IMG/VR virus record: IMGVR_UViG_3300036770_006511
Span: 1 to 64,000 of that record
Source of the DNA: a virus
Reading direction: 5' to 3' (one strand)
Length of the DNA: 64,000 bases
Part shown: piece after piece, positions 1 to 64,000 of the stretch
Layout: each line of letters opens with the position of its first letter
How positions within the stretch are numbered: the first letter of the stretch is position 1
Translations under genes and position numbers: made by a program
Notes under the pieces: generated by a model
Databases searched by the model: none
What the model saw: only the letters and a program-made list of their open reading frames with translations
What the model was told of the DNA's origin: nothing

Positions 1-769
1 TGATTGATTTAAAGTAGTTCTTAATCTTTTCTACATTCTTTTCATCATCATCTGAGAATCCAATAGTTGCTTTACCAGGTATAAATTTATTTGCAATTCC
101 TTTTTTAAGAAATGCTTGCTTATGTAAGAGCGCTGCCATAGATTTTACATAATTTACAAAATCTGACATCGCTTTGACCTTCGCCTCCTCGGGAGACACG
201 GCATTGTCTTGGTCACCAAAACTTACGGGGTTATAACGGTTGAGTTCCAAATACGAACGAATTAATTCTTCATCGGTCATATTTTCCTCGTTGACAAAGT
301 CTCGGTATTTTTTGAGGTTTTTGATAAGTTCACTTTTTGAAATACCACCAAACTCTTGATTGATGTAGTTGTAAACCGCCTCTTTAATGGTGTTTGGATT
401 GTGACCTCGTGCAGTAATAATTGCAAAAATAGAACCATTGTTTATTGATTCCTTAAAATCTTTCCACGCAGGACCCAATTCTGCATTCAGAGAGTCAATT
501 AAAAACTGTTCGTCACCATCTACACCAAAAAAGCGAAAAGGATTATCCGCATAATCCACAACAGTTTTACCGTCGTAATCAAAGTCTTCGATTCCGATTT
601 TATCTCTAAAAGTTGCAAAGTCCTCAGTTGACATTTCTACCTCATCTCCCTTATCATTTAACAAAATGATTTTGGTGGGCATGTGTACTAAGTTGTCATC
701 CCAATCAAAAGCATAGTATTTGAGGTCGGGAGTTCCACTTTTAAAGACTTCAGTCGGTTTAGTTTTCAT
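1..769 (-). CDS. HAD-superfamily hydrolase-like phage protein (3' end runs off the window)
   Basis: Not in the ORF track. Manual translation from ATG at 769 gives MKTKPTEVFKSGTPDLKYYAFDWDDNLVHMPT...AIITARGH...IGFSDDDERN, with HAD motifs I (DxD), II (T) and IV (DD); the frame is open to the window edge. Confidence 0.7.
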   Translation of the reverse strand, partial: MKTKPTEVFKSGTPDLKYYAFDWDDNLVHMPTKIILLNDKGDEVEMSTEDFATFRDKIGIEDFDYDGKTVVDYADNPFRFFGVDGDEQFLIDSLNAELGPAWKDFKESINNGSIFAIITARGHNPNTIKEAVYNYINQEFGGISKSELIKNLKKYRDFVNEENMTDEELIRSYLELNRYNPVSFGDQDNAVSPEEAKVKAMSDFVNYVKSMAALLHKQAFLKKGIANKFIPGKATIGFSDDDEKNVEKIKNYFKSI

Positions 770-781
770 TTTCAATTAGGC

Positions 782-813
782 AAAAAAAGGGTGGGAAATT
801 GTTTTCCCACCCC
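782..813 (-). terminator. Rho-independent terminator after tail sheath gene
   Basis: Minus strand GGGTGGGAAA-acaa-TTTCCCACCC followed by T7. Confidence 0.85.
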
Positions 814-820
814 AAATATA

Positions 821-3800
821 TTAAATATTTTCGAAAGATGCACCAGTTGGTGTAATCAAGAATTCAATATCAATGAATTCGAGAGCCTTCGTTGGTTTGA
901 GGTAAATCTTACCTGTAAGAGTGTTTCTATCCAAATCTTCAGGTGTTGATGCTACCGTAACTCTAAAGTCATACAAACCACGGTCTCTTCTGATTGCGTC
1001 CAAGATTGGGTTTACCGAGTCTAAGAATTGCTGTCTTACAATCTCGTCGTTTTGTTCGAACAACAATCTAACTGCGACCGCGGAAATCAACTTTCTTGCT
1101 TGTAATAACAATCTTCTTACATTCAAACGGTTGAGTGCCGTATCTCGTACTTGAAGAGTTTTGTTACCCCAAATAACAGTACCCACATCAGAGAACGTAG
1201 CAATTGGGTTGATTCTACCTTGATACAAAGTATCCCTGTCTTCTTGAGTTAATTTCAATCTTGCTTTGACTGAGTTTACCAGACCTCTTGTGTAACCCGC
1301 GGATGCGAACCAAGGGAAGGAAATGTTATCGGTTAACGCTAAGTTTCTACAAACCTGACCTGTAGGTGGTATGTAAAGTTGAGTGTTATTTACCGTGTCT
1401 CTTTCCAAAATCCAAGGGTAGTAAGTTGCGGTATAGGATGAATCAATACCTGTTTGGTCAAGATTATCTACCGCCTCTTGAGGGTAAATAATTTCAAACT
1501 GAGAACTACCATCCGCAGTGTACATATTGTAATCAGGACTTGTTACGATATAAACAGAGTCAGACCTTTCATTTTCAATCATACCGATTGCTAATTCACA
1601 AAGGTTTGAGTTATTTACGTAATCAATTCCTGGAGTTGCAAAAACATTAATGTTGGTTGATTCAGGATTTGCAAATGACAACTGTCCCAACAGGTAAGCG
1701 TAGTAATCGGTGTTAGCAAAATCTTGGGTGTTATCACCTACGACAATACGTTTGAATGTGCCGTCACCAGATGCGTTAGGATATCTTTGGGTCGGTGTTG
1801 CGCCTTGAAGGTAACCTGATGCCCCAAGTGCAAATCTGTCTTGGTTAGTTCTGAATTCTCTATAGATGTCCCAACCATCGAATCCTCCTTGGAAAACACA
1901 AGTGAATTTTCTTGAGTAAAGGAAGTAATATGGATTGTCTTGTGAGGTTGGTTCGTCATCGAAACTAGCAACACCACATACGAATGCCGGTGTACCACTA
2001 GTCACTTGTGAATTTGCAATGGTAATAATAGTTGCTCCTGAATCCATATGGAAACCTTTAGTTTGATAATTCCAAGGTTCTGAATTTGTTGCCAAATCCC
2101 AACCAACAACAGGATTTTTCTTTCCTTTGTATTGTAACAAATCACTATCGATTCCGAATTGTGTTGAAATACCTAAGTATGTTCTTCTAACAATGTCACC
2201 TGAAGAGGTTACAATGTTACTTCCACCAGCAGTTGTTCCAAATGGTGGGTCAAATACTGTTTCACCTGGGAAGTAGTATTTGTTCTTTATAATTGGGAAA
2301 GGTGATGGATTTGTAGCACTTTCGTAAACTCTTTCTTCCAAACCATAAAAACCACAAGGAAGTGCATCTATCGGATATTCATCAGAAAGTTCCACCATAA
2401 CGTATGCAGAATTCAATGGATACTCACCATCCGAAGAACCAATCTTTTTAGCAACAAAACTATTTGAACTTGGGTCCATAGTACAGTTAGTGAACTTCTC
2501 GTAAACAACAGGATTTGCATCCGTATCAAAAAAGTCTCTTACTTGAACATCAAAGGTTAAGTTATTGAATGAAATGTTAGCAATAGAAATTTTGACTTGA
2601 GTGTTAGCCGCGTTTCCATCAGAGATTGCAACAAATCTGAATAGTTCATATACAGTGTTACCTCTAAGTTCAGATACAAAGAATGGTGTCTTTGGTGTTT
2701 GATATTGTTCTAAATACCATCCGATTGAAGTAGTCGAACTCTTATCCCTTGCTCCGGGAAGTGCAATCAAATCACATTTGACTCCTCTGACATACCCTTT
2801 ATTGAAACCATAATTAAGCATTCCCAAATAAGATTCCTCAACATAAATTGGAACATCTTGTCTTGGTTTAGAGAAATTAGTGACCCCTAAAACTTTTGTA
2901 ATGTAATTCGAGTTTGTTGAGTTGAATGATGTATCGAATGAGAATGTTTTTCCTTCGAAGGTTACACCACTTAATTGGAATGTTGCGAAAGGACTTTGTG
3001 AAATTCCCGAGTAAGCCCCAGTACATACTAAATTCAAATCTGTCAAACCAGTAACTTGGTATTGAGGTCCATGGTCGTCTGCATCATAGATTGAGATACC
3101 ACGTGAACGTATTGTTGCAAGAATCAGGTTATTCCACTCTGAATATGCAGTTCCCGAATATGTGTACAAGTTACCTGATAAAGTTCCTGTGAAACTTCCT
3201 GTAGCACCAGTTACGAAATTAGTAACACTGTAGTACCAAGAATAACCCGAATAAGAATTAGATGTGGTTACATCGAAAGTCGCGTAGTACCAAGGGTCGT
3301 TATCACCATCAGTCAAGTCTGCAAAATCTAAACTCAAATTATCACAACCAAATTCGTTTGATAAAATACCATAAGATGAGTTCAAAGAGTCATAATCGGT
3401 AGTCGGAATAGAACCATATACGTTTGCTGTGGTTGCTGACACTGTTGTGTTTGCGGAAATGCTAATCATAAAGTTGAATAAATCCGCATTGTAAGTTGAT
3501 GTTGAACCATCAATTAACGAGTAAGAAGTACTCAATGAATTAGATAAAATCGCGGGTAAACCAGATGATAAAGTAAGGGTAGTACCCGACGTGTATCCTG
3601 TGAAAGTTACTGAGAATGGTACGGTTGCAATTGAAGAATTAATACCAACAGTTTGACCGTCAACGTTAGCCACCGCTTGTAATGACCAAGAAGGCCCTGC
3701 ATCATAACCCGATAAACCTAAAATACGGGTTACAAAAAGTTGGTTAGATTGTTGAAGATACGCTTTAGCAATATAAGCGGCTTCATATTTTGGAATTTGT

Positions 3801-4027
3801 GTTCCAATAAATTTTTCAGGTATCGTTCCCCCGAAAAATGTCTGAAACTCATTGAAATTTGTTACGAAGATTGGCTCGAAAGCGGGACCTCTTAAAGTCT
3901 CCCCGACCAAACCTAATGTGGTTACACCCACACTTTGAGCAACAAATGATAAGTCAGTTTCCGATGTATAGACTCCGGGAGAAACAAAAACTTTCTGATT
4001 TGCTTGTGATGTTACTTGAAAAAACAT
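821..4027 (-). CDS. Contractile tail sheath protein
   Basis: N-terminal SPGVYTSETDLS; C-terminal PWFASAGYTRG, RDTLYQGRINPI, WGNKTLQ, LNVRRLL, IYLKPTKALEFIDIEF sheath motifs; large Ser/Thr/Gly-rich insertions. Confidence 0.95.
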   Translation of the reverse strand: MFFQVTSQANQKVFVSPGVYTSETDLSFVAQSVGVTTLGLVGETLRGPAFEPIFVTNFNEFQTFFGGTIPEKFIGTQIPKYEAAYIAKAYLQQSNQLFVTRILGLSGYDAGPSWSLQAVANVDGQTVGINSSIATVPFSVTFTGYTSGTTLTLSSGLPAILSNSLSTSYSLIDGSTSTYNADLFNFMISISANTTVSATTANVYGSIPTTDYDSLNSSYGILSNEFGCDNLSLDFADLTDGDNDPWYYATFDVTTSNSYSGYSWYYSVTNFVTGATGSFTGTLSGNLYTYSGTAYSEWNNLILATIRSRGISIYDADDHGPQYQVTGLTDLNLVCTGAYSGISQSPFATFQLSGVTFEGKTFSFDTSFNSTNSNYITKVLGVTNFSKPRQDVPIYVEESYLGMLNYGFNKGYVRGVKCDLIALPGARDKSSTTSIGWYLEQYQTPKTPFFVSELRGNTVYELFRFVAISDGNAANTQVKISIANISFNNLTFDVQVRDFFDTDANPVVYEKFTNCTMDPSSNSFVAKKIGSSDGEYPLNSAYVMVELSDEYPIDALPCGFYGLEERVYESATNPSPFPIIKNKYYFPGETVFDPPFGTTAGGSNIVTSSGDIVRRTYLGISTQFGIDSDLLQYKGKKNPVVGWDLATNSEPWNYQTKGFHMDSGATIITIANSQVTSGTPAFVCGVASFDDEPTSQDNPYYFLYSRKFTCVFQGGFDGWDIYREFRTNQDRFALGASGYLQGATPTQRYPNASGDGTFKRIVVGDNTQDFANTDYYAYLLGQLSFANPESTNINVFATPGIDYVNNSNLCELAIGMIENERSDSVYIVTSPDYNMYTADGSSQFEIIYPQEAVDNLDQTGIDSSYTATYYPWILERDTVNNTQLYIPPTGQVCRNLALTDNISFPWFASAGYTRGLVNSVKARLKLTQEDRDTLYQGRINPIATFSDVGTVIWGNKTLQVRDTALNRLNVRRLLLQARKLISAVAVRLLFEQNDEIVRQQFLDSVNPILDAIRRDRGLYDFRVTVASTPEDLDRNTLTGKIYLKPTKALEFIDIEFLITPTGASFENI

Positions 4028-4063
4028 TTTTTAAATTTTTCTTATTCGGTTTTATTTTATTAG

Positions 4064-4070
4064 ATAAATA
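4064..4070 (-). promoter_or_regulatory. TATTTAT motif, putative late promoter of sheath gene
   Basis: Same motif recurs upstream of about 15 mostly structural genes. Confidence 0.6.
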
Positions 4071-4150
4071 TTTGATTTAAAACGAAAAAACTTGACTTTT
4101 GAATATGTATTATTAAAGGGTATGTTTTTTTTCTACCTTTTTTCTGCCTT

Positions 4151-4312
4151 GTGAAAAAAAGTCCTAAAACAATCAAAAACCTTAAAATATCCGAAAGTAC
4201 CCATGAGGTACTAAAAAAACATTGTGAAAAAAATGGTTTGAAGATGTATAAGTTTTTAGAAAAACTTATTTTGGACAATTGTAAAGAAACTAAAGATATC
4301 TACGGGGAGTAG
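4151..4312 (+). CDS. Small ribbon-helix-helix DNA-binding protein (53 aa, GTG start)
   Basis: Not in the ORF track. MKKSPKTIKNLKISESTHEVLKKHCEKNGLKMYKFLEKLILDNCKETKDIYGE has a strand-helix-G-helix RHH pattern and fills the gap, ending next to the stop of the convergent gene. Confidence 0.7.
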   Translation: MKKSPKTIKNLKISESTHEVLKKHCEKNGLKMYKFLEKLILDNCKETKDIYGE

Positions 4313-5377
4313 TTAAACTAACTTAGATTCAAATAGAATCAAAGCCTCTTCACCAACATTTGTTTTAGTGATATCGACTCTAAAAATGTCACCGGTGTTC
4401 AGTTGTATTACAGATACATTCTGTCCGTAATAGTCACCATTAATGTAAACATCATATGTGTTTACATTTGATGATGAGATAAAAGAAAGATTAACTCGAT
4501 AATCTACTTGGTCATCAACTAAAGAAGTATTACCTGAAGTATAAAAAAGGCGGTACTCGAATTCATCAGGATTAGAAGGAATTGTTTGTGCTCTTAACCC
4601 TTTTGGGACTTGTGTATCAACTTCGAAAAGTTGGACTACTCGAGAAATTGCTGGTTTGACTTCAAATTCCTCCTCGTCAATAAGATACCCCAACATGGTG
4701 AAATCATAACTTTGGATGTAGTAGTTTCTCCTCTCAACATCAATTACAGATTCATCTGAAATGTTGTTCATAATAATTGGAACATACTGTCCTTTGATGA
4801 ACGTGTAGGCTTGTCTTGATGAAAAAGTTTGTAAAACATTTTTGTTGAATGTGTTTAACTCTCTCATTCGGTTACAGATAATTTTTACACTGTAATTTAT
4901 ATCCACAGGTACTGGTTGAGGAATAGTATAAACGTCGTACCCTTTTTGATTACCATTCCAAGTGGGGACTGTGGCGTAATAAAATTGTTTTCTAACGGGA
5001 ATTGTATACTGAGTTGAGGGGTTGGTTCCATACTTTACCTCAGGTTGACGGACTAAGGTAATGAAAGGAAGTTGAACGTTGAAATCATCGTCCTTGAAAT
5101 TCCAAGTTTCAGTGAATTGAGACCACCTTTGGTTGGTTATGATTTTATCAATAACATTAATATCCTTTCCTGATACGGTCGTTTTTAATTCGTTCTTTAC
5201 AAACTCAAGCATTCCCCCATCTAAATCGGCATGAAGTACACTCTGAGGAAGGTAAGTTCCATCCTCATTAATAAACTCAAGTAATTGGTGTCTTCTCGCC
5301 GACAAAGTTTTGGGAGGAACCAAATCAATATCCATTTTGATTTGTTTCTTGAATATGGGATTTTTAGGAAGTGCCAT
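4313..5377 (-). CDS. Putative tail completion / sheath terminator (T4 gp15-like)
   Basis: Lies between head-closure and sheath genes; LPFITLVR and PQPVPVDINYSVKI resemble the gp15-type PVPxxxxY motif. Confidence 0.55.
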   Translation of the reverse strand: MALPKNPIFKKQIKMDIDLVPPKTLSARRHQLLEFINEDGTYLPQSVLHADLDGGMLEFVKNELKTTVSGKDINVIDKIITNQRWSQFTETWNFKDDDFNVQLPFITLVRQPEVKYGTNPSTQYTIPVRKQFYYATVPTWNGNQKGYDVYTIPQPVPVDINYSVKIICNRMRELNTFNKNVLQTFSSRQAYTFIKGQYVPIIMNNISDESVIDVERRNYYIQSYDFTMLGYLIDEEEFEVKPAISRVVQLFEVDTQVPKGLRAQTIPSNPDEFEYRLFYTSGNTSLVDDQVDYRVNLSFISSSNVNTYDVYINGDYYGQNVSVIQLNTGDIFRVDITKTNVGEEALILFESKLV

Positions 5378-5892
5378 TAGGTACCAAAGAATTCGTTCTG
5401 ACTTGTTGGTGTTGCAATAATTGTTCTGTAGAACGGTTTGTAACCACCATAAGTATGTTTATTGTCTGACACGACACGACCATCATCTGAAACGGTGTAG
5501 TATCTAACCTTACTTTCAGACTCATAATATCCGAGGTAATCTCCGTATTGAATATCAACCCCCAATTCTTCAAGGTATGCTTGGTAGACAGAGAACCTCA
5601 TGTTACCAGGTTCGTTTTGTTCCACTCTTGAAGTACCGAGACGTTGAGCTGTTGGACCCAAGATTTGTACGTAACCCTTGAGTTCCACAGGAGCCAAGAA
5701 CTGAATTCCTCCTTCGGGGGATTCACCGTAAACGTCATCAATACGAGTGCGGTATCTGTCGATACGATATAATACCACAGTAAAGTTCATATCACCCTCG
5801 AGCCATTCTTGACCCATGGAGATATCCAAACTGTAGTCCTCACCACCGAAGAACTTTCCTAACCTTGTAATTGGAACTAACTTCTCTGCCAT
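5377..5892 (-). CDS. Putative head closure / neck protein (gp14-like)
   Basis: VVLYRID..IDDVYGE and IQYGDYLGY pattern typical of head-closure proteins; genomic context; TATTTAT upstream. Confidence 0.55.
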   Translation of the reverse strand: MAEKLVPITRLGKFFGGEDYSLDISMGQEWLEGDMNFTVVLYRIDRYRTRIDDVYGESPEGGIQFLAPVELKGYVQILGPTAQRLGTSRVEQNEPGNMRFSVYQAYLEELGVDIQYGDYLGYYESESKVRYYTVSDDGRVVSDNKHTYGGYKPFYRTIIATPTSQNEFFGT

Positions 5893-5902
5893 AATGAATA
5901 TA

Positions 5903-5931
5903 TTGATAAATACCTGTTTTTAAGTTATATT
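5903..5931 (+). promoter_or_regulatory. Putative early/middle promoter TTGATA-N17-TATATT, overlapping a divergent TATTTAT motif (5906-5912, minus)
   Basis: Hexamers and 17-nt spacer read directly upstream of the SET gene. Confidence 0.5.
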
Positions 5932-5947
5932 TTAAATAAAAAAAACT

Positions 5948-6343
5948 ATGGAACTTATCTTACCCACCAAGATTACGGTCAAATCAAGTGACATACACGG
6001 ATTGGGTGTGTTCGCTACCAAGAAAATTAAGAAAGGAGAAATCATCGAGGAATGTCCACTGATGGTTTTACCAATTGAACCTGGTCAGACAAGTGGTTTG
6101 TTTATGAATCACCGTTTTGCTTGGCCAAAAGGTATCGGTTGGTACCAACACGTTGTTGCGATGGGTTATGCATCCTACTACAACCATTCCGATACACCAA
6201 ACGCAGATTGGGAAAACAACATGGAAAATGGTACTTTCTATTTTCGTGCCCTGACTGATATTAAACCAGGTGAGGAAATTTTTGTTTGGTACGGTGATGA
6301 AAATTACTGGTCAGACGGGCGTTCGGATATTGAAATTAAATAA
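5948..6343 (+). CDS. SET-domain protein-lysine methyltransferase
   Basis: HGLGVFATKKIKKGEII, YNHSDTPNA, ALTDIKPGEEIFVWYG SET motifs. Confidence 0.9.
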   Translation: MELILPTKITVKSSDIHGLGVFATKKIKKGEIIEECPLMVLPIEPGQTSGLFMNHRFAWPKGIGWYQHVVAMGYASYYNHSDTPNADWENNMENGTFYFRALTDIKPGEEIFVWYGDENYWSDGRSDIEIK

Positions 6344-8097
6344 TGTCGGTTGGAACAACTATAGAATCCAAAGCCATCTCTATTTTAGAGAACTATCAAG
6401 GGGCTAACAATTATATTTTGGGATTAAAACTCAAGTTAGAGAAAAATTCCAAATTTTATCCCACGCGTAGTCAGTCTGAATATATTTTAAACAATCACGA
6501 TAAAAACCCCCTTGTTGCTAAAAAGTGGGTGGTTTTGGATTCTTATTTTGCCAACAAAATTGCCGACGAAAGATTTTTGATGACCATACCCGAAAGGATG
6601 TGGATTGAAAAACTTCTCTCTGAGAAGGACAAAGCATATCACATTTGGGGTAAGTTTAACGAGGGGGACCAACTATCTGACATGTGGATTCCCAAAGCGG
6701 CAATCATTAAGGACAATAAGGTTGAAATTAAAGAAGTGGATTACTCGAAGTATTCACATCGTCCACCATTGGACCACCAAAAGATTGCCATCGAAGAACT
6801 CCTCAAAAACAAAAAGTATATCTTGGCGGATGATATGGGTTTGGGGAAAACAACCTCCACTATAATTGCGTCCTTAGAAACGGGGGCTAAGAAAATCCTA
6901 ATCATTTGTCCCGCATCTCTGAAAATTAACTGGCAAAGAGAATACCAACTCTACAGTGAAAAAATCAGTTATGTTTGCGAAGGAAAAAATTATTCGGAGG
7001 ACGCTGAGATTGTCATCATGAACTATGACATTATCAAAAACTTCCACGATTCAAAAGACAGAAAAAACTCAATCATCTTGAACTCAAAGTTTGATTTGGT
7101 AATCATCGACGAGGCACACTATATTCAAAACGTTCAGGCACAAAGAACAAAACTAATTAACGACTTGGTTAGAGACATTGAAAGATTGTGGTTACTCACA
7201 GGAACCCCTATGACATCTCGACCGATTAATTACTTTAACCTTTTATCCCTTGTGGATTCCCCTGTCGCGAAAAATTGGATGGCGTATGTTGTTAGATATT
7301 GTGCGGGATATCAGTTCAAAGTGGGACCAAGAAAAGTTTGGAACGTGATGGGTGCTTCCAATTTAGAGGAACTAAGAGACAGAACCTCGGCTACAGTTCT
7401 GAGAAGATTGAAAGAAGATGTTTTGGATTTACCCGACAAAATTATCACTCCTGTTTACCTTAGACTTCGTTCAAAAATGTACGAAGAGGTCATGGGTGAT
7501 TACTACAATTGGTACGACAAGAACCCCGATGAAAGTAAAAACCTTTCAATTCAATTTACAAAACTAACTCAAGTTCGACAGGTGATTGCGGATGAAAAGA
7601 CACAACACACAATTGAACTTGCGGAAAACATTGTGGAGCAAGGAAAAAAGGTTATTATCTTCTGCAATTTCACAAAATCACTTGAGGTCATCTGTAATCA
7701 CTTTGGAAAAAGTGCAGTTCGGTTGGATGGTTCAATGAGTAAAATCCAAAGACAAGATGCTGTCGACCGTTTCCAAGAGGATGAAAAAGTAAAAGTTTTC
7801 GTGGGTAACATAAAAGCCGCTGGTGTTGGAATCACCCTCACCGCCGCGGAAGCTGTTATTATGAACGACCTGTCGTTCCTACCCTCAGACCATAGCCAGT
7901 CTGAAGACCGTGCGTACAGATACGGACAAAAAAATAATGTTTTGGTCTACTACCCAATTTTTGAAAACACAATCGAGGGTATTATTTACGACATATTAAA
8001 CAACAAAAAAAGAATTATTGCCACAGTCATGGGTGACACACCCGATGAAACAAATATTGTTGAAGAAATTTTAAACAGTATCAATCAAAGGAGATAA
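6343..8097 (+). CDS. SNF2-family (SMARCAL1/HARP-like) helicase/ATPase
   Basis: LADDMGLGKT, DEAH, LTGTP, RRLKEDVL, AAGVGITLT, QSEDRAYRYGQ. Confidence 0.93.
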   Translation: MSVGTTIESKAISILENYQGANNYILGLKLKLEKNSKFYPTRSQSEYILNNHDKNPLVAKKWVVLDSYFANKIADERFLMTIPERMWIEKLLSEKDKAYHIWGKFNEGDQLSDMWIPKAAIIKDNKVEIKEVDYSKYSHRPPLDHQKIAIEELLKNKKYILADDMGLGKTTSTIIASLETGAKKILIICPASLKINWQREYQLYSEKISYVCEGKNYSEDAEIVIMNYDIIKNFHDSKDRKNSIILNSKFDLVIIDEAHYIQNVQAQRTKLINDLVRDIERLWLLTGTPMTSRPINYFNLLSLVDSPVAKNWMAYVVRYCAGYQFKVGPRKVWNVMGASNLEELRDRTSATVLRRLKEDVLDLPDKIITPVYLRLRSKMYEEVMGDYYNWYDKNPDESKNLSIQFTKLTQVRQVIADEKTQHTIELAENIVEQGKKVIIFCNFTKSLEVICNHFGKSAVRLDGSMSKIQRQDAVDRFQEDEKVKVFVGNIKAAGVGITLTAAEAVIMNDLSFLPSDHSQSEDRAYRYGQKNNVLVYYPIFENTIEGIIYDILNNKKRIIATVMGDTPDETNIVEEILNSINQRR

Positions 8098-8112
8098 TCG
8101 GTAAGTTTCTAT

Positions 8113-8120
8113 TATTTATA
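8113..8120 (+). promoter_or_regulatory. TATTTATA putative late promoter
   Basis: Recurrent motif, 17 nt before SOD start. Confidence 0.6.
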
Positions 8121-8137
8121 GAAAAATATTAAGGACA

Positions 8138-9664
8138 ATGCAACATATACAAGAACAAGTAGAGAAAATAGAAAATCAAATTCTCCACGAAAAGAAAAGA
8201 GAACAAGCCAAAGAAATTTTAAAAGAAGGAAAAAAAATCGGAATTGAAAAACTACCCTACAGTTACTCAGCGGTAAAGAGGTTTATTGATTCCGAGACAA
8301 TGGATGTTCACTATAACAAACACTACAAAGGTTACGTAGATAAACTCAACAACCTATTATCCAAAAGAAAGGGTGACCACGATTTGGAAAGAATCGTAAG
8401 GAACATATCAAGATATCCTAAGGGAGTAAGGGACAATGCTGGTGGTGCTTTCAACCATGCACTTTTTTGGAACATGTTGTCACCCAAACCACAAAGAGTG
8501 GGTAAAAACTTGATGACAAAAATCAAAAAGGACTTCGGAACTTTTGAAAAATTCAAAAAACAATTTGAAGAAGTTGCTAAACAAAGATTCGGCTCAGGTT
8601 GGGTATGGTTAGTGTTAACCAACAAAGGGACACTAAAGATTATGTCTACCCCCAACCAAGATAATCCATTAATGAATGTAATTGAAGGCGGCGGATATCC
8701 ACTTTTAGGCTTAGATTTGTGGGAACATGCATATTACCTCAAATACCGAAACAAAAGAGATGAGTACATCAACAACTTTTGGACTGTTGTCAATTGGGAC
8801 TTTGTGGAAGATATGTTTTTACTTAAGACTGAGACCAAATTATTAGAATCACAAGAAATGGGTAAATTACTTATGGAGACAAAATCAGAGGCGTGCCCAA
8901 GAAACGAAGTGGAAATCTATCGGGAGTTGTTTAACACAAACACCCGAGCAAGAACCCAATACAAAAACACCATCAACGACATTCTCAAGAGATTGTTTCG
9001 TGACAAATACCACAACAAAAGAGAAAATGGTGAAATACCTGGGGTATATGATTTAGAAAAACCAGGTCGCAGTGTCATCAACTACTTGAACACAAACTAT
9101 TCGGTTTTTTGTATTATGGTCCGTGACCTCAACAGAGTTATCACCAAATCTATGGGTGAAAAACCAATTGTTTTTCAAGGTAAAAGTTACGATGACCAAG
9201 TTCAAGAGATGAAGAGAATGTGTAATTACATCGAGCAATTCAGTAATAGAATTTTCGACCCCAATTCACAAACCTTTCATTCCATAATGAATACTTTGAA
9301 AGAAAAAGATAATATTGGGACTCGTAGAGAACTTACGGCAAAGAACCGAATCATGGAGAGCCTACCGAATTTCAAAGTCTCAGTAACCGCAGGAGCGGGA
9401 AAAACCAAAGACGCGGTACAAAAAATCGACATGGAGGTTATCACCGAAAACGGTAAACGTACTGCACAGGTTAAAGGTTACGACGAAATCTTGGAACAAG
9501 ATGGTCGTTTAATTATGACCAAAACGGGTGAGGTTGCAAAATACAATGTTGATTGGATGGTCTTTGTAAAAGGGAGTAAGGTCGTTGTTTTTGAAAACAA
9601 ATGTGAAATCGAAAAGGGAAACTACGTTTTTGACAAAAAGAGTCTGATATACGATTTGAGATAA
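8138..9664 (+). CDS. sod: Fe/Mn superoxide dismutase fused to a ~270-aa C-terminal domain of unknown function
   Basis: LPYSY, HYNKHYKGY, GGAFNHALFW, FGSGWVWL, NQD, DLWEHAYY with all four metal ligands; the long C-terminal extension is not part of SOD. Confidence 0.9.
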   Translation: MQHIQEQVEKIENQILHEKKREQAKEILKEGKKIGIEKLPYSYSAVKRFIDSETMDVHYNKHYKGYVDKLNNLLSKRKGDHDLERIVRNISRYPKGVRDNAGGAFNHALFWNMLSPKPQRVGKNLMTKIKKDFGTFEKFKKQFEEVAKQRFGSGWVWLVLTNKGTLKIMSTPNQDNPLMNVIEGGGYPLLGLDLWEHAYYLKYRNKRDEYINNFWTVVNWDFVEDMFLLKTETKLLESQEMGKLLMETKSEACPRNEVEIYRELFNTNTRARTQYKNTINDILKRLFRDKYHNKRENGEIPGVYDLEKPGRSVINYLNTNYSVFCIMVRDLNRVITKSMGEKPIVFQGKSYDDQVQEMKRMCNYIEQFSNRIFDPNSQTFHSIMNTLKEKDNIGTRRELTAKNRIMESLPNFKVSVTAGAGKTKDAVQKIDMEVITENGKRTAQVKGYDEILEQDGRLIMTKTGEVAKYNVDWMVFVKGSKVVVFENKCEIEKGNYVFDKKSLIYDLR

Positions 9665-9670
9665 TCGCGG

Positions 9671-9678
9671 TATTTATA
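9671..9678 (+). promoter_or_regulatory. TATTTATA putative late promoter
   Basis: Recurrent motif, 3 nt before neck gene ATG. Confidence 0.6.
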
Positions 9679-9681
9679 GGT

Positions 9682-10800
9682 ATGGCTGTAATACCTGAAC
9701 CCGAAAGAAGTAGAATCTATACCAGACTTCGTCACCAATTAGGTGCCCCACTTCGAGCAGTAGAACTCGAAGATGAAATGCTTGATTCCTTAATGGAGTT
9801 ATCCATTCAGGACTATGAGCAATATACTTTAGATTGGTTAATTGAATCAAATTGGGTCAATTTGGTCAATCTCAATATGAAAGAAAAGTCTGTTGCTCGT
9901 GCTTTAGTTACAAGAACATTTAACTTAGAGGACCAGTTCACTTATGCATATTCCAAAATCGTTGGACTCCAAACTACAGGACCATACGTAATTAAGAAAG
10001 ATTATTTTATTTTAAGTGCAGATACACAATCATATGAAATTCCTGCAGGAAGAGAAGTCAACGAGTTGTTATGGTTTTCGAACCAACCATTTCAAAACTT
10101 AGCTCTTTGGGGGACAACTGACTATGGTTTCGGTGGTTTGGGTTTGGGTGCTAACCAAGCGGGATACGCTCAAATCGGAACTGCTGGTGGTTATTTTATG
10201 ATGAGCGGATTTGATTACCTTATTCGTGCACAAGAAGCTAATATTCTCAACCGCATATTAGGGGGTGCTTTGACCTATAAAATAACTGGTCTTCCCGATG
10301 GTAAAAAACTAATCACTTTATACAACGCACCTGGTTCGAATTTCTCGTTCAGTAATTATTCACAGTATACCGGTAAAGCGGTTTGGTACTGGTACTATGA
10401 TACCGATGGAGATAGTAGAGCACAATGTCTGAAAGACAATCCTGATATTATAAAACTCCCTTCCGATGTCCCTATTGAGGAATTAAGTTGGGAAGATTTG
10501 AACACTCCCGCACAACAATGGGTTAGGAAGTGGTTCACCGCTTACGCTAAAGAAACTTTATCAAGAGTCAGAGGTAAGTTTTCAGGAAACCTCAAAACAC
10601 CTGACTCAGAATTACAGATGGATTATCAATCTTTGGCTACCGAGTCAAAAGATGAAAAATCTAAGTTAGAGGAGGAATTGAAATTGAGATTAGAAAGACT
10701 TCGTCCTGAAAAACAAATGGAAAAAGAAGCACTTCTTGCTGAGAATTTGAATAAACAAATGAGATTTAGGGCCATGCCACGTCAAATTTACGTAATATAA
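9682..10800 (+). CDS. Neck protein (T4 gp13-like head-tail adaptor)
   Basis: LRHQLGAPLRAVELEDEMLD..SIQDYEQY resembles the gp13 N-terminus; C-terminal WVRKWFTAYAKETLSRVRGKF. Confidence 0.8.
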   Translation: MAVIPEPERSRIYTRLRHQLGAPLRAVELEDEMLDSLMELSIQDYEQYTLDWLIESNWVNLVNLNMKEKSVARALVTRTFNLEDQFTYAYSKIVGLQTTGPYVIKKDYFILSADTQSYEIPAGREVNELLWFSNQPFQNLALWGTTDYGFGGLGLGANQAGYAQIGTAGGYFMMSGFDYLIRAQEANILNRILGGALTYKITGLPDGKKLITLYNAPGSNFSFSNYSQYTGKAVWYWYYDTDGDSRAQCLKDNPDIIKLPSDVPIEELSWEDLNTPAQQWVRKWFTAYAKETLSRVRGKFSGNLKTPDSELQMDYQSLATESKDEKSKLEEELKLRLERLRPEKQMEKEALLAENLNKQMRFRAMPRQIYVI

Positions 10801-10801
10801 T

Positions 10802-11182
10802 ATGAGTGAAGTTGAAGATAAATTTGGTTTGATGTTTGAATTTTTCTTAAAGAATATAAACAAACCTTTTAGTGAATTCAAAAGACCTCGTGTTATTTTG
10901 GATTATGAAAAAACAGGGGGAATTCTTTCGTACGATATTTTCATGGAAATTAATGGTGACGATTACGATGGAATAGAATACGAAACTTTTTTGGATGAAA
11001 TCAAAGAAGTTGGTGATTTTCTTTATTCTTTTTTCTCAGATTATTCAATTAACAAGTCGGGTAAACTCACGAAAGAAAAAGACTCAACAAGTTTTGTGGG
11101 TGTCGTTTTGGAACAATTGAGAACAAGTAATGACCAAGCAGGATTTTCTTCAAGGTGGATGATAAGAGTAGAACCAAAATAA
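10802..11182 (+). CDS. Hypothetical protein
   Basis: 126-aa ORF tightly packed in the operon. Confidence 0.6.
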   Translation: MSEVEDKFGLMFEFFLKNINKPFSEFKRPRVILDYEKTGGILSYDIFMEINGDDYDGIEYETFLDEIKEVGDFLYSFFSDYSINKSGKLTKEKDSTSFVGVVLEQLRTSNDQAGFSSRWMIRVEPK

Positions 11183-11188
11183 AAAAAT

Positions 11189-11524
11189 ATGTCAGTAATT
11201 AAAAATACCCCATCGCAAAGAGTAATTAACGGAAAGGTTATTACAACATCAGAAACATCCGTTGTTTCAGAACCATTTTACGAAACACACGGAGAAGCGT
11301 GTATTGTAATTAGAGGAGTACCTCAAGCCAAAGTTCGTTTAGATAGTATATCAACGGACCACACCGTCATTAAAGCAATGACCAAAGTCTTGATAATTCC
11401 CGATGTGGGAAAAATCGATGAAGATTACGATGAAATCTTAATTGACAAGGGTGCTTGTGTTGAGTTCAGATTCTGTGCCGGTGTTTGGTACATTATCTCT
11501 TCTGATGGACTCAAGCAGTCGTAA
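11189..11524 (+). CDS. Hypothetical beta-rich protein, possibly structural
   Basis: 111-aa ORF with A-rich leader. Confidence 0.6.
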   Translation: MSVIKNTPSQRVINGKVITTSETSVVSEPFYETHGEACIVIRGVPQAKVRLDSISTDHTVIKAMTKVLIIPDVGKIDEDYDEILIDKGACVEFRFCAGVWYIISSDGLKQS

Positions 11525-11798
11525 TAGGAATTTCTCCTAAATCTTTGATTTTAATACTTCTAATCCCTGTGGTTCCCTGAGCCAAAGAACTGAACGCTCC
11601 CACGCTAGAGAAGTATTCAAAAAGATAGAAAAGAAAATCATTCAGAACTAAATCAGGTCGAGTGATAGTAACACCAATATGTTCAGGTGAAAACTCACGA
11701 GTAGGTTTACCGACCATATTTTTAGTTCCTTTACGGATTAACCAAAAATCCGCATCGGGATTGTTGACTTGGAGATTAACTATGTCTTTCAGTTTCAT
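11511..11798 (-). CDS. Small protein resembling part of a type I R-M specificity subunit target-recognition domain
   Basis: Likely start ATG 11798 (MKLKDIV); FLFYLF..G..AQGTT..IKIKDLGEIPI resembles the HsdS TRD C-terminal pattern; TATTTAC directly upstream. Confidence 0.5.
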   Translation of the reverse strand: MKLKDIVNLQVNNPDADFWLIRKGTKNMVGKPTREFSPEHIGVTITRPDLVLNDFLFYLFEYFSSVGAFSSLAQGTTGIRSIKIKDLGEIPITTA

Positions 11799-14577
11799 AA
11801 TGGTAAATATACCGCTCCCAACCCTCTTCCGCCAAATCATACATATAATTTGGTGAAAGACCTCGTTTTTCCCAATATTTTACCTCACCGTCTGACATAG
11901 TCATAACTTCATCCAACTCATCTTGGTCACCAGGTCCCATCGGGTAACCATTGATAAGTTCACACTGACTAGCGGTGAAAATCCCCATATCCTCAGGATT
12001 ATTCACAAGAAGACCCTCACGAATTTCATCTTTAAAACAAATCAACAAAGGTTCAATACGTTTGTTGAATGTTGTAATTGCACGAGCAACATTGTAATCA
12101 CCCGTCATATCAGGGTTCTTTTCAAGTTCATCGGTATCCAAGATGTAACAATTCAGTTTTACATATGAAGGAATGTCCACAAGAACTTCACCAGTTTTCT
12201 CAAAATGTTTTTTCTTCTGTAACTCTGAGTATTTCTTAGCAGGTACTTTCTGTACGTCACCGTGAGATGCTTTCTCACCATTGTTGACGTACATAATCAT
12301 ATCACCCAAGTTCACATTCATTTTGTGTTCAATAGCAAGTTCCATATGTGCTTGACGAGACATCAAAGAACCCGCTTTGGTGGTCTGAGTACAACGGACT
12401 TTGTAATCCTCGAGGGTCTGTTTAACCTTGGCTTTTTGGGCAATCTGAGCGAGGGGAATTTGATGGTCGTAAATTCTCTCCAAGTATTCATAGTAATAAT
12501 CCACAAACTCCTTACCCTTACCCTCGAGTAACATCTTGATACCTTTGTCCAAGAACTTCTCGATGTAACCGGGTAGTTTCTTCGATTTAATGGAGTTACC
12601 AGTAAGTTTAATCTTACCCTTGTAATCCATAACCGCATAGTTCTTCCGAGCGAGGTTAATACACGATGGCCATACACCATCAGTATCTAACGCCATTTCC
12701 CCCCTCATAAAAAGGTCGTTGTATTCTGCAACATCCGCTTCCGCACCTTCATATACTTTACCGGCTTTTACCTTCCAGTTTAAACCACGACCTACATACG
12801 TACGAGATTTAGCACCCTCAGGAAGTGAAAAGTTTACACCGTCAGTATCCATTACAAGGGGGGTGTAACCTTTAGCCATAAAGAACTTAATCATCTGACG
12901 AAGGTACTGACGACCAGTACAAGTGATTTGTTCCCCCATGTACATATCTCCCCACGCAAACACTTGAGGTGCGGATAGAGCACCGAACATGGAGTTGATG
13001 AAGATTTTAATAGGAAGTTGTTTGTTACCAAAAGATTCGGATTTTTTCCTGTCAATCTCATAATATTCTTCGGCGAGTTGTTTGTACTTGATACGAGTGT
13101 CACGGAAGTACTTGAGCATTCCTTTCATCGCACCTGTTACATCACACGCAGGAAATACATCGTGTACGAGTTGAATAGAGGGGTATAGAGACGAGAAGTC
13201 AAGTTTGAGGACATCCTTTGAGTATCCAACCTTTAAGAGTCGTGAGAGACCTCCTACGAAGTCTGTCTTACTTTGTTTTGCTGGAATTGCAAGATTGTTC
13301 TTGTAACTCCAAGCAAGCATCAACATTTTCCACAGAGTTGCAGTTCCCATTGTAGAAACCCTCTCGTATGTTGTGGGTATCATCGCGGCAAGAAGAAACG
13401 AACCCTGATTGAATTCTTTATCTACTTTAAGAGTTTCCTCCAAGTCATCCTGAAGGTAACGTTCCACAATGTCGGCTCCGTTAGTTAGAAGATATGTGTC
13501 AGGGAATTTTACATCCAAATCCAAAAACTCACCCTTTTTACGATATTCTCCGTTTTTGAGATTCAACCAATATTCTTGTTTCTCGGTATACATCTTACCA
13601 ATACTGTCGTGGTTGATGTACACTCGGTCAGGTTCCTTAGCATTGATGAACTCAGAGATATACTTAAGACCTGCGGATTTAATTGATGAGTTAATTGCTT
13701 GAGCACGTCTAACAGCATGGATAATGTCAATTACATTATATCCCCAAATCGAAGTCTGCATAAAATCCTCAACTTCGTTCGCAAGTTTGAGCATGTTCTT
13801 TTTCTGAGAAATAGAATGTTGAGGGTGCAGAGACTTGCAGACCTTTCTAATGTCAATCCCCAAAATACGGGAACGTTCGAACAACCAATACCAGTCGAAG
13901 TTTGCTGAGTTGTAACCCCCAATAATACTTGGTTTGAGTTCATTGATGATGTTGAAAAATTCGACAATACCCTTGACCTCATCTTCTTCGTTGATACATT
14001 CGATAATCTTATTGAATCCCTTGTTGGTACGAATACCAATCATAAAGATTCTACCATCTTTGGGTTCTAACGAAGTGGTCTCCAAGTCATATACCAATCG
14101 AGTTACGTCATCGTAATCTTCGTAACCTTTAAAGAGACGTTTTTCTTTTGAGATAAAGTATTGTTCAACGGGGGGAAGAATAAGAATCTTGTCTCGAAAC
14201 TTATCACCCCAAGGGTCTGCACCACCCTCACGGAAAAATTGAATTAGATGACGATAACCCTTGAGTGATTTAACCATAAAGGTTAAACCTTTTTCCATTC
14301 TCTCATCACCGTGGGTGTCAAGTTTGGTGATAACAATACCGTGTTTGGTCATTGCCTCTTTTTGTAACCCTTTGGAATTTTGATAAAATCCCATGTTACG
14401 AAGGTCACCAACCCAACAGAAGGGGGTAAAGGTATCTTTTCGAATCTCCTTTCCTTTACCGGGTATTTCTTTGATTTTATAAATGGAGTCTGATGCGTAG
14501 TCAAATTCACAGGCTACGATAAATTCTTCAGGGTCGTTACCCTCCAAGAATGACTTGATAGTTTCTTCGTCAATCAT
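11776..14577 (-). CDS. polB: Family B DNA polymerase
   Basis: Exo motifs YDLET and GYNSANFD; polymerase motifs DFSSLYPS, KIFINSMFG, MDTDG, KNYA. Confidence 0.95.
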   Translation of the reverse strand: MIDEETIKSFLEGNDPEEFIVACEFDYASDSIYKIKEIPGKGKEIRKDTFTPFCWVGDLRNMGFYQNSKGLQKEAMTKHGIVITKLDTHGDERMEKGLTFMVKSLKGYRHLIQFFREGGADPWGDKFRDKILILPPVEQYFISKEKRLFKGYEDYDDVTRLVYDLETTSLEPKDGRIFMIGIRTNKGFNKIIECINEEDEVKGIVEFFNIINELKPSIIGGYNSANFDWYWLFERSRILGIDIRKVCKSLHPQHSISQKKNMLKLANEVEDFMQTSIWGYNVIDIIHAVRRAQAINSSIKSAGLKYISEFINAKEPDRVYINHDSIGKMYTEKQEYWLNLKNGEYRKKGEFLDLDVKFPDTYLLTNGADIVERYLQDDLEETLKVDKEFNQGSFLLAAMIPTTYERVSTMGTATLWKMLMLAWSYKNNLAIPAKQSKTDFVGGLSRLLKVGYSKDVLKLDFSSLYPSIQLVHDVFPACDVTGAMKGMLKYFRDTRIKYKQLAEEYYEIDRKKSESFGNKQLPIKIFINSMFGALSAPQVFAWGDMYMGEQITCTGRQYLRQMIKFFMAKGYTPLVMDTDGVNFSLPEGAKSRTYVGRGLNWKVKAGKVYEGAEADVAEYNDLFMRGEMALDTDGVWPSCINLARKNYAVMDYKGKIKLTGNSIKSKKLPGYIEKFLDKGIKMLLEGKGKEFVDYYYEYLERIYDHQIPLAQIAQKAKVKQTLEDYKVRCTQTTKAGSLMSRQAHMELAIEHKMNVNLGDMIMYVNNGEKASHGDVQKVPAKKYSELQKKKHFEKTGEVLVDIPSYVKLNCYILDTDELEKNPDMTGDYNVARAITTFNKRIEPLLICFKDEIREGLLVNNPEDMGIFTASQCELINGYPMGPGDQDELDEVMTMSDGEVKYWEKRGLSPNYMYDLAEEGWERYIYHYETERHS

Positions 14578-14647
14578 ATTTTAAAATTTTCCGAGTGACA
14601 CATTATCTTCTACACAAAGTAGAGTTTGTCTTGCTCATTCAATGATA

Positions 14648-14676
14648 AATATAAAAGACTGTGGGGGTCTTGTCAA
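14648..14676 (-). promoter_or_regulatory. Sigma70-like promoter TTGACA-N17-TATATT for polB, overlapping TATTTAT (14645-14651)
   Basis: Minus strand reads TTGACA agacccccacagtcttt TATATT tatc. Confidence 0.65.
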
Positions 14677-14677
14677 A

Positions 14678-15076
14678 CTAGCAACACGCTTGTTCCGAAA
14701 TAAAACTATCTTCGATATTGATGTACAATTCTTCTCGTATAGGAACAATCAAACTCCCTGATTGAGTTCCGAGTAAACCACTATTCTTAATTAGGAACTG
14801 ACCTTGGTATCTTCCTGGAGTGTCGGTCTGTCTTGAGGTAAATTGATAATAGATATAATATTCAGTGGGAGCACCTGGTTCATTGGGAATCAAACTCACA
14901 ATAGAACAAGGGGCTCCCACAATTTTGGGAATTCCGGTCTTCACATCGGTCATCGAAAAGAAAATGGTTGAGAGTTCCAAAAACTCCATAGTATCACCAT
15001 AACTACTCCTACCGTCCTGAACAACCTGCATCTTCAATACAGGTAAAGTTGCGTTTTTTCTAATAAAGAATTCCAT
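14678..15076 (-). CDS. Putative baseplate/fibre attachment protein (BppU N-terminal-like)
   Basis: FFIRKNATLPVL..YYQFTSRQTDTPGRYQGQF..LIVP pattern; TATTTAT at 15083-15089. Confidence 0.5.
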   Translation of the reverse strand: MEFFIRKNATLPVLKMQVVQDGRSSYGDTMEFLELSTIFFSMTDVKTGIPKIVGAPCSIVSLIPNEPGAPTEYYIYYQFTSRQTDTPGRYQGQFLIKNSGLLGTQSGSLIVPIREELYINIEDSFISEQACC

Positions 15077-15094
15077 ACAAAGATAAATACTTTG

Positions 15095-16765
15095 TTAGGA
15101 CTCTTTTCTTAACTTTCCGTCGTAGAATTCAAATCTATCATGTTCAGTGGGTGTTGCAAAAAGTAATGCGGACTTGATATTACCCTTTTTACCTTCCTGA
15201 TAAATGTAACTCATCCAAGTTTGTTCGAATGGTCTATCCCATTTGGTTGTTAGGAACATTTTTTCATTTCCGTGACGTGTTACCACTTGAGGCCAGTTAC
15301 AATAATAAACCTCACCTACACCATAAGCCAAACCTTTGTACGAACGAACTTCAGTGAACTTTGTTCTTGGAGCATTTGGGTCAAGTCCCTGAACGGGTAG
15401 TGTTGGTTTTTCGGGCCAATATTCTTCCCTAATACTCTGAGGTACATTGTACCAAGACCATTGAGTTCCATTGTCTCCATAAAATTCCGTGAAATTCATC
15501 TTCAAGAAATCCAAGGATTGGTCTTTAGCAATTTGGATGACTTTGTTGTATAGATTGGGAATGTGTCTTATAAAACCATTCTTACAAGTTTCGTTCTCTC
15601 CATTGTAAAAGAACATGTCGTCTTCAAAAAACCAATAGAAGTCGAATTTGTTTTCTTGGGCGTGTTCGGCAATCCATTGTCTACCACCACAAATACCTAA
15701 GTTATCTTTCTTGATGTGTTCGAAACCATGTTGTTCACATAATTCCAAATATCTTTCAGTTGTTGTTAAATCAGAGGAGTTGTCCAACAAAAACTTCTTT
15801 GGTCTTTCCAAGAAATTCTTATCGTAGATTTCCATAGATTTAATTAAAGTTTCAAACTGATTGGGACTATTAAATGTAATTACGTACAGAGCAGCGTTGT
15901 TGATGTTCAAATCCGAATAAGTGGTTTTCCCTGCAGTGTTTTTGATTTTGTGAGTACCGTTTTTCACATCCTCACAAAATTTACCAATCAAACCGTTAGA
16001 TTCAATTTCGTAATAATCAAAAAGGTCGGGGTGTCGGTACAACAAAATACTGAAAAGAGATTCTTCAGTTCCCATGAAACCATCAGACAAAGTTTGATTC
16101 ATCACATTGTAATACAAACCATTTACGTCATTAATTGCATCTTTTCTACCTCCGAAAATTCCTCCACGACAAACTAACTTTACGTGATTTCCCGCGTAGT
16201 TATTTATCTTTGGGTAACTGAACCCATGGATTTCTCTTTCAGCGTTATACGGAAAAGCAATGAAACCAAAATTGTTGAACAACTTATCAAATTTGTGATG
16301 AATTTTGTCGTGAGTAAAATAACCTGGGTGAACGGTGTTTGTAATTCCTGCGTCAATCCAAAATAAATGGGTAGAATCGAAAGAATCAAAAATTCTGGCA
16401 TCATTCAGTAAAAACATTTTGGACATCACAAGTGGATTATACATTTCCAATCTTGCTTGAGTTGATTCGGGTAACCAACCTGATTGATTATACCAATCAG
16501 GATTTGTTCTTATTTGCTGTATTCTATCGTAGAAATTACTTTTAAACCATTCTTGACTCCGAGTAATAAATTGAGTCTTCGATTTGTCTCGTCTTTGCCA
16601 AATAAAATTTTCCAAATCAGAATCACCAAAAATAATTAGATTGGCATCGATTTGTAAAAGTTGTTCGAATTTATCTAAATAGTGTTGGAAAGAACGAGAC
16701 CACCCTTCTTGTAATTCATCTCGTTTTATGTTCCAAAGTCCTGTTACAAATGTTACGTTATTCAT
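15095..16765 (-). CDS. HtrL/YibB (WlaTC)-like glycosyltransferase fused to a GT-A domain
   Basis: TFVTGLWNIKR, YNPLVMSK, FWIDAG, GGIFGG, GTEE; second domain NLGICGGRQ..FFEDD. Confidence 0.7.
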   Translation of the reverse strand: MNNVTFVTGLWNIKRDELQEGWSRSFQHYLDKFEQLLQIDANLIIFGDSDLENFIWQRRDKSKTQFITRSQEWFKSNFYDRIQQIRTNPDWYNQSGWLPESTQARLEMYNPLVMSKMFLLNDARIFDSFDSTHLFWIDAGITNTVHPGYFTHDKIHHKFDKLFNNFGFIAFPYNAEREIHGFSYPKINNYAGNHVKLVCRGGIFGGRKDAINDVNGLYYNVMNQTLSDGFMGTEESLFSILLYRHPDLFDYYEIESNGLIGKFCEDVKNGTHKIKNTAGKTTYSDLNINNAALYVITFNSPNQFETLIKSMEIYDKNFLERPKKFLLDNSSDLTTTERYLELCEQHGFEHIKKDNLGICGGRQWIAEHAQENKFDFYWFFEDDMFFYNGENETCKNGFIRHIPNLYNKVIQIAKDQSLDFLKMNFTEFYGDNGTQWSWYNVPQSIREEYWPEKPTLPVQGLDPNAPRTKFTEVRSYKGLAYGVGEVYYCNWPQVVTRHGNEKMFLTTKWDRPFEQTWMSYIYQEGKKGNIKSALLFATPTEHDRFEFYDGKLRKES

Positions 16766-17639
16766 AAATTCTATTAAATTCTTCTAATATTCGATAAAAA
16801 CTTTTTTTATCTTGATAATATGAAATATCCAAATCTCTTGGTCCAGAGTCAGGACACCACCAAATATCGAATTCTTTAGTTTCAAACAATTCTTTGTGAT
16901 TGACCCTCATTAAGGACATTATGTGTTCTTCGTGTGGTAAACCTCTGTCTTCGGTCATTATTTTTTGTAAATAATCCTCAAAAATGTTTACAACATTATC
17001 CCATTTTGATTTGTGTCCACCAAACATTCCACCAATGACATGACGACTTGGGTCATAATCTGTATACCACTTTCGATGGACTGTCCCTGACCAATAATAA
17101 TTTACATTTTCTTTTGCTAATAACAAAAATTTATCACCAGTATCTTCTATAACGTTTTTCAAAAACTCATTGTTGAACAAAGATGACTCATAATATCTTC
17201 TTTCGGAACCTGTACTGTTCAAATATTTGTTGGGGATTAAACCCGTGTGAGATAAGCCAGCATCTATCCAGTAATAATAATCATATGATTTATCCTCATT
17301 CCACCACCAATGAAACTTAGAATATTGAATCTCAACACATCTGTCACCTCTTTTTGTTTCTTCAACATTTTTCACTTCATTTATTAAATCAAAAAATTTT
17401 GTTTTGGAAATGTCAAAAATTTCGAATTTTAATCTATTTTCATCAATATGGTGGTCAGAATAAAAAAAGTTTTTCAACAATTCGATTTCTCTTTCGGAAG
17501 TGTAACATAAAAAATCTGCGTCGGTAATTTTTAACAAGGAAAGTAAACTCCAACGGTAATGACCACCTCTTGAAGCTCTACCACCGAATTCGGTACCTGA
17601 CAAATCACTATAAATACAGGTTATAAATTTAGTTGACAT
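16758..17639 (-). CDS. HtrL/YibB-like putative glycosyltransferase
   Basis: SKF..YWIDAGL..IGGMFGG..HEE parallels the neighbouring gene. Confidence 0.6.
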   Translation of the reverse strand: MSTKFITCIYSDLSGTEFGGRASRGGHYRWSLLSLLKITDADFLCYTSEREIELLKNFFYSDHHIDENRLKFEIFDISKTKFFDLINEVKNVEETKRGDRCVEIQYSKFHWWWNEDKSYDYYYWIDAGLSHTGLIPNKYLNSTGSERRYYESSLFNNEFLKNVIEDTGDKFLLLAKENVNYYWSGTVHRKWYTDYDPSRHVIGGMFGGHKSKWDNVVNIFEDYLQKIMTEDRGLPHEEHIMSLMRVNHKELFETKEFDIWWCPDSGPRDLDISYYQDKKSFYRILEEFNRIYE

Positions 17640-18372
17640 CGATAGTTTCTTTAATCATTTGGTCTCTTTTTTGTTTATTTAACTCTGCGTTACAAAAAAC
17701 ACTTGGAATTTTAGTGGGACTAAACAAATTCCAATTGTAGGTTTGAAGATAAAAATTATTATAATTTCCTTGTGATATATCTGACCAATCATTCCCTTGA
17801 GTACAAATGGGTACCACCGGACAGTAACTTTGATATTTTTGTACCACAAACTGAAAAGTGTAATCATCTAACGCATAATAAAAATCACCACTCTGAAACG
17901 CAACATCGGAAATTTTAAACATTTCATCGTAAATTTTTTCATCGTAAATAATCATATTTGCCGCGTAGATATCCCTGTGATTAGGGTCTTGTTTCTCGGG
18001 AAGATTTGTTATATCTAAAAGAAGAGGATATTTTTCAGACTTGTTAACATGACGATTTAAAGTTGGTGACAAGTTCAAGACCGCATATTCAACATCTTCT
18101 ATTTGAGAATTAAGTTTTTCCACAAAATCAGTTGCGTATGGCATGATTTCACAATCATCCTCCATAATCATAACTTTTTTGTAACCTCTTTCTTTTGCAA
18201 TCTGAATAATTGCCAACTGAGATTTTGTAATTCCCATATATGAATTTGTGTCAATTGCTTCAAAGACTTCATAATCCCAACCCAAGTATTCCATTTGTTT
18301 TTGGAATCGTTCTAGTCGGTCAGGTCGTCTTTTTAAATTGACAACAAATTTTGGTATATCTTGTATTCTCAT
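17629..18372 (-). CDS. Glycosyltransferase family 25
   Basis: FVVNLKRRPDRL, GITKSQ, IMEDD. Confidence 0.8.
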   Translation of the reverse strand: MRIQDIPKFVVNLKRRPDRLERFQKQMEYLGWDYEVFEAIDTNSYMGITKSQLAIIQIAKERGYKKVMIMEDDCEIMPYATDFVEKLNSQIEDVEYAVLNLSPTLNRHVNKSEKYPLLLDITNLPEKQDPNHRDIYAANMIIYDEKIYDEMFKISDVAFQSGDFYYALDDYTFQFVVQKYQSYCPVVPICTQGNDWSDISQGNYNNFYLQTYNWNLFSPTKIPSVFCNAELNKQKRDQMIKETIDVN

Positions 18373-18373
18373 C

Positions 18374-19624
18374 TTACAAATTTCCCGTTAAACGGTCACA
18401 CCATCCTTTTGATTCCGAGTGTGGCCAAACAACCCAATATGTTGGTTTTTGTGTGGTTTGAAATTCTCTCCAAATTTTACAATACTTATCGGGGTCATTC
18501 ATCATACGATTGATTTCTGCCTTATCCGCATCTTTTCTGAACAAAGTACTATCATCTGACCCGTGGAAAGCAACCACCCAAAAGTCATAATCTTTTTCGG
18601 GAACACTTGCATAACCAACATCAATACAATGTTTAAACACTTGTGCAAAATCTTTTTTCCAATCCTCTTCAGTTTCATAATTGTAAGGATTCGGTGGGTA
18701 GTGTTTATCTAACGTATATTGTTGAACTGCACGATTTTCAAAAAGAATTCCTGCATATTTTTCGTAATCTCTAAGAGTTCTTTCAGTACCGAAACCAAAT
18801 GGACCATCATGACCCTCTTGAGTTTCACCATCCATCCCAAAAAGTTTTCTATTAGTAAGGTGTGATTTGTTATTTTTATCCACCCATTGTTTGTCATCGT
18901 CCCATTGTTTGGTTCTACCCTTTCGTGTATATTCGTGCCAAATCAAAACTTTATGGGGGTGAAATAAATCGTAACCCCAAGTATATGCTCTCGCAGCGAT
19001 TGAGATTTCTTCACCGTGGAAATAGTATTCAGGATTATGTTGAACTTCAGTAGAAAACTGACCAACAGTGAATGCGTAGTGAGCTGAATAAAATCTTGCG
19101 GGAATAGGCTCTTTCAGTTCCTTCCAACCAGGAATAGTTTCAGGTAGAAAGAAAACAGCTCCTTCAGGAATAAAACGGTCAAATACCATTCTCCACGGTT
19201 CCTGAACTCTACCAGCGGGGTCGTTATCAGGGTCAAAAGATGAAACATAACCTGTCAGCAAAGGTTTTTTATGCCCCTTCTTCTGAAGTTGTTTAATCAT
19301 TTTAATCATCTCGTCATCCCAATTCGGTGCAAAACGCATGTGAGAATCGATTTGCATTGTGTATTCCTCATCCTCGTACAATTGTTGAGTCAAATTACGA
19401 GCCCAACAAACTCCCTTCGAATCTTGATAAGGTATGTCTAAAATTCTAAATCTTTTATCTTTAACAAATTCCGTCAAATCGTCAAACTTGTCTTCGGGGT
19501 GAAATTGACGAGCAATACCAAATCGTAAATTCTTAGGTCGTTTGGCATTGACAATCATATCTCTTAACGTGTGAATTAATTGCGGGTCTCTATACGAGGC
19601 AATCTGAACAAATATTTTCATCAA
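18374..19624 (-). CDS. GT60-like polypeptide / Skp1-hydroxyproline alpha-GlcNAc transferase
   Basis: IFVQIASYRD, GVCWAR, QIDSHMRF..WD, YFHGEE, TWGYDLFHP..WHEY match Gnt1/OGNT (GT60) motifs. Confidence 0.8.
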   Translation of the reverse strand: MMKIFVQIASYRDPQLIHTLRDMIVNAKRPKNLRFGIARQFHPEDKFDDLTEFVKDKRFRILDIPYQDSKGVCWARNLTQQLYEDEEYTMQIDSHMRFAPNWDDEMIKMIKQLQKKGHKKPLLTGYVSSFDPDNDPAGRVQEPWRMVFDRFIPEGAVFFLPETIPGWKELKEPIPARFYSAHYAFTVGQFSTEVQHNPEYYFHGEEISIAARAYTWGYDLFHPHKVLIWHEYTRKGRTKQWDDDKQWVDKNNKSHLTNRKLFGMDGETQEGHDGPFGFGTERTLRDYEKYAGILFENRAVQQYTLDKHYPPNPYNYETEEDWKKDFAQVFKHCIDVGYASVPEKDYDFWVVAFHGSDDSTLFRKDADKAEINRMMNDPDKYCKIWREFQTTQKPTYWVVWPHSESKGWCDRLTGNL

Positions 19625-19683
19625 ATAATAATTTTAAACAAAAAATAAACACAACACAGATAAACTGAATAATCTTTTATAAC

Positions 19684-19709
19684 AAAAAACCCCTCACTAA
19701 GGAGGGGTC
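19684..19709 (-). terminator. Rho-independent terminator after the Thr-Pro gene block
   Basis: Minus strand ACCCCTC-cttagt-GAGGGGT followed by TTTTT. Confidence 0.8.
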
Positions 19710-19713
19710 TAAT

Positions 19714-31135: not shown

Positions 31136-32350
31136 ATGCCGCAAATTAACGTATTGGTTGTACCATCTGACAGATTTGGTGTTGGAAAATTTCGTTCCAT
31201 CGAACCACACATCTTTTTACAAAATAATTTTTCAGAAGACTTTTTTGTCGAAATTGACTTAAATCCCCCACTCGAGGATTTGGAGTTTTATAAAAAATTC
31301 CAAATTGTTGTCTATCACCGTAGTATTACAAATGACTTTGATAGGTCTTATGAGTTAATTGAAAAACTTAAGGGTTTGGGTATTGTCACTGTCTGTGACA
31401 TGGATGACTATTGGAATCCAACAAAAGACCACCCAATTTATGATGTAATTATGTACAATAAAATCAACGAAAAGATTGTACGTAGTATTAAGCAGTCAGA
31501 TTGGGTAACCACTACAACTTCGTTGTTTGCGGATGAAATTAGAAAATACAATAAAAATGTTTTTGTCTTACCCAACGCAATCAACCCTGATGAACCTCAG
31601 TTCAAAGAAAAAACTATTGAATCGGACAAACTTCGTGTAGGTTGGTTAGGGGGTTCATCTCACTTAAGTGACCTTCAACTTTTGGATTCTTCATTCGCAA
31701 AACTTTCACAGAACTACAAAGACTTACAATTTGTTCTATGTGGATTTGACACCAGAGGTACTATTACAGAAATTAATGGACAAACTGGAGAACATAAAAA
31801 ACGACCCATTAAACCCGAAGAGACTGTTTGGGCTCGTTATGAGGAAATTTTTACCCAAAACTACAAGTACGTAAGTCCTGAATTCGAAAAAGTTTTGAAA
31901 AAGTATACCCAAGACGAACACACAGAGTTTGGAAATGAGTCTTACCGTCGAGTTTGGACACTACCTGTTACCTCTTATGCAAAAAACTATGCAAAATTTG
32001 ATGTATCTTTGGCACCAATCAAAAATCATATGTTCAACAGAATGAAGTCCCAACTAAAAGTTATTGAGGCAGGATTCTACAAAAAGGCTCTTATTGCAAC
32101 AAATTTGGGTCCCTACACTTTAGATTTGAAACACTGTTTGAAGAATGGTGAATTCACTGACGGTAACGCATTATTGGTTGACGAAAATCGAAATCATGGT
32201 GATTGGGCTAAGTTTATAATCAAACTTCAAAAAAATCCTAACCTTGTTAAAGATATGGGTGAAAGGTTATATGAAACTGTTAGTAAAAAATACGATTTGA
32301 ATATCGTGACACGAGACCGAGCTGATTTTTACAAAAGTTTAATTAAATAA
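31136..32350 (+). CDS. GT-B (GT4-like) glycosyltransferase
   Basis: DMDDYW, VLPNAI, VGWLGGSSH, DVSLAP..FNRMKSQLKVIEAG. Confidence 0.85.
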   Translation: MPQINVLVVPSDRFGVGKFRSIEPHIFLQNNFSEDFFVEIDLNPPLEDLEFYKKFQIVVYHRSITNDFDRSYELIEKLKGLGIVTVCDMDDYWNPTKDHPIYDVIMYNKINEKIVRSIKQSDWVTTTTSLFADEIRKYNKNVFVLPNAINPDEPQFKEKTIESDKLRVGWLGGSSHLSDLQLLDSSFAKLSQNYKDLQFVLCGFDTRGTITEINGQTGEHKKRPIKPEETVWARYEEIFTQNYKYVSPEFEKVLKKYTQDEHTEFGNESYRRVWTLPVTSYAKNYAKFDVSLAPIKNHMFNRMKSQLKVIEAGFYKKALIATNLGPYTLDLKHCLKNGEFTDGNALLVDENRNHGDWAKFIIKLQKNPNLVKDMGERLYETVSKKYDLNIVTRDRADFYKSLIK

Positions 32351-32359
32351 TTTTTAACG

Positions 32360-33070
32360 ATGATTAAAACCCCAATAAATAAAATACTTTTTCTTGACAT
32401 CGAGACCGTTGGTTTGGAAAAAAACTACGATGACTTAAGAAAAAATCATCCACGTATTGCAGACCAATTTGACAAGTATTTTGATTGGTTCCTGAAACGA
32501 TTTCCCGAAGACAAGGAAATTGAGTCGGACCAAAAAAATATTGTCTTTGCCACCCGAGCGGCGTTAGTACCTGAATTTGCTAAAGTTGTTTGTGTAAGTG
32601 TTGCCTTTGTTCTAAACAACGGAGAAATTAAAAAACAGACATTTGCCGGTGATGACGAACATCAATTATTAAAGGATTGTCAAAATCTTCTCGATAGATG
32701 TGGTAGATTGGATTTTTGGTTGTGTGGACATAATTTGAAGAATTTTGATATCCCTATGTTGGCTAAACGTATGTTGATTCAAAACTTACTACCACCCTCG
32801 ATTCTTCCTTCCTACGATACTAAACCGTGGGAAGTAAAAGCGATTGATACCAAAGAAGTTTGGCAATTTGGGGCTTATACCGCCATCGGTTCGTTGGATT
32901 TATTGTGTGCATGTATGGATGTACCCTCACCTAAAGAGGGTGAAGTAACAGGTTCAAAAGTACATGACGCATATTGGAATAAAAATATGTTACCCGAAAT
33001 CGCAGAATACTGTGAACGTGATGTTCAAGTACTTGTAGATGTAATTCAAAAATTAAAATCATTAAAATGA
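32360..33070 (+). CDS. PolB-related 3'-5' exonuclease (DEDD)
   Basis: FLDIET, GHNLKNFDIP, YCERDV. Confidence 0.85.
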   Translation: MIKTPINKILFLDIETVGLEKNYDDLRKNHPRIADQFDKYFDWFLKRFPEDKEIESDQKNIVFATRAALVPEFAKVVCVSVAFVLNNGEIKKQTFAGDDEHQLLKDCQNLLDRCGRLDFWLCGHNLKNFDIPMLAKRMLIQNLLPPSILPSYDTKPWEVKAIDTKEVWQFGAYTAIGSLDLLCACMDVPSPKEGEVTGSKVHDAYWNKNMLPEIAEYCERDVQVLVDVIQKLKSLK

Positions 33071-33714
33071 ACGACCACCAAGATAACCTAAATTACCCTG
33101 AGGACGATAATGATTTGAACAATCTCATTGATGCTGAACTACGAAAACTCATCGATGAAATTGAACAACTTACCTTTAACCCTGACTCAACCCAAGAAAA
33201 CTTATCTGAGGATGAAAAAAAGTTAGAAGAAGGATTAAATGAGTTAGATAAATACATGAATAAGGAACTCCTAATTGTTGAACTCCCATTTATGAAGTTA
33301 CACTCTGATGCGGTTTTACCAAAATACGCCTATGAATTAGATTCGGGATTTGATTTGTATAGTGTCGAAGAAGTTAGTCTTCAACCATTTGCTCGAGTAC
33401 TTGTCCCAACTGGTTTGGCATTCCAAGTACCCGATGGGACAGAAATTCAAGTTAGAAGTAAAAGTGGTTTGGCAATCAACCAAGGACTGATGGTTCTGAA
33501 TAGTCCAGGAACTGTTGATTGTGGGTATTTGGGTGAAATTAAAGTTATTGTTATGAATATGAACAACTATGCCGTCACAATACAAAAAGGTCAAAAAGTG
33601 GGTCAAGCGGTACTCTGCCCTGTCTATAATGGAAAAAAAGTTAGGCTAACTGAGAAAGATAACTTAGGAATTTCAGACAGAGGAATAAATGGATTTGGAA
33701 GTACAGGAATATAA
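33067..33714 (+). CDS. dut: Trimeric dUTPase with acidic N-terminal extension
   Basis: SGFDL, RSKSG, GTVDCGYLGEI, GQAV, RGINGFGSTG. Confidence 0.92.
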   Translation: MNDHQDNLNYPEDDNDLNNLIDAELRKLIDEIEQLTFNPDSTQENLSEDEKKLEEGLNELDKYMNKELLIVELPFMKLHSDAVLPKYAYELDSGFDLYSVEEVSLQPFARVLVPTGLAFQVPDGTEIQVRSKSGLAINQGLMVLNSPGTVDCGYLGEIKVIVMNMNNYAVTIQKGQKVGQAVLCPVYNGKKVRLTEKDNLGISDRGINGFGSTGI

Positions 33715-35348
33715 TGATTACAGTAGGTTATTCAACTCGCTCACATAAACCCGAACTAATAGAGTATTTTAAAAAATCGTCGGGTAACCCAAATCACGTT
33801 GAAGTAATAGAAAAAATTAATGACGGAAGTAAATCTCTGTCAGAAGTTTATAATGAAATTATTTCAGAATCTAAAAGTGATATTGTAATACTGTGTCACG
33901 ATGATATCTATTTTGACACCAACGCATGGTATTCAAAAGTTCTAAGGAACTTTGAGAAAACTGAATTTGGTATTATTGGTGTCGCGGGAACACCCAAATT
34001 ACCTGAAAGTGGTAGGTGGTGGGAAGACCGTTCAAAAATGTTTGGTATTGTAAATCACGAAAGTGAAGGAAGAAAATGGACCTCAACATACTCCTCGAAT
34101 TTAGGAAATGAAATCAAAGAAGTTGTAATTGTTGATGGTGTTTTTATTTCTATTCATAAGAAAAGAATCAAAAGTCAGTTTCTCGAAGAGTTTGAAGGAT
34201 TTCACTTTTACGACTTACCGTTCTGTTTGGAAAATTATTTGAATGGTGTTAAGGTCGGTGTATGCACAAATATTCGGATAACCCACAAATCAATTGGAGA
34301 AACCAACCAACAGTGGGAAGATAATAGAACTCTTTTCGTAAAAAAATACGAAAATAGTTTACCTGTTAAAGTTCCGTTTGACCCCAAGCATAAAATGAAA
34401 GTCCTTATTTCTTCTATGTTTTTTAGAACTTTTACTGGGTCTGAGGTTTATGTCTATGAGTTGGCAAAATCACTTAAAAAACAAAATTGTGAGGTAACAG
34501 TTCTTTCACAAATTGGTGGACCTCTTACTGATTTGGCAAAAAAAGAGGGAATCAAATGTCTGTCTTTCGAAGAAGCCCCTGGTTTTAAAATGGGTGATGG
34601 TAAATGGTTAGTAATGGGTCCTGACGGTAATCCACAACCTTCAAACCCAACAACACTTTATAAAACAAGTGAGGTCGACTTCGATATAATTCATATTCAA
34701 CACAAACCCGTGATGGAAAGAATTATAAATTTGTATCCCAATATAGATAAAATTGCTTCCATTCACTCTGAGGTAATTGAGTTGGAAGACCCAATTATTC
34801 ACGATTCAATTAAACATTACATAGCAATCAGACCTGAAATCAAAGAACATATTGTAAGTAAATTTGGTATTGATGAAAATAAGGTTTCAGTAATTTATAA
34901 TCCAATCGACAAAAACAAGTTCCCTACATTACCTAAAAAAGAAAATGGTTATATTCTATTCGTTGGTACTATCGACTACCTGAGGGAGTTTGCAATTAAA
35001 GATGCTGGAGAATATGCCATATCATTAGGAAAAGAACTTTGGTTGGTCGGAGAGGACAAATCCATTTATTTAAAAAGTTATTTGAATAACCCATCCATTA
35101 AACATTTTCCATCAACTTGGAATCTAAAACCTTTTATCGAAGGTGCATACGAAACTGCAGGAATTCAATTAGGTCGAACCACAATCGAAAGTTGGATGAG
35201 TGGTAAAGACAGTTGGATTTACAAAGTCAACGAAAATGGTGATATTATTTCAAAAGAAAAAACTTCATCTCCTGAGGATATCGAGAAATTCTACTCAGAA
35301 AATGTTGCAAAACAAATTAAAGAAGAGTATTTAAAAATATTGTCGTGA
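33714..35348 (+). CDS. Two-domain glycosyltransferase (GT-A plus GT-B)
   Basis: LCHDDI, GIIGVAG, VDGVF, FHFYD; then FTGSEVYVYELAK, VIYNPID. Confidence 0.8.
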   Translation: MITVGYSTRSHKPELIEYFKKSSGNPNHVEVIEKINDGSKSLSEVYNEIISESKSDIVILCHDDIYFDTNAWYSKVLRNFEKTEFGIIGVAGTPKLPESGRWWEDRSKMFGIVNHESEGRKWTSTYSSNLGNEIKEVVIVDGVFISIHKKRIKSQFLEEFEGFHFYDLPFCLENYLNGVKVGVCTNIRITHKSIGETNQQWEDNRTLFVKKYENSLPVKVPFDPKHKMKVLISSMFFRTFTGSEVYVYELAKSLKKQNCEVTVLSQIGGPLTDLAKKEGIKCLSFEEAPGFKMGDGKWLVMGPDGNPQPSNPTTLYKTSEVDFDIIHIQHKPVMERIINLYPNIDKIASIHSEVIELEDPIIHDSIKHYIAIRPEIKEHIVSKFGIDENKVSVIYNPIDKNKFPTLPKKENGYILFVGTIDYLREFAIKDAGEYAISLGKELWLVGEDKSIYLKSYLNNPSIKHFPSTWNLKPFIEGAYETAGIQLGRTTIESWMSGKDSWIYKVNENGDIISKEKTSSPEDIEKFYSENVAKQIKEEYLKILS

Positions 35349-36070
35349 TAAAAGTTGTTAGTTGTTTTTGGAATGCGGAAAAGTACATTGGGAAATGTGT
35401 TGAGTCTCTTTTAATGCAAAAACATACAAACTTTGAGGTTTTTTTTATTGATGATATGTCTACAGATAATACTGTAGAAAAAATAAAAAAACTCATTGGT
35501 ACTGACCCTCGTTTCAAAATAGCGGTAAACTCAGAAAAAAAATTCAAACTTAGAAACTTAGATGAATTAATCAGAACCTTTGATGACGAGGACATTGTAA
35601 TCGAATTAGATGGGGATGATTGGCTATATGTTCCTACAGTTTTGAGTGAGATTGAAAAAACATATCAAGACCCATCAGTGTGGCTCACAAACGGTTCCTT
35701 TATGTATTCTAATGGTATGAAAGGATTTTCCTCTAAATGTAATCCAAACTCAATTCGTAGAGATGCTTTTCGGTTTTCACATTTGAGGACTTGGAAATCT
35801 TTTTTGTGGAAAAATATTCCGTTGGAAAACTTCAAAGAAACCAATGGTGAATACTTCAGGTCAGGTGCAGATGTGGCATACACTTTTCCACTTTTGGAAC
35901 TGGCTGGTGAGGAAAACTACAAATTTATCCCTAACGTATTATATGTTTATAATGGGGAATCTCCCTACAATGACCATAAAGAAGGAAGTGCTTGTGGAGG
36001 TTTATCGGAACAATCACGAGTCGCAAATATCATAAGAAATAAACCCCCCCTTAAAAAATTAATTAGATAA
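35345..36070 (+). CDS. GT2 glycosyltransferase
   Basis: NAEKYIGKCVES, IDDMSTD, LDGDDWL. Confidence 0.85.
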   Translation: MIKVVSCFWNAEKYIGKCVESLLMQKHTNFEVFFIDDMSTDNTVEKIKKLIGTDPRFKIAVNSEKKFKLRNLDELIRTFDDEDIVIELDGDDWLYVPTVLSEIEKTYQDPSVWLTNGSFMYSNGMKGFSSKCNPNSIRRDAFRFSHLRTWKSFLWKNIPLENFKETNGEYFRSGADVAYTFPLLELAGEENYKFIPNVLYVYNGESPYNDHKEGSACGGLSEQSRVANIIRNKPPLKKLIR

Positions 36071-36885
36071 TGTCAGAAGTTATTTCAACTGCATTCCTCA
36101 TGGGAGGACTTGGAAATCAAATGTTCCAAGCCGCACATGCACTTGCACAGGGTAAAAAACACAACGTACCTGTGAGGTTTAAGTGTGAATCATGGACACC
36201 AATGCAAGGGAGACAAACTCCCGAATATAAAAACAATATTTTCAGAAACCTCGATTTCAATTGGATTGAAACTCCGCTTAACCGAGTGGTCGAAGGTCCT
36301 TGGGAATATTCTGAAATTGTTGCAGATTGGACTCGTGCCACTGAATTTTACGGATACTTTCAAAGTAGTCGTAACTTTTTGGGTTATGATGATTACATCC
36401 GAGAAACCTATTCCCCCACTGAGGAATTCAAAAATGAAGTCTACGAGAAATACCCTCAATTGAATCAAGACAATACTCTGTCCATACACATTCGTTTGGG
36501 AGATTATAAAAACAACCCACACATTCACCCATCAATTTCAGTTGAATACATCAATAGAGCCCTTGCTGAAATTGGAGGTTATTCACACGTGTTCATTTTT
36601 AGTGAAGACAAGGAATGGATTAGAGAAAACTTACAATTAGAAAACTCAACTGTGGTTGATGAAGAAGATTGGAAAGAACTATGGATGATTTCAATGTGTA
36701 AAAACAACATCAATTCTAATTCAACGTTCTCTTGGTGGGGTTCATTTTTAAATCAAAACCCAAATAAAAAGGTGGTTGCACCATCGATTTGGTTTGGACC
36801 GAGTGGTCCACAATATTATAAAGACATTTACGAGTCTTATTGGACTGTATTGGATGTTGTATATGATAACGGACTCTTAAAATAA
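36070..36885 (+). CDS. GT11 alpha-1,2-fucosyltransferase-like
   Basis: GGLGNQMFQ, GYFQS, HIRLGDY, NSTFSWWG. Confidence 0.9.
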   Translation: MSEVISTAFLMGGLGNQMFQAAHALAQGKKHNVPVRFKCESWTPMQGRQTPEYKNNIFRNLDFNWIETPLNRVVEGPWEYSEIVADWTRATEFYGYFQSSRNFLGYDDYIRETYSPTEEFKNEVYEKYPQLNQDNTLSIHIRLGDYKNNPHIHPSISVEYINRALAEIGGYSHVFIFSEDKEWIRENLQLENSTVVDEEDWKELWMISMCKNNINSNSTFSWWGSFLNQNPNKKVVAPSIWFGPSGPQYYKDIYESYWTVLDVVYDNGLLK

Positions 36886-36891
36886 AAAACT

Positions 36892-37701
36892 ATGGTAAAA
36901 ATTAATATGCTTTCTCGAAACTTTGCACACGACAAAGGTTCCACCGCGAATAAACCACCAGTTCACATTGAGTGGGCTTTTGGTTCTTATGATAACCCTA
37001 TCTCAGTCTATTTGGATAACGATGCAATGAGGGGGGTAAATGATAAAAGTAATGGTAAACTTAGTTTTCTGTGGTTAATCGAATCAAGAAGATTTGATGG
37101 TGGTGCAATTGATACCATCAAAAATAACTTGGATGCAATTGTAAACACATACGAACAAATTTGGACTCACAACCAAGAGTTGTTGGCACTTCACCCCAAA
37201 TTCAAATGGGCACCCGCGTATGGTAGTTATATCACAGATTTTGGTATTCACCCGAAAACTAAACTCGCTTCGATGATTGTTTCAGACAAGAGATGGACTC
37301 GTCAACATGAAATTCGTCACGATTTTGCAATGGCAAATAAAGAAAACATCGACGTATACGGACGTGGTACTCGTGAAATAGCAAAAAAAGAAATTGGTTT
37401 AAACGACTATATGTTCTCGTTTGCTGCGGAAAACGATACCTACGACACTTACTTCACGGAAAAAATCTTGGATTGTTTCGCTACGGGGACTATTCCTATT
37501 TACATGGGAACATCAAGAATTGTGGAACATTTCAATCCTGATGGAATATTGTTCTTTGATGGTACCTACGACTTGAGTACTCTAACACCCGAACTTTACT
37601 ATTCTAAAATGGATGCAATTAAAGACAACTTTGAACGTGTACAAAAATATAGTGTGTTGGATGATTGGTTGTTTGAAAACTACCTAGTTCATTATGTCTA
37701 A
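36892..37701 (+). CDS. GT10 alpha-1,3-fucosyltransferase-like
   Basis: YMFSFAAEN..YFTEKILDCF..GTIPIYMG. Confidence 0.75.
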   Translation: MVKINMLSRNFAHDKGSTANKPPVHIEWAFGSYDNPISVYLDNDAMRGVNDKSNGKLSFLWLIESRRFDGGAIDTIKNNLDAIVNTYEQIWTHNQELLALHPKFKWAPAYGSYITDFGIHPKTKLASMIVSDKRWTRQHEIRHDFAMANKENIDVYGRGTREIAKKEIGLNDYMFSFAAENDTYDTYFTEKILDCFATGTIPIYMGTSRIVEHFNPDGILFFDGTYDLSTLTPELYYSKMDAIKDNFERVQKYSVLDDWLFENYLVHYV

Positions 37702-38404
37702 AATTTGTTTGATTAATCAACCGGCTGGGTTGGGTGATATATTCTTTCTTCAAAAATTTGTCGATAAAAAAATTTCTGAAGGGTTTGAGGTTATATTCCC
37801 AACCCTTCCGTCTTTGATTTATGTTAGAGATTACATAAAAAAAGATGGATTAAGATTCTTCTCCATTGACGAGGATTTTCCTCATAAAGGATTTATGGGT
37901 CACCATGACATTGTGAAAAACGAAAATTTGGAATACTATCCTTTTCACATTGCAGACAGACGAATTCCAGGTTCTTGTATGGAAGCAAAATACACTCTTG
38001 TGGGAGAAGATTATCTTGGATGGCAAGACCACTTCAGTTGGACAAGAAATTTAGAAAAAGAAAATGAGTTGTACTATAATATTTTGGGACTAACAGACGG
38101 TGAAGAATATTCCTTAGTTTCAAACGTGTGGGGCACTCCACCAACAAATAATTTTCGTGAAGTTCCCATCAGTGGAAAATACAAAATTGTTCAGGTTAAA
38201 ATGGTGGATGGATTCACTCCTTTTGATTGGTCAAAAGTTATCGAAAACGCAAAAGAAATATCAATTGTGGACACATCATTCAATTACCTTATTGAAAAAT
38301 TGAATTTAAAATCGGAGAATCTTTATCTAACTTCAAGGTTTACTCCTCCTGACTTTTCCCATATTATTAACATATTCAAGAAAAACTGGATATATCAAAA
38401 CTAA
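37694..38404 (+). CDS. Putative glycosyltransferase
   Basis: QPAGLGDIFF N-terminal motif, VDTSF; context. Confidence 0.45.
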   Translation: MSKICLINQPAGLGDIFFLQKFVDKKISEGFEVIFPTLPSLIYVRDYIKKDGLRFFSIDEDFPHKGFMGHHDIVKNENLEYYPFHIADRRIPGSCMEAKYTLVGEDYLGWQDHFSWTRNLEKENELYYNILGLTDGEEYSLVSNVWGTPPTNNFREVPISGKYKIVQVKMVDGFTPFDWSKVIENAKEISIVDTSFNYLIEKLNLKSENLYLTSRFTPPDFSHIINIFKKNWIYQN

Positions 38405-38405
38405 A

Positions 38406-39389
38406 ATGAAAAAGAAATTTTTAATCACAGGAATTACAGGTTTTGCTGGACCAAATTTGGCGAAACTTTTACTAAAAGAAGGACACGAAGTTCACGGGGT
38501 AATTAGATGTCCAAACGGCAGACAAACTGATTTGTTGGATATTCTTACCATTGATGAGTTGAATGCAATTACCTTTCATAATCTCGATTTGAGACTTTAT
38601 CACAGTGTACAAAAGTTGTTCTCAACCCACCAATTTGATGGTGTGTTTCACTTGGCGGCACAATCACATCCACCCACCAGTTTTTCTGACCCCATTTTGA
38701 CATTCGAAGAAAATGTTACTGCAAGTATGAATATTATCACCTGCTTGGATAATACAGATACTAAACTAATGTTCTGTTCTACCTCCGAAGTTTATGGTGA
38801 TACGTGTAAAGACCGTGGAATTTTGAGTACAACTGACCCCCTTACACCTCATAACCCCTACGCAGCATCAAAAGCGGCAATTGACTTGTATTTGCAAGAG
38901 AGATTCAAAAATGGATTTATCAAAGGATTTATCACACGTGCATTCTCTCACACAGGACCTCGTCGTGGTTTTAACTTCTCTATTTCATCTGATGCATATC
39001 AAATCGCTCAAATGGTACTTGGTAAACAGGAAAAGGTTCTAAGAATTGGTAATCTTAACACTGAGAGAGTTGTTATTGACGTAAGGGATTGTGTCAACGC
39101 CTACTACCTACTTATGATGACTGAGGAATCAAATGGTAAAGTGTTTAATGTTTGTGGTACAGAAAAACACAAAATGCAATACTTCACAGATAAGTTAATC
39201 GAAGCATCGGGTATCCCCTATGATGAAATCGAACAACGTATTGATGAAAAATTGTACCGACCCATCGACATTCAAGTACAAATTGGTGATTCAACGGAAC
39301 TCAAAGATATTACAGGTTGGGAACCCACTTACACCATTGAAGAAACTATGAGAGACCTGTTAAACTACTGGATTAACAAACTTAAGTAA
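38406..39389 (+). CDS. GDP-mannose 4,6-dehydratase / GDP-4-keto-6-deoxymannose reductase-like SDR
   Basis: ITGITGFAG, HLAAQSH, STSEVYG, PYAASK, IGNL. Confidence 0.85.
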   Translation: MKKKFLITGITGFAGPNLAKLLLKEGHEVHGVIRCPNGRQTDLLDILTIDELNAITFHNLDLRLYHSVQKLFSTHQFDGVFHLAAQSHPPTSFSDPILTFEENVTASMNIITCLDNTDTKLMFCSTSEVYGDTCKDRGILSTTDPLTPHNPYAASKAAIDLYLQERFKNGFIKGFITRAFSHTGPRRGFNFSISSDAYQIAQMVLGKQEKVLRIGNLNTERVVIDVRDCVNAYYLLMMTEESNGKVFNVCGTEKHKMQYFTDKLIEASGIPYDEIEQRIDEKLYRPIDIQVQIGDSTELKDITGWEPTYTIEETMRDLLNYWINKLK

Positions 39390-39390
39390 T

Positions 39391-39780
39391 ATGGAAAAAC
39401 CAATGATTATCAACACCCACGAGTGTCCCGAATGTAAGATTCCAAAAGGATGGGGACATGAAGTTATTTTTGAAAATAACGAATTGTACTGTGGAAAATT
39501 ATTGGTTTTTAAAAAGGGGTGTTCTTTCTCTATGCACTACCATATGATTAAAGATGAAACTTGGTATGTACAAGAGGGTGAATTCATTTATAAATGGGTC
39601 GATACAGAAACCGCAGAAGTTGTACAAGAGGTTTTAGTTCAAGGTGATAGTGTTAGACAAAGACCTGGACAACCTCACCAACTCGAAGCATTAACAGATG
39701 GAGTTATCTATGAGGTTTCAACACAACATTTTGATTCTGACTCCTACCGTGTTTGGAAAGGAGAATGTCGCAATCAGTAA
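39391..39780 (+). CDS. Cupin (sugar isomerase-like)
   Basis: KGWGHE, SMHYHMIKDETWYV, PGQPH, EVST. Confidence 0.8.
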   Translation: MEKPMIINTHECPECKIPKGWGHEVIFENNELYCGKLLVFKKGCSFSMHYHMIKDETWYVQEGEFIYKWVDTETAEVVQEVLVQGDSVRQRPGQPHQLEALTDGVIYEVSTQHFDSDSYRVWKGECRNQ

Positions 39781-40169
39781 ATGTTTGGGTTAACGGTACT
39801 TTTGATATACTTCATCGCGGACACCTTGAACTCTTTGAGTTTGCGTCCAAGTTAGGAAAGTTGAGGGTCGGGATTGACACCGACGTTAGAGTTAAAAAAT
39901 TAAAAGGGGAAACCCGACCTATCAACACATTCGAGGACAGAAAATTTTTCTTAGAGTCCCTATCTTTTATTGACAGTGTTGTCGGATTTTCAACTGATAA
40001 AGAACTGGTAGAACAAATCGAATTTTGGAACCCAAAATATTTTGTCATTGGGACAGACTATTTCGGGAAAAATATTATTGGTCGAGACAAAGCACAGAAC
40101 CTTATTTTTTTTGAAAAAATTTCAGGTTACTCAACAACAAAAATTATTGACCAATGTACAAAGTACTAG
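39765..40169 (+). CDS. Cytidylyltransferase-family nucleotidyltransferase (HldE/RfaE domain II-like)
   Basis: NGTFDILHRGH, KGETRPIN, GYSTTKII; likely ATG start at 39765. Confidence 0.85.
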   Translation: MSQSVNVWVNGTFDILHRGHLELFEFASKLGKLRVGIDTDVRVKKLKGETRPINTFEDRKFFLESLSFIDSVVGFSTDKELVEQIEFWNPKYFVIGTDYFGKNIIGRDKAQNLIFFEKISGYSTTKIIDQCTKY

Positions 40170-40903
40170 TTGTTGGGGAAAGTTGTTTAGATGTTTTCAC
40201 TTATGGTGATGTGGAACGTCTATCTCCTGAAGCTCCAGTACCAGTTTTCAAACCAAAAAAAGATGTTTCTAACCAAGGTATGGCGGGGAATGTTGTCAAA
40301 AATTTGGAAAAGATTTCCACCAATTCTGAAATAACATTTTGGACTCAAATCGAACAAATTACAAAACAAAGGATGGTTGATAAAAAAACCAACCATATGT
40401 TAATTAGGGTAGATACAGGTGAAAATTCTAAACTTTCTGAATTAGTTTTAGACCAAGAACTAAAGAAAACTATTTCCGAGTTTGATGTAGTTATAATAAG
40501 TGATTATAACAAAGGTTTTATCTCTGAGGAAACCTTCGTTGAAATCGGAACTTTGTCTAAACTTTTATTTGTGGATTCGAAAAGAATGTTGACGCAAGAA
40601 ATGATTGATGTATCAAATTTCATTAAGTTGAATCAACAAGAATACTACAATAACAAAGAAATTGTTCACCAAAATCTCGAAAAATTTGTAATCACCTTAG
40701 GTGCGGAGGGTGCTCAATATCTTGGTACAATATACCCTTCACCTAAACCTCAAGAAACTATTGATGTGAGTGGAGCGGGTGATACTTTCATCGCATCCCT
40801 AACCATCAAATATTTAGAAACAAATAAAATAACAGAAGCAATTGAGTTTGCAAATAAAATGTCCTCCATTGTAGTATCGAAAAGGGGGGTAGTAACACCG
40901 TAA
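40154..40903 (+). CDS. PfkB sugar kinase (HldE/RfaE domain I-like)
   Basis: RLSPEAPVPV, GMAGNV, ISDYNKG, DVSGAGDTF. Confidence 0.85.
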   Translation: MYKVLVVGESCLDVFTYGDVERLSPEAPVPVFKPKKDVSNQGMAGNVVKNLEKISTNSEITFWTQIEQITKQRMVDKKTNHMLIRVDTGENSKLSELVLDQELKKTISEFDVVIISDYNKGFISEETFVEIGTLSKLLFVDSKRMLTQEMIDVSNFIKLNQQEYYNNKEIVHQNLEKFVITLGAEGAQYLGTIYPSPKPQETIDVSGAGDTFIASLTIKYLETNKITEAIEFANKMSSIVVSKRGVVTP

Positions 40904-40908
40904 TTATA

Positions 40909-41571
40909 ATGAGTTTATTCGGAGCATTTTGGGATAAGGACCCAAATCCTGTAGGTGGTAGTCAGTTTGGTAATAACAAAGGGCTATTTTATAATCTAAA
41001 CTGGTACCCTAAAGGGGTATTACACATTGGTGCTTGGGACGCATGGGAGGCTAAACAATATGCTCACTATTGTGGTTCTAACTCAATTTTTATCGAGGCC
41101 AACCCAAAGTCCTATGAAAGGTTTAAAAAAGAAATTGAACAATTTGGTCAGAAAATTTTTAATTTTGCTGCGTGGAATGAAGACGATAAAGAAATGAATT
41201 TATATTGTCCACCAGGTCGAGAAGACACAAGTTCACTCATTCAACAAACAGGAAATATAATAAAAGTTCATACTATACGAATGGACACATTATTTGATAG
41301 ATTCGGGTTCAATTTTGATAACTTTGATTTATTAAACATCGACACTGAAGGAGTGGAGCTCCAAGTGTTACAAGGTTTGGGTGAAGGATTAAAAAAATTT
41401 ACTTATATCATTGTTGAGGTTAGTGATATAGGAAGTGAATCGGATAAAAATGTAAATCAATATCTCATCGACAATGGATTTGAATTTATAAAAGATAGTA
41501 CCCACCACCATAGTGGTATAAATAACAAATGGTTTTGTGATAAACTATACAAAAAAAATGACAATATCTGA
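40909..41571 (+). CDS. FkbM-family methyltransferase
   Basis: LHIGA, IEANP, LNIDTEGVELQVLQG. Confidence 0.8.
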   Translation: MSLFGAFWDKDPNPVGGSQFGNNKGLFYNLNWYPKGVLHIGAWDAWEAKQYAHYCGSNSIFIEANPKSYERFKKEIEQFGQKIFNFAAWNEDDKEMNLYCPPGREDTSSLIQQTGNIIKVHTIRMDTLFDRFGFNFDNFDLLNIDTEGVELQVLQGLGEGLKKFTYIIVEVSDIGSESDKNVNQYLIDNGFEFIKDSTHHHSGINNKWFCDKLYKKNDNI

Positions 41572-42229
41572 AAAACAAAAATTCATATTTGTTGAGGTAG
41601 GTTCTACGGGTTCAACCTCAATAAGAAATGTTTTAAAACGATATCAAGACATTAGATTACAAGTCAAAGAAGGATACCACTATAGTAAAGATAGTCACGG
41701 TAATCCATCACATATTGCTTTGTGGGCTCTTGGCAATAATTTAAATTTAGATGAGTACTACAAATTTGCATTTTTTCGCAATCCTTGGGAGGTTGCTGTC
41801 AGTAAATTCTTTTTTCACAGAGGAAATCATGTTGTAAACAGTCACAAACATCCCGCTGAGGAACGTATACATGGACATTTTTCTTGCGATTTTAATGAAT
41901 GGGCACAAGAGCCAGGTTTTTTAGATACACATTATGAGAGTAAAACAAAAACAATGTGGGATATGGTTGCAAAAGGGGACAAAATTTTAGTTGACGACAT
42001 TTACGATTTTAAAAATTTGTACGACAATTGGGAAATTATTTGTGGAAAAATTGGTATCCAACACCAAAAATTAATCAATAACAAAGACCCTGAAAGTAAT
42101 ATTGTGTGTGGAAAAAAACAAAAAAAACATTATTCCACGTATTATAATGATAAAACTATCCAAATTGTGAGGGAACATTTCGTGAAAGAAATAGAATATT
42201 TTGGATATGAATTTGACGACCAAAGATGA
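41558..42229 (+). CDS. Sulfotransferase family 2-like protein
   Basis: FIFVEVGSTGSTSI (5'-PSB-like), FAFFRNPWEVAVS (3'-PB), HYSTYY..EIEYFGYEF. Confidence 0.7.
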   Translation: MTISEKQKFIFVEVGSTGSTSIRNVLKRYQDIRLQVKEGYHYSKDSHGNPSHIALWALGNNLNLDEYYKFAFFRNPWEVAVSKFFFHRGNHVVNSHKHPAEERIHGHFSCDFNEWAQEPGFLDTHYESKTKTMWDMVAKGDKILVDDIYDFKNLYDNWEIICGKIGIQHQKLINNKDPESNIVCGKKQKKHYSTYYNDKTIQIVREHFVKEIEYFGYEFDDQR

Positions 42230-43056
42230 AAAGTTCAGTAGTAATTTTAACAAAAAATGACAATTACGGAGGTAATTTATCACATAGGGCAAAAATGTGT
42301 GTAAACTCCTTAGTTGAGAATTTTGACGAGGTAGTAATAGTTGATTGGAAAACAAGGGATGGGAAAACTCTTTTGTCCACATTCATTGATGAAGTACCAC
42401 ATATCGGTAAGATAAAAAGTATTGAGGTTAGTAGTGATTTACTGAAAGAAAAATACCCTCAATTCTATAAATGGAATATTTTAGAAGCCGTTGGTAGAAA
42501 CATCGGGATTCGTAGAGCAACTGGAGATTGGATTGCATCCACTAATGTGGACATTGTGACAACACCTTTAGATTTTTCATCCCTAAATCCAAACGAATTT
42601 TATACTTCCTCAAGACGGGATATCGATGAAAATTTTCACAAAGGTTTTCAAAATTATACAGAGTTAAAAACAACTCTATGGAATAATAGGGATAGTTACC
42701 GAGATAAACCCCAAATTCATAATTCTACAGATAAGTGGTCCTTAGTTATTTGTTGTGGTGATTTTCAAGTTGGTTCAAAAGAAATTTGGGAAAAGTCCAA
42801 AGGATTTGAGGAATCGATACTATTTGGTTGTGGAATTGATTCTAATATAATGAAAAAAGCGTCTTACTATTCCGAGATAAAAATATTACCTTACTATCTT
42901 TTTCACCTTAATCATGGAAAAGGGGGGGAAAGATTCGATGGTGAGCAAACACCCCCAATGTCAAATCAAACCAGTGTAATCCAAGATTTTACAATCACAA
43001 CGAATGATGAGAATTGGGGACTTATGAATGAAGATTTTAAAATAGAAATTATATGA
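42226..43056 (+). CDS. GT-A fold putative glycosyltransferase
   Basis: NDNYGG, IVDW, RNIGIRRATGDWIASTNVD, GDFQ, FHLNH. Confidence 0.65.
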   Translation: MKSSVVILTKNDNYGGNLSHRAKMCVNSLVENFDEVVIVDWKTRDGKTLLSTFIDEVPHIGKIKSIEVSSDLLKEKYPQFYKWNILEAVGRNIGIRRATGDWIASTNVDIVTTPLDFSSLNPNEFYTSSRRDIDENFHKGFQNYTELKTTLWNNRDSYRDKPQIHNSTDKWSLVICCGDFQVGSKEIWEKSKGFEESILFGCGIDSNIMKKASYYSEIKILPYYLFHLNHGKGGERFDGEQTPPMSNQTSVIQDFTITTNDENWGLMNEDFKIEII

Positions 43057-43685
43057 AAATTATTATAGTAGGTGGTCAAGCGGGTGCTAAGATTGCAACA
43101 GAAATTTTTACCATAAATTACCCACACGCAGAAATTTTTTACGCAGAAACCTATTGGGTGGATAAGAAGGGGGAACAAATAACTGATGACTATAAAAAAG
43201 TACCTGAACTCATTTCTGATGAAGGATTTGAATATTTCATAGCAACTGGAGACAACCTCCAAAGGTCGGAAATCCATGGGTTTATAAAGTCACAAACTCA
43301 AAAAGAACCAATCAATTGTATTCACCCTTCAGTGGTTGTTTCACCATCTGCAAAAATTGGATTTGGTAACTTGATTTGTCCAACCGCAGTATTACACACT
43401 GATTCTGAAATTGGTAACTGCACGATTGTAAACACAGGTGCTATTGTAGAGCACGATTGTAAAGTAGGAAACTATTCACAAATATCACCCAACGTTACAT
43501 TATGTGGTAGAGTACAGGTTAGTGAATATTGTTTTATTGGTGCATCATCCGTTATTATTCCAGGTAAAATTATTGGTACTAAATCTACCGTTGCTGCAGG
43601 TAGTGTCGTAATTGATTATGTACCTAACAATGTATTAGTTGCTGGTGTACCTGCTAAAATTAAAAAAAATAACTATCAAAAATGA
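43053..43685 (+). CDS. NeuD/PglD-like sugar O/N-acetyltransferase
   Basis: IHPS, hexapeptide repeats, NTGAIVEHDC, VAGVPAK. Confidence 0.88.
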   Translation: MKIIIVGGQAGAKIATEIFTINYPHAEIFYAETYWVDKKGEQITDDYKKVPELISDEGFEYFIATGDNLQRSEIHGFIKSQTQKEPINCIHPSVVVSPSAKIGFGNLICPTAVLHTDSEIGNCTIVNTGAIVEHDCKVGNYSQISPNVTLCGRVQVSEYCFIGASSVIIPGKIIGTKSTVAAGSVVIDYVPNNVLVAGVPAKIKKNNYQK

Positions 43686-44821
43686 TTTATAATATTCCGA
43701 TTTTCAAACTAAACTTTTCTTTGGGTTTTAAATTAAAATTCCTGAAAGGCGCTTGGGATATTCTATCTTCTGATAGACCCTTGGGAGAATCAAAATATGT
43801 CAAAGAGTTCGAGACAAAATTTTCTCAATTAGTTGGTAGTGATTATGCGGTGGCTTGTAGTAACGGGACAACCGCAATCGAATTGGCTCTCAAGTCGATA
43901 AATGTAAAAGGAAAAAAGGTTGTTTGTCCAAGTAATACTTTTTTCGCAACCACCGTCGCAATTGAAAACGCGGGTGGAGAGGTGATATTGGCGGATTGTG
44001 AAAAAGAAACTTTTTCATTGTCATATACACACTTGAAAAAATTAATGTCCGAAAATGAAATCGGCGCGGTAGTAATTGTTCATATTGGGGGAATTATATC
44101 AAAAGACATTTCTAAGATTGTGTCTTTGTGCAAAAAAAACAATATACCCCTAATCGAAGATGCCGCACATGCACAGGGGTCACAAATCGAAAACTTCACA
44201 GCGGGGACCATCGGTGATATTGCATGTTTTTCATTTTTCCCAACCAAAGTTATGACAACAGGTGAAGGGGGTATGGTAACAACCAACAATCCTGACATAT
44301 ATGAATCTGTCAAATCATTGAAAAACTTTGGAAGAGATAACAAAAATGCGGGAATTATTGTCAATCCTGAAGGAAATAACTTCAAGGTCCATGAGTTCAC
44401 TGGGTTGATGGGGTCCCTTGAATGTGATAGAGTTTTAAGTAGGGTGGAAAAGAGAACTCAACTAGTCAAGCAATATCAGAAAAATTTAGAGGGAACTAAG
44501 TTCAAAGTGATTACACAAATTGAAGGTAGATGCTCATATTATAAATGTATTCTTTTATCACCCTATAACACAGATGAATTACGTCAGTGGTGTAAAGAAG
44601 ATAACATAACTCTGACAGGTGAAGTATACCGAATACCCGTACACCACCAACCCCTTTACAAAGAAAAATTTGATTCTTTAGAATTGAAGAACACAAACTA
44701 TATTGCAGATAAACACATCTGTCCTCCACTATATCCTGAGTTGACTTTCGATGAAGTAGATTACATATGTGATGTATTGAAAAATTTTGAATATGAAAAA
44801 CAGAGTCGCAAAGTTAGTTGA
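43682..44821 (+). CDS. DegT/DnrJ/EryC1/StrS PLP aminotransferase
   Basis: SNGTTA, IEDAAHAQG, FSFFPTKVMTTGEGGM. Confidence 0.92.
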   Translation: MIYNIPIFKLNFSLGFKLKFLKGAWDILSSDRPLGESKYVKEFETKFSQLVGSDYAVACSNGTTAIELALKSINVKGKKVVCPSNTFFATTVAIENAGGEVILADCEKETFSLSYTHLKKLMSENEIGAVVIVHIGGIISKDISKIVSLCKKNNIPLIEDAAHAQGSQIENFTAGTIGDIACFSFFPTKVMTTGEGGMVTTNNPDIYESVKSLKNFGRDNKNAGIIVNPEGNNFKVHEFTGLMGSLECDRVLSRVEKRTQLVKQYQKNLEGTKFKVITQIEGRCSYYKCILLSPYNTDELRQWCKEDNITLTGEVYRIPVHHQPLYKEKFDSLELKNTNYIADKHICPPLYPELTFDEVDYICDVLKNFEYEKQSRKVS

Positions 44822-45824
44822 AATACAAAAAATAGAAATTTTCGAAGAAGAAGTCCCAAAACTACAACCTGGACAGATTTTGGTGTCAATGAAGTCCGTC
44901 GGTATATGCGGTTCTGATATGCACTACTTTAAAGAGGGGGGTCTTGGTTCTTTCAAAAACCCATTACCCATGTATATGGGTCATGAACCTGCAGGACAAG
45001 TTGTTGATGCTAATGGTTCACTAAAGTTTAAAGAAGGTGACAGAGTCGCGGTGGAGCCGGGAATGCCGTGTGTCACAAGTTATTGGTCTTTAAAGGGTAA
45101 ACACAATTTATGTGACAAAGGAACATTTATGGGGGCAAACGCACAAGGGGCATTTGCGGATTATGTGATTGTAGATGAACTTCAGTTAGTAAAAATACCT
45201 GAATCAATGTCCTATGATTTGGCATCACTTATGGAACCTTTGGGTGTTTGTCTTCACACAGCAAACTTAATAGAACCCAAATTCACAGAAAGTGCAACAA
45301 TTTTTGGTGCGGGTCCAATCGGATTGAGTATGTTTTCTATACTCAAAAAAATGGGTTTGAAACAAATTTACTTAATTGATAAATTAAAATACCGTGTTGA
45401 TTTTGCAAAAAGTTTTGGTGCAACAGATGCATTTCTCTTAAGTGATGATTATGTGAAAAAAATTAAAAGTGCAACAAATGGATTTGGGACTCATTTGGCT
45501 ATTGATACTGGAGGTACGACAGATTCAATAGATGGATGTATAAACATTTCAGCAGTTAACGGAAGGGTCGCACTTATTGGAATACCCGAGGCTGATTGGG
45601 TAAGTTACAATCCTCACAGAATGAGAACTAAAGAATTGACCATAAAAAATGTGAGAAGGTCTAATCAAACGTTAGACGATTGTGTTCTGAATTACACAGA
45701 TGACACAACTTTCGAAAAAATTGTTACCCACCGTTTTGAGTTTGAAAACATTCAAAAAGCGTTTGAATTAGTTGCACAATACGGTGATAATGTTTTAAAG
45801 GCAATTATAACAAATCATGGCTAA
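44793..45824 (+). CDS. Zn-dependent (sorbitol dehydrogenase-like) MDR dehydrogenase
   Basis: GICGSD, GHE, GDRVAVEP, EPLGV, GAGPIG. Confidence 0.88.
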   Translation: MKNRVAKLVEIQKIEIFEEEVPKLQPGQILVSMKSVGICGSDMHYFKEGGLGSFKNPLPMYMGHEPAGQVVDANGSLKFKEGDRVAVEPGMPCVTSYWSLKGKHNLCDKGTFMGANAQGAFADYVIVDELQLVKIPESMSYDLASLMEPLGVCLHTANLIEPKFTESATIFGAGPIGLSMFSILKKMGLKQIYLIDKLKYRVDFAKSFGATDAFLLSDDYVKKIKSATNGFGTHLAIDTGGTTDSIDGCINISAVNGRVALIGIPEADWVSYNPHRMRTKELTIKNVRRSNQTLDDCVLNYTDDTTFEKIVTHRFEFENIQKAFELVAQYGDNVLKAIITNHG

Positions 45825-46551
45825 AATACAGGTTGTCGATGGGTTTAAATATTCAACCCAAGAAAGAAACGAAGAAATTTTCAATACAATAAGGTGGAAC
45901 ACCAAAGTATTCGATAAAATTTATATTCTATGTGAAAATCTACAATATTTTGAGCATTACTTCCCGTTGCAAAATGACGTAGTTCGTGTTGTGAATACAG
46001 AAAAAAATTCTTTAATTTCGATGCAATATATGTTTGACTTTATAAATCGAAATTCTTTACCTGAGGATATTAAATTTATTTCAAATGTAGATTCAATTTA
46101 TACTGAAAACTTTGTCAATTTTGATGTGGAAGATGATTATGTTTATTCATTCACAAACCGCTCAATGAGAAACCCCAATGTAAATGATGGAAGAGACCAC
46201 AACTCTTATGTCAGAGAAGAAAATGACGGACTGATTTTATTTAATCGGGACGGCATTTTGGATAAAAATTGGTTTATGAGAGATGAGGAAATTAGTACAA
46301 AATATTGGCATTCAGCTGTTTGTGGTTGGGCTTGGAAAAATATAAAACCATTATCTTTTGAAAAGGAATGTTTTCAGTGTTATCCTCAAGCGGAACAATG
46401 TATGATGCATTGTTTTAGAAATAGTGGATACAAACTAAAATCCGCAGCAATAAAATTCCCAACATATCACAATCACGGGTCAAATGAAAAAACCGAAAAT
46501 AACAGACGTAGTGGTATGGGATTCGATGGAAATATAAATGAATTATTATGA
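45817..46551 (+). CDS. Hypothetical protein, possibly glycosyltransferase-related
   Basis: 244-aa ORF in the glycan island; NVDS and YHNH. Confidence 0.5.
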   Translation: MAKIQVVDGFKYSTQERNEEIFNTIRWNTKVFDKIYILCENLQYFEHYFPLQNDVVRVVNTEKNSLISMQYMFDFINRNSLPEDIKFISNVDSIYTENFVNFDVEDDYVYSFTNRSMRNPNVNDGRDHNSYVREENDGLILFNRDGILDKNWFMRDEEISTKYWHSAVCGWAWKNIKPLSFEKECFQCYPQAEQCMMHCFRNSGYKLKSAAIKFPTYHNHGSNEKTENNRRSGMGFDGNINELL

Positions 46552-47483
46552 AAAAATTTATTATTACAACAACAATCAATTCACCAACAGAGGCGACAAT
46601 CAAATTTTGTGAAATCGCCGATAAAAAAAATTTTACTTTTGTTATTATTGGGGACACTAAAACCCCCCACGATGAATACAGAAAATTGGAGGAAAATTAC
46701 CAAAATGTAAAATATCTTTCCCCTGAACAACAAACAGAACTTTATCCCGAATTGTCCGAAATCATTGGGTGGAAAACTATCCAACGTAGAAATATTGGTT
46801 TTGTTTACTCATATGAAAATGGCGCGGATGTGGTTGCTACGGTAGATGACGACAACATTCCATATGATACTTGGGGTGATAATATTATGGTGGGAAACGA
46901 AATGATTGTCGACTTGTATGAAAACATTTCTTGTCCTTATTTCGACGCGATATCGACAACAGAACACAATGAATTATGGCACAGAGGATTTCCAATTGAG
47001 TACCTCCAAGTAAAAAATCACATTGAGTATAAAGGTCAAACTAAAATTACCCCCCTTGTTCAAGCAGAGTTTTGGGATGGTGACCCCGATATTGACGCAA
47101 TTTGTCGACTCAGTAAAAAACCAATCGTGAAGTTCAACAAATTTAAACCTTTTACAACGAATCAACTAACACCTTTTAATTCACAGAACACTTTCTTACA
47201 CAGAAGTGTACTGAAAAATTATTCAGTGTTTCCGTACACAGGTAGAATGGATGATATTTGGGGGGCATATGTCATGCAACACTATCATCCAAATTCAGTA
47301 ATTTTTACTCAGGCGTCAGTTTATCAAGCAAGGAATCCACAAGACCTTGTAAAAAATCTTGAAAATGAAGTTATTGGTTACAGAAATACCCTGAAACTTT
47401 TGGAAAACATAAATGATTATCAAAATATTTTACCCGAACAAACGGTGAAATACTTCGAAATATACAGAAAATACTTTAATTAA
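46548..47483 (+). CDS. STELLO / reversibly-glycosylated-polypeptide (GT75)-like protein
   Basis: IITTTINSPT, IGDTKTP, RRNIGF, VDDDN, WHRGFP, GDPDIDA, FNSQNT, RMDDIWG. Confidence 0.75.
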   Translation: MKKFIITTTINSPTEATIKFCEIADKKNFTFVIIGDTKTPHDEYRKLEENYQNVKYLSPEQQTELYPELSEIIGWKTIQRRNIGFVYSYENGADVVATVDDDNIPYDTWGDNIMVGNEMIVDLYENISCPYFDAISTTEHNELWHRGFPIEYLQVKNHIEYKGQTKITPLVQAEFWDGDPDIDAICRLSKKPIVKFNKFKPFTTNQLTPFNSQNTFLHRSVLKNYSVFPYTGRMDDIWGAYVMQHYHPNSVIFTQASVYQARNPQDLVKNLENEVIGYRNTLKLLENINDYQNILPEQTVKYFEIYRKYFN

Positions 47484-47484
47484 A

Positions 47485-48111
47485 ATGAAACTAGTTTTTG
47501 ACATTGGAGCAAACAGAGGCAGAACTGCAGAAATCTTTCTAAACGACTTCGATAGAGTTATTAGTTTTGAACCGAATCCCGGTTTAGCGGATTTTCTAAA
47601 AAATAGATTCCCAAATCCAAAGTTAATTGTTGATAGAAGAGCAATATCTCATCACAGGGGGTCACAAGAATTCAAACTGGCTAATGTGGATACAATCTCA
47701 ACACTATCAATAGATTGGGTTGAAAATTCAAGATTTACAGGTGAATATCATTGGAATAATTCTATTATTGTTGATACAATAACACTATCAGATGCAATCA
47801 AGGAATATGGTGTACCTGATTATGTGAAAATTGATACGGAAGGGTATGAATACGAAATTCTTACTAACTTTCACGAAATACTTTTTGAAACTTTATTTGC
47901 ATTCGAATGGGCTGAAGAACAGAAAGGAAAAATAGAAAAAATTCTTAATCACTTGTATAATTTAGGTTATACAAACTTTGCCTATACCGAGGGTGACCCA
48001 GTCCTTTATGAAAATCAAATCTCATGGACAAATTTCAATGATTTTCATTTCATACCCATGTTGGATGAAAATCGAAAGAGCCTATGGGGGATGATTTACT
48101 TCAAAAAATAA
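47485..48111 (+). CDS. FkbM-family methyltransferase
   Basis: FDIGANRG, FEPNP, VKIDTEGYE. Confidence 0.85.
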   Translation: MKLVFDIGANRGRTAEIFLNDFDRVISFEPNPGLADFLKNRFPNPKLIVDRRAISHHRGSQEFKLANVDTISTLSIDWVENSRFTGEYHWNNSIIVDTITLSDAIKEYGVPDYVKIDTEGYEYEILTNFHEILFETLFAFEWAEEQKGKIEKILNHLYNLGYTNFAYTEGDPVLYENQISWTNFNDFHFIPMLDENRKSLWGMIYFKK

Positions 48112-48141
48112 AAGATTAAAATATTAATAATAATTTATAAA

Positions 48142-49269
48142 ATGAAAAAAATTGTTGTTTTAGGTGGTGGTGGTTTCATTGGTGGACACCTCGCACACAG
48201 ATTAAAAAATGAAGGTCACTGGGTTAGAATCTGTGACATCAAAAGACATGAATATTGGAATCACGAAGATATCTGTCATGAATTTATTGTAGGTGATTTG
48301 AGAAACCCTGAGGTAGTATCAACCGTCATTGACGATACAATTGATGAAGTGTATCAACTTGCCGCCGATATGGGTGGAGCTGGTTACATTTTTACCGGTG
48401 ATAATGATGCGAATGTTATGCACAACTCGGCATTAATCAATTTGAATGTTGTACATGAATGTGTTAAGAAAAAAGTTGATAAAGTATTTTATTCTTCATC
48501 GGCATGTATGTATCCCGAACATAATCAACTCGACCCAAACAACCCCAATTGTGAAGAGTCCTCCGCTTATCCCGCAAATCCCGATTCTGAATATGGTTGG
48601 GAAAAACTTTTTTCTGAAAGATTATTCTTGGCCTTCAACAGAAACTATGGTTTGAACGTTAGAGTTGCAAGATTTCATAATATTTTTGGCCCTATGGGTA
48701 CTTGGGTTGGAGGAAAGGAGAAGGCTCCCGCAGCAATGTGTAGAAAGGCTGCAGAAGTTGACAACGTGTCCAAGACACCAGGTCAAGAAAAAACCACACC
48801 TGAAATTGAAGTTTGGGGAGATGGTCAACAAACCCGTTCATTCCTTTATGTTGATGAGTGTGTTGAAGCGGTATTGAGGTTGATGGAATCTGATTTCATG
48901 GGACCTGTTAACATAGGTTCGGAAGAAATGGTGACAATCAATGAATTGGCACAAATGGCAATTGATATTTCGCAAAAAGAAATCAAAATTAAAAATTTGG
49001 GTGGTAAAGATTTTCTTGACAAATACGGTTTTAGTTGTCCTGTTGGAGTACGAGGAAGAAACTCGGACAACAAACTCTTTAAAGAAAGAGTAAACTGGGA
49101 GGTTTCTCAACCGCTTCGTATTGGTATGGAAAAAACTTACGAGTGGATTTCACAACAAGTAGAAAAGAAAAAATCTGAAATGGTCTACATTTATGAAAGT
49201 CCTGATGGCGGCAAAACTGTGTATCGAAGAGAATTTGGTAAACCTCATTCTGAAAGGGAAATTGTGTGA
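48142..49269 (+). CDS. GDP-mannose 3,5-epimerase-like SDR with extra C-terminal peptide
   Basis: GGGGFIG, LAADMGGAGYI, YSSSACMYP, YGWEK, RFHNIFGP, KAPAAMCRK, GVRGRNSDN. Confidence 0.88.
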   Translation: MKKIVVLGGGGFIGGHLAHRLKNEGHWVRICDIKRHEYWNHEDICHEFIVGDLRNPEVVSTVIDDTIDEVYQLAADMGGAGYIFTGDNDANVMHNSALINLNVVHECVKKKVDKVFYSSSACMYPEHNQLDPNNPNCEESSAYPANPDSEYGWEKLFSERLFLAFNRNYGLNVRVARFHNIFGPMGTWVGGKEKAPAAMCRKAAEVDNVSKTPGQEKTTPEIEVWGDGQQTRSFLYVDECVEAVLRLMESDFMGPVNIGSEEMVTINELAQMAIDISQKEIKIKNLGGKDFLDKYGFSCPVGVRGRNSDNKLFKERVNWEVSQPLRIGMEKTYEWISQQVEKKKSEMVYIYESPDGGKTVYRREFGKPHSEREIV

Positions 49270-49706
49270 TTAAACACTTCATTTCACACAGAGGAAACAT
49301 AGATGGGCGAGTTGTTAATTCCGAAAACTCTCCTGACTACATTTCTTTTGCCTTGGATAAAGGCTACGAGGTAGAAATTGATGTGTGGTTCGTCGATGAT
49401 TCATATTATTTGGGTCACGACGAACCACTTTATTTAGTAAAAGAATCTTTTTTGGAAAATGAAAAATTTTGGTGTCACGCTAAAAACGAAGAATCTTTTT
49501 TTCGTATGTTACAAAACCCCAACATCCATTGTTTTTGGCATCAAAATGATGATTATACTTTAACCTCTAAGGGAATTCCTTGGGTATATCCAGGAAAAAA
49601 AGTTTTTGAAAACTCTATATGGGTTTTACCTGAAAAAACCACTTACAAATATATTAAATTAAATTGTCTCGGGATTTGCTCGGATAACATTTCTTTGTAC
49701 AAATGA
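49266..49706 (+). CDS. PLC/GDPD-like phosphodiesterase-fold protein
   Basis: ISHRGN, EN, VEIDVW, LGHD, HAKN, GICSD. Confidence 0.7.
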   Translation: MIKHFISHRGNIDGRVVNSENSPDYISFALDKGYEVEIDVWFVDDSYYLGHDEPLYLVKESFLENEKFWCHAKNEESFFRMLQNPNIHCFWHQNDDYTLTSKGIPWVYPGKKVFENSIWVLPEKTTYKYIKLNCLGICSDNISLYK

Positions 49707-51067
49707 TAAAACTTATTATTTTTGATTTAGATGGGGTGTTAATTGAAGCCAAACACCTACACTATGAAGCACTTAATGATGCATTAAACTTACACTCAAA
49801 AGATTGTGTAATCTCTTGGAATGAACATCTTTCAAAGTATGATGGTTTGAAGACAAAACAAAAACTTGATATGTTGACTAAAGAAAAAGGTTTGGTTGAA
49901 AATCTTCATAGTTTAATTTGGGAAGAAAAACAAAGAATTACCAACGAAAAACTAAAAAATATCATTCCCAATTCCAATTTGTCTCAACTTCTAAAAAAAC
50001 TGTCCGACGATGGTTTTAAAATTGCTTGTTGTAGTAACTCAATAAGAAAAACCGTACTAACAGTTTTATCTAAATTAGACATTATAGAGTATTTTGACCA
50101 GATATTATCTAACGAAGATGTAAAAAACAGCAAACCACATCCTGAGATTTATTGGAAAGTTATTTCAGATATGGGTGTTATTGCAGATGAAACTTTGATT
50201 ATTGAGGATTCCCCTTATGGATTGTTGGCTGCGGCAAGAACTCATGCACCAATTCTAAGAGTAAAGTCCCCCAAAGAAGTTACGGTAGAAAATGTCTATG
50301 AGAAATTAAATCAACTTAATACAAAATTCAAAATGAAAAAACCAAAATGGATTGATGAGAAACTCAACATACTAATACCAATGGCCGGTGCTGGTTCTCG
50401 TTTCGAAAAGGCAGGTTACACCTTTCCCAAACCACTTATTGAAGTTGAAGGTGACCCTATGATTAAAGTTGTTACTGAAAATTTAAATATCAAAGCAAAT
50501 TACATTTACATAGTTCAAAAGTCACATAGAGAAAAATATAATTTAGATACTCTTTTGAATCTAATTTCCCCCAACTGTAAGATTGTTGAGGTGGATGGAT
50601 TAACTGAGGGTGCGGCAAGTACTACACTTTTAGCCAAAGAATATATCAACAATGATTATCCTTTGGTTATGGCAAATTCTGACCAATTCATCGAATGGGA
50701 CTCAAATGAATTCATGTACAAAATGTCTGAAACTGATTGTGATGGGGGGATTGTGACCTTTATATCTACACACCCTAAATGGTCTTTTGCTAAGGTGAAT
50801 GAAAATGGATTGGTGACTGAGGTTGCAGAAAAAAATCCCATCTCTGATATTGCCACTGTTGGAGTTTATTATTGGAAAAAAGGGTCGGATTATGTTAAGT
50901 ATGCAGAGCAAATGATTGAAAAAAATTTACGAGTTAATAATGAATTTTATGTTTGTCCTGTTTTTAATGAGGCAATTTCAGATGGTAAAGAAATCAGAAC
51001 ATTTGAAATATCCAAAATGTGGGGATTAGGAACTCCCGAGGACTTATCGACATATTTAAATCGCTAA
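49703..51067 (+). CDS. HAD phosphatase fused to sugar-phosphate nucleotidyltransferase
   Basis: FDLDGVL, KPHPEIY, IEDS; then IPMAGAGSRF..PKPLI, GLGTPEDL. Confidence 0.85.
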   Translation: MIKLIIFDLDGVLIEAKHLHYEALNDALNLHSKDCVISWNEHLSKYDGLKTKQKLDMLTKEKGLVENLHSLIWEEKQRITNEKLKNIIPNSNLSQLLKKLSDDGFKIACCSNSIRKTVLTVLSKLDIIEYFDQILSNEDVKNSKPHPEIYWKVISDMGVIADETLIIEDSPYGLLAAARTHAPILRVKSPKEVTVENVYEKLNQLNTKFKMKKPKWIDEKLNILIPMAGAGSRFEKAGYTFPKPLIEVEGDPMIKVVTENLNIKANYIYIVQKSHREKYNLDTLLNLISPNCKIVEVDGLTEGAASTTLLAKEYINNDYPLVMANSDQFIEWDSNEFMYKMSETDCDGGIVTFISTHPKWSFAKVNENGLVTEVAEKNPISDIATVGVYYWKKGSDYVKYAEQMIEKNLRVNNEFYVCPVFNEAISDGKEIRTFEISKMWGLGTPEDLSTYLNR

Positions 51068-51113
51068 ATGTTTTTTTTCCTCAAAATACAACTATTTTGA
51101 AGAAAAAAACTAT

Positions 51114-51500
51114 ATGATAAGAATCCCTGTAAGTGTTGGAGAATTGTTGGACAAACTTTCCATTTTACACATCAAAAAAATCAAAATTCAAAACTCTGAA
51201 AAACTTCAGAAGATAGAAAAAGAGTTTAATTTATTAAACGAAATATCCACCCAATATTTGGGTGTAAAAGATTTTTTCAATCTCTATGATGATTTGATTA
51301 GAGTGAATTCTAAGTTGTGGGATGTTGAGGATAAATTACGAGTACACGAAAAAAACAAATCTTTTAATGAAGAGTTTATATCACTTGCCCGAGAGGTGTA
51401 TCATACTAACGATGAAAGATTTGAAATCAAAAATAAAATTAATCTTTTGACTAACTCTGAAATTCAAGAACAGAAAAGTTATGAAGATTACAAAAATTAA
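51114..51500 (+). CDS. Conserved hypothetical protein (DUF6165-like)
   Basis: PVSVGELLDKLSIL, LWDVEDKLR, LAREVYHTNDER, EQKSY. Confidence 0.7.
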   Translation: MIRIPVSVGELLDKLSILHIKKIKIQNSEKLQKIEKEFNLLNEISTQYLGVKDFFNLYDDLIRVNSKLWDVEDKLRVHEKNKSFNEEFISLAREVYHTNDERFEIKNKINLLTNSEIQEQKSYEDYKN

Positions 51501-51503
51501 TAT

Positions 51504-52229
51504 ATGAGAAAAAAACCATCTCCAACACCATCTTATATGGTACAAGAAAATCCTAAAACAAAAAAAGAGATTATTCAGTCAATTTTAAAGAAAAAGACCA
51601 AGGAAAAATTCTTATCTGAAAGTCAAAAAGAATATTACAAAAAATTGACTGACGCACAAATTACAATTTGTGCTGGTCCGGCAGGTGTTGGTAAAAGTTA
51701 TATCGCGATGAAGGCGGCTATCGATTTGTTGGTTGACCCGTCAACCCCTTACGAAAAAATTATAATTGTTCGTCCTGCGGTTGAAGCGGAGGAAAAGTTG
51801 GGTTCATTACCAGGTAATGTTGAAGAAAAATTAGACCCATACATTTTTCCCATGTATTACCTATTGAACAAGATTATAGGAAAAGATGCTCGTGAAAAAT
51901 TAAAGGAACTTGAGGTTATTGAAGTTTTTGCATTGGCATACATGAGAGGAATGAACATTGATAATTCCATTTTGATTTTTGAAGAGGCACAAAACTCAAC
52001 TCCAAATCAAATGAAACTATTACTTACCCGAATCGGGTTTAATTCGAAGTTTTTTATCTCAGGTGACTTAGAACAAACTGACAGATACAAAGACAAAACT
52101 CACTCAGGTTTATGGGATGCACTCAAGAGATTTCACTCTGTAGACACGATTCTTTGTCATGAATTTACTCAAAAAGATGTGGTTCGAAATCCACTTATAA
52201 CTAAAATATTGGAAAAATACGAAGAATGA
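51504..52229 (+). CDS. phoH: PhoH-family ATPase
   Basis: GPAGVGKS, RPAVE, LGSLPG, YMRG, EEAQN, LTRIG, GDLEQ. Confidence 0.93.
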   Translation: MRKKPSPTPSYMVQENPKTKKEIIQSILKKKTKEKFLSESQKEYYKKLTDAQITICAGPAGVGKSYIAMKAAIDLLVDPSTPYEKIIIVRPAVEAEEKLGSLPGNVEEKLDPYIFPMYYLLNKIIGKDAREKLKELEVIEVFALAYMRGMNIDNSILIFEEAQNSTPNQMKLLLTRIGFNSKFFISGDLEQTDRYKDKTHSGLWDALKRFHSVDTILCHEFTQKDVVRNPLITKILEKYEE

Positions 52230-52825
52230 AAATCGCAATTGAAGTAAATGGAGTCCTTCGAGACACTGTAAAAAAAATTGAACAGGTCTATGAGAAATTC
52301 TATGTTGAAAATATCTTGAATGAAAAGAGAGATTTCGAATATGGAGTAATTTCTCCAATTACTTCTTTGAAGATTCAAGACCACTTGAAATTCAAAGATG
52401 AGGATGAGGTTTATGATTTTCTCTACACAGAACATTGTATGGAAATATTTGGACACGCACCCTCGGTGGAATACAGTAGTTTTATAGACTTGAATGATTT
52501 TTATGTTGACATGAGAGATAATCACGAGATAATCATTATTTCTGATGAAATTGGTAAATCAAAACCTGCAACATTATTTTTCCTTTCAAAATTTGGTTGT
52601 CAAGTTGAAAAAATTATTTTCTATAACCAATTTACCTTGGAAAATGTTTGGGAAGAATTTGACCTTTTACTTACGGCAAATCCTGACTTATTATTAAATC
52701 ATCCTACAGATAAAAAAATTATTAAGTATAATACAAATTATAATACGGAAATAGTTAATTTACCAAATATTGATAACATCAAACAACTCAAAAATTTAAT
52801 AGAAAATGATACCAATTTGGAATGA
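52226..52825 (+). CDS. 5'(3')-deoxyribonucleotidase-like HAD protein with degenerate motif I
   Basis: KIAIEVNGVLRD, EIFGHA, YNTNYN. Confidence 0.55.
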   Translation: MKIAIEVNGVLRDTVKKIEQVYEKFYVENILNEKRDFEYGVISPITSLKIQDHLKFKDEDEVYDFLYTEHCMEIFGHAPSVEYSSFIDLNDFYVDMRDNHEIIIISDEIGKSKPATLFFLSKFGCQVEKIIFYNQFTLENVWEEFDLLLTANPDLLLNHPTDKKIIKYNTNYNTEIVNLPNIDNIKQLKNLIENDTNLE

Positions 52826-53084
52826 AAATTACTTCATCGACATGGACAAAATTGAGGATTATATCGATTTGTCAGCAATAATTAATGATGAACTTAGTGG
52901 AAGCACTAACGAACACAAAATCAACGTTGTCAAGTATGAGATGGTTAAGTTAATGCTTGAGGTCATAATGAGTGAACAGAATGAAGTCGATGAAAAACTT
53001 GGATTACAGAATTCAAATTTGTCACTTTCTTTCAGATTGGCATTTAACACACTGTTGAATAAAAAAATAATAACACATTACTAA
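52806..53084 (+). CDS. Hypothetical protein
   Basis: 92-aa ORF in the operon. Confidence 0.6.
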   Translation: MIPIWNENYFIDMDKIEDYIDLSAIINDELSGSTNEHKINVVKYEMVKLMLEVIMSEQNEVDEKLGLQNSNLSLSFRLAFNTLLNKKIITHY

Positions 53085-53087
53085 AAA

Positions 53088-54143
53088 ATGGACCAAGAAC
53101 AAATTGAAAAAGTAAAAAATTCAATTAGTAATCTACGAGAGAAAAAATCTAAATTATATTTTTTCATTCACGATACTAAAGGTAACGCCAAGGCCTCTAT
53201 AAAATACATTTATGATTTGGCATTAACTCTAAAGAGAAACGGATTCAATTCCATTATCCTACACGAAAAATCTGACTACACAGGTGTTACTTCTTGGCTT
53301 GGAGAACATTACATGACAGAAATCCCTCACTTGGTTATCGAGGGACAAAATGTAGAAATTGCTGCGGAAGATTTCCTTATCATTCCAGAAATATTTGGTT
53401 TCATGATGGACCAAGTCAAAAACCTACCCTGTGGTAAAGTTGTTTTGACTCAGTCGTATGCATATATGTTGGAAACACTTCAACCAGGTCAAACATGGAA
53501 TCAATACGGATTCTTTAAAACCATTACTACTTCAGAAACACAAAAAAATCAAATTTCCAAAGTAATGAGAAATCAAAGTTTTGATATCATCGAACCTTAT
53601 ATTTCCGACGTTTTCAAAAAAAGAGAACTACCACCCCTTCCAATCGTTGGAATTCACTCAAGAGAACAAGAAGATACTATCAATTTGATTAAGACATTCT
53701 ACTTGAGATTCCCCCAATACCGGTGGTTCACATTCCGTGATTTGAGAGGTCTATCTCAAGAGGAATTTGCAAACGCGATTTCGGAGTGTTTCGTTACTGT
53801 TTGGATGGACAGACAAAGTGGTTATGGAACATTCCCATTGGAATCGATGAAAGTTGGTAATCCTGTTATCGGACTGACACCTAACTTGGTACCCGAGTGG
53901 ATGAATGAAACCAATGGAATTTGGATTAAAGATGAACTTATACTTCCTGATGTCATTGCGGATTGGATACAGAATTGGTTGGAGGATAACATCTCTGAAG
54001 AAATGTACCAAAACATTCAAGAAACGGTGGACAAACTTCCCACCAAAGAACAATTCGAAAATAAAACCATAGAAATTTTCACAAGTTACTTAGAAACGAG
54101 AGCTGAATCTATGGAGGAACAAATTTCAAAATTTAGCGAATAA
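53088..54143 (+). CDS. GT-B-like putative glycosyltransferase
   Basis: DFLIIPE, GLSQEEFA, SGYGTFPLESM..GNPVIG. Confidence 0.7.
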   Translation: MDQEQIEKVKNSISNLREKKSKLYFFIHDTKGNAKASIKYIYDLALTLKRNGFNSIILHEKSDYTGVTSWLGEHYMTEIPHLVIEGQNVEIAAEDFLIIPEIFGFMMDQVKNLPCGKVVLTQSYAYMLETLQPGQTWNQYGFFKTITTSETQKNQISKVMRNQSFDIIEPYISDVFKKRELPPLPIVGIHSREQEDTINLIKTFYLRFPQYRWFTFRDLRGLSQEEFANAISECFVTVWMDRQSGYGTFPLESMKVGNPVIGLTPNLVPEWMNETNGIWIKDELILPDVIADWIQNWLEDNISEEMYQNIQETVDKLPTKEQFENKTIEIFTSYLETRAESMEEQISKFSE

Positions 54144-54145
54144 TT

Positions 54146-54952
54146 ATGAACAACGTATTAGACATTACCATTGTACTTCCAATCAAATCGGCGGTAACCC
54201 GTGATTTTGAAGATTACTTTGAAAAGGCAATTCAATCAATCAAAAACCAAAAAGTTGGTGTAAAAGAACTTTTGATTGTTGCAACTCAAGAGGAAAAACT
54301 CAACTCACACTTGGATTCTTTTGATTTTGGTGAAATTAATATAAGAAAGTTAATTTGGGATAAAGAACCCAATTTTGCTTCTCAAGTAAATTATGGAATC
54401 GAGAACGCAGACTCAAAGTGGGTTTCGATTTTTGAATTTGATGATGAATACGCAAACATTTGGTTTGATAATGTAAGAAAATACATGGAGTATTACCCAA
54501 TGGTTCAAGCGTTCCTTCCTGTTGTAGTTGATACGGATGAAAAAGGAACCTTTGCGGGATTTACCAATGAAGCGGTATTTGCAGCAAACTTCGCACAAGA
54601 AGTTGGTTATCTCACTAATGACATCCTACAAGATTATCAAAACTTCCAAACCGCAGGAATGGTTCTGAGAAAAGATGTTGTAGAAGAATTTGGAGGTTTC
54701 AAATCATCTATCAAGCTAACATTTGTTTATGAATTTTTGTTGAGACTCACTTATAACTCCACATCGATTATGACAATCCCAAGATTGGGTTACAAACACA
54801 CCAACATGAGAGAAGGTTCTCTGTTTTGGAATTACAAGTTTGGTCAAGAAAAAATGGTAGATGAGGAAGTCAAATTTTGGGTACAATCAGCAAAGAAAGA
54901 ATATTTCTTCAAAGAAGATAGAACCATAAAGTTCCAAACAACAAATGATTAA
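54146..54952 (+). CDS. GT2-like glycosyltransferase
   Basis: ITIVLPI, QVNYGI, FEFDDEY, EFGGFK, EFLLRL. Confidence 0.75.
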   Translation: MNNVLDITIVLPIKSAVTRDFEDYFEKAIQSIKNQKVGVKELLIVATQEEKLNSHLDSFDFGEINIRKLIWDKEPNFASQVNYGIENADSKWVSIFEFDDEYANIWFDNVRKYMEYYPMVQAFLPVVVDTDEKGTFAGFTNEAVFAANFAQEVGYLTNDILQDYQNFQTAGMVLRKDVVEEFGGFKSSIKLTFVYEFLLRLTYNSTSIMTIPRLGYKHTNMREGSLFWNYKFGQEKMVDEEVKFWVQSAKKEYFFKEDRTIKFQTTND

Positions 54953-54954
54953 TT

Positions 54955-55698
54955 TTGGAAACATTAACGGCAATTACCGAAGATGTTTCATCAAAAAAAA
55001 GGGGGAGGAAAGCTACCACTACCAACTATTTTGATGTTAGAGAGGAAGAGGCCGTAAAGGCCTTCCTTCTAGCGGAATCTTATGAGGAAAAAAATCAGAT
55101 TTACAACGAATTTCTGAGAGCCCCTTTGGACAAGATGATATCTTCGATAATTCGGAGATATAAATTGTACCGTAAAGACATGGATTTCCGTGAAATTCAT
55201 GTTGATACACACTCTTTTTTGATGACAAAGGTGGACAAATTCAAACCAGCAAAGAACAAAAAGGCTTACTCGTATTTTGGTACAATTTGTAAAAACTACT
55301 TGATGGGTCAAATCATCAAAGACCAAAAGGATACCAATAGAAAAGTTTCTTATGAAGATATCTCGGTTTCTTTGGAACAAAGACCTGATATGATTTATAC
55401 CATTGATAATGATGTTTTAGACATGGAGGTAGTAATTCAACGTTACCTCTCAGACCTTAAAGACTATATCAATAATGAGAATCTCACCGAAAACGAAGTC
55501 AAGTTAGGTTATGCCCTTGTCGATTTATTTGAAAACTACGAAAGTATCTTTGCTAGTACCGACAACAACAAATTTAACAAAAATATTATACTTTTATCAC
55601 TGAGGGAGATGACTAATCTATCTACCAAAGAGATAAGAAACTCAATGAAGAAGTTCAAAAAGTTGTATACGGTTTTACAAACCAAAATGAAATATTAA
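54955..55698 (+). CDS. Phage sigma factor (gp55-like, putative late sigma)
   Basis: KFKPAKNKKAYSYFGTICKNYL resembles sigma region 2 of gp55-type factors (F...K....AYFT.I..N). Confidence 0.7.
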   Translation: METLTAITEDVSSKKRGRKATTTNYFDVREEEAVKAFLLAESYEEKNQIYNEFLRAPLDKMISSIIRRYKLYRKDMDFREIHVDTHSFLMTKVDKFKPAKNKKAYSYFGTICKNYLMGQIIKDQKDTNRKVSYEDISVSLEQRPDMIYTIDNDVLDMEVVIQRYLSDLKDYINNENLTENEVKLGYALVDLFENYESIFASTDNNKFNKNIILLSLREMTNLSTKEIRNSMKKFKKLYTVLQTKMKY

Positions 55699-55733
55699 CT
55701 TTTCACTTTTTTTATTGATATTTTAATTAATAC

Positions 55734-55741
55734 TATTTATA
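55734..55741 (+). promoter_or_regulatory. TATTTATA putative late promoter
   Basis: 3 nt before ATG 55745. Confidence 0.6.
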
Positions 55742-55744
55742 AGT

Positions 55745-56110
55745 ATGCCACGTCCACAACGCAAAGAAATCAAATTTTCCAAGGACTCAATTTTGTCCTT
55801 GATGCAAGAAATCTACAACGAACTTGTAGAACAAAGAAATACTGCCATCAGGATTCAAAATAAAATGATATCAATGATGAAAGACCCCGACGATATGAAG
55901 GAAATCGGGCCTGTATTGGAAAAACAACAAAAAATTATAAACGATTGTGTTGAGAAAAAATTGAGTCTTTCACGTCTCCAAAGTTCAATTTGGGAAAAAA
56001 CAACAAACCAAGAGGAGTCTTTTTCTTTAACTGATATGGATGACGAATTGTTTGAAAAACTTTTGGATAAAGATTCTGATGTGACGGACGACCCAACATA
56101 TAGAATGTAA
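55745..56110 (+). CDS. Hypothetical coiled-coil protein
   Basis: 121-aa helical ORF. Confidence 0.6.
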   Translation: MPRPQRKEIKFSKDSILSLMQEIYNELVEQRNTAIRIQNKMISMMKDPDDMKEIGPVLEKQQKIINDCVEKKLSLSRLQSSIWEKTTNQEESFSLTDMDDELFEKLLDKDSDVTDDPTYRM

Positions 56111-56115
56111 GTCCA

Positions 56116-58272
56116 ATGCCAATATTCAGTAACCAATCAGTAGACGTTGCGGGGGGATTCGAAGAGATTTCCGCACGAATTTCTGCATTACAGGCATACA
56201 ACGAAGCAAGACTAACTCAAAGTGAAAGTGAAAAAAACAGGGGTGACAGTTTAACTCGTTCACTCCAAATTCTCGCAGGTCAAAAATCCTCAGTAGAGGC
56301 CAACCAAAGTAGGGACAAACGAAACCAAGAAACTTCATTTGATAAGATGATATCTCTTATCAATCAAAGTAGTATTGGTGGGACTGGATTTACAAACACA
56401 AACGCGTTAATACGTAAAAATCTATTGGAGCTCGTCTTTAAAATGAAAGACGAAATTAAAACAATTATCACTGAAGAAGCATTTAGAGTTCTAAATTGTT
56501 CTCAACAAGAAACTTATCAAGGTCTCTCTACAACACAACTTCAAAATATTCCCTCCCTATCCTTATTACCTCAACAGGACGGAATTTATGTTAAGGTAAG
56601 TGATATAGATTTCAACAAATCACTAGTAATCAAACCCCAAACTCAAATCGGTAAGTTGTATTATGAGACGACAGGAATTACTTCTTTATCCGTTTATAAC
56701 AACTATGCGGGAAGGCAACCTTTTCCTATGAATTTTGAGTTGAATCAAAGGATTCAACAACAAAATTCTACATTTAGAGATGAGTATTCAACTTATTATA
56801 ACGGACGTAGCCGTCAAGGAATCTTTGACATCGAATATACAACCCAAAATGGTGTTGGTGCCTCAGGAGACTACTTCAGAGTTTTCTTACTGGACAGGGA
56901 AGGGACACCACCACCAACCACGGGTGGAACTATAAGTACATTAAAGTATTCTGCAAACACCATCGCGGATGCACTTGGAGATTATTATCAGTCAATCGAA
57001 GTATACAACTCCAAGGTGTTTTTGGGTAATTTACTTAACCTTATTTCGGGTACATTATCCGGCTCAGTTTCAATAACTCAAATAGAGGCTCAAAATAGAT
57101 TTATAACAATCCTTAATCGTATCATAGGTCGATGTGAGCCTGGTCAAAGCGAAATCGATGTCTCGGGTGTTGCCAAATTATCAGAGTTAGATATCGATGA
57201 CAATGAATTTTTCACCTTTACCGAAACTGAACTCAATGATATAAATGTTGAGTCAAACAACCAAAAACAAGGAGTTGTAGAATATGTAGATTGTGACAAC
57301 GTTAAGTTACCCGTAAATAATGAAATTCTAATTCAACAATCCCAAAACTTGGCGGACAACATTGATAATCTTACCGTTGAACAACAATTAGAAGAAATTG
57401 AAAGAATACTCGATTCGATTCCTCAAGCATGGTCTCAACAAGGAATTGGAATTGGTTTTGACACACAAAACCCCTTTAATCAAAGTATTTTCAAAAAAAT
57501 CTTGTTGGCTCTATTTGCGTCTATTTTTACCCCCAAGGTTTTACTTCCGATTTTCACGTTCAAGGAATATCTTAACAATCAAATCGTTGGTTTTGCGAAC
57601 ACACTCATTACTTCTGGTAATACTCTTATTTCTTCGGCAAACACCCTCATCAACTCTGCAAGTACTCTAAACAATATCATTAACTCTCAAATCAACACGG
57701 GAGTAGATTTTATCAGAGAATATAAAAAGTTTGTTTTCAGAGTTGTGGGTAGAATTATGAACAGATTTTTGGAGTTGTTGTTTAATATGTTGAAGAAAAA
57801 TCTTCTCAGACTTCTTCGTGAAATTTTAAGGGACATTGCACGAACAAGTAAAAGTGCCAAACTCAAAGCCATAAACGCCATATTAGATTATGCACAACCC
57901 TTAGTACAAGGGTTTCTGAATTACAGAGAGTGTAAGTCACTTATTCAACAAATACAAAGAATAATTCAGTTACTAAGAGGTACACCACGACTACCACCAA
58001 GTCCATTTCCTAATCCAATTTTGGTACTTTCAGAGTTTTTACCTGGTGTAAGTCCCGAAAGGGGGGTGCTGAACATTGTAGAATATATGCAAGCCTACGG
58101 ATTACGTACGGGTACGTTACCCGACGGGTCACCCAATAGAATTGTAAGATTAGTAACTGCAATCGAAAAGGGGGGTTATGACGAGTTTGTTCAAAATGGT
58201 AAAGTCGAAGGTACGGCATTTGTTCCACCTTTAACTGGTGGATTAATAAAAGTATTTGCAAAAGGTAGATAA
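56116..58272 (+). CDS. Large putative structural (baseplate-region) protein
   Basis: 718 aa, upstream of spike gene; 7-aa repeat NTLITSG/NTLISSA/NTLINSA. Confidence 0.5.
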   Translation: MPIFSNQSVDVAGGFEEISARISALQAYNEARLTQSESEKNRGDSLTRSLQILAGQKSSVEANQSRDKRNQETSFDKMISLINQSSIGGTGFTNTNALIRKNLLELVFKMKDEIKTIITEEAFRVLNCSQQETYQGLSTTQLQNIPSLSLLPQQDGIYVKVSDIDFNKSLVIKPQTQIGKLYYETTGITSLSVYNNYAGRQPFPMNFELNQRIQQQNSTFRDEYSTYYNGRSRQGIFDIEYTTQNGVGASGDYFRVFLLDREGTPPPTTGGTISTLKYSANTIADALGDYYQSIEVYNSKVFLGNLLNLISGTLSGSVSITQIEAQNRFITILNRIIGRCEPGQSEIDVSGVAKLSELDIDDNEFFTFTETELNDINVESNNQKQGVVEYVDCDNVKLPVNNEILIQQSQNLADNIDNLTVEQQLEEIERILDSIPQAWSQQGIGIGFDTQNPFNQSIFKKILLALFASIFTPKVLLPIFTFKEYLNNQIVGFANTLITSGNTLISSANTLINSASTLNNIINSQINTGVDFIREYKKFVFRVVGRIMNRFLELLFNMLKKNLLRLLREILRDIARTSKSAKLKAINAILDYAQPLVQGFLNYRECKSLIQQIQRIIQLLRGTPRLPPSPFPNPILVLSEFLPGVSPERGVLNIVEYMQAYGLRTGTLPDGSPNRIVRLVTAIEKGGYDEFVQNGKVEGTAFVPPLTGGLIKVFAKGR

Positions 58273-58273
58273 G

Positions 58274-58483
58274 ATGACTCAAGAAGAATTTAAAGTATTA
58301 ATGGAGGTTGCTAAAGATGTGAAAAATGTCCCCAATAATCGTTTGGAACAAACTATGGACCAATTAGCCACGGAATTCGAAACAACAAAACAAAATATTT
58401 TGGGTCTGAGTTTTTACTTAGACAAAATCGAAGAATTGTATAATAAAATATTGAAAGAATACCAAGAGAGAAATGGCGAGTAG
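58274..58483 (+). CDS. Small coiled-coil protein
   Basis: ATG at 58274 in frame with the track ORF. Confidence 0.6.
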   Translation: MTQEEFKVLMEVAKDVKNVPNNRLEQTMDQLATEFETTKQNILGLSFYLDKIEELYNKILKEYQERNGE

Positions 58484-59972
58484 AATTTGGTTTTATGCGG
58501 TTGTAATTGATAACCAAGACCCTTTAAACTTGGGTAGGGTTAGAGCAAATTTGCTTACAGACGATATCAAAGCAATTCAAAAGAGTTACGATGGATTTGG
58601 TCCTCAAGATTATTGGACTGAAAGAGACCCCTTCATTTTTAATTCTTTGTTACCTCTATACGTTTGGTCTGTTCCGAAAGTAGACGAATTGGTTCAGATT
58701 TACTATCACGAACCCGATAACACACAGTTTCTCAACGCATATTACATACAGGGTCCATTTAATCGAATTCAAAACATTGTACAAGAGAATTACAATGAGT
58801 CTCAAAAGTTTACCGATATTTCGGGTGTCCAAATCTTGGGTGCAAACAACCTCAGAAACCCCGACGGTACTTACAAGAATCCTGACCCTGATGGTGTGTT
58901 CCCTGAACCAGGTGATGTAGGTGTTTTGGGTAGAGGTAGTACAGATTTAATTTTAAAAGAAGACACTACTCTTCTTCGTGCCGGAAAATACAATGGTGAC
59001 TTAATTGCCAATCGAGACCCCAAAGGGAATAAGAACAGAGCGTTTGTCCAACTTAGTAAATTTCAAAATAAAACCTCAATTGGAAACACAACACGTCAAG
59101 CAGAGGTCAAGGTTGAAAACTTACAAGTCAATTACCTAATTGAGTATGACGTGACAAACCCTGAAAATGGGTTCAACTTATTCAATGGAACGGTTAGGTT
59201 ATTTAAATTGTTACCCAACTCAGCCACAACCTCACAAAATCTGAAGGTCGATTCAGACATTGAACAATTCAAATTCATCAGGGCAACTCAAGACTTTTCA
59301 CAATTAAGTTTGGATGGTGTTGTTAATTTTATAAACACATTCATAAGGGATTGTAATAGTAAATTAAAAACTCCAACAGGGGTGGTTCTATTCAACGTTC
59401 TCGATGAAAGGTTCCCCATATACTTCCGACCTACCAATATCTTCTACAACACGATGAAAACCACCTCACAGAACGTGGTAAGACAGAACTTAACAGGTGT
59501 GTTTTCTAAAATCAAACTTTTACCCACGGATAAAGTCGGAGGTTATGGATTGATTTACCAAGAAAATAAAGTTGGTGAGCCAATTAAATTTATCCCGAGA
59601 AGTTTCAGAAAAATAGAAACCAATTCACTTCCTGAGACCTACGCCGCAATGGGTGGACAACATGTCTATCTATTATCTCAATTATCACAAATCCCTGGAA
59701 AATCAAAAATCAATTTTGACAATAGTCTTTACGGGATTGATGAACAAACCTTTGCTCTCCAAATAGAACCCAACACATCAAGTGCTGTCAGGGGTGAAGA
59801 ACTTCTTGAGTTGTTAAATATAATTGTAAGGTTCTTGGTTTCTCACACCCACGGGTTCCCAGGTGAACCCCCCATTCCCGTGACGGAGGACGGTTCGAGT
59901 GTTGCGAATTTGATTCAAGAACTCAATGACGCATATAATAAGGTACTTAATCAATATATTCGATTGAATTGA
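58473..59972 (+). CDS. Baseplate hub/central spike (gp5/gpV/VgrG-like)
   Basis: OB-fold start AVVIDNQDPLNLGRVRA, VPKVDELVQI; C-terminal VRGEEL..SHTH metal-binding tip motif. Confidence 0.75.
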   Translation: MASRIWFYAVVIDNQDPLNLGRVRANLLTDDIKAIQKSYDGFGPQDYWTERDPFIFNSLLPLYVWSVPKVDELVQIYYHEPDNTQFLNAYYIQGPFNRIQNIVQENYNESQKFTDISGVQILGANNLRNPDGTYKNPDPDGVFPEPGDVGVLGRGSTDLILKEDTTLLRAGKYNGDLIANRDPKGNKNRAFVQLSKFQNKTSIGNTTRQAEVKVENLQVNYLIEYDVTNPENGFNLFNGTVRLFKLLPNSATTSQNLKVDSDIEQFKFIRATQDFSQLSLDGVVNFINTFIRDCNSKLKTPTGVVLFNVLDERFPIYFRPTNIFYNTMKTTSQNVVRQNLTGVFSKIKLLPTDKVGGYGLIYQENKVGEPIKFIPRSFRKIETNSLPETYAAMGGQHVYLLSQLSQIPGKSKINFDNSLYGIDEQTFALQIEPNTSSAVRGEELLELLNIIVRFLVSHTHGFPGEPPIPVTEDGSSVANLIQELNDAYNKVLNQYIRLN

Positions 59973-59980
59973 TATTTATA
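59973..59980 (+). promoter_or_regulatory. TATTTATA putative late promoter
   Basis: 13 nt before ATG 59994; another copy at 61463-61470 precedes 61505. Confidence 0.6.
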
Positions 59981-59993
59981 AAGAAAAAGTATA

Positions 59994-61508
59994 ATGTCAA
60001 TTTATCGGTCGTATTTTAGTAGGAACAATACTTTATTATCAAATCTCTATACAAATACTGCAAGAAACCCTGTAGTACAACTTAACTTTGGTAGTTCTGA
60101 TTTAGTAGTACCCAACTTTGGGTTCACCCGTTTTATTTTTGACTTGGACCTTGATGGTCTCAGAGAAATGATTGCCGAAAAGGTTATCTCCACAGGTTGT
60201 ACCACAGGGATGACTCATACTCTTATGATGACCAATACTTCATCGTTTGATGATGAACTTCTTAACACCAATATGAGTGATGGAAGAAAAAGAGCAACAT
60301 CATTTGATTTAATACTTTTTAGAATACCAAAGTTTTCAGGAGATACAGGAACACCACAAATTTGGGATGAGGGTGTTGGATACGATTATAACGACTTCGG
60401 TACAACACAAAATGGAATTTCAGGACAACAGTCATCCATAGAACAATTAAATAACAAGAGTTTTTCATTAAGACCATCAAACTGGTACCAAACAACAACC
60501 GTTACAAATTGGTCAGAGCCGGGAATTTACAACAACAAAAATATCCTCACAGGTTTAACAGGTCTTAACTATTCATCCCTCACCATCGTAGACGAACAAC
60601 ACTTCGAACTTGGTAACGAGGACATCCAATTTGATATGACCAATGAAATAAATGGTATATTAGATGGAACTATAACAGGTGTTACTGGATGGGGGGTTGC
60701 ATATAAACCCGATATTGAAAACATCACAGGACTTACAGAATCATACTCAGTAGGGTTTTTTGGAAAATACACTCAGACATTTTACCAACCATATCTCCTT
60801 ACAGATTACAACGACTTAATACAAGACGACAGAAACCTGTTCCTTAAAAACCAAACCAATAAGTTATATCTCTATGTGTATCAGAACGGAGATTTTGCTA
60901 ACTTGGATAACTTACCTGGTGTAAACATTGAAGACCAAAATGGTGAGGTCGTAACGGGGGGGAGTGGATTGACAACCTGTCAAGTTACAAAAGGTGTGTA
61001 TGAAGTTACGGTTCCCAATATTTTTGTGAATCAACCAGTACCTTGTTTATTCTATGATGTATGGACAGGACTTACCATCAATGGACAGTCTCTACCCAAT
61101 GTTACCAATCAATTTGTTTTACAACAATACAGTGCGGGTATACAAATAGGTAGTCAATCTAAAGAGCCGAGTAAATACGGATACAGTTTCTACGGTATTC
61201 TACAAAATGAAAAGATTTTGAATACTGAAATCCGTAAGATTGGTGTTGTTGCCAAGAAACAATGGACATCTCAACATCAATTAGAAAACATCGACATATA
61301 CTATCGTGTGTATGTAAGGGAAGGTACCACTGAAGTTCAAGTACAGAACTGGACACCAGTAAACCGAACTCCGAACGAGTATTACTTCATTTTTGATATG
61401 AGAGACAAAATTCCTAATGAGTACTTTGTCGATATCAGAGTGAATACAAGTGGTGAGAAAGATATTTATAAAGACACAATTCAATTCCAAATTGTTAACA
61501 AGAAATGA
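59994..61508 (+). CDS. Putative structural (baseplate/tail) protein
   Basis: Beta-rich, follows spike gene, late motif. Confidence 0.55.
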   Translation: MSIYRSYFSRNNTLLSNLYTNTARNPVVQLNFGSSDLVVPNFGFTRFIFDLDLDGLREMIAEKVISTGCTTGMTHTLMMTNTSSFDDELLNTNMSDGRKRATSFDLILFRIPKFSGDTGTPQIWDEGVGYDYNDFGTTQNGISGQQSSIEQLNNKSFSLRPSNWYQTTTVTNWSEPGIYNNKNILTGLTGLNYSSLTIVDEQHFELGNEDIQFDMTNEINGILDGTITGVTGWGVAYKPDIENITGLTESYSVGFFGKYTQTFYQPYLLTDYNDLIQDDRNLFLKNQTNKLYLYVYQNGDFANLDNLPGVNIEDQNGEVVTGGSGLTTCQVTKGVYEVTVPNIFVNQPVPCLFYDVWTGLTINGQSLPNVTNQFVLQQYSAGIQIGSQSKEPSKYGYSFYGILQNEKILNTEIRKIGVVAKKQWTSQHQLENIDIYYRVYVREGTTEVQVQNWTPVNRTPNEYYFIFDMRDKIPNEYFVDIRVNTSGEKDIYKDTIQFQIVNKK

Positions 61509-61999
61509 AAAAGGTAATCAAACTCAAAGAATCAGATATTAAAAACATTGTACTCAGAGCACTTAAGGAGGCTGAGCACGAACATAATAGATACATGTTC
61601 TTCAGTAATTTAGAACAATTAAAAAGACAAGCCGAGAAGTTGTTGGAATTGGACCATGACCAAATTCATGCGATTTTGGAAAATGGACACGATTGGGCAG
61701 ACGACCATATCACGGTAGCTAAAGAAAACCTTGACCAAGTATTCGATTTTATGATGAATGAGATTGAAGGTAATGGAGAGGAGTTAATGGTTGCTATGGA
61801 TATGGATATAATGGAAGCGAAAAAGAAAAAGAACAAAAAAAAGGCTGGAACTCCGTTATGTGCTAGAGGTAAGGCGGCGGCTAAGGCTAAATATGATGTA
61901 TACCCTTCAGCGTACGCTAACGGATATGCAGTACAAGTGTGTCAGGGTGAACAACCTGGTCTCGACGGTGAAAAAAGATGTTCGGGGGCTTATTGTTAA
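61505..61999 (+). CDS. Hypothetical protein with YPSAYANG/Cys domain, possible internal head protein
   Basis: KLKESDIKNIV leader; LCARGK..YPSAYANG..C..C..C. Confidence 0.6.
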   Translation: MKKVIKLKESDIKNIVLRALKEAEHEHNRYMFFSNLEQLKRQAEKLLELDHDQIHAILENGHDWADDHITVAKENLDQVFDFMMNEIEGNGEELMVAMDMDIMEAKKKKNKKKAGTPLCARGKAAAKAKYDVYPSAYANGYAVQVCQGEQPGLDGEKRCSGAYC

Positions 62000-62023
62000 T
62001 TTGATTTTTATTTTGTACCTTTG
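61992..62023 (+). promoter_or_regulatory. Bacteroidota-type housekeeping promoter (-7 TAccTTTG; TTG 20 nt upstream)
   Basis: TACCTTTG at 62016-62023 matches TAnnTTTG. Confidence 0.5.
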
Positions 62024-62041
62024 TCATCAAAGACATAAGGA

Positions 62042-62446
62042 ATGAATAAAACTGAACACAAATTCCGTAGGTGGGTCCAAAAACTCACTCTCAAATTTTT
62101 TCGATACGTATCGAGTGAACAAGAGAAATCAATCTACGAGAGGGATTGTATTGCGGTTTGTAAAAAATTTATCAACCAACCCGATTCTGTAATGTTGTTA
62201 ACACCTATTAGTGGTAAACGATACATCAAGAGTGAGAAGAACGAAGTTTTTATCATCTTAGAGTCTCATCGAGTAAAAATTATCAATCACGTTTACGCCT
62301 ACGATGTTCATTTGAATGAAAAATCTTGGAACCAAATTGTATCTCTGTTTGATAATGAAGTGGAAAAGAGAAGAGAGGAATTTGAAAAACAAATCACCTC
62401 AAATATCAAATCCTCACTTCAAAAAATTGTAAAAGAAATCAAATGA
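62042..62446 (+). CDS. Hypothetical protein
   Basis: 134-aa ORF. Confidence 0.65.
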   Translation: MNKTEHKFRRWVQKLTLKFFRYVSSEQEKSIYERDCIAVCKKFINQPDSVMLLTPISGKRYIKSEKNEVFIILESHRVKIINHVYAYDVHLNEKSWNQIVSLFDNEVEKRREEFEKQITSNIKSSLQKIVKEIK

Positions 62447-62832
62447 AAAACCCATTTACCTACTTGTACTACACAGGACTTCTTGTTTTGATTGTTACAC
62501 TTACTTTTACTACTTTCTTTATTTTAAAATTTTCGAGTATACTTCCCTCTTTGTTGTCCCAACAGGGAAAGACAGAGTACTATCAAGAAACTGAAATTAT
62601 ACCCAAGGCAACTTCGGAAATCAAAGAATCTGAAACTTTAGTAATAAAGCCCACGGTTGAAAAAAAACAACCATCAGTTTCAACAACATCCTCATCATCA
62701 GAAGTTTCCACGACATCATTAACAGTAACATCAACACCATCCTCCGAAAAAAAAGATAGTGTTGTAAAAGTTGAAGAAAAATTAACAGATACAAATGTAG
62801 TTCAAATCGATTCTACTTCACAGACTCCTTAA
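62443..62832 (+). CDS. Membrane-anchored Ser/Thr-rich protein
   Basis: N-terminal hydrophobic helix, then low-complexity S/T/E/K tail. Confidence 0.6.
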   Translation: MKNPFTYLYYTGLLVLIVTLTFTTFFILKFSSILPSLLSQQGKTEYYQETEIIPKATSEIKESETLVIKPTVEKKQPSVSTTSSSSEVSTTSLTVTSTPSSEKKDSVVKVEEKLTDTNVVQIDSTSQTP

Positions 62833-63439
62833 GAACTCTAAAAATTAACCCTCTAAGACCTTCATTTTTTTTCTTTTTTGGTTTGTAAGAAGTCATAGTT
62901 GGTTTGTTACCCTTTCCTGTTTTCGGGTCTTTTTTTTCAGCCCTCCTTTTTTGTGCACAGGCGGCTTTCTTTTGTTCGTCCGTCATTTTAGCGGCAACAC
63001 CAGCTGCACGACATTTCGGATAACCCTTAGATTCACCCTCAGGTCTTCCACAGGGTGGATGCCCTCCACCTTCTTTTTTTCTACAAATATTTACCCAAGG
63101 TCCTTTTGGTTGTTTACTACCTTTAGGTTTTTTCTTGGTTCCAAACCAAACGGCTAAGTCTTCTTTTAAGATATCATCTTTAAAAATTTTTTTTCTCATT
63201 TTTTTCACTTTGTTAATGTTTGATTTGGTTTTTGCCTCATCTTTCTTGACCCTATCGGAGGATTTTCCCACTTCACCATCATAAAAATCATACGAAGTAT
63301 CGTTGTTGAAATACTTCGAGAGTTTTACAGTAAACGGTTGAAGTTGTCCATCTGTCCAAGTTTGAGGTGTAATATTAAGTTTACCCTTGAATTGCCCATC
63401 ACTCGATGATGTTGTTGACTCGTTGATTTTATGTTTCAT
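62813..63439 (-). CDS. Hypothetical basic Cys-containing protein, possible internal head protein
   Basis: EDLAVWFG..WVNIC..PCGR..YPKCR; TATTTATA at 63453-63460. Confidence 0.65.
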   Translation of the reverse strand: MKHKINESTTSSSDGQFKGKLNITPQTWTDGQLQPFTVKLSKYFNNDTSYDFYDGEVGKSSDRVKKDEAKTKSNINKVKKMRKKIFKDDILKEDLAVWFGTKKKPKGSKQPKGPWVNICRKKEGGGHPPCGRPEGESKGYPKCRAAGVAAKMTDEQKKAACAQKRRAEKKDPKTGKGNKPTMTSYKPKKKKNEGLRGLIFRVLKESVK

Positions 63440-63471
63440 AAACCTATATTTTTATAAATATTTCTTTTTGT

Positions 63472-63702
63472 ATGCAAGATTTCACAGGTTTCCCTTTATT
63501 TGACAGAATAAACATTCAATCGTCCGAAGACTTTGAGAATTTATTGAATGATTTGAACGAGGAACGGGCAAATTTTATAATTCAAATTGCGTTAGAAAAG
63601 GCGTATACCTCGGGTTTATACAGTTTGAGTGAGGCCGAAATTTTATCTAAATCATTAAGATTAAAAATAAAAAAGGGGACCGAAGTCCCCTCTGAAAAGT
63701 GA
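63472..63702 (+). CDS. Hypothetical protein
   Basis: 76-aa ORF. Confidence 0.55.
   Translation: MQDFTGFPLFDRINIQSSEDFENLLNDLNEERANFIIQIALEKAYTSGLYSLSEAEILSKSLRLKIKKGTEVPSEK
63669..63692 (-). terminator. Rho-independent terminator after major capsid gene
   Basis: Minus strand GGGGAC-TTCG-GTCCCC followed by T6 (cUUCGg tetraloop). Confidence 0.9.
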
Positions 63703-63712
63703 TTTGAGATTA

Positions 63713-64000
63713 TTATCTCAATTCTCTCAAGTCGAATGTTCTAACACCATCAACTGTGATACGACCGTAGAAACGGTTGTTTACAACCTTCTTAGCGTAT
63801 CTGGTCATGATACCCTTGATTGGTGTAAAGTTGAATGGGTTATACATCGTTGGAGTGAGTTGTAAAGGTACGTATGGTGCGTAGATGTAACCAGTGTCAA
63901 GTAACGACGTACCCTTGTGACCCAACAATACTTGGTTTGCTGGGAAGTATGGGTCACGGTAAACTTGATATCTACCTGCCAATGTTCCAACTCTTTCAAT
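63713..64000 (-). CDS. Major capsid protein, C-terminal end (T4 gp23-like; start outside window)
   Basis: VYRDPY, GHKG, GYIYAPYVPL, FTPIKGIMTRY. Confidence 0.92.
   Translation of the reverse strand: MERVGTLAGRYQVYRDPYFPANQVLLGHKGTSLLDTGYIYAPYVPLQLTPTMYNPFNFTPIKGIMTRYAKKVVNNRFYGRITVDGVRTFDLRELR

Follow-up and report, generated by a model that had tools for sequence, protein, structure and literature searches.

The window analyzed here, a 64,000-nucleotide stretch of viral DNA (positions 1 to 64,000 of IMG/VR record IMGVR_UViG_3300036770_006511), raises the question of why a four-residue motif, [ST]-G-x-T, recurs in several of its particle proteins. The initial annotation had proposed that unrelated structural proteins converged on a modification sequon read by one of the many phage glycosyltransferases (GTs). 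Our analysis confirmed an excess of the motif, in the broader form [ST]-[GA]-x-T, in several of these proteins. The leading explanation, to which we would give about an even chance, is that it marks sugar-attachment sites on the virion that would be read by a phage GT. The proteins concerned are as follows:

59994..61508, plus strand: 504-aa virion-type protein, eight [ST]G.T sites at residues 67, 71, 115, 186, 228, 245, 324 and 358
23987-28501, minus strand: 1504-aa protein, 16 sites in total
26582..28501, minus strand: F620, the N-terminal Cys-rich domain of the 1504-aa protein (residues 1-640), 10 sites
23987..26581, minus strand: the rest of the 1504-aa protein, with Thr-Pro linkers and a C-terminal Laminin_G_3 domain (Pfam match, E 1.5e-22), six more sites
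821..4027, minus strand: tail sheath of 1068 aa (phrog_23 tail sheath match, E 4.6e-55, residues 746-1066)
56116..58272, plus strand: 718-aa protein with no assigned role, four sites against 0.5 expected
19714..23284, minus strand: three Thr-Pro-linker proteins of 362, 607 and 188 aa, eight sites, with Cys modules that open with the motif
23300..23971, minus strand: 223-aa protein, two sites against 0.5 expected, alone not significant

All counts previously made by eye could be reproduced exactly for every protein given. Composition-preserving shuffles (2000 each), performed globally and within windows of 40 or 20 residues, left a clear excess in four proteins: the 504-aa protein (8 sites against 0.7-0.8 expected, p<0.0005), the 1504-aa protein (16 against 3.8-5.2, p<0.0005), the 718-aa protein (4 against 0.5-0.7, p=0.002-0.006) and the sheath (6 against 1.6-2.1, p=0.006-0.02). 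Ten of the 16 sites in the 1504-aa protein fall within residues 62-370. All six sites of the sheath are confined to its variable insertions (residues 143-663), leaving the conserved core (residues 746-1066) free of them, a distribution that had been described correctly, as had the complete lack of sites in PolB (933 aa), the SNF2 helicase (584 aa) and the SOD-domain protein (508 aa). The claimed concentration in structural proteins is likewise borne out by a proteome count, with 46 sites against 15.3 expected in the ten listed structural proteins and 6 against 6.3 in all remaining ORFs. Furthermore, a scan of all 8000 a-b-x-c patterns placed SG.T at the top, behind only the Thr-Pro linker patterns.

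Other parts of the original observation fared less well. The five sites of the 607-aa protein were recovered, but they do not exceed the 3.9 expected from whole-protein composition; the 362-aa protein has 2 against 1.9, and of this pair only the 607-aa protein rises, weakly, above expectation when the Thr-Pro linkers are treated locally. The Cys modules do open with the motif, as claimed, but the eight sites of the three linker proteins are mostly paralogous copies (context '[13 protein letters not shown]' and similar); the five or six module-opening sites are such copies, and were therefore counted as one origin.

The motif is sharply defined. Among 64 distant homologues of the 504-aa protein, enrichment reached 9.1x for Ser and 6.6x for Thr at position 1, 7.7x for Gly and 4.1x for Ala at position 2, and 7.7x for Thr at position 4, while shifted patterns stayed near 1, as did Asn and Asp at either of the first two positions. 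Since position 2 takes Ala but not Asn or Asp, the evidence favors a constraint on residue size over one on the backbone turn. Across 101 distant homologues, the observed/expected ratio (O/E) of the motif was 6.2, against 0.6-1.65 for single-residue and shifted controls. As the initial annotation had held, the pattern differs from both N-x-S/T and the Bacteroidota motif D-[ST]-[AILVMT]: N.[ST] is not enriched in the 504-aa family (O/E 0.96) and Asp shows no excess at position -1 among the 52 sites of the window. Enrichment and specificity are thus established directly, and so is the turnover of sites between alignment columns. In the 504-aa family, sites occupy 90 columns, mostly in variable loops, with each retained in at most 23 of 102 sequences, and those of F620 are spread over 76 columns. 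The excess also varies between clades, from an O/E of 7.7 in a motif-rich clade (64 homologues of the 504-aa protein) to about 2 in a poor one (37 rows), where 35 rows have 0-1 sites and the remaining two have four each. Homologues of the 718-aa protein (n=63, ~41% identity) contain 122 sites against 23.6 expected. Virion proteins of T4, a phage for which we know of no protein-directed virion glycosylation, show no excess (18 sites against 13.8 expected).

Structure prediction was applied to the 504-aa protein. The AlphaFold2 model (pLDDT 87.8) opens with a jelly-roll, CBM-like domain at the N terminus and continues with two Ig/FN3-like domains; its best VIA match is a CBM (chain 8wab_B, Z 16). 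No fibre is recognizable in this architecture, and we set aside the identification of the protein as a fibre. In keeping with the loop placement that had been expected, none of the eight sites falls within a regular strand or helix; each occupies a loop or the end of a strand.

Three GT genes of the window—out of more than ten in the genome—enter the discussion of what might read such a motif:

31136..32350, plus strand: GT31136, a 404-aa GT-B, GT4-like glycosyltransferase and candidate motif reader (phrog_7162 glycosyltransferase match, E 4e-43)
33714..35348, plus strand: two-domain GT with Glyco_tranf_2_5 and Glyco_transf_4 Pfam matches
18374..19624, minus strand: GT60-type GlcNAc transferase adjoining the Thr-Pro proteins (PF11397 match, E 1.7e-68)

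That GT31136, a soluble enzyme encoded by the phage, uses [ST]-[GA]-x-T as its acceptor motif seems to us about as probable as not. The enzyme has weak Pfam matches (Glycos_transf_1 and Glyco_transf_4), and the GT-B fold is clear: the AlphaFold2 model has a pLDDT of 92.8, and the top Foldseek matches are the GT4 enzymes GlgM, MshA, BshA and PimB'. In most genomes, 3-15 kb separate the gene from that of F620. It also adjoins genes for an exonuclease and a dUTPase, and GT31136 could therefore act on DNA or a small molecule instead of protein.

Across relatives, enrichment tracks this one GT gene, a link for which the initial annotation had proposed a test. F620, the most informative family of putative substrates, has at least two sites in 44 of 45 relatives carrying GT31136 and none in all ten without a detectable copy, a comparison in which the GT-less phages amount to one 13-row clade and one fragment, so that only two phylogenetically independent contrasts exist and a sign test is unable to reach significance. 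Records without the gene are mostly incomplete contigs, and the eight motif-bearing records that showed no GT are all fragments. A later find, L503, agrees with the pattern, and G008 and G015, examined prospectively, gave the predicted outcome. In total, F620 contains 349 sites against 32.7 expected across the 45 GT-bearing relatives and 3 against 3.8 in the GT-less clade. Among individual genomes, G002, G003 and G005 carry 10, 15 and 4 sites in F620 and 7, 8 and 4 in the sheath, at differing columns, whereas G004 has none in either protein. Homologous F620 sites read SGNT, TGYT or TGFT where the gene is present and NGNN, NGYT or DGYT in the GT-less clade. In F620, O/E values for [ST]G.T and [ND]G.T are 11.8 and 1.0 in the nearest GT-bearing relatives, and 0.78 and 4.6 in the GT-less clade. 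This switch is systematic across three sites and whole proteomes, with a proteome-wide O/E of 2.3-2.6 in five GT-bearing genomes against 1.24 and 1.20 in two that lack the gene, one of them a complete genome whose proteome holds no enriched protein. Nor does the switch follow GC content (33.5% and 39.1% in GT-less genomes, 27.7-36.4% in GT-bearing ones). Finally, only four gene families common to four GT-bearing jumbo genomes are missing from both GT-less ones: besides GT31136, an AAA ATPase, RlaP and a CCA/poly(A) nucleotidyltransferase. GT31136 is the sole transferase among them that could act on protein. Co-variation of motif and GT gene is thus observed directly, yet the gene is not sufficient, since G005 and G015 carry it and have no site in their homologue of the 504-aa protein, the strongest case in the window.

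A different account, which we regard as unlikely, is that the motif is purely structural—a favored polar turn (ST-turn, Gly and a beta-branched Thr starting the next strand) of beta-rich loops and solenoid-like repeats that undergoes no modification; that it was lost together with the GT would then be coincidental, through common descent. The loop and strand-edge placement of all eight modelled sites fits this account, and the small number of independent contrasts leaves room for it; moreover, N/D-G-x-T kept at the same positions in GT-less relatives indicates that the turn scaffold exists there. Many sites of the jumbo relatives do belong to structural repeats, namely C[ST]GLTS and IPSGVTSIG LRR-type repeats, SGSTxxxx octads of the beta-helix type and TGGT fibre repeats. 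Leucine-rich repeats of the BspA type (Pfam LRR_5) and the octapeptide repeats of beta-helical phage fibres place SGLT/SGVT or SGST in every repeat and explain many of the sites in these relatives, but they are periodic, unlike the motif sites of the window proteins by inspection. A turn preference, however, ought to tolerate Asn and Asp at position 1 and any of Asn, Asp and Gly at position 2; in GT-bearing phages, enrichment of Ala at position 2, and not of Asn or Asp at either position, runs against this. No excess is seen in virion proteins of T4 or where the same folds occur in other clades, the sites move between columns instead of being conserved, and the systematic, GC-independent switch from Ser/Thr to Asn/Asp argues further against it.

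It appears improbable that the motif serves as a tag recognized by a factor other than GT31136, such as another phage GT (the 33714-35348 enzyme or those of the islands), a modification of another kind, for instance phosphorylation, or an assembly or host-binding partner. The wealth of GT genes and the motif-free 504-aa homologues of G005 and G015 speak for such a reader, and for the 504-aa family the two-domain GT at 33714 would rank behind GT31136 as a weaker candidate: G000-G003 have the gene and G004 and G005 do not, like the motif in that family. Its best-match homologues, however, also adjoin zero-motif copies of the family, and a syntenic pair of GT1-like and GT2-like genes (53088, 54146) accompanies rich and zero loci alike. 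Genes of the GT60, GT25 and HtrL types are absent from enriched relatives. BLAST returned no GT60 homologue in G001-G005, and a PF11397 search found nothing in five relatives, with all control genomes likewise empty. We rejected the GT60 enzyme as motif reader, the gene being absent from G002, G003 and G005, which keep the enrichment; judged from sequence, it is a separate candidate system unlinked to the motif. A chance pattern arising from S/T/G-rich composition, in a motif picked by eye, would account for the 607- and 362-aa proteins and the mutually copied Cys-module sites, but is very hard to credit, being already contradicted by the local shuffles, the 8000-pattern scan, the distant homologues and the prospective tests.

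The proposal of convergence on a putative modification sequon is supported in part by the shuffles, the loop sites, the T4 result and the tracking of a GT gene. Support is partial because the GT link comes from essentially one clade, part of the evidence (607-aa, 362-aa and Cys-module sites) is dependent or within composition, and many sites in relatives are structural repeats.

The sequon reading has counterparts among known glycosylation systems. Che8-type mycobacteriophages, siphophages of actinobacteria, are reported to O-glycosylate their capsid and tail-tube proteins (Freeman et al. 2023, Cell Host Microbe 31:1216, as cited in PMC11256854). The resemblance lies in phage-encoded soluble GTs that decorate the phage's virion proteins in the cytoplasm with a glycan coat, as we propose here from sequence; the targets differ, since in this large, uncultured T4-like phage they would be sheath insertions and Cys-rich tail-type and Ig/CBM-type proteins. 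The window phage also has a defined motif, while we know of no four-residue sequon in Che8-type targets. GtfA/GtfB, the cytoplasmic O-GlcNAc transferase of serine-rich-repeat adhesins (GT4, GT-B fold), attaches sugar to Ser/Thr of a surface protein with small residues beside the acceptor (S-A-S-type repeats), and GT31136 would be its counterpart. GtfA, however, works with a GtfB partner and has a DUF1975 insertion, neither of which GT31136 shows to the extent tested; its substrates are long low-complexity repeats, whereas the sites here are isolated turns in folded domains. The bacterial autotransporter heptosyltransferases (BAHT) Aah and TibC modify Ser of AIDA-I and TibA in short inter-strand loops of a folded beta-helix, at repeated Ser-Gly-type turns, which is the manner in which the proposed system would work; these belong to a different enzyme family, iron-containing, dodecameric and using ADP-heptose, for which we know of no [ST]-G-x-T rule. 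The N-x-S/T and D-[ST]-[AILVMT] sequons are likewise short, with a hydroxyl at a fixed distance from the acceptor in a polar turn, but those systems operate outside the cytoplasm.

We infer the action of GT31136 on protein, the residue modified and the sugar attached alike. The enzyme would O-glycosylate already folded virion proteins inside the infected cell. The turns concerned, short and polar, belong to variable insertions and surface loops in the sheath, F620 and the 504-aa and 718-aa proteins. The hydroxyl residue at position 1 would be the likely acceptor, with the small residue at position 2 and Thr at position 4 serving as recognition elements.

The tetrapeptide [ST]-[GA]-x-T, and above all its core form [ST]G.T, exceeds compositional expectation in several structural proteins of this phage. 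Each protein was compared with 2000 shuffles, performed both globally and inside 40- or 20-residue windows, and the copies per protein counted in the initial annotation were reproduced exactly. The expectation that the enrichment would survive composition-preserving shuffling was borne out for four proteins, listed below, and failed for the 607-aa and 362-aa proteins—these carry Thr-Pro linkers that make both very Thr-rich, so that their sites show no excess over whole-protein composition. Since the sites in these two proteins open paralogous Cys modules, they are also not independent of each other.

Motif copies (sites) in four proteins of the window, observed and expected from shuffles
59994-61508 (+), 504-aa protein: 8 sites, 0.7-0.8 expected, p<0.0005
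23987-28501 (-), 1504-aa protein with a Cys-rich N-terminal domain (residues 1-640, here F620): 16 sites, 3.8-5.2 expected, p<0.0005
56116-58272 (+), 718-aa protein: 4 sites, 0.5-0.7 expected, p 0.002-0.006
821-4027 (-), tail sheath, 1068 aa: 6 sites, 1.6-2.1 expected, p 0.006-0.02

The proposed concentration in structural proteins also held: the ten on our list carry 46 sites vs 15.3 expected, and the remaining ORFs 6 vs 6.3. As a guard against choosing the motif post hoc, all 8000 a-b-x-c patterns were scanned; once the patterns of the Thr-Pro linkers were set aside, SG.T ranked first (25 vs 8.8 expected), with TG.T likewise high (27 vs 12.9). The motif proved distinct, as had been suggested, from the Bacteroidota D-[ST]-[AILVMT] sequon (the 52 sites are preceded, at position -1, by T, F, S, I, V or L, and Asp is not in excess there) and from N-x-S/T (across 101 homologues of the 504-aa protein, N-x-[ST] has an observed/expected ratio, O/E, of 0.96). 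Nor is the excess a general property of phage structural proteins, because 26 virion proteins of T4 are near expectation (18 sites vs 13.8), with no related pattern prominent. An origin of the motif at the DNA level was rejected, since its codon use matches the background, which leaves no DNA word beneath it, the one exception being the avoidance of NNC codons ahead of GGN (0 at motif sites vs 8.5 expected). As a separate observation, CCGG is depleted across the whole contig (40 copies vs 103 expected under a second-order Markov model), as is GCGC (9 vs 24); together with the missing NNC-GGN, this depletion suggests that a host restriction site is being avoided.

The specificity of the motif can be read from the family of the 504-aa protein, whose homologues at >=70% identity number in the thousands (537 cluster representatives). 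In 101 full-length, distant members, [ST]G.T occurs 205 times vs 33 expected (O/E 6.2) and [ST]A.T 42 times vs 13.8 (O/E 3.05), with control patterns, including NG.T, DG.T, [ST]G.S, G[ST].T and [ST].GT, at O/E 0.6-1.65. The profile of the motif-rich clade favors S (9.1-fold) and T (6.6-fold) at position 1, G (7.7-fold) and A (4.1-fold) at position 2, and T (7.7-fold) and C (5.2-fold) at position 4; at all three positions, the other residues lie near 1. The motif is hence above composition and specific at each position, as an acceptor motif should be. The sites themselves turn over: they are spread across 90 alignment columns, mainly in variable loops, the best-kept one occurring in at most 23 of 102 sequences and each site of the query protein in 1-7. 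An AlphaFold2 model of the 504-aa protein (pLDDT 87.8) begins with a CBM-like jelly-roll domain, after which come two Ig-like domains; in this one modelled protein, DSSP assigns 8/8 sites to loops or the ends of strands. The family tree contains a well-supported clade of 37 rows, 35 of which have 0-1 sites and two of which have 4; outside it, rows carry 2-9 sites with sporadic zeros. Zero-motif homologues inside the rich clade are P0127, P0139, P0233 and P0201, and a scan of viral contigs with P0127 gave matches only at 42% identity.

The window covers the initial 64 kb of a viral contig of 77,089 bp (here G000), which is probably a piece of a T4-like phage of large or jumbo size, as its near relatives lie on 60-390-kb contigs, almost identical blocks of genes occur on contigs of 140-390 kb, and a relative of 85 kb, 93% identical, has a completeness rating of just 23%. 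Homology searches found no cultured relative. The gene content is as follows.

Gene content
replication and accessory genes: PolB, SNF2 helicase, SOD-domain protein, PhoH and dUTPase
virion genes: T4-type major head protein (63713-65506), portal, terminase, prohead protease and tail sheath (1068 aa)
sugar genes: more than 10 glycosyltransferase or sugar-tailoring genes in the window

The sheath has the conserved C-terminal domains and matches phrog_23 (E 4.6e-55), its Pfam scores for Phage_sheath_1 and Phage_sheath_1C falling slightly below the cut-offs. Two accessory genes deserve mention in their own right. Next to the SNF2 helicase gene lies one for a 131-aa SET-domain protein (5948-6343, +; PF00856, E 4e-18) with a protein lysine methyltransferase fold, unusual in a phage; and in the 508-aa protein at 8138-9664 (+) the Fe/Mn superoxide dismutase domains occupy residues 36-225 only, the C-terminal ~280 residues having no family match.

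For comparison we retrieved the genomes of seven relatives (G001-G005, G008 and G015), and the proteome-wide excess falls into two levels.

Proteome-wide O/E of [ST]G.T
G000 (the contig): 2.40
G002: 2.31
G003: 2.43
G005: 2.62
G015: 2.26
G004: 1.24
G008: 1.20

Asp-Gly-Tyr, considered as another tag, is enriched in none of the eight genomes analysed (O/E 0.7-1.6). Across 54 ortholog quartets (G002/G003/G004/G005), the excess of [ST]G.T falls in three unrelated families, with site numbers of 3/4/0/0 in the 504-aa family, 10/15/0/4 in the Cys-rich, ~600-aa F620 and 7/8/0/4 in the sheath; in all three, the sites lie within variable insertions and in columns that differ between orthologues. Many more sites in the relatives belong to periodic repeats—LRR-type C[ST]GLTS and IPSGVTSIG, SGSTxxxx octads, and TGGT or HAEG fibre repeats—so that structure makes a real contribution to the motif count. 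The BspA-type LRR repeats occur at loci L101, L114 and L124, and a 1145-aa protein (G005:C1:203464-206901, L191) holds 34 copies of SG[ST]T, one per 8 residues, in an octapeptide, beta-helix-like fibre repeat. A 92-aa protein (52806-53084, +) conserves a single SGST site (50 sites across 56 homologues); this small and divergent protein has detected homologues only in the motif-rich G001-G003.

The initial annotation had anticipated that enrichment might track a specific glycosyltransferase gene, and a candidate was found: GT31136, a GT-B, GT4-like gene at 31136-32350 (+), for which F620 rows and whole proteomes agree within the scope of two independent contrasts. A BLAST search with the sugar genes of the window placed it in G000, G002, G003 and G005 and showed its absence from G004. 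Among 79 diverse F620 loci, GT31136 lies within 10 kb in 0/12 zero-site loci and in ~43/65 site-bearing ones. Profile searches of whole records recovered it in none of 10 zero-site records, which include one complete genome; in 15 site-bearing records without it nearby, the gene stands elsewhere in seven, and the other eight are fragments. Overall, all 10 GT-less rows have 0 F620 sites and 44 of 45 GT-bearing rows at least 2, and loci found later were concordant. The naive Fisher p of 4e-10 for this association ignores kinship and includes many incomplete contigs. In the F620 tree, a single clade of 13 rows, nested among GT-bearing relatives, holds the GT-less rows apart from one fragment; this yields only two independent contrasts, both concordant; judged from this tree, gene loss would be essentially confined to one lineage.

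Three homologous F620 sites differ systematically between the two groups.

F620 sites and motif O/E by presence of GT31136
Site A: GT-bearing SGNT/SGST/TGNT; GT-less clade NGNN/YGNN/DGNN
Site B: GT-bearing TGYT; GT-less clade NGYT/DGYT/KGYT
Site C: GT-bearing TGFT/SGKT; GT-less clade DGYT/DGFT/NGLD
O/E, nearest GT-bearing relatives: [ST]G.T 11.8; [ND]G.T 1.0; [ST]A.T 6.7
O/E, GT-less clade: [ST]G.T 0.78; [ND]G.T 4.6; [ST]A.T 0.9

A polar turn scaffold is therefore kept in both groups, with the hydroxyl residue present only where the GT is. GC content was rejected as the cause of the contrast (33.5% and 39.1% in GT-less genomes, 27.7-36.4% in GT-bearing ones). In a prospective test, the complete GT-less genome G008 behaved as predicted, at baseline (O/E 1.20), with 0 enriched proteins and its sheath, F620 and 504-aa homologues holding 1, 0 and 0 sites; the complete GT-bearing G015 (O/E 2.26) has several strongly enriched proteins. 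Only four families are common to four GT-bearing jumbo genomes and missing in both GT-less ones: GT31136, an AAA ATPase, RlaP and a CCA/poly(A)-type nucleotidyltransferase. GT31136 is not sufficient in the 504-aa family, since G005 and G015 carry the gene and have zero sites there. LR756501, a 735-kb uncultured phage with a 35%-identical GT homologue, offers no test of the association, as neither an F620 nor a sheath homologue was detected in the record; the 41 kb around its GT gene encode no large structural protein and hold 0 sites vs 2.7 expected.

The protein encoded by GT31136 matches phrog_7162, annotated as glycosyltransferase. It scores 18.6 bits against Pfam Glycos_transf_1, short of the curated cut-off of 26.4; Glyco_transf_4 was matched only by two of its orthologues (best E 2.5e-5), and a profile search of PDB sequences gave nothing at E<=1. 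Its AlphaFold2 model (pLDDT 92.8) adopts a GT-B fold of two Rossmann-like domains, for which the best Foldseek matches are all GT4 enzymes—GlgM, MshA, BshA, PimB' and PglA (E 4e-12 to 1e-10, TM ~0.6). Given the sub-threshold Pfam scores and the lack of a PDB sequence match, the predicted structure classes GT31136 as a divergent GT4-like relative by fold, not by sequence family. The protein is highly conserved (>7000 homologues, many at ~70% identity), and no close homologue was found in cultured phages. One homologue (G013:C1:134865-137230, the record behind L372) is split within an open frame of 780 aa: ~1.1 kb separates its halves (profile positions 17-185 and 171-408), which suggests an inserted element, e.g., an intein or an extra domain.

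Other sugar genes were considered as readers of the motif. GT33714, a Glyco_tranf_2_5 + Glyco_transf_4 protein (33714-35348, +), is a second, weaker candidate: its presence across six genomes fits the 504-aa family, but its best-match homologues also stand beside zero-motif copies of that family. The GT1-like and GT2-like pair (starting at 53088 and 54146) was rejected for being syntenic in rich and zero loci alike; it spans 53088-54952 (+), a syntenic core that accompanies the 247/121/718/499/504-aa gene block in almost every relative, motif-free ones included. GT60, GT25 and HtrL were discarded because BLAST found no homologue in G001-G005, some of which keep the motif; a search for family PF11397 gave 0 in five relatives and also 0 in control genomes, and so carries little weight. 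These last genes (a GT60 GlcNAc transferase, GT25 and an HtrL-like gene; 15095-22682, -) directly adjoin proteins with long T-P-T-x linkers, and together they look like a separate candidate mucin-type system.

The best-supported reading of these sequence comparisons is that [ST]-[GA]-x-T would be the acceptor motif of the GT4-like GT31136 on folded virion proteins. Alternatively, the acceptor of the enzyme could be DNA or a small molecule instead of protein, and the position of the gene next to those for an exonuclease and dUTPase would be compatible with a role in DNA modification. Taking the motif as a protein acceptor further, we consider it possible, with doubt slightly outweighing confidence, that uncultured, abundant, T4-like large or jumbo aquatic phages sugar-coat their tail and accessory virion proteins at [ST]-[GA]-x-T, read by a dedicated cytoplasmic GT4-like enzyme, and that, in the manner of a viral glycan shield, individual loops gain and lose sites, which revert to N/D-G-x-T upon loss of the enzyme.

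To our knowledge, virion glycosylation in tailed phages is established in mycobacteriophages only, and we know of no acceptor rule there. No [ST]-G-x-T sequon turned up in the literature searched, and the nearest established parallel is virion glycosylation in mycobacteriophages, as cited in PMC11256854. If true, the system proposed here would be the first one described in tailed phages to direct protein glycosylation by a sequon, and it would provide a compact, soluble tool for sequon-directed O-glycosylation. With a sequon and a candidate enzyme in hand, phage glycoproteins would become predictable from sequence alone, and a purpose could be given to one or more of the numerous glycosyltransferase genes in aquatic large phages. 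Moreover, sites turn over in loops that are probably exposed, which suggests that a glycan coat is under selection, e.g., for receptor masking, protease resistance or grazer resistance—a selection that could be read out of metagenomes.
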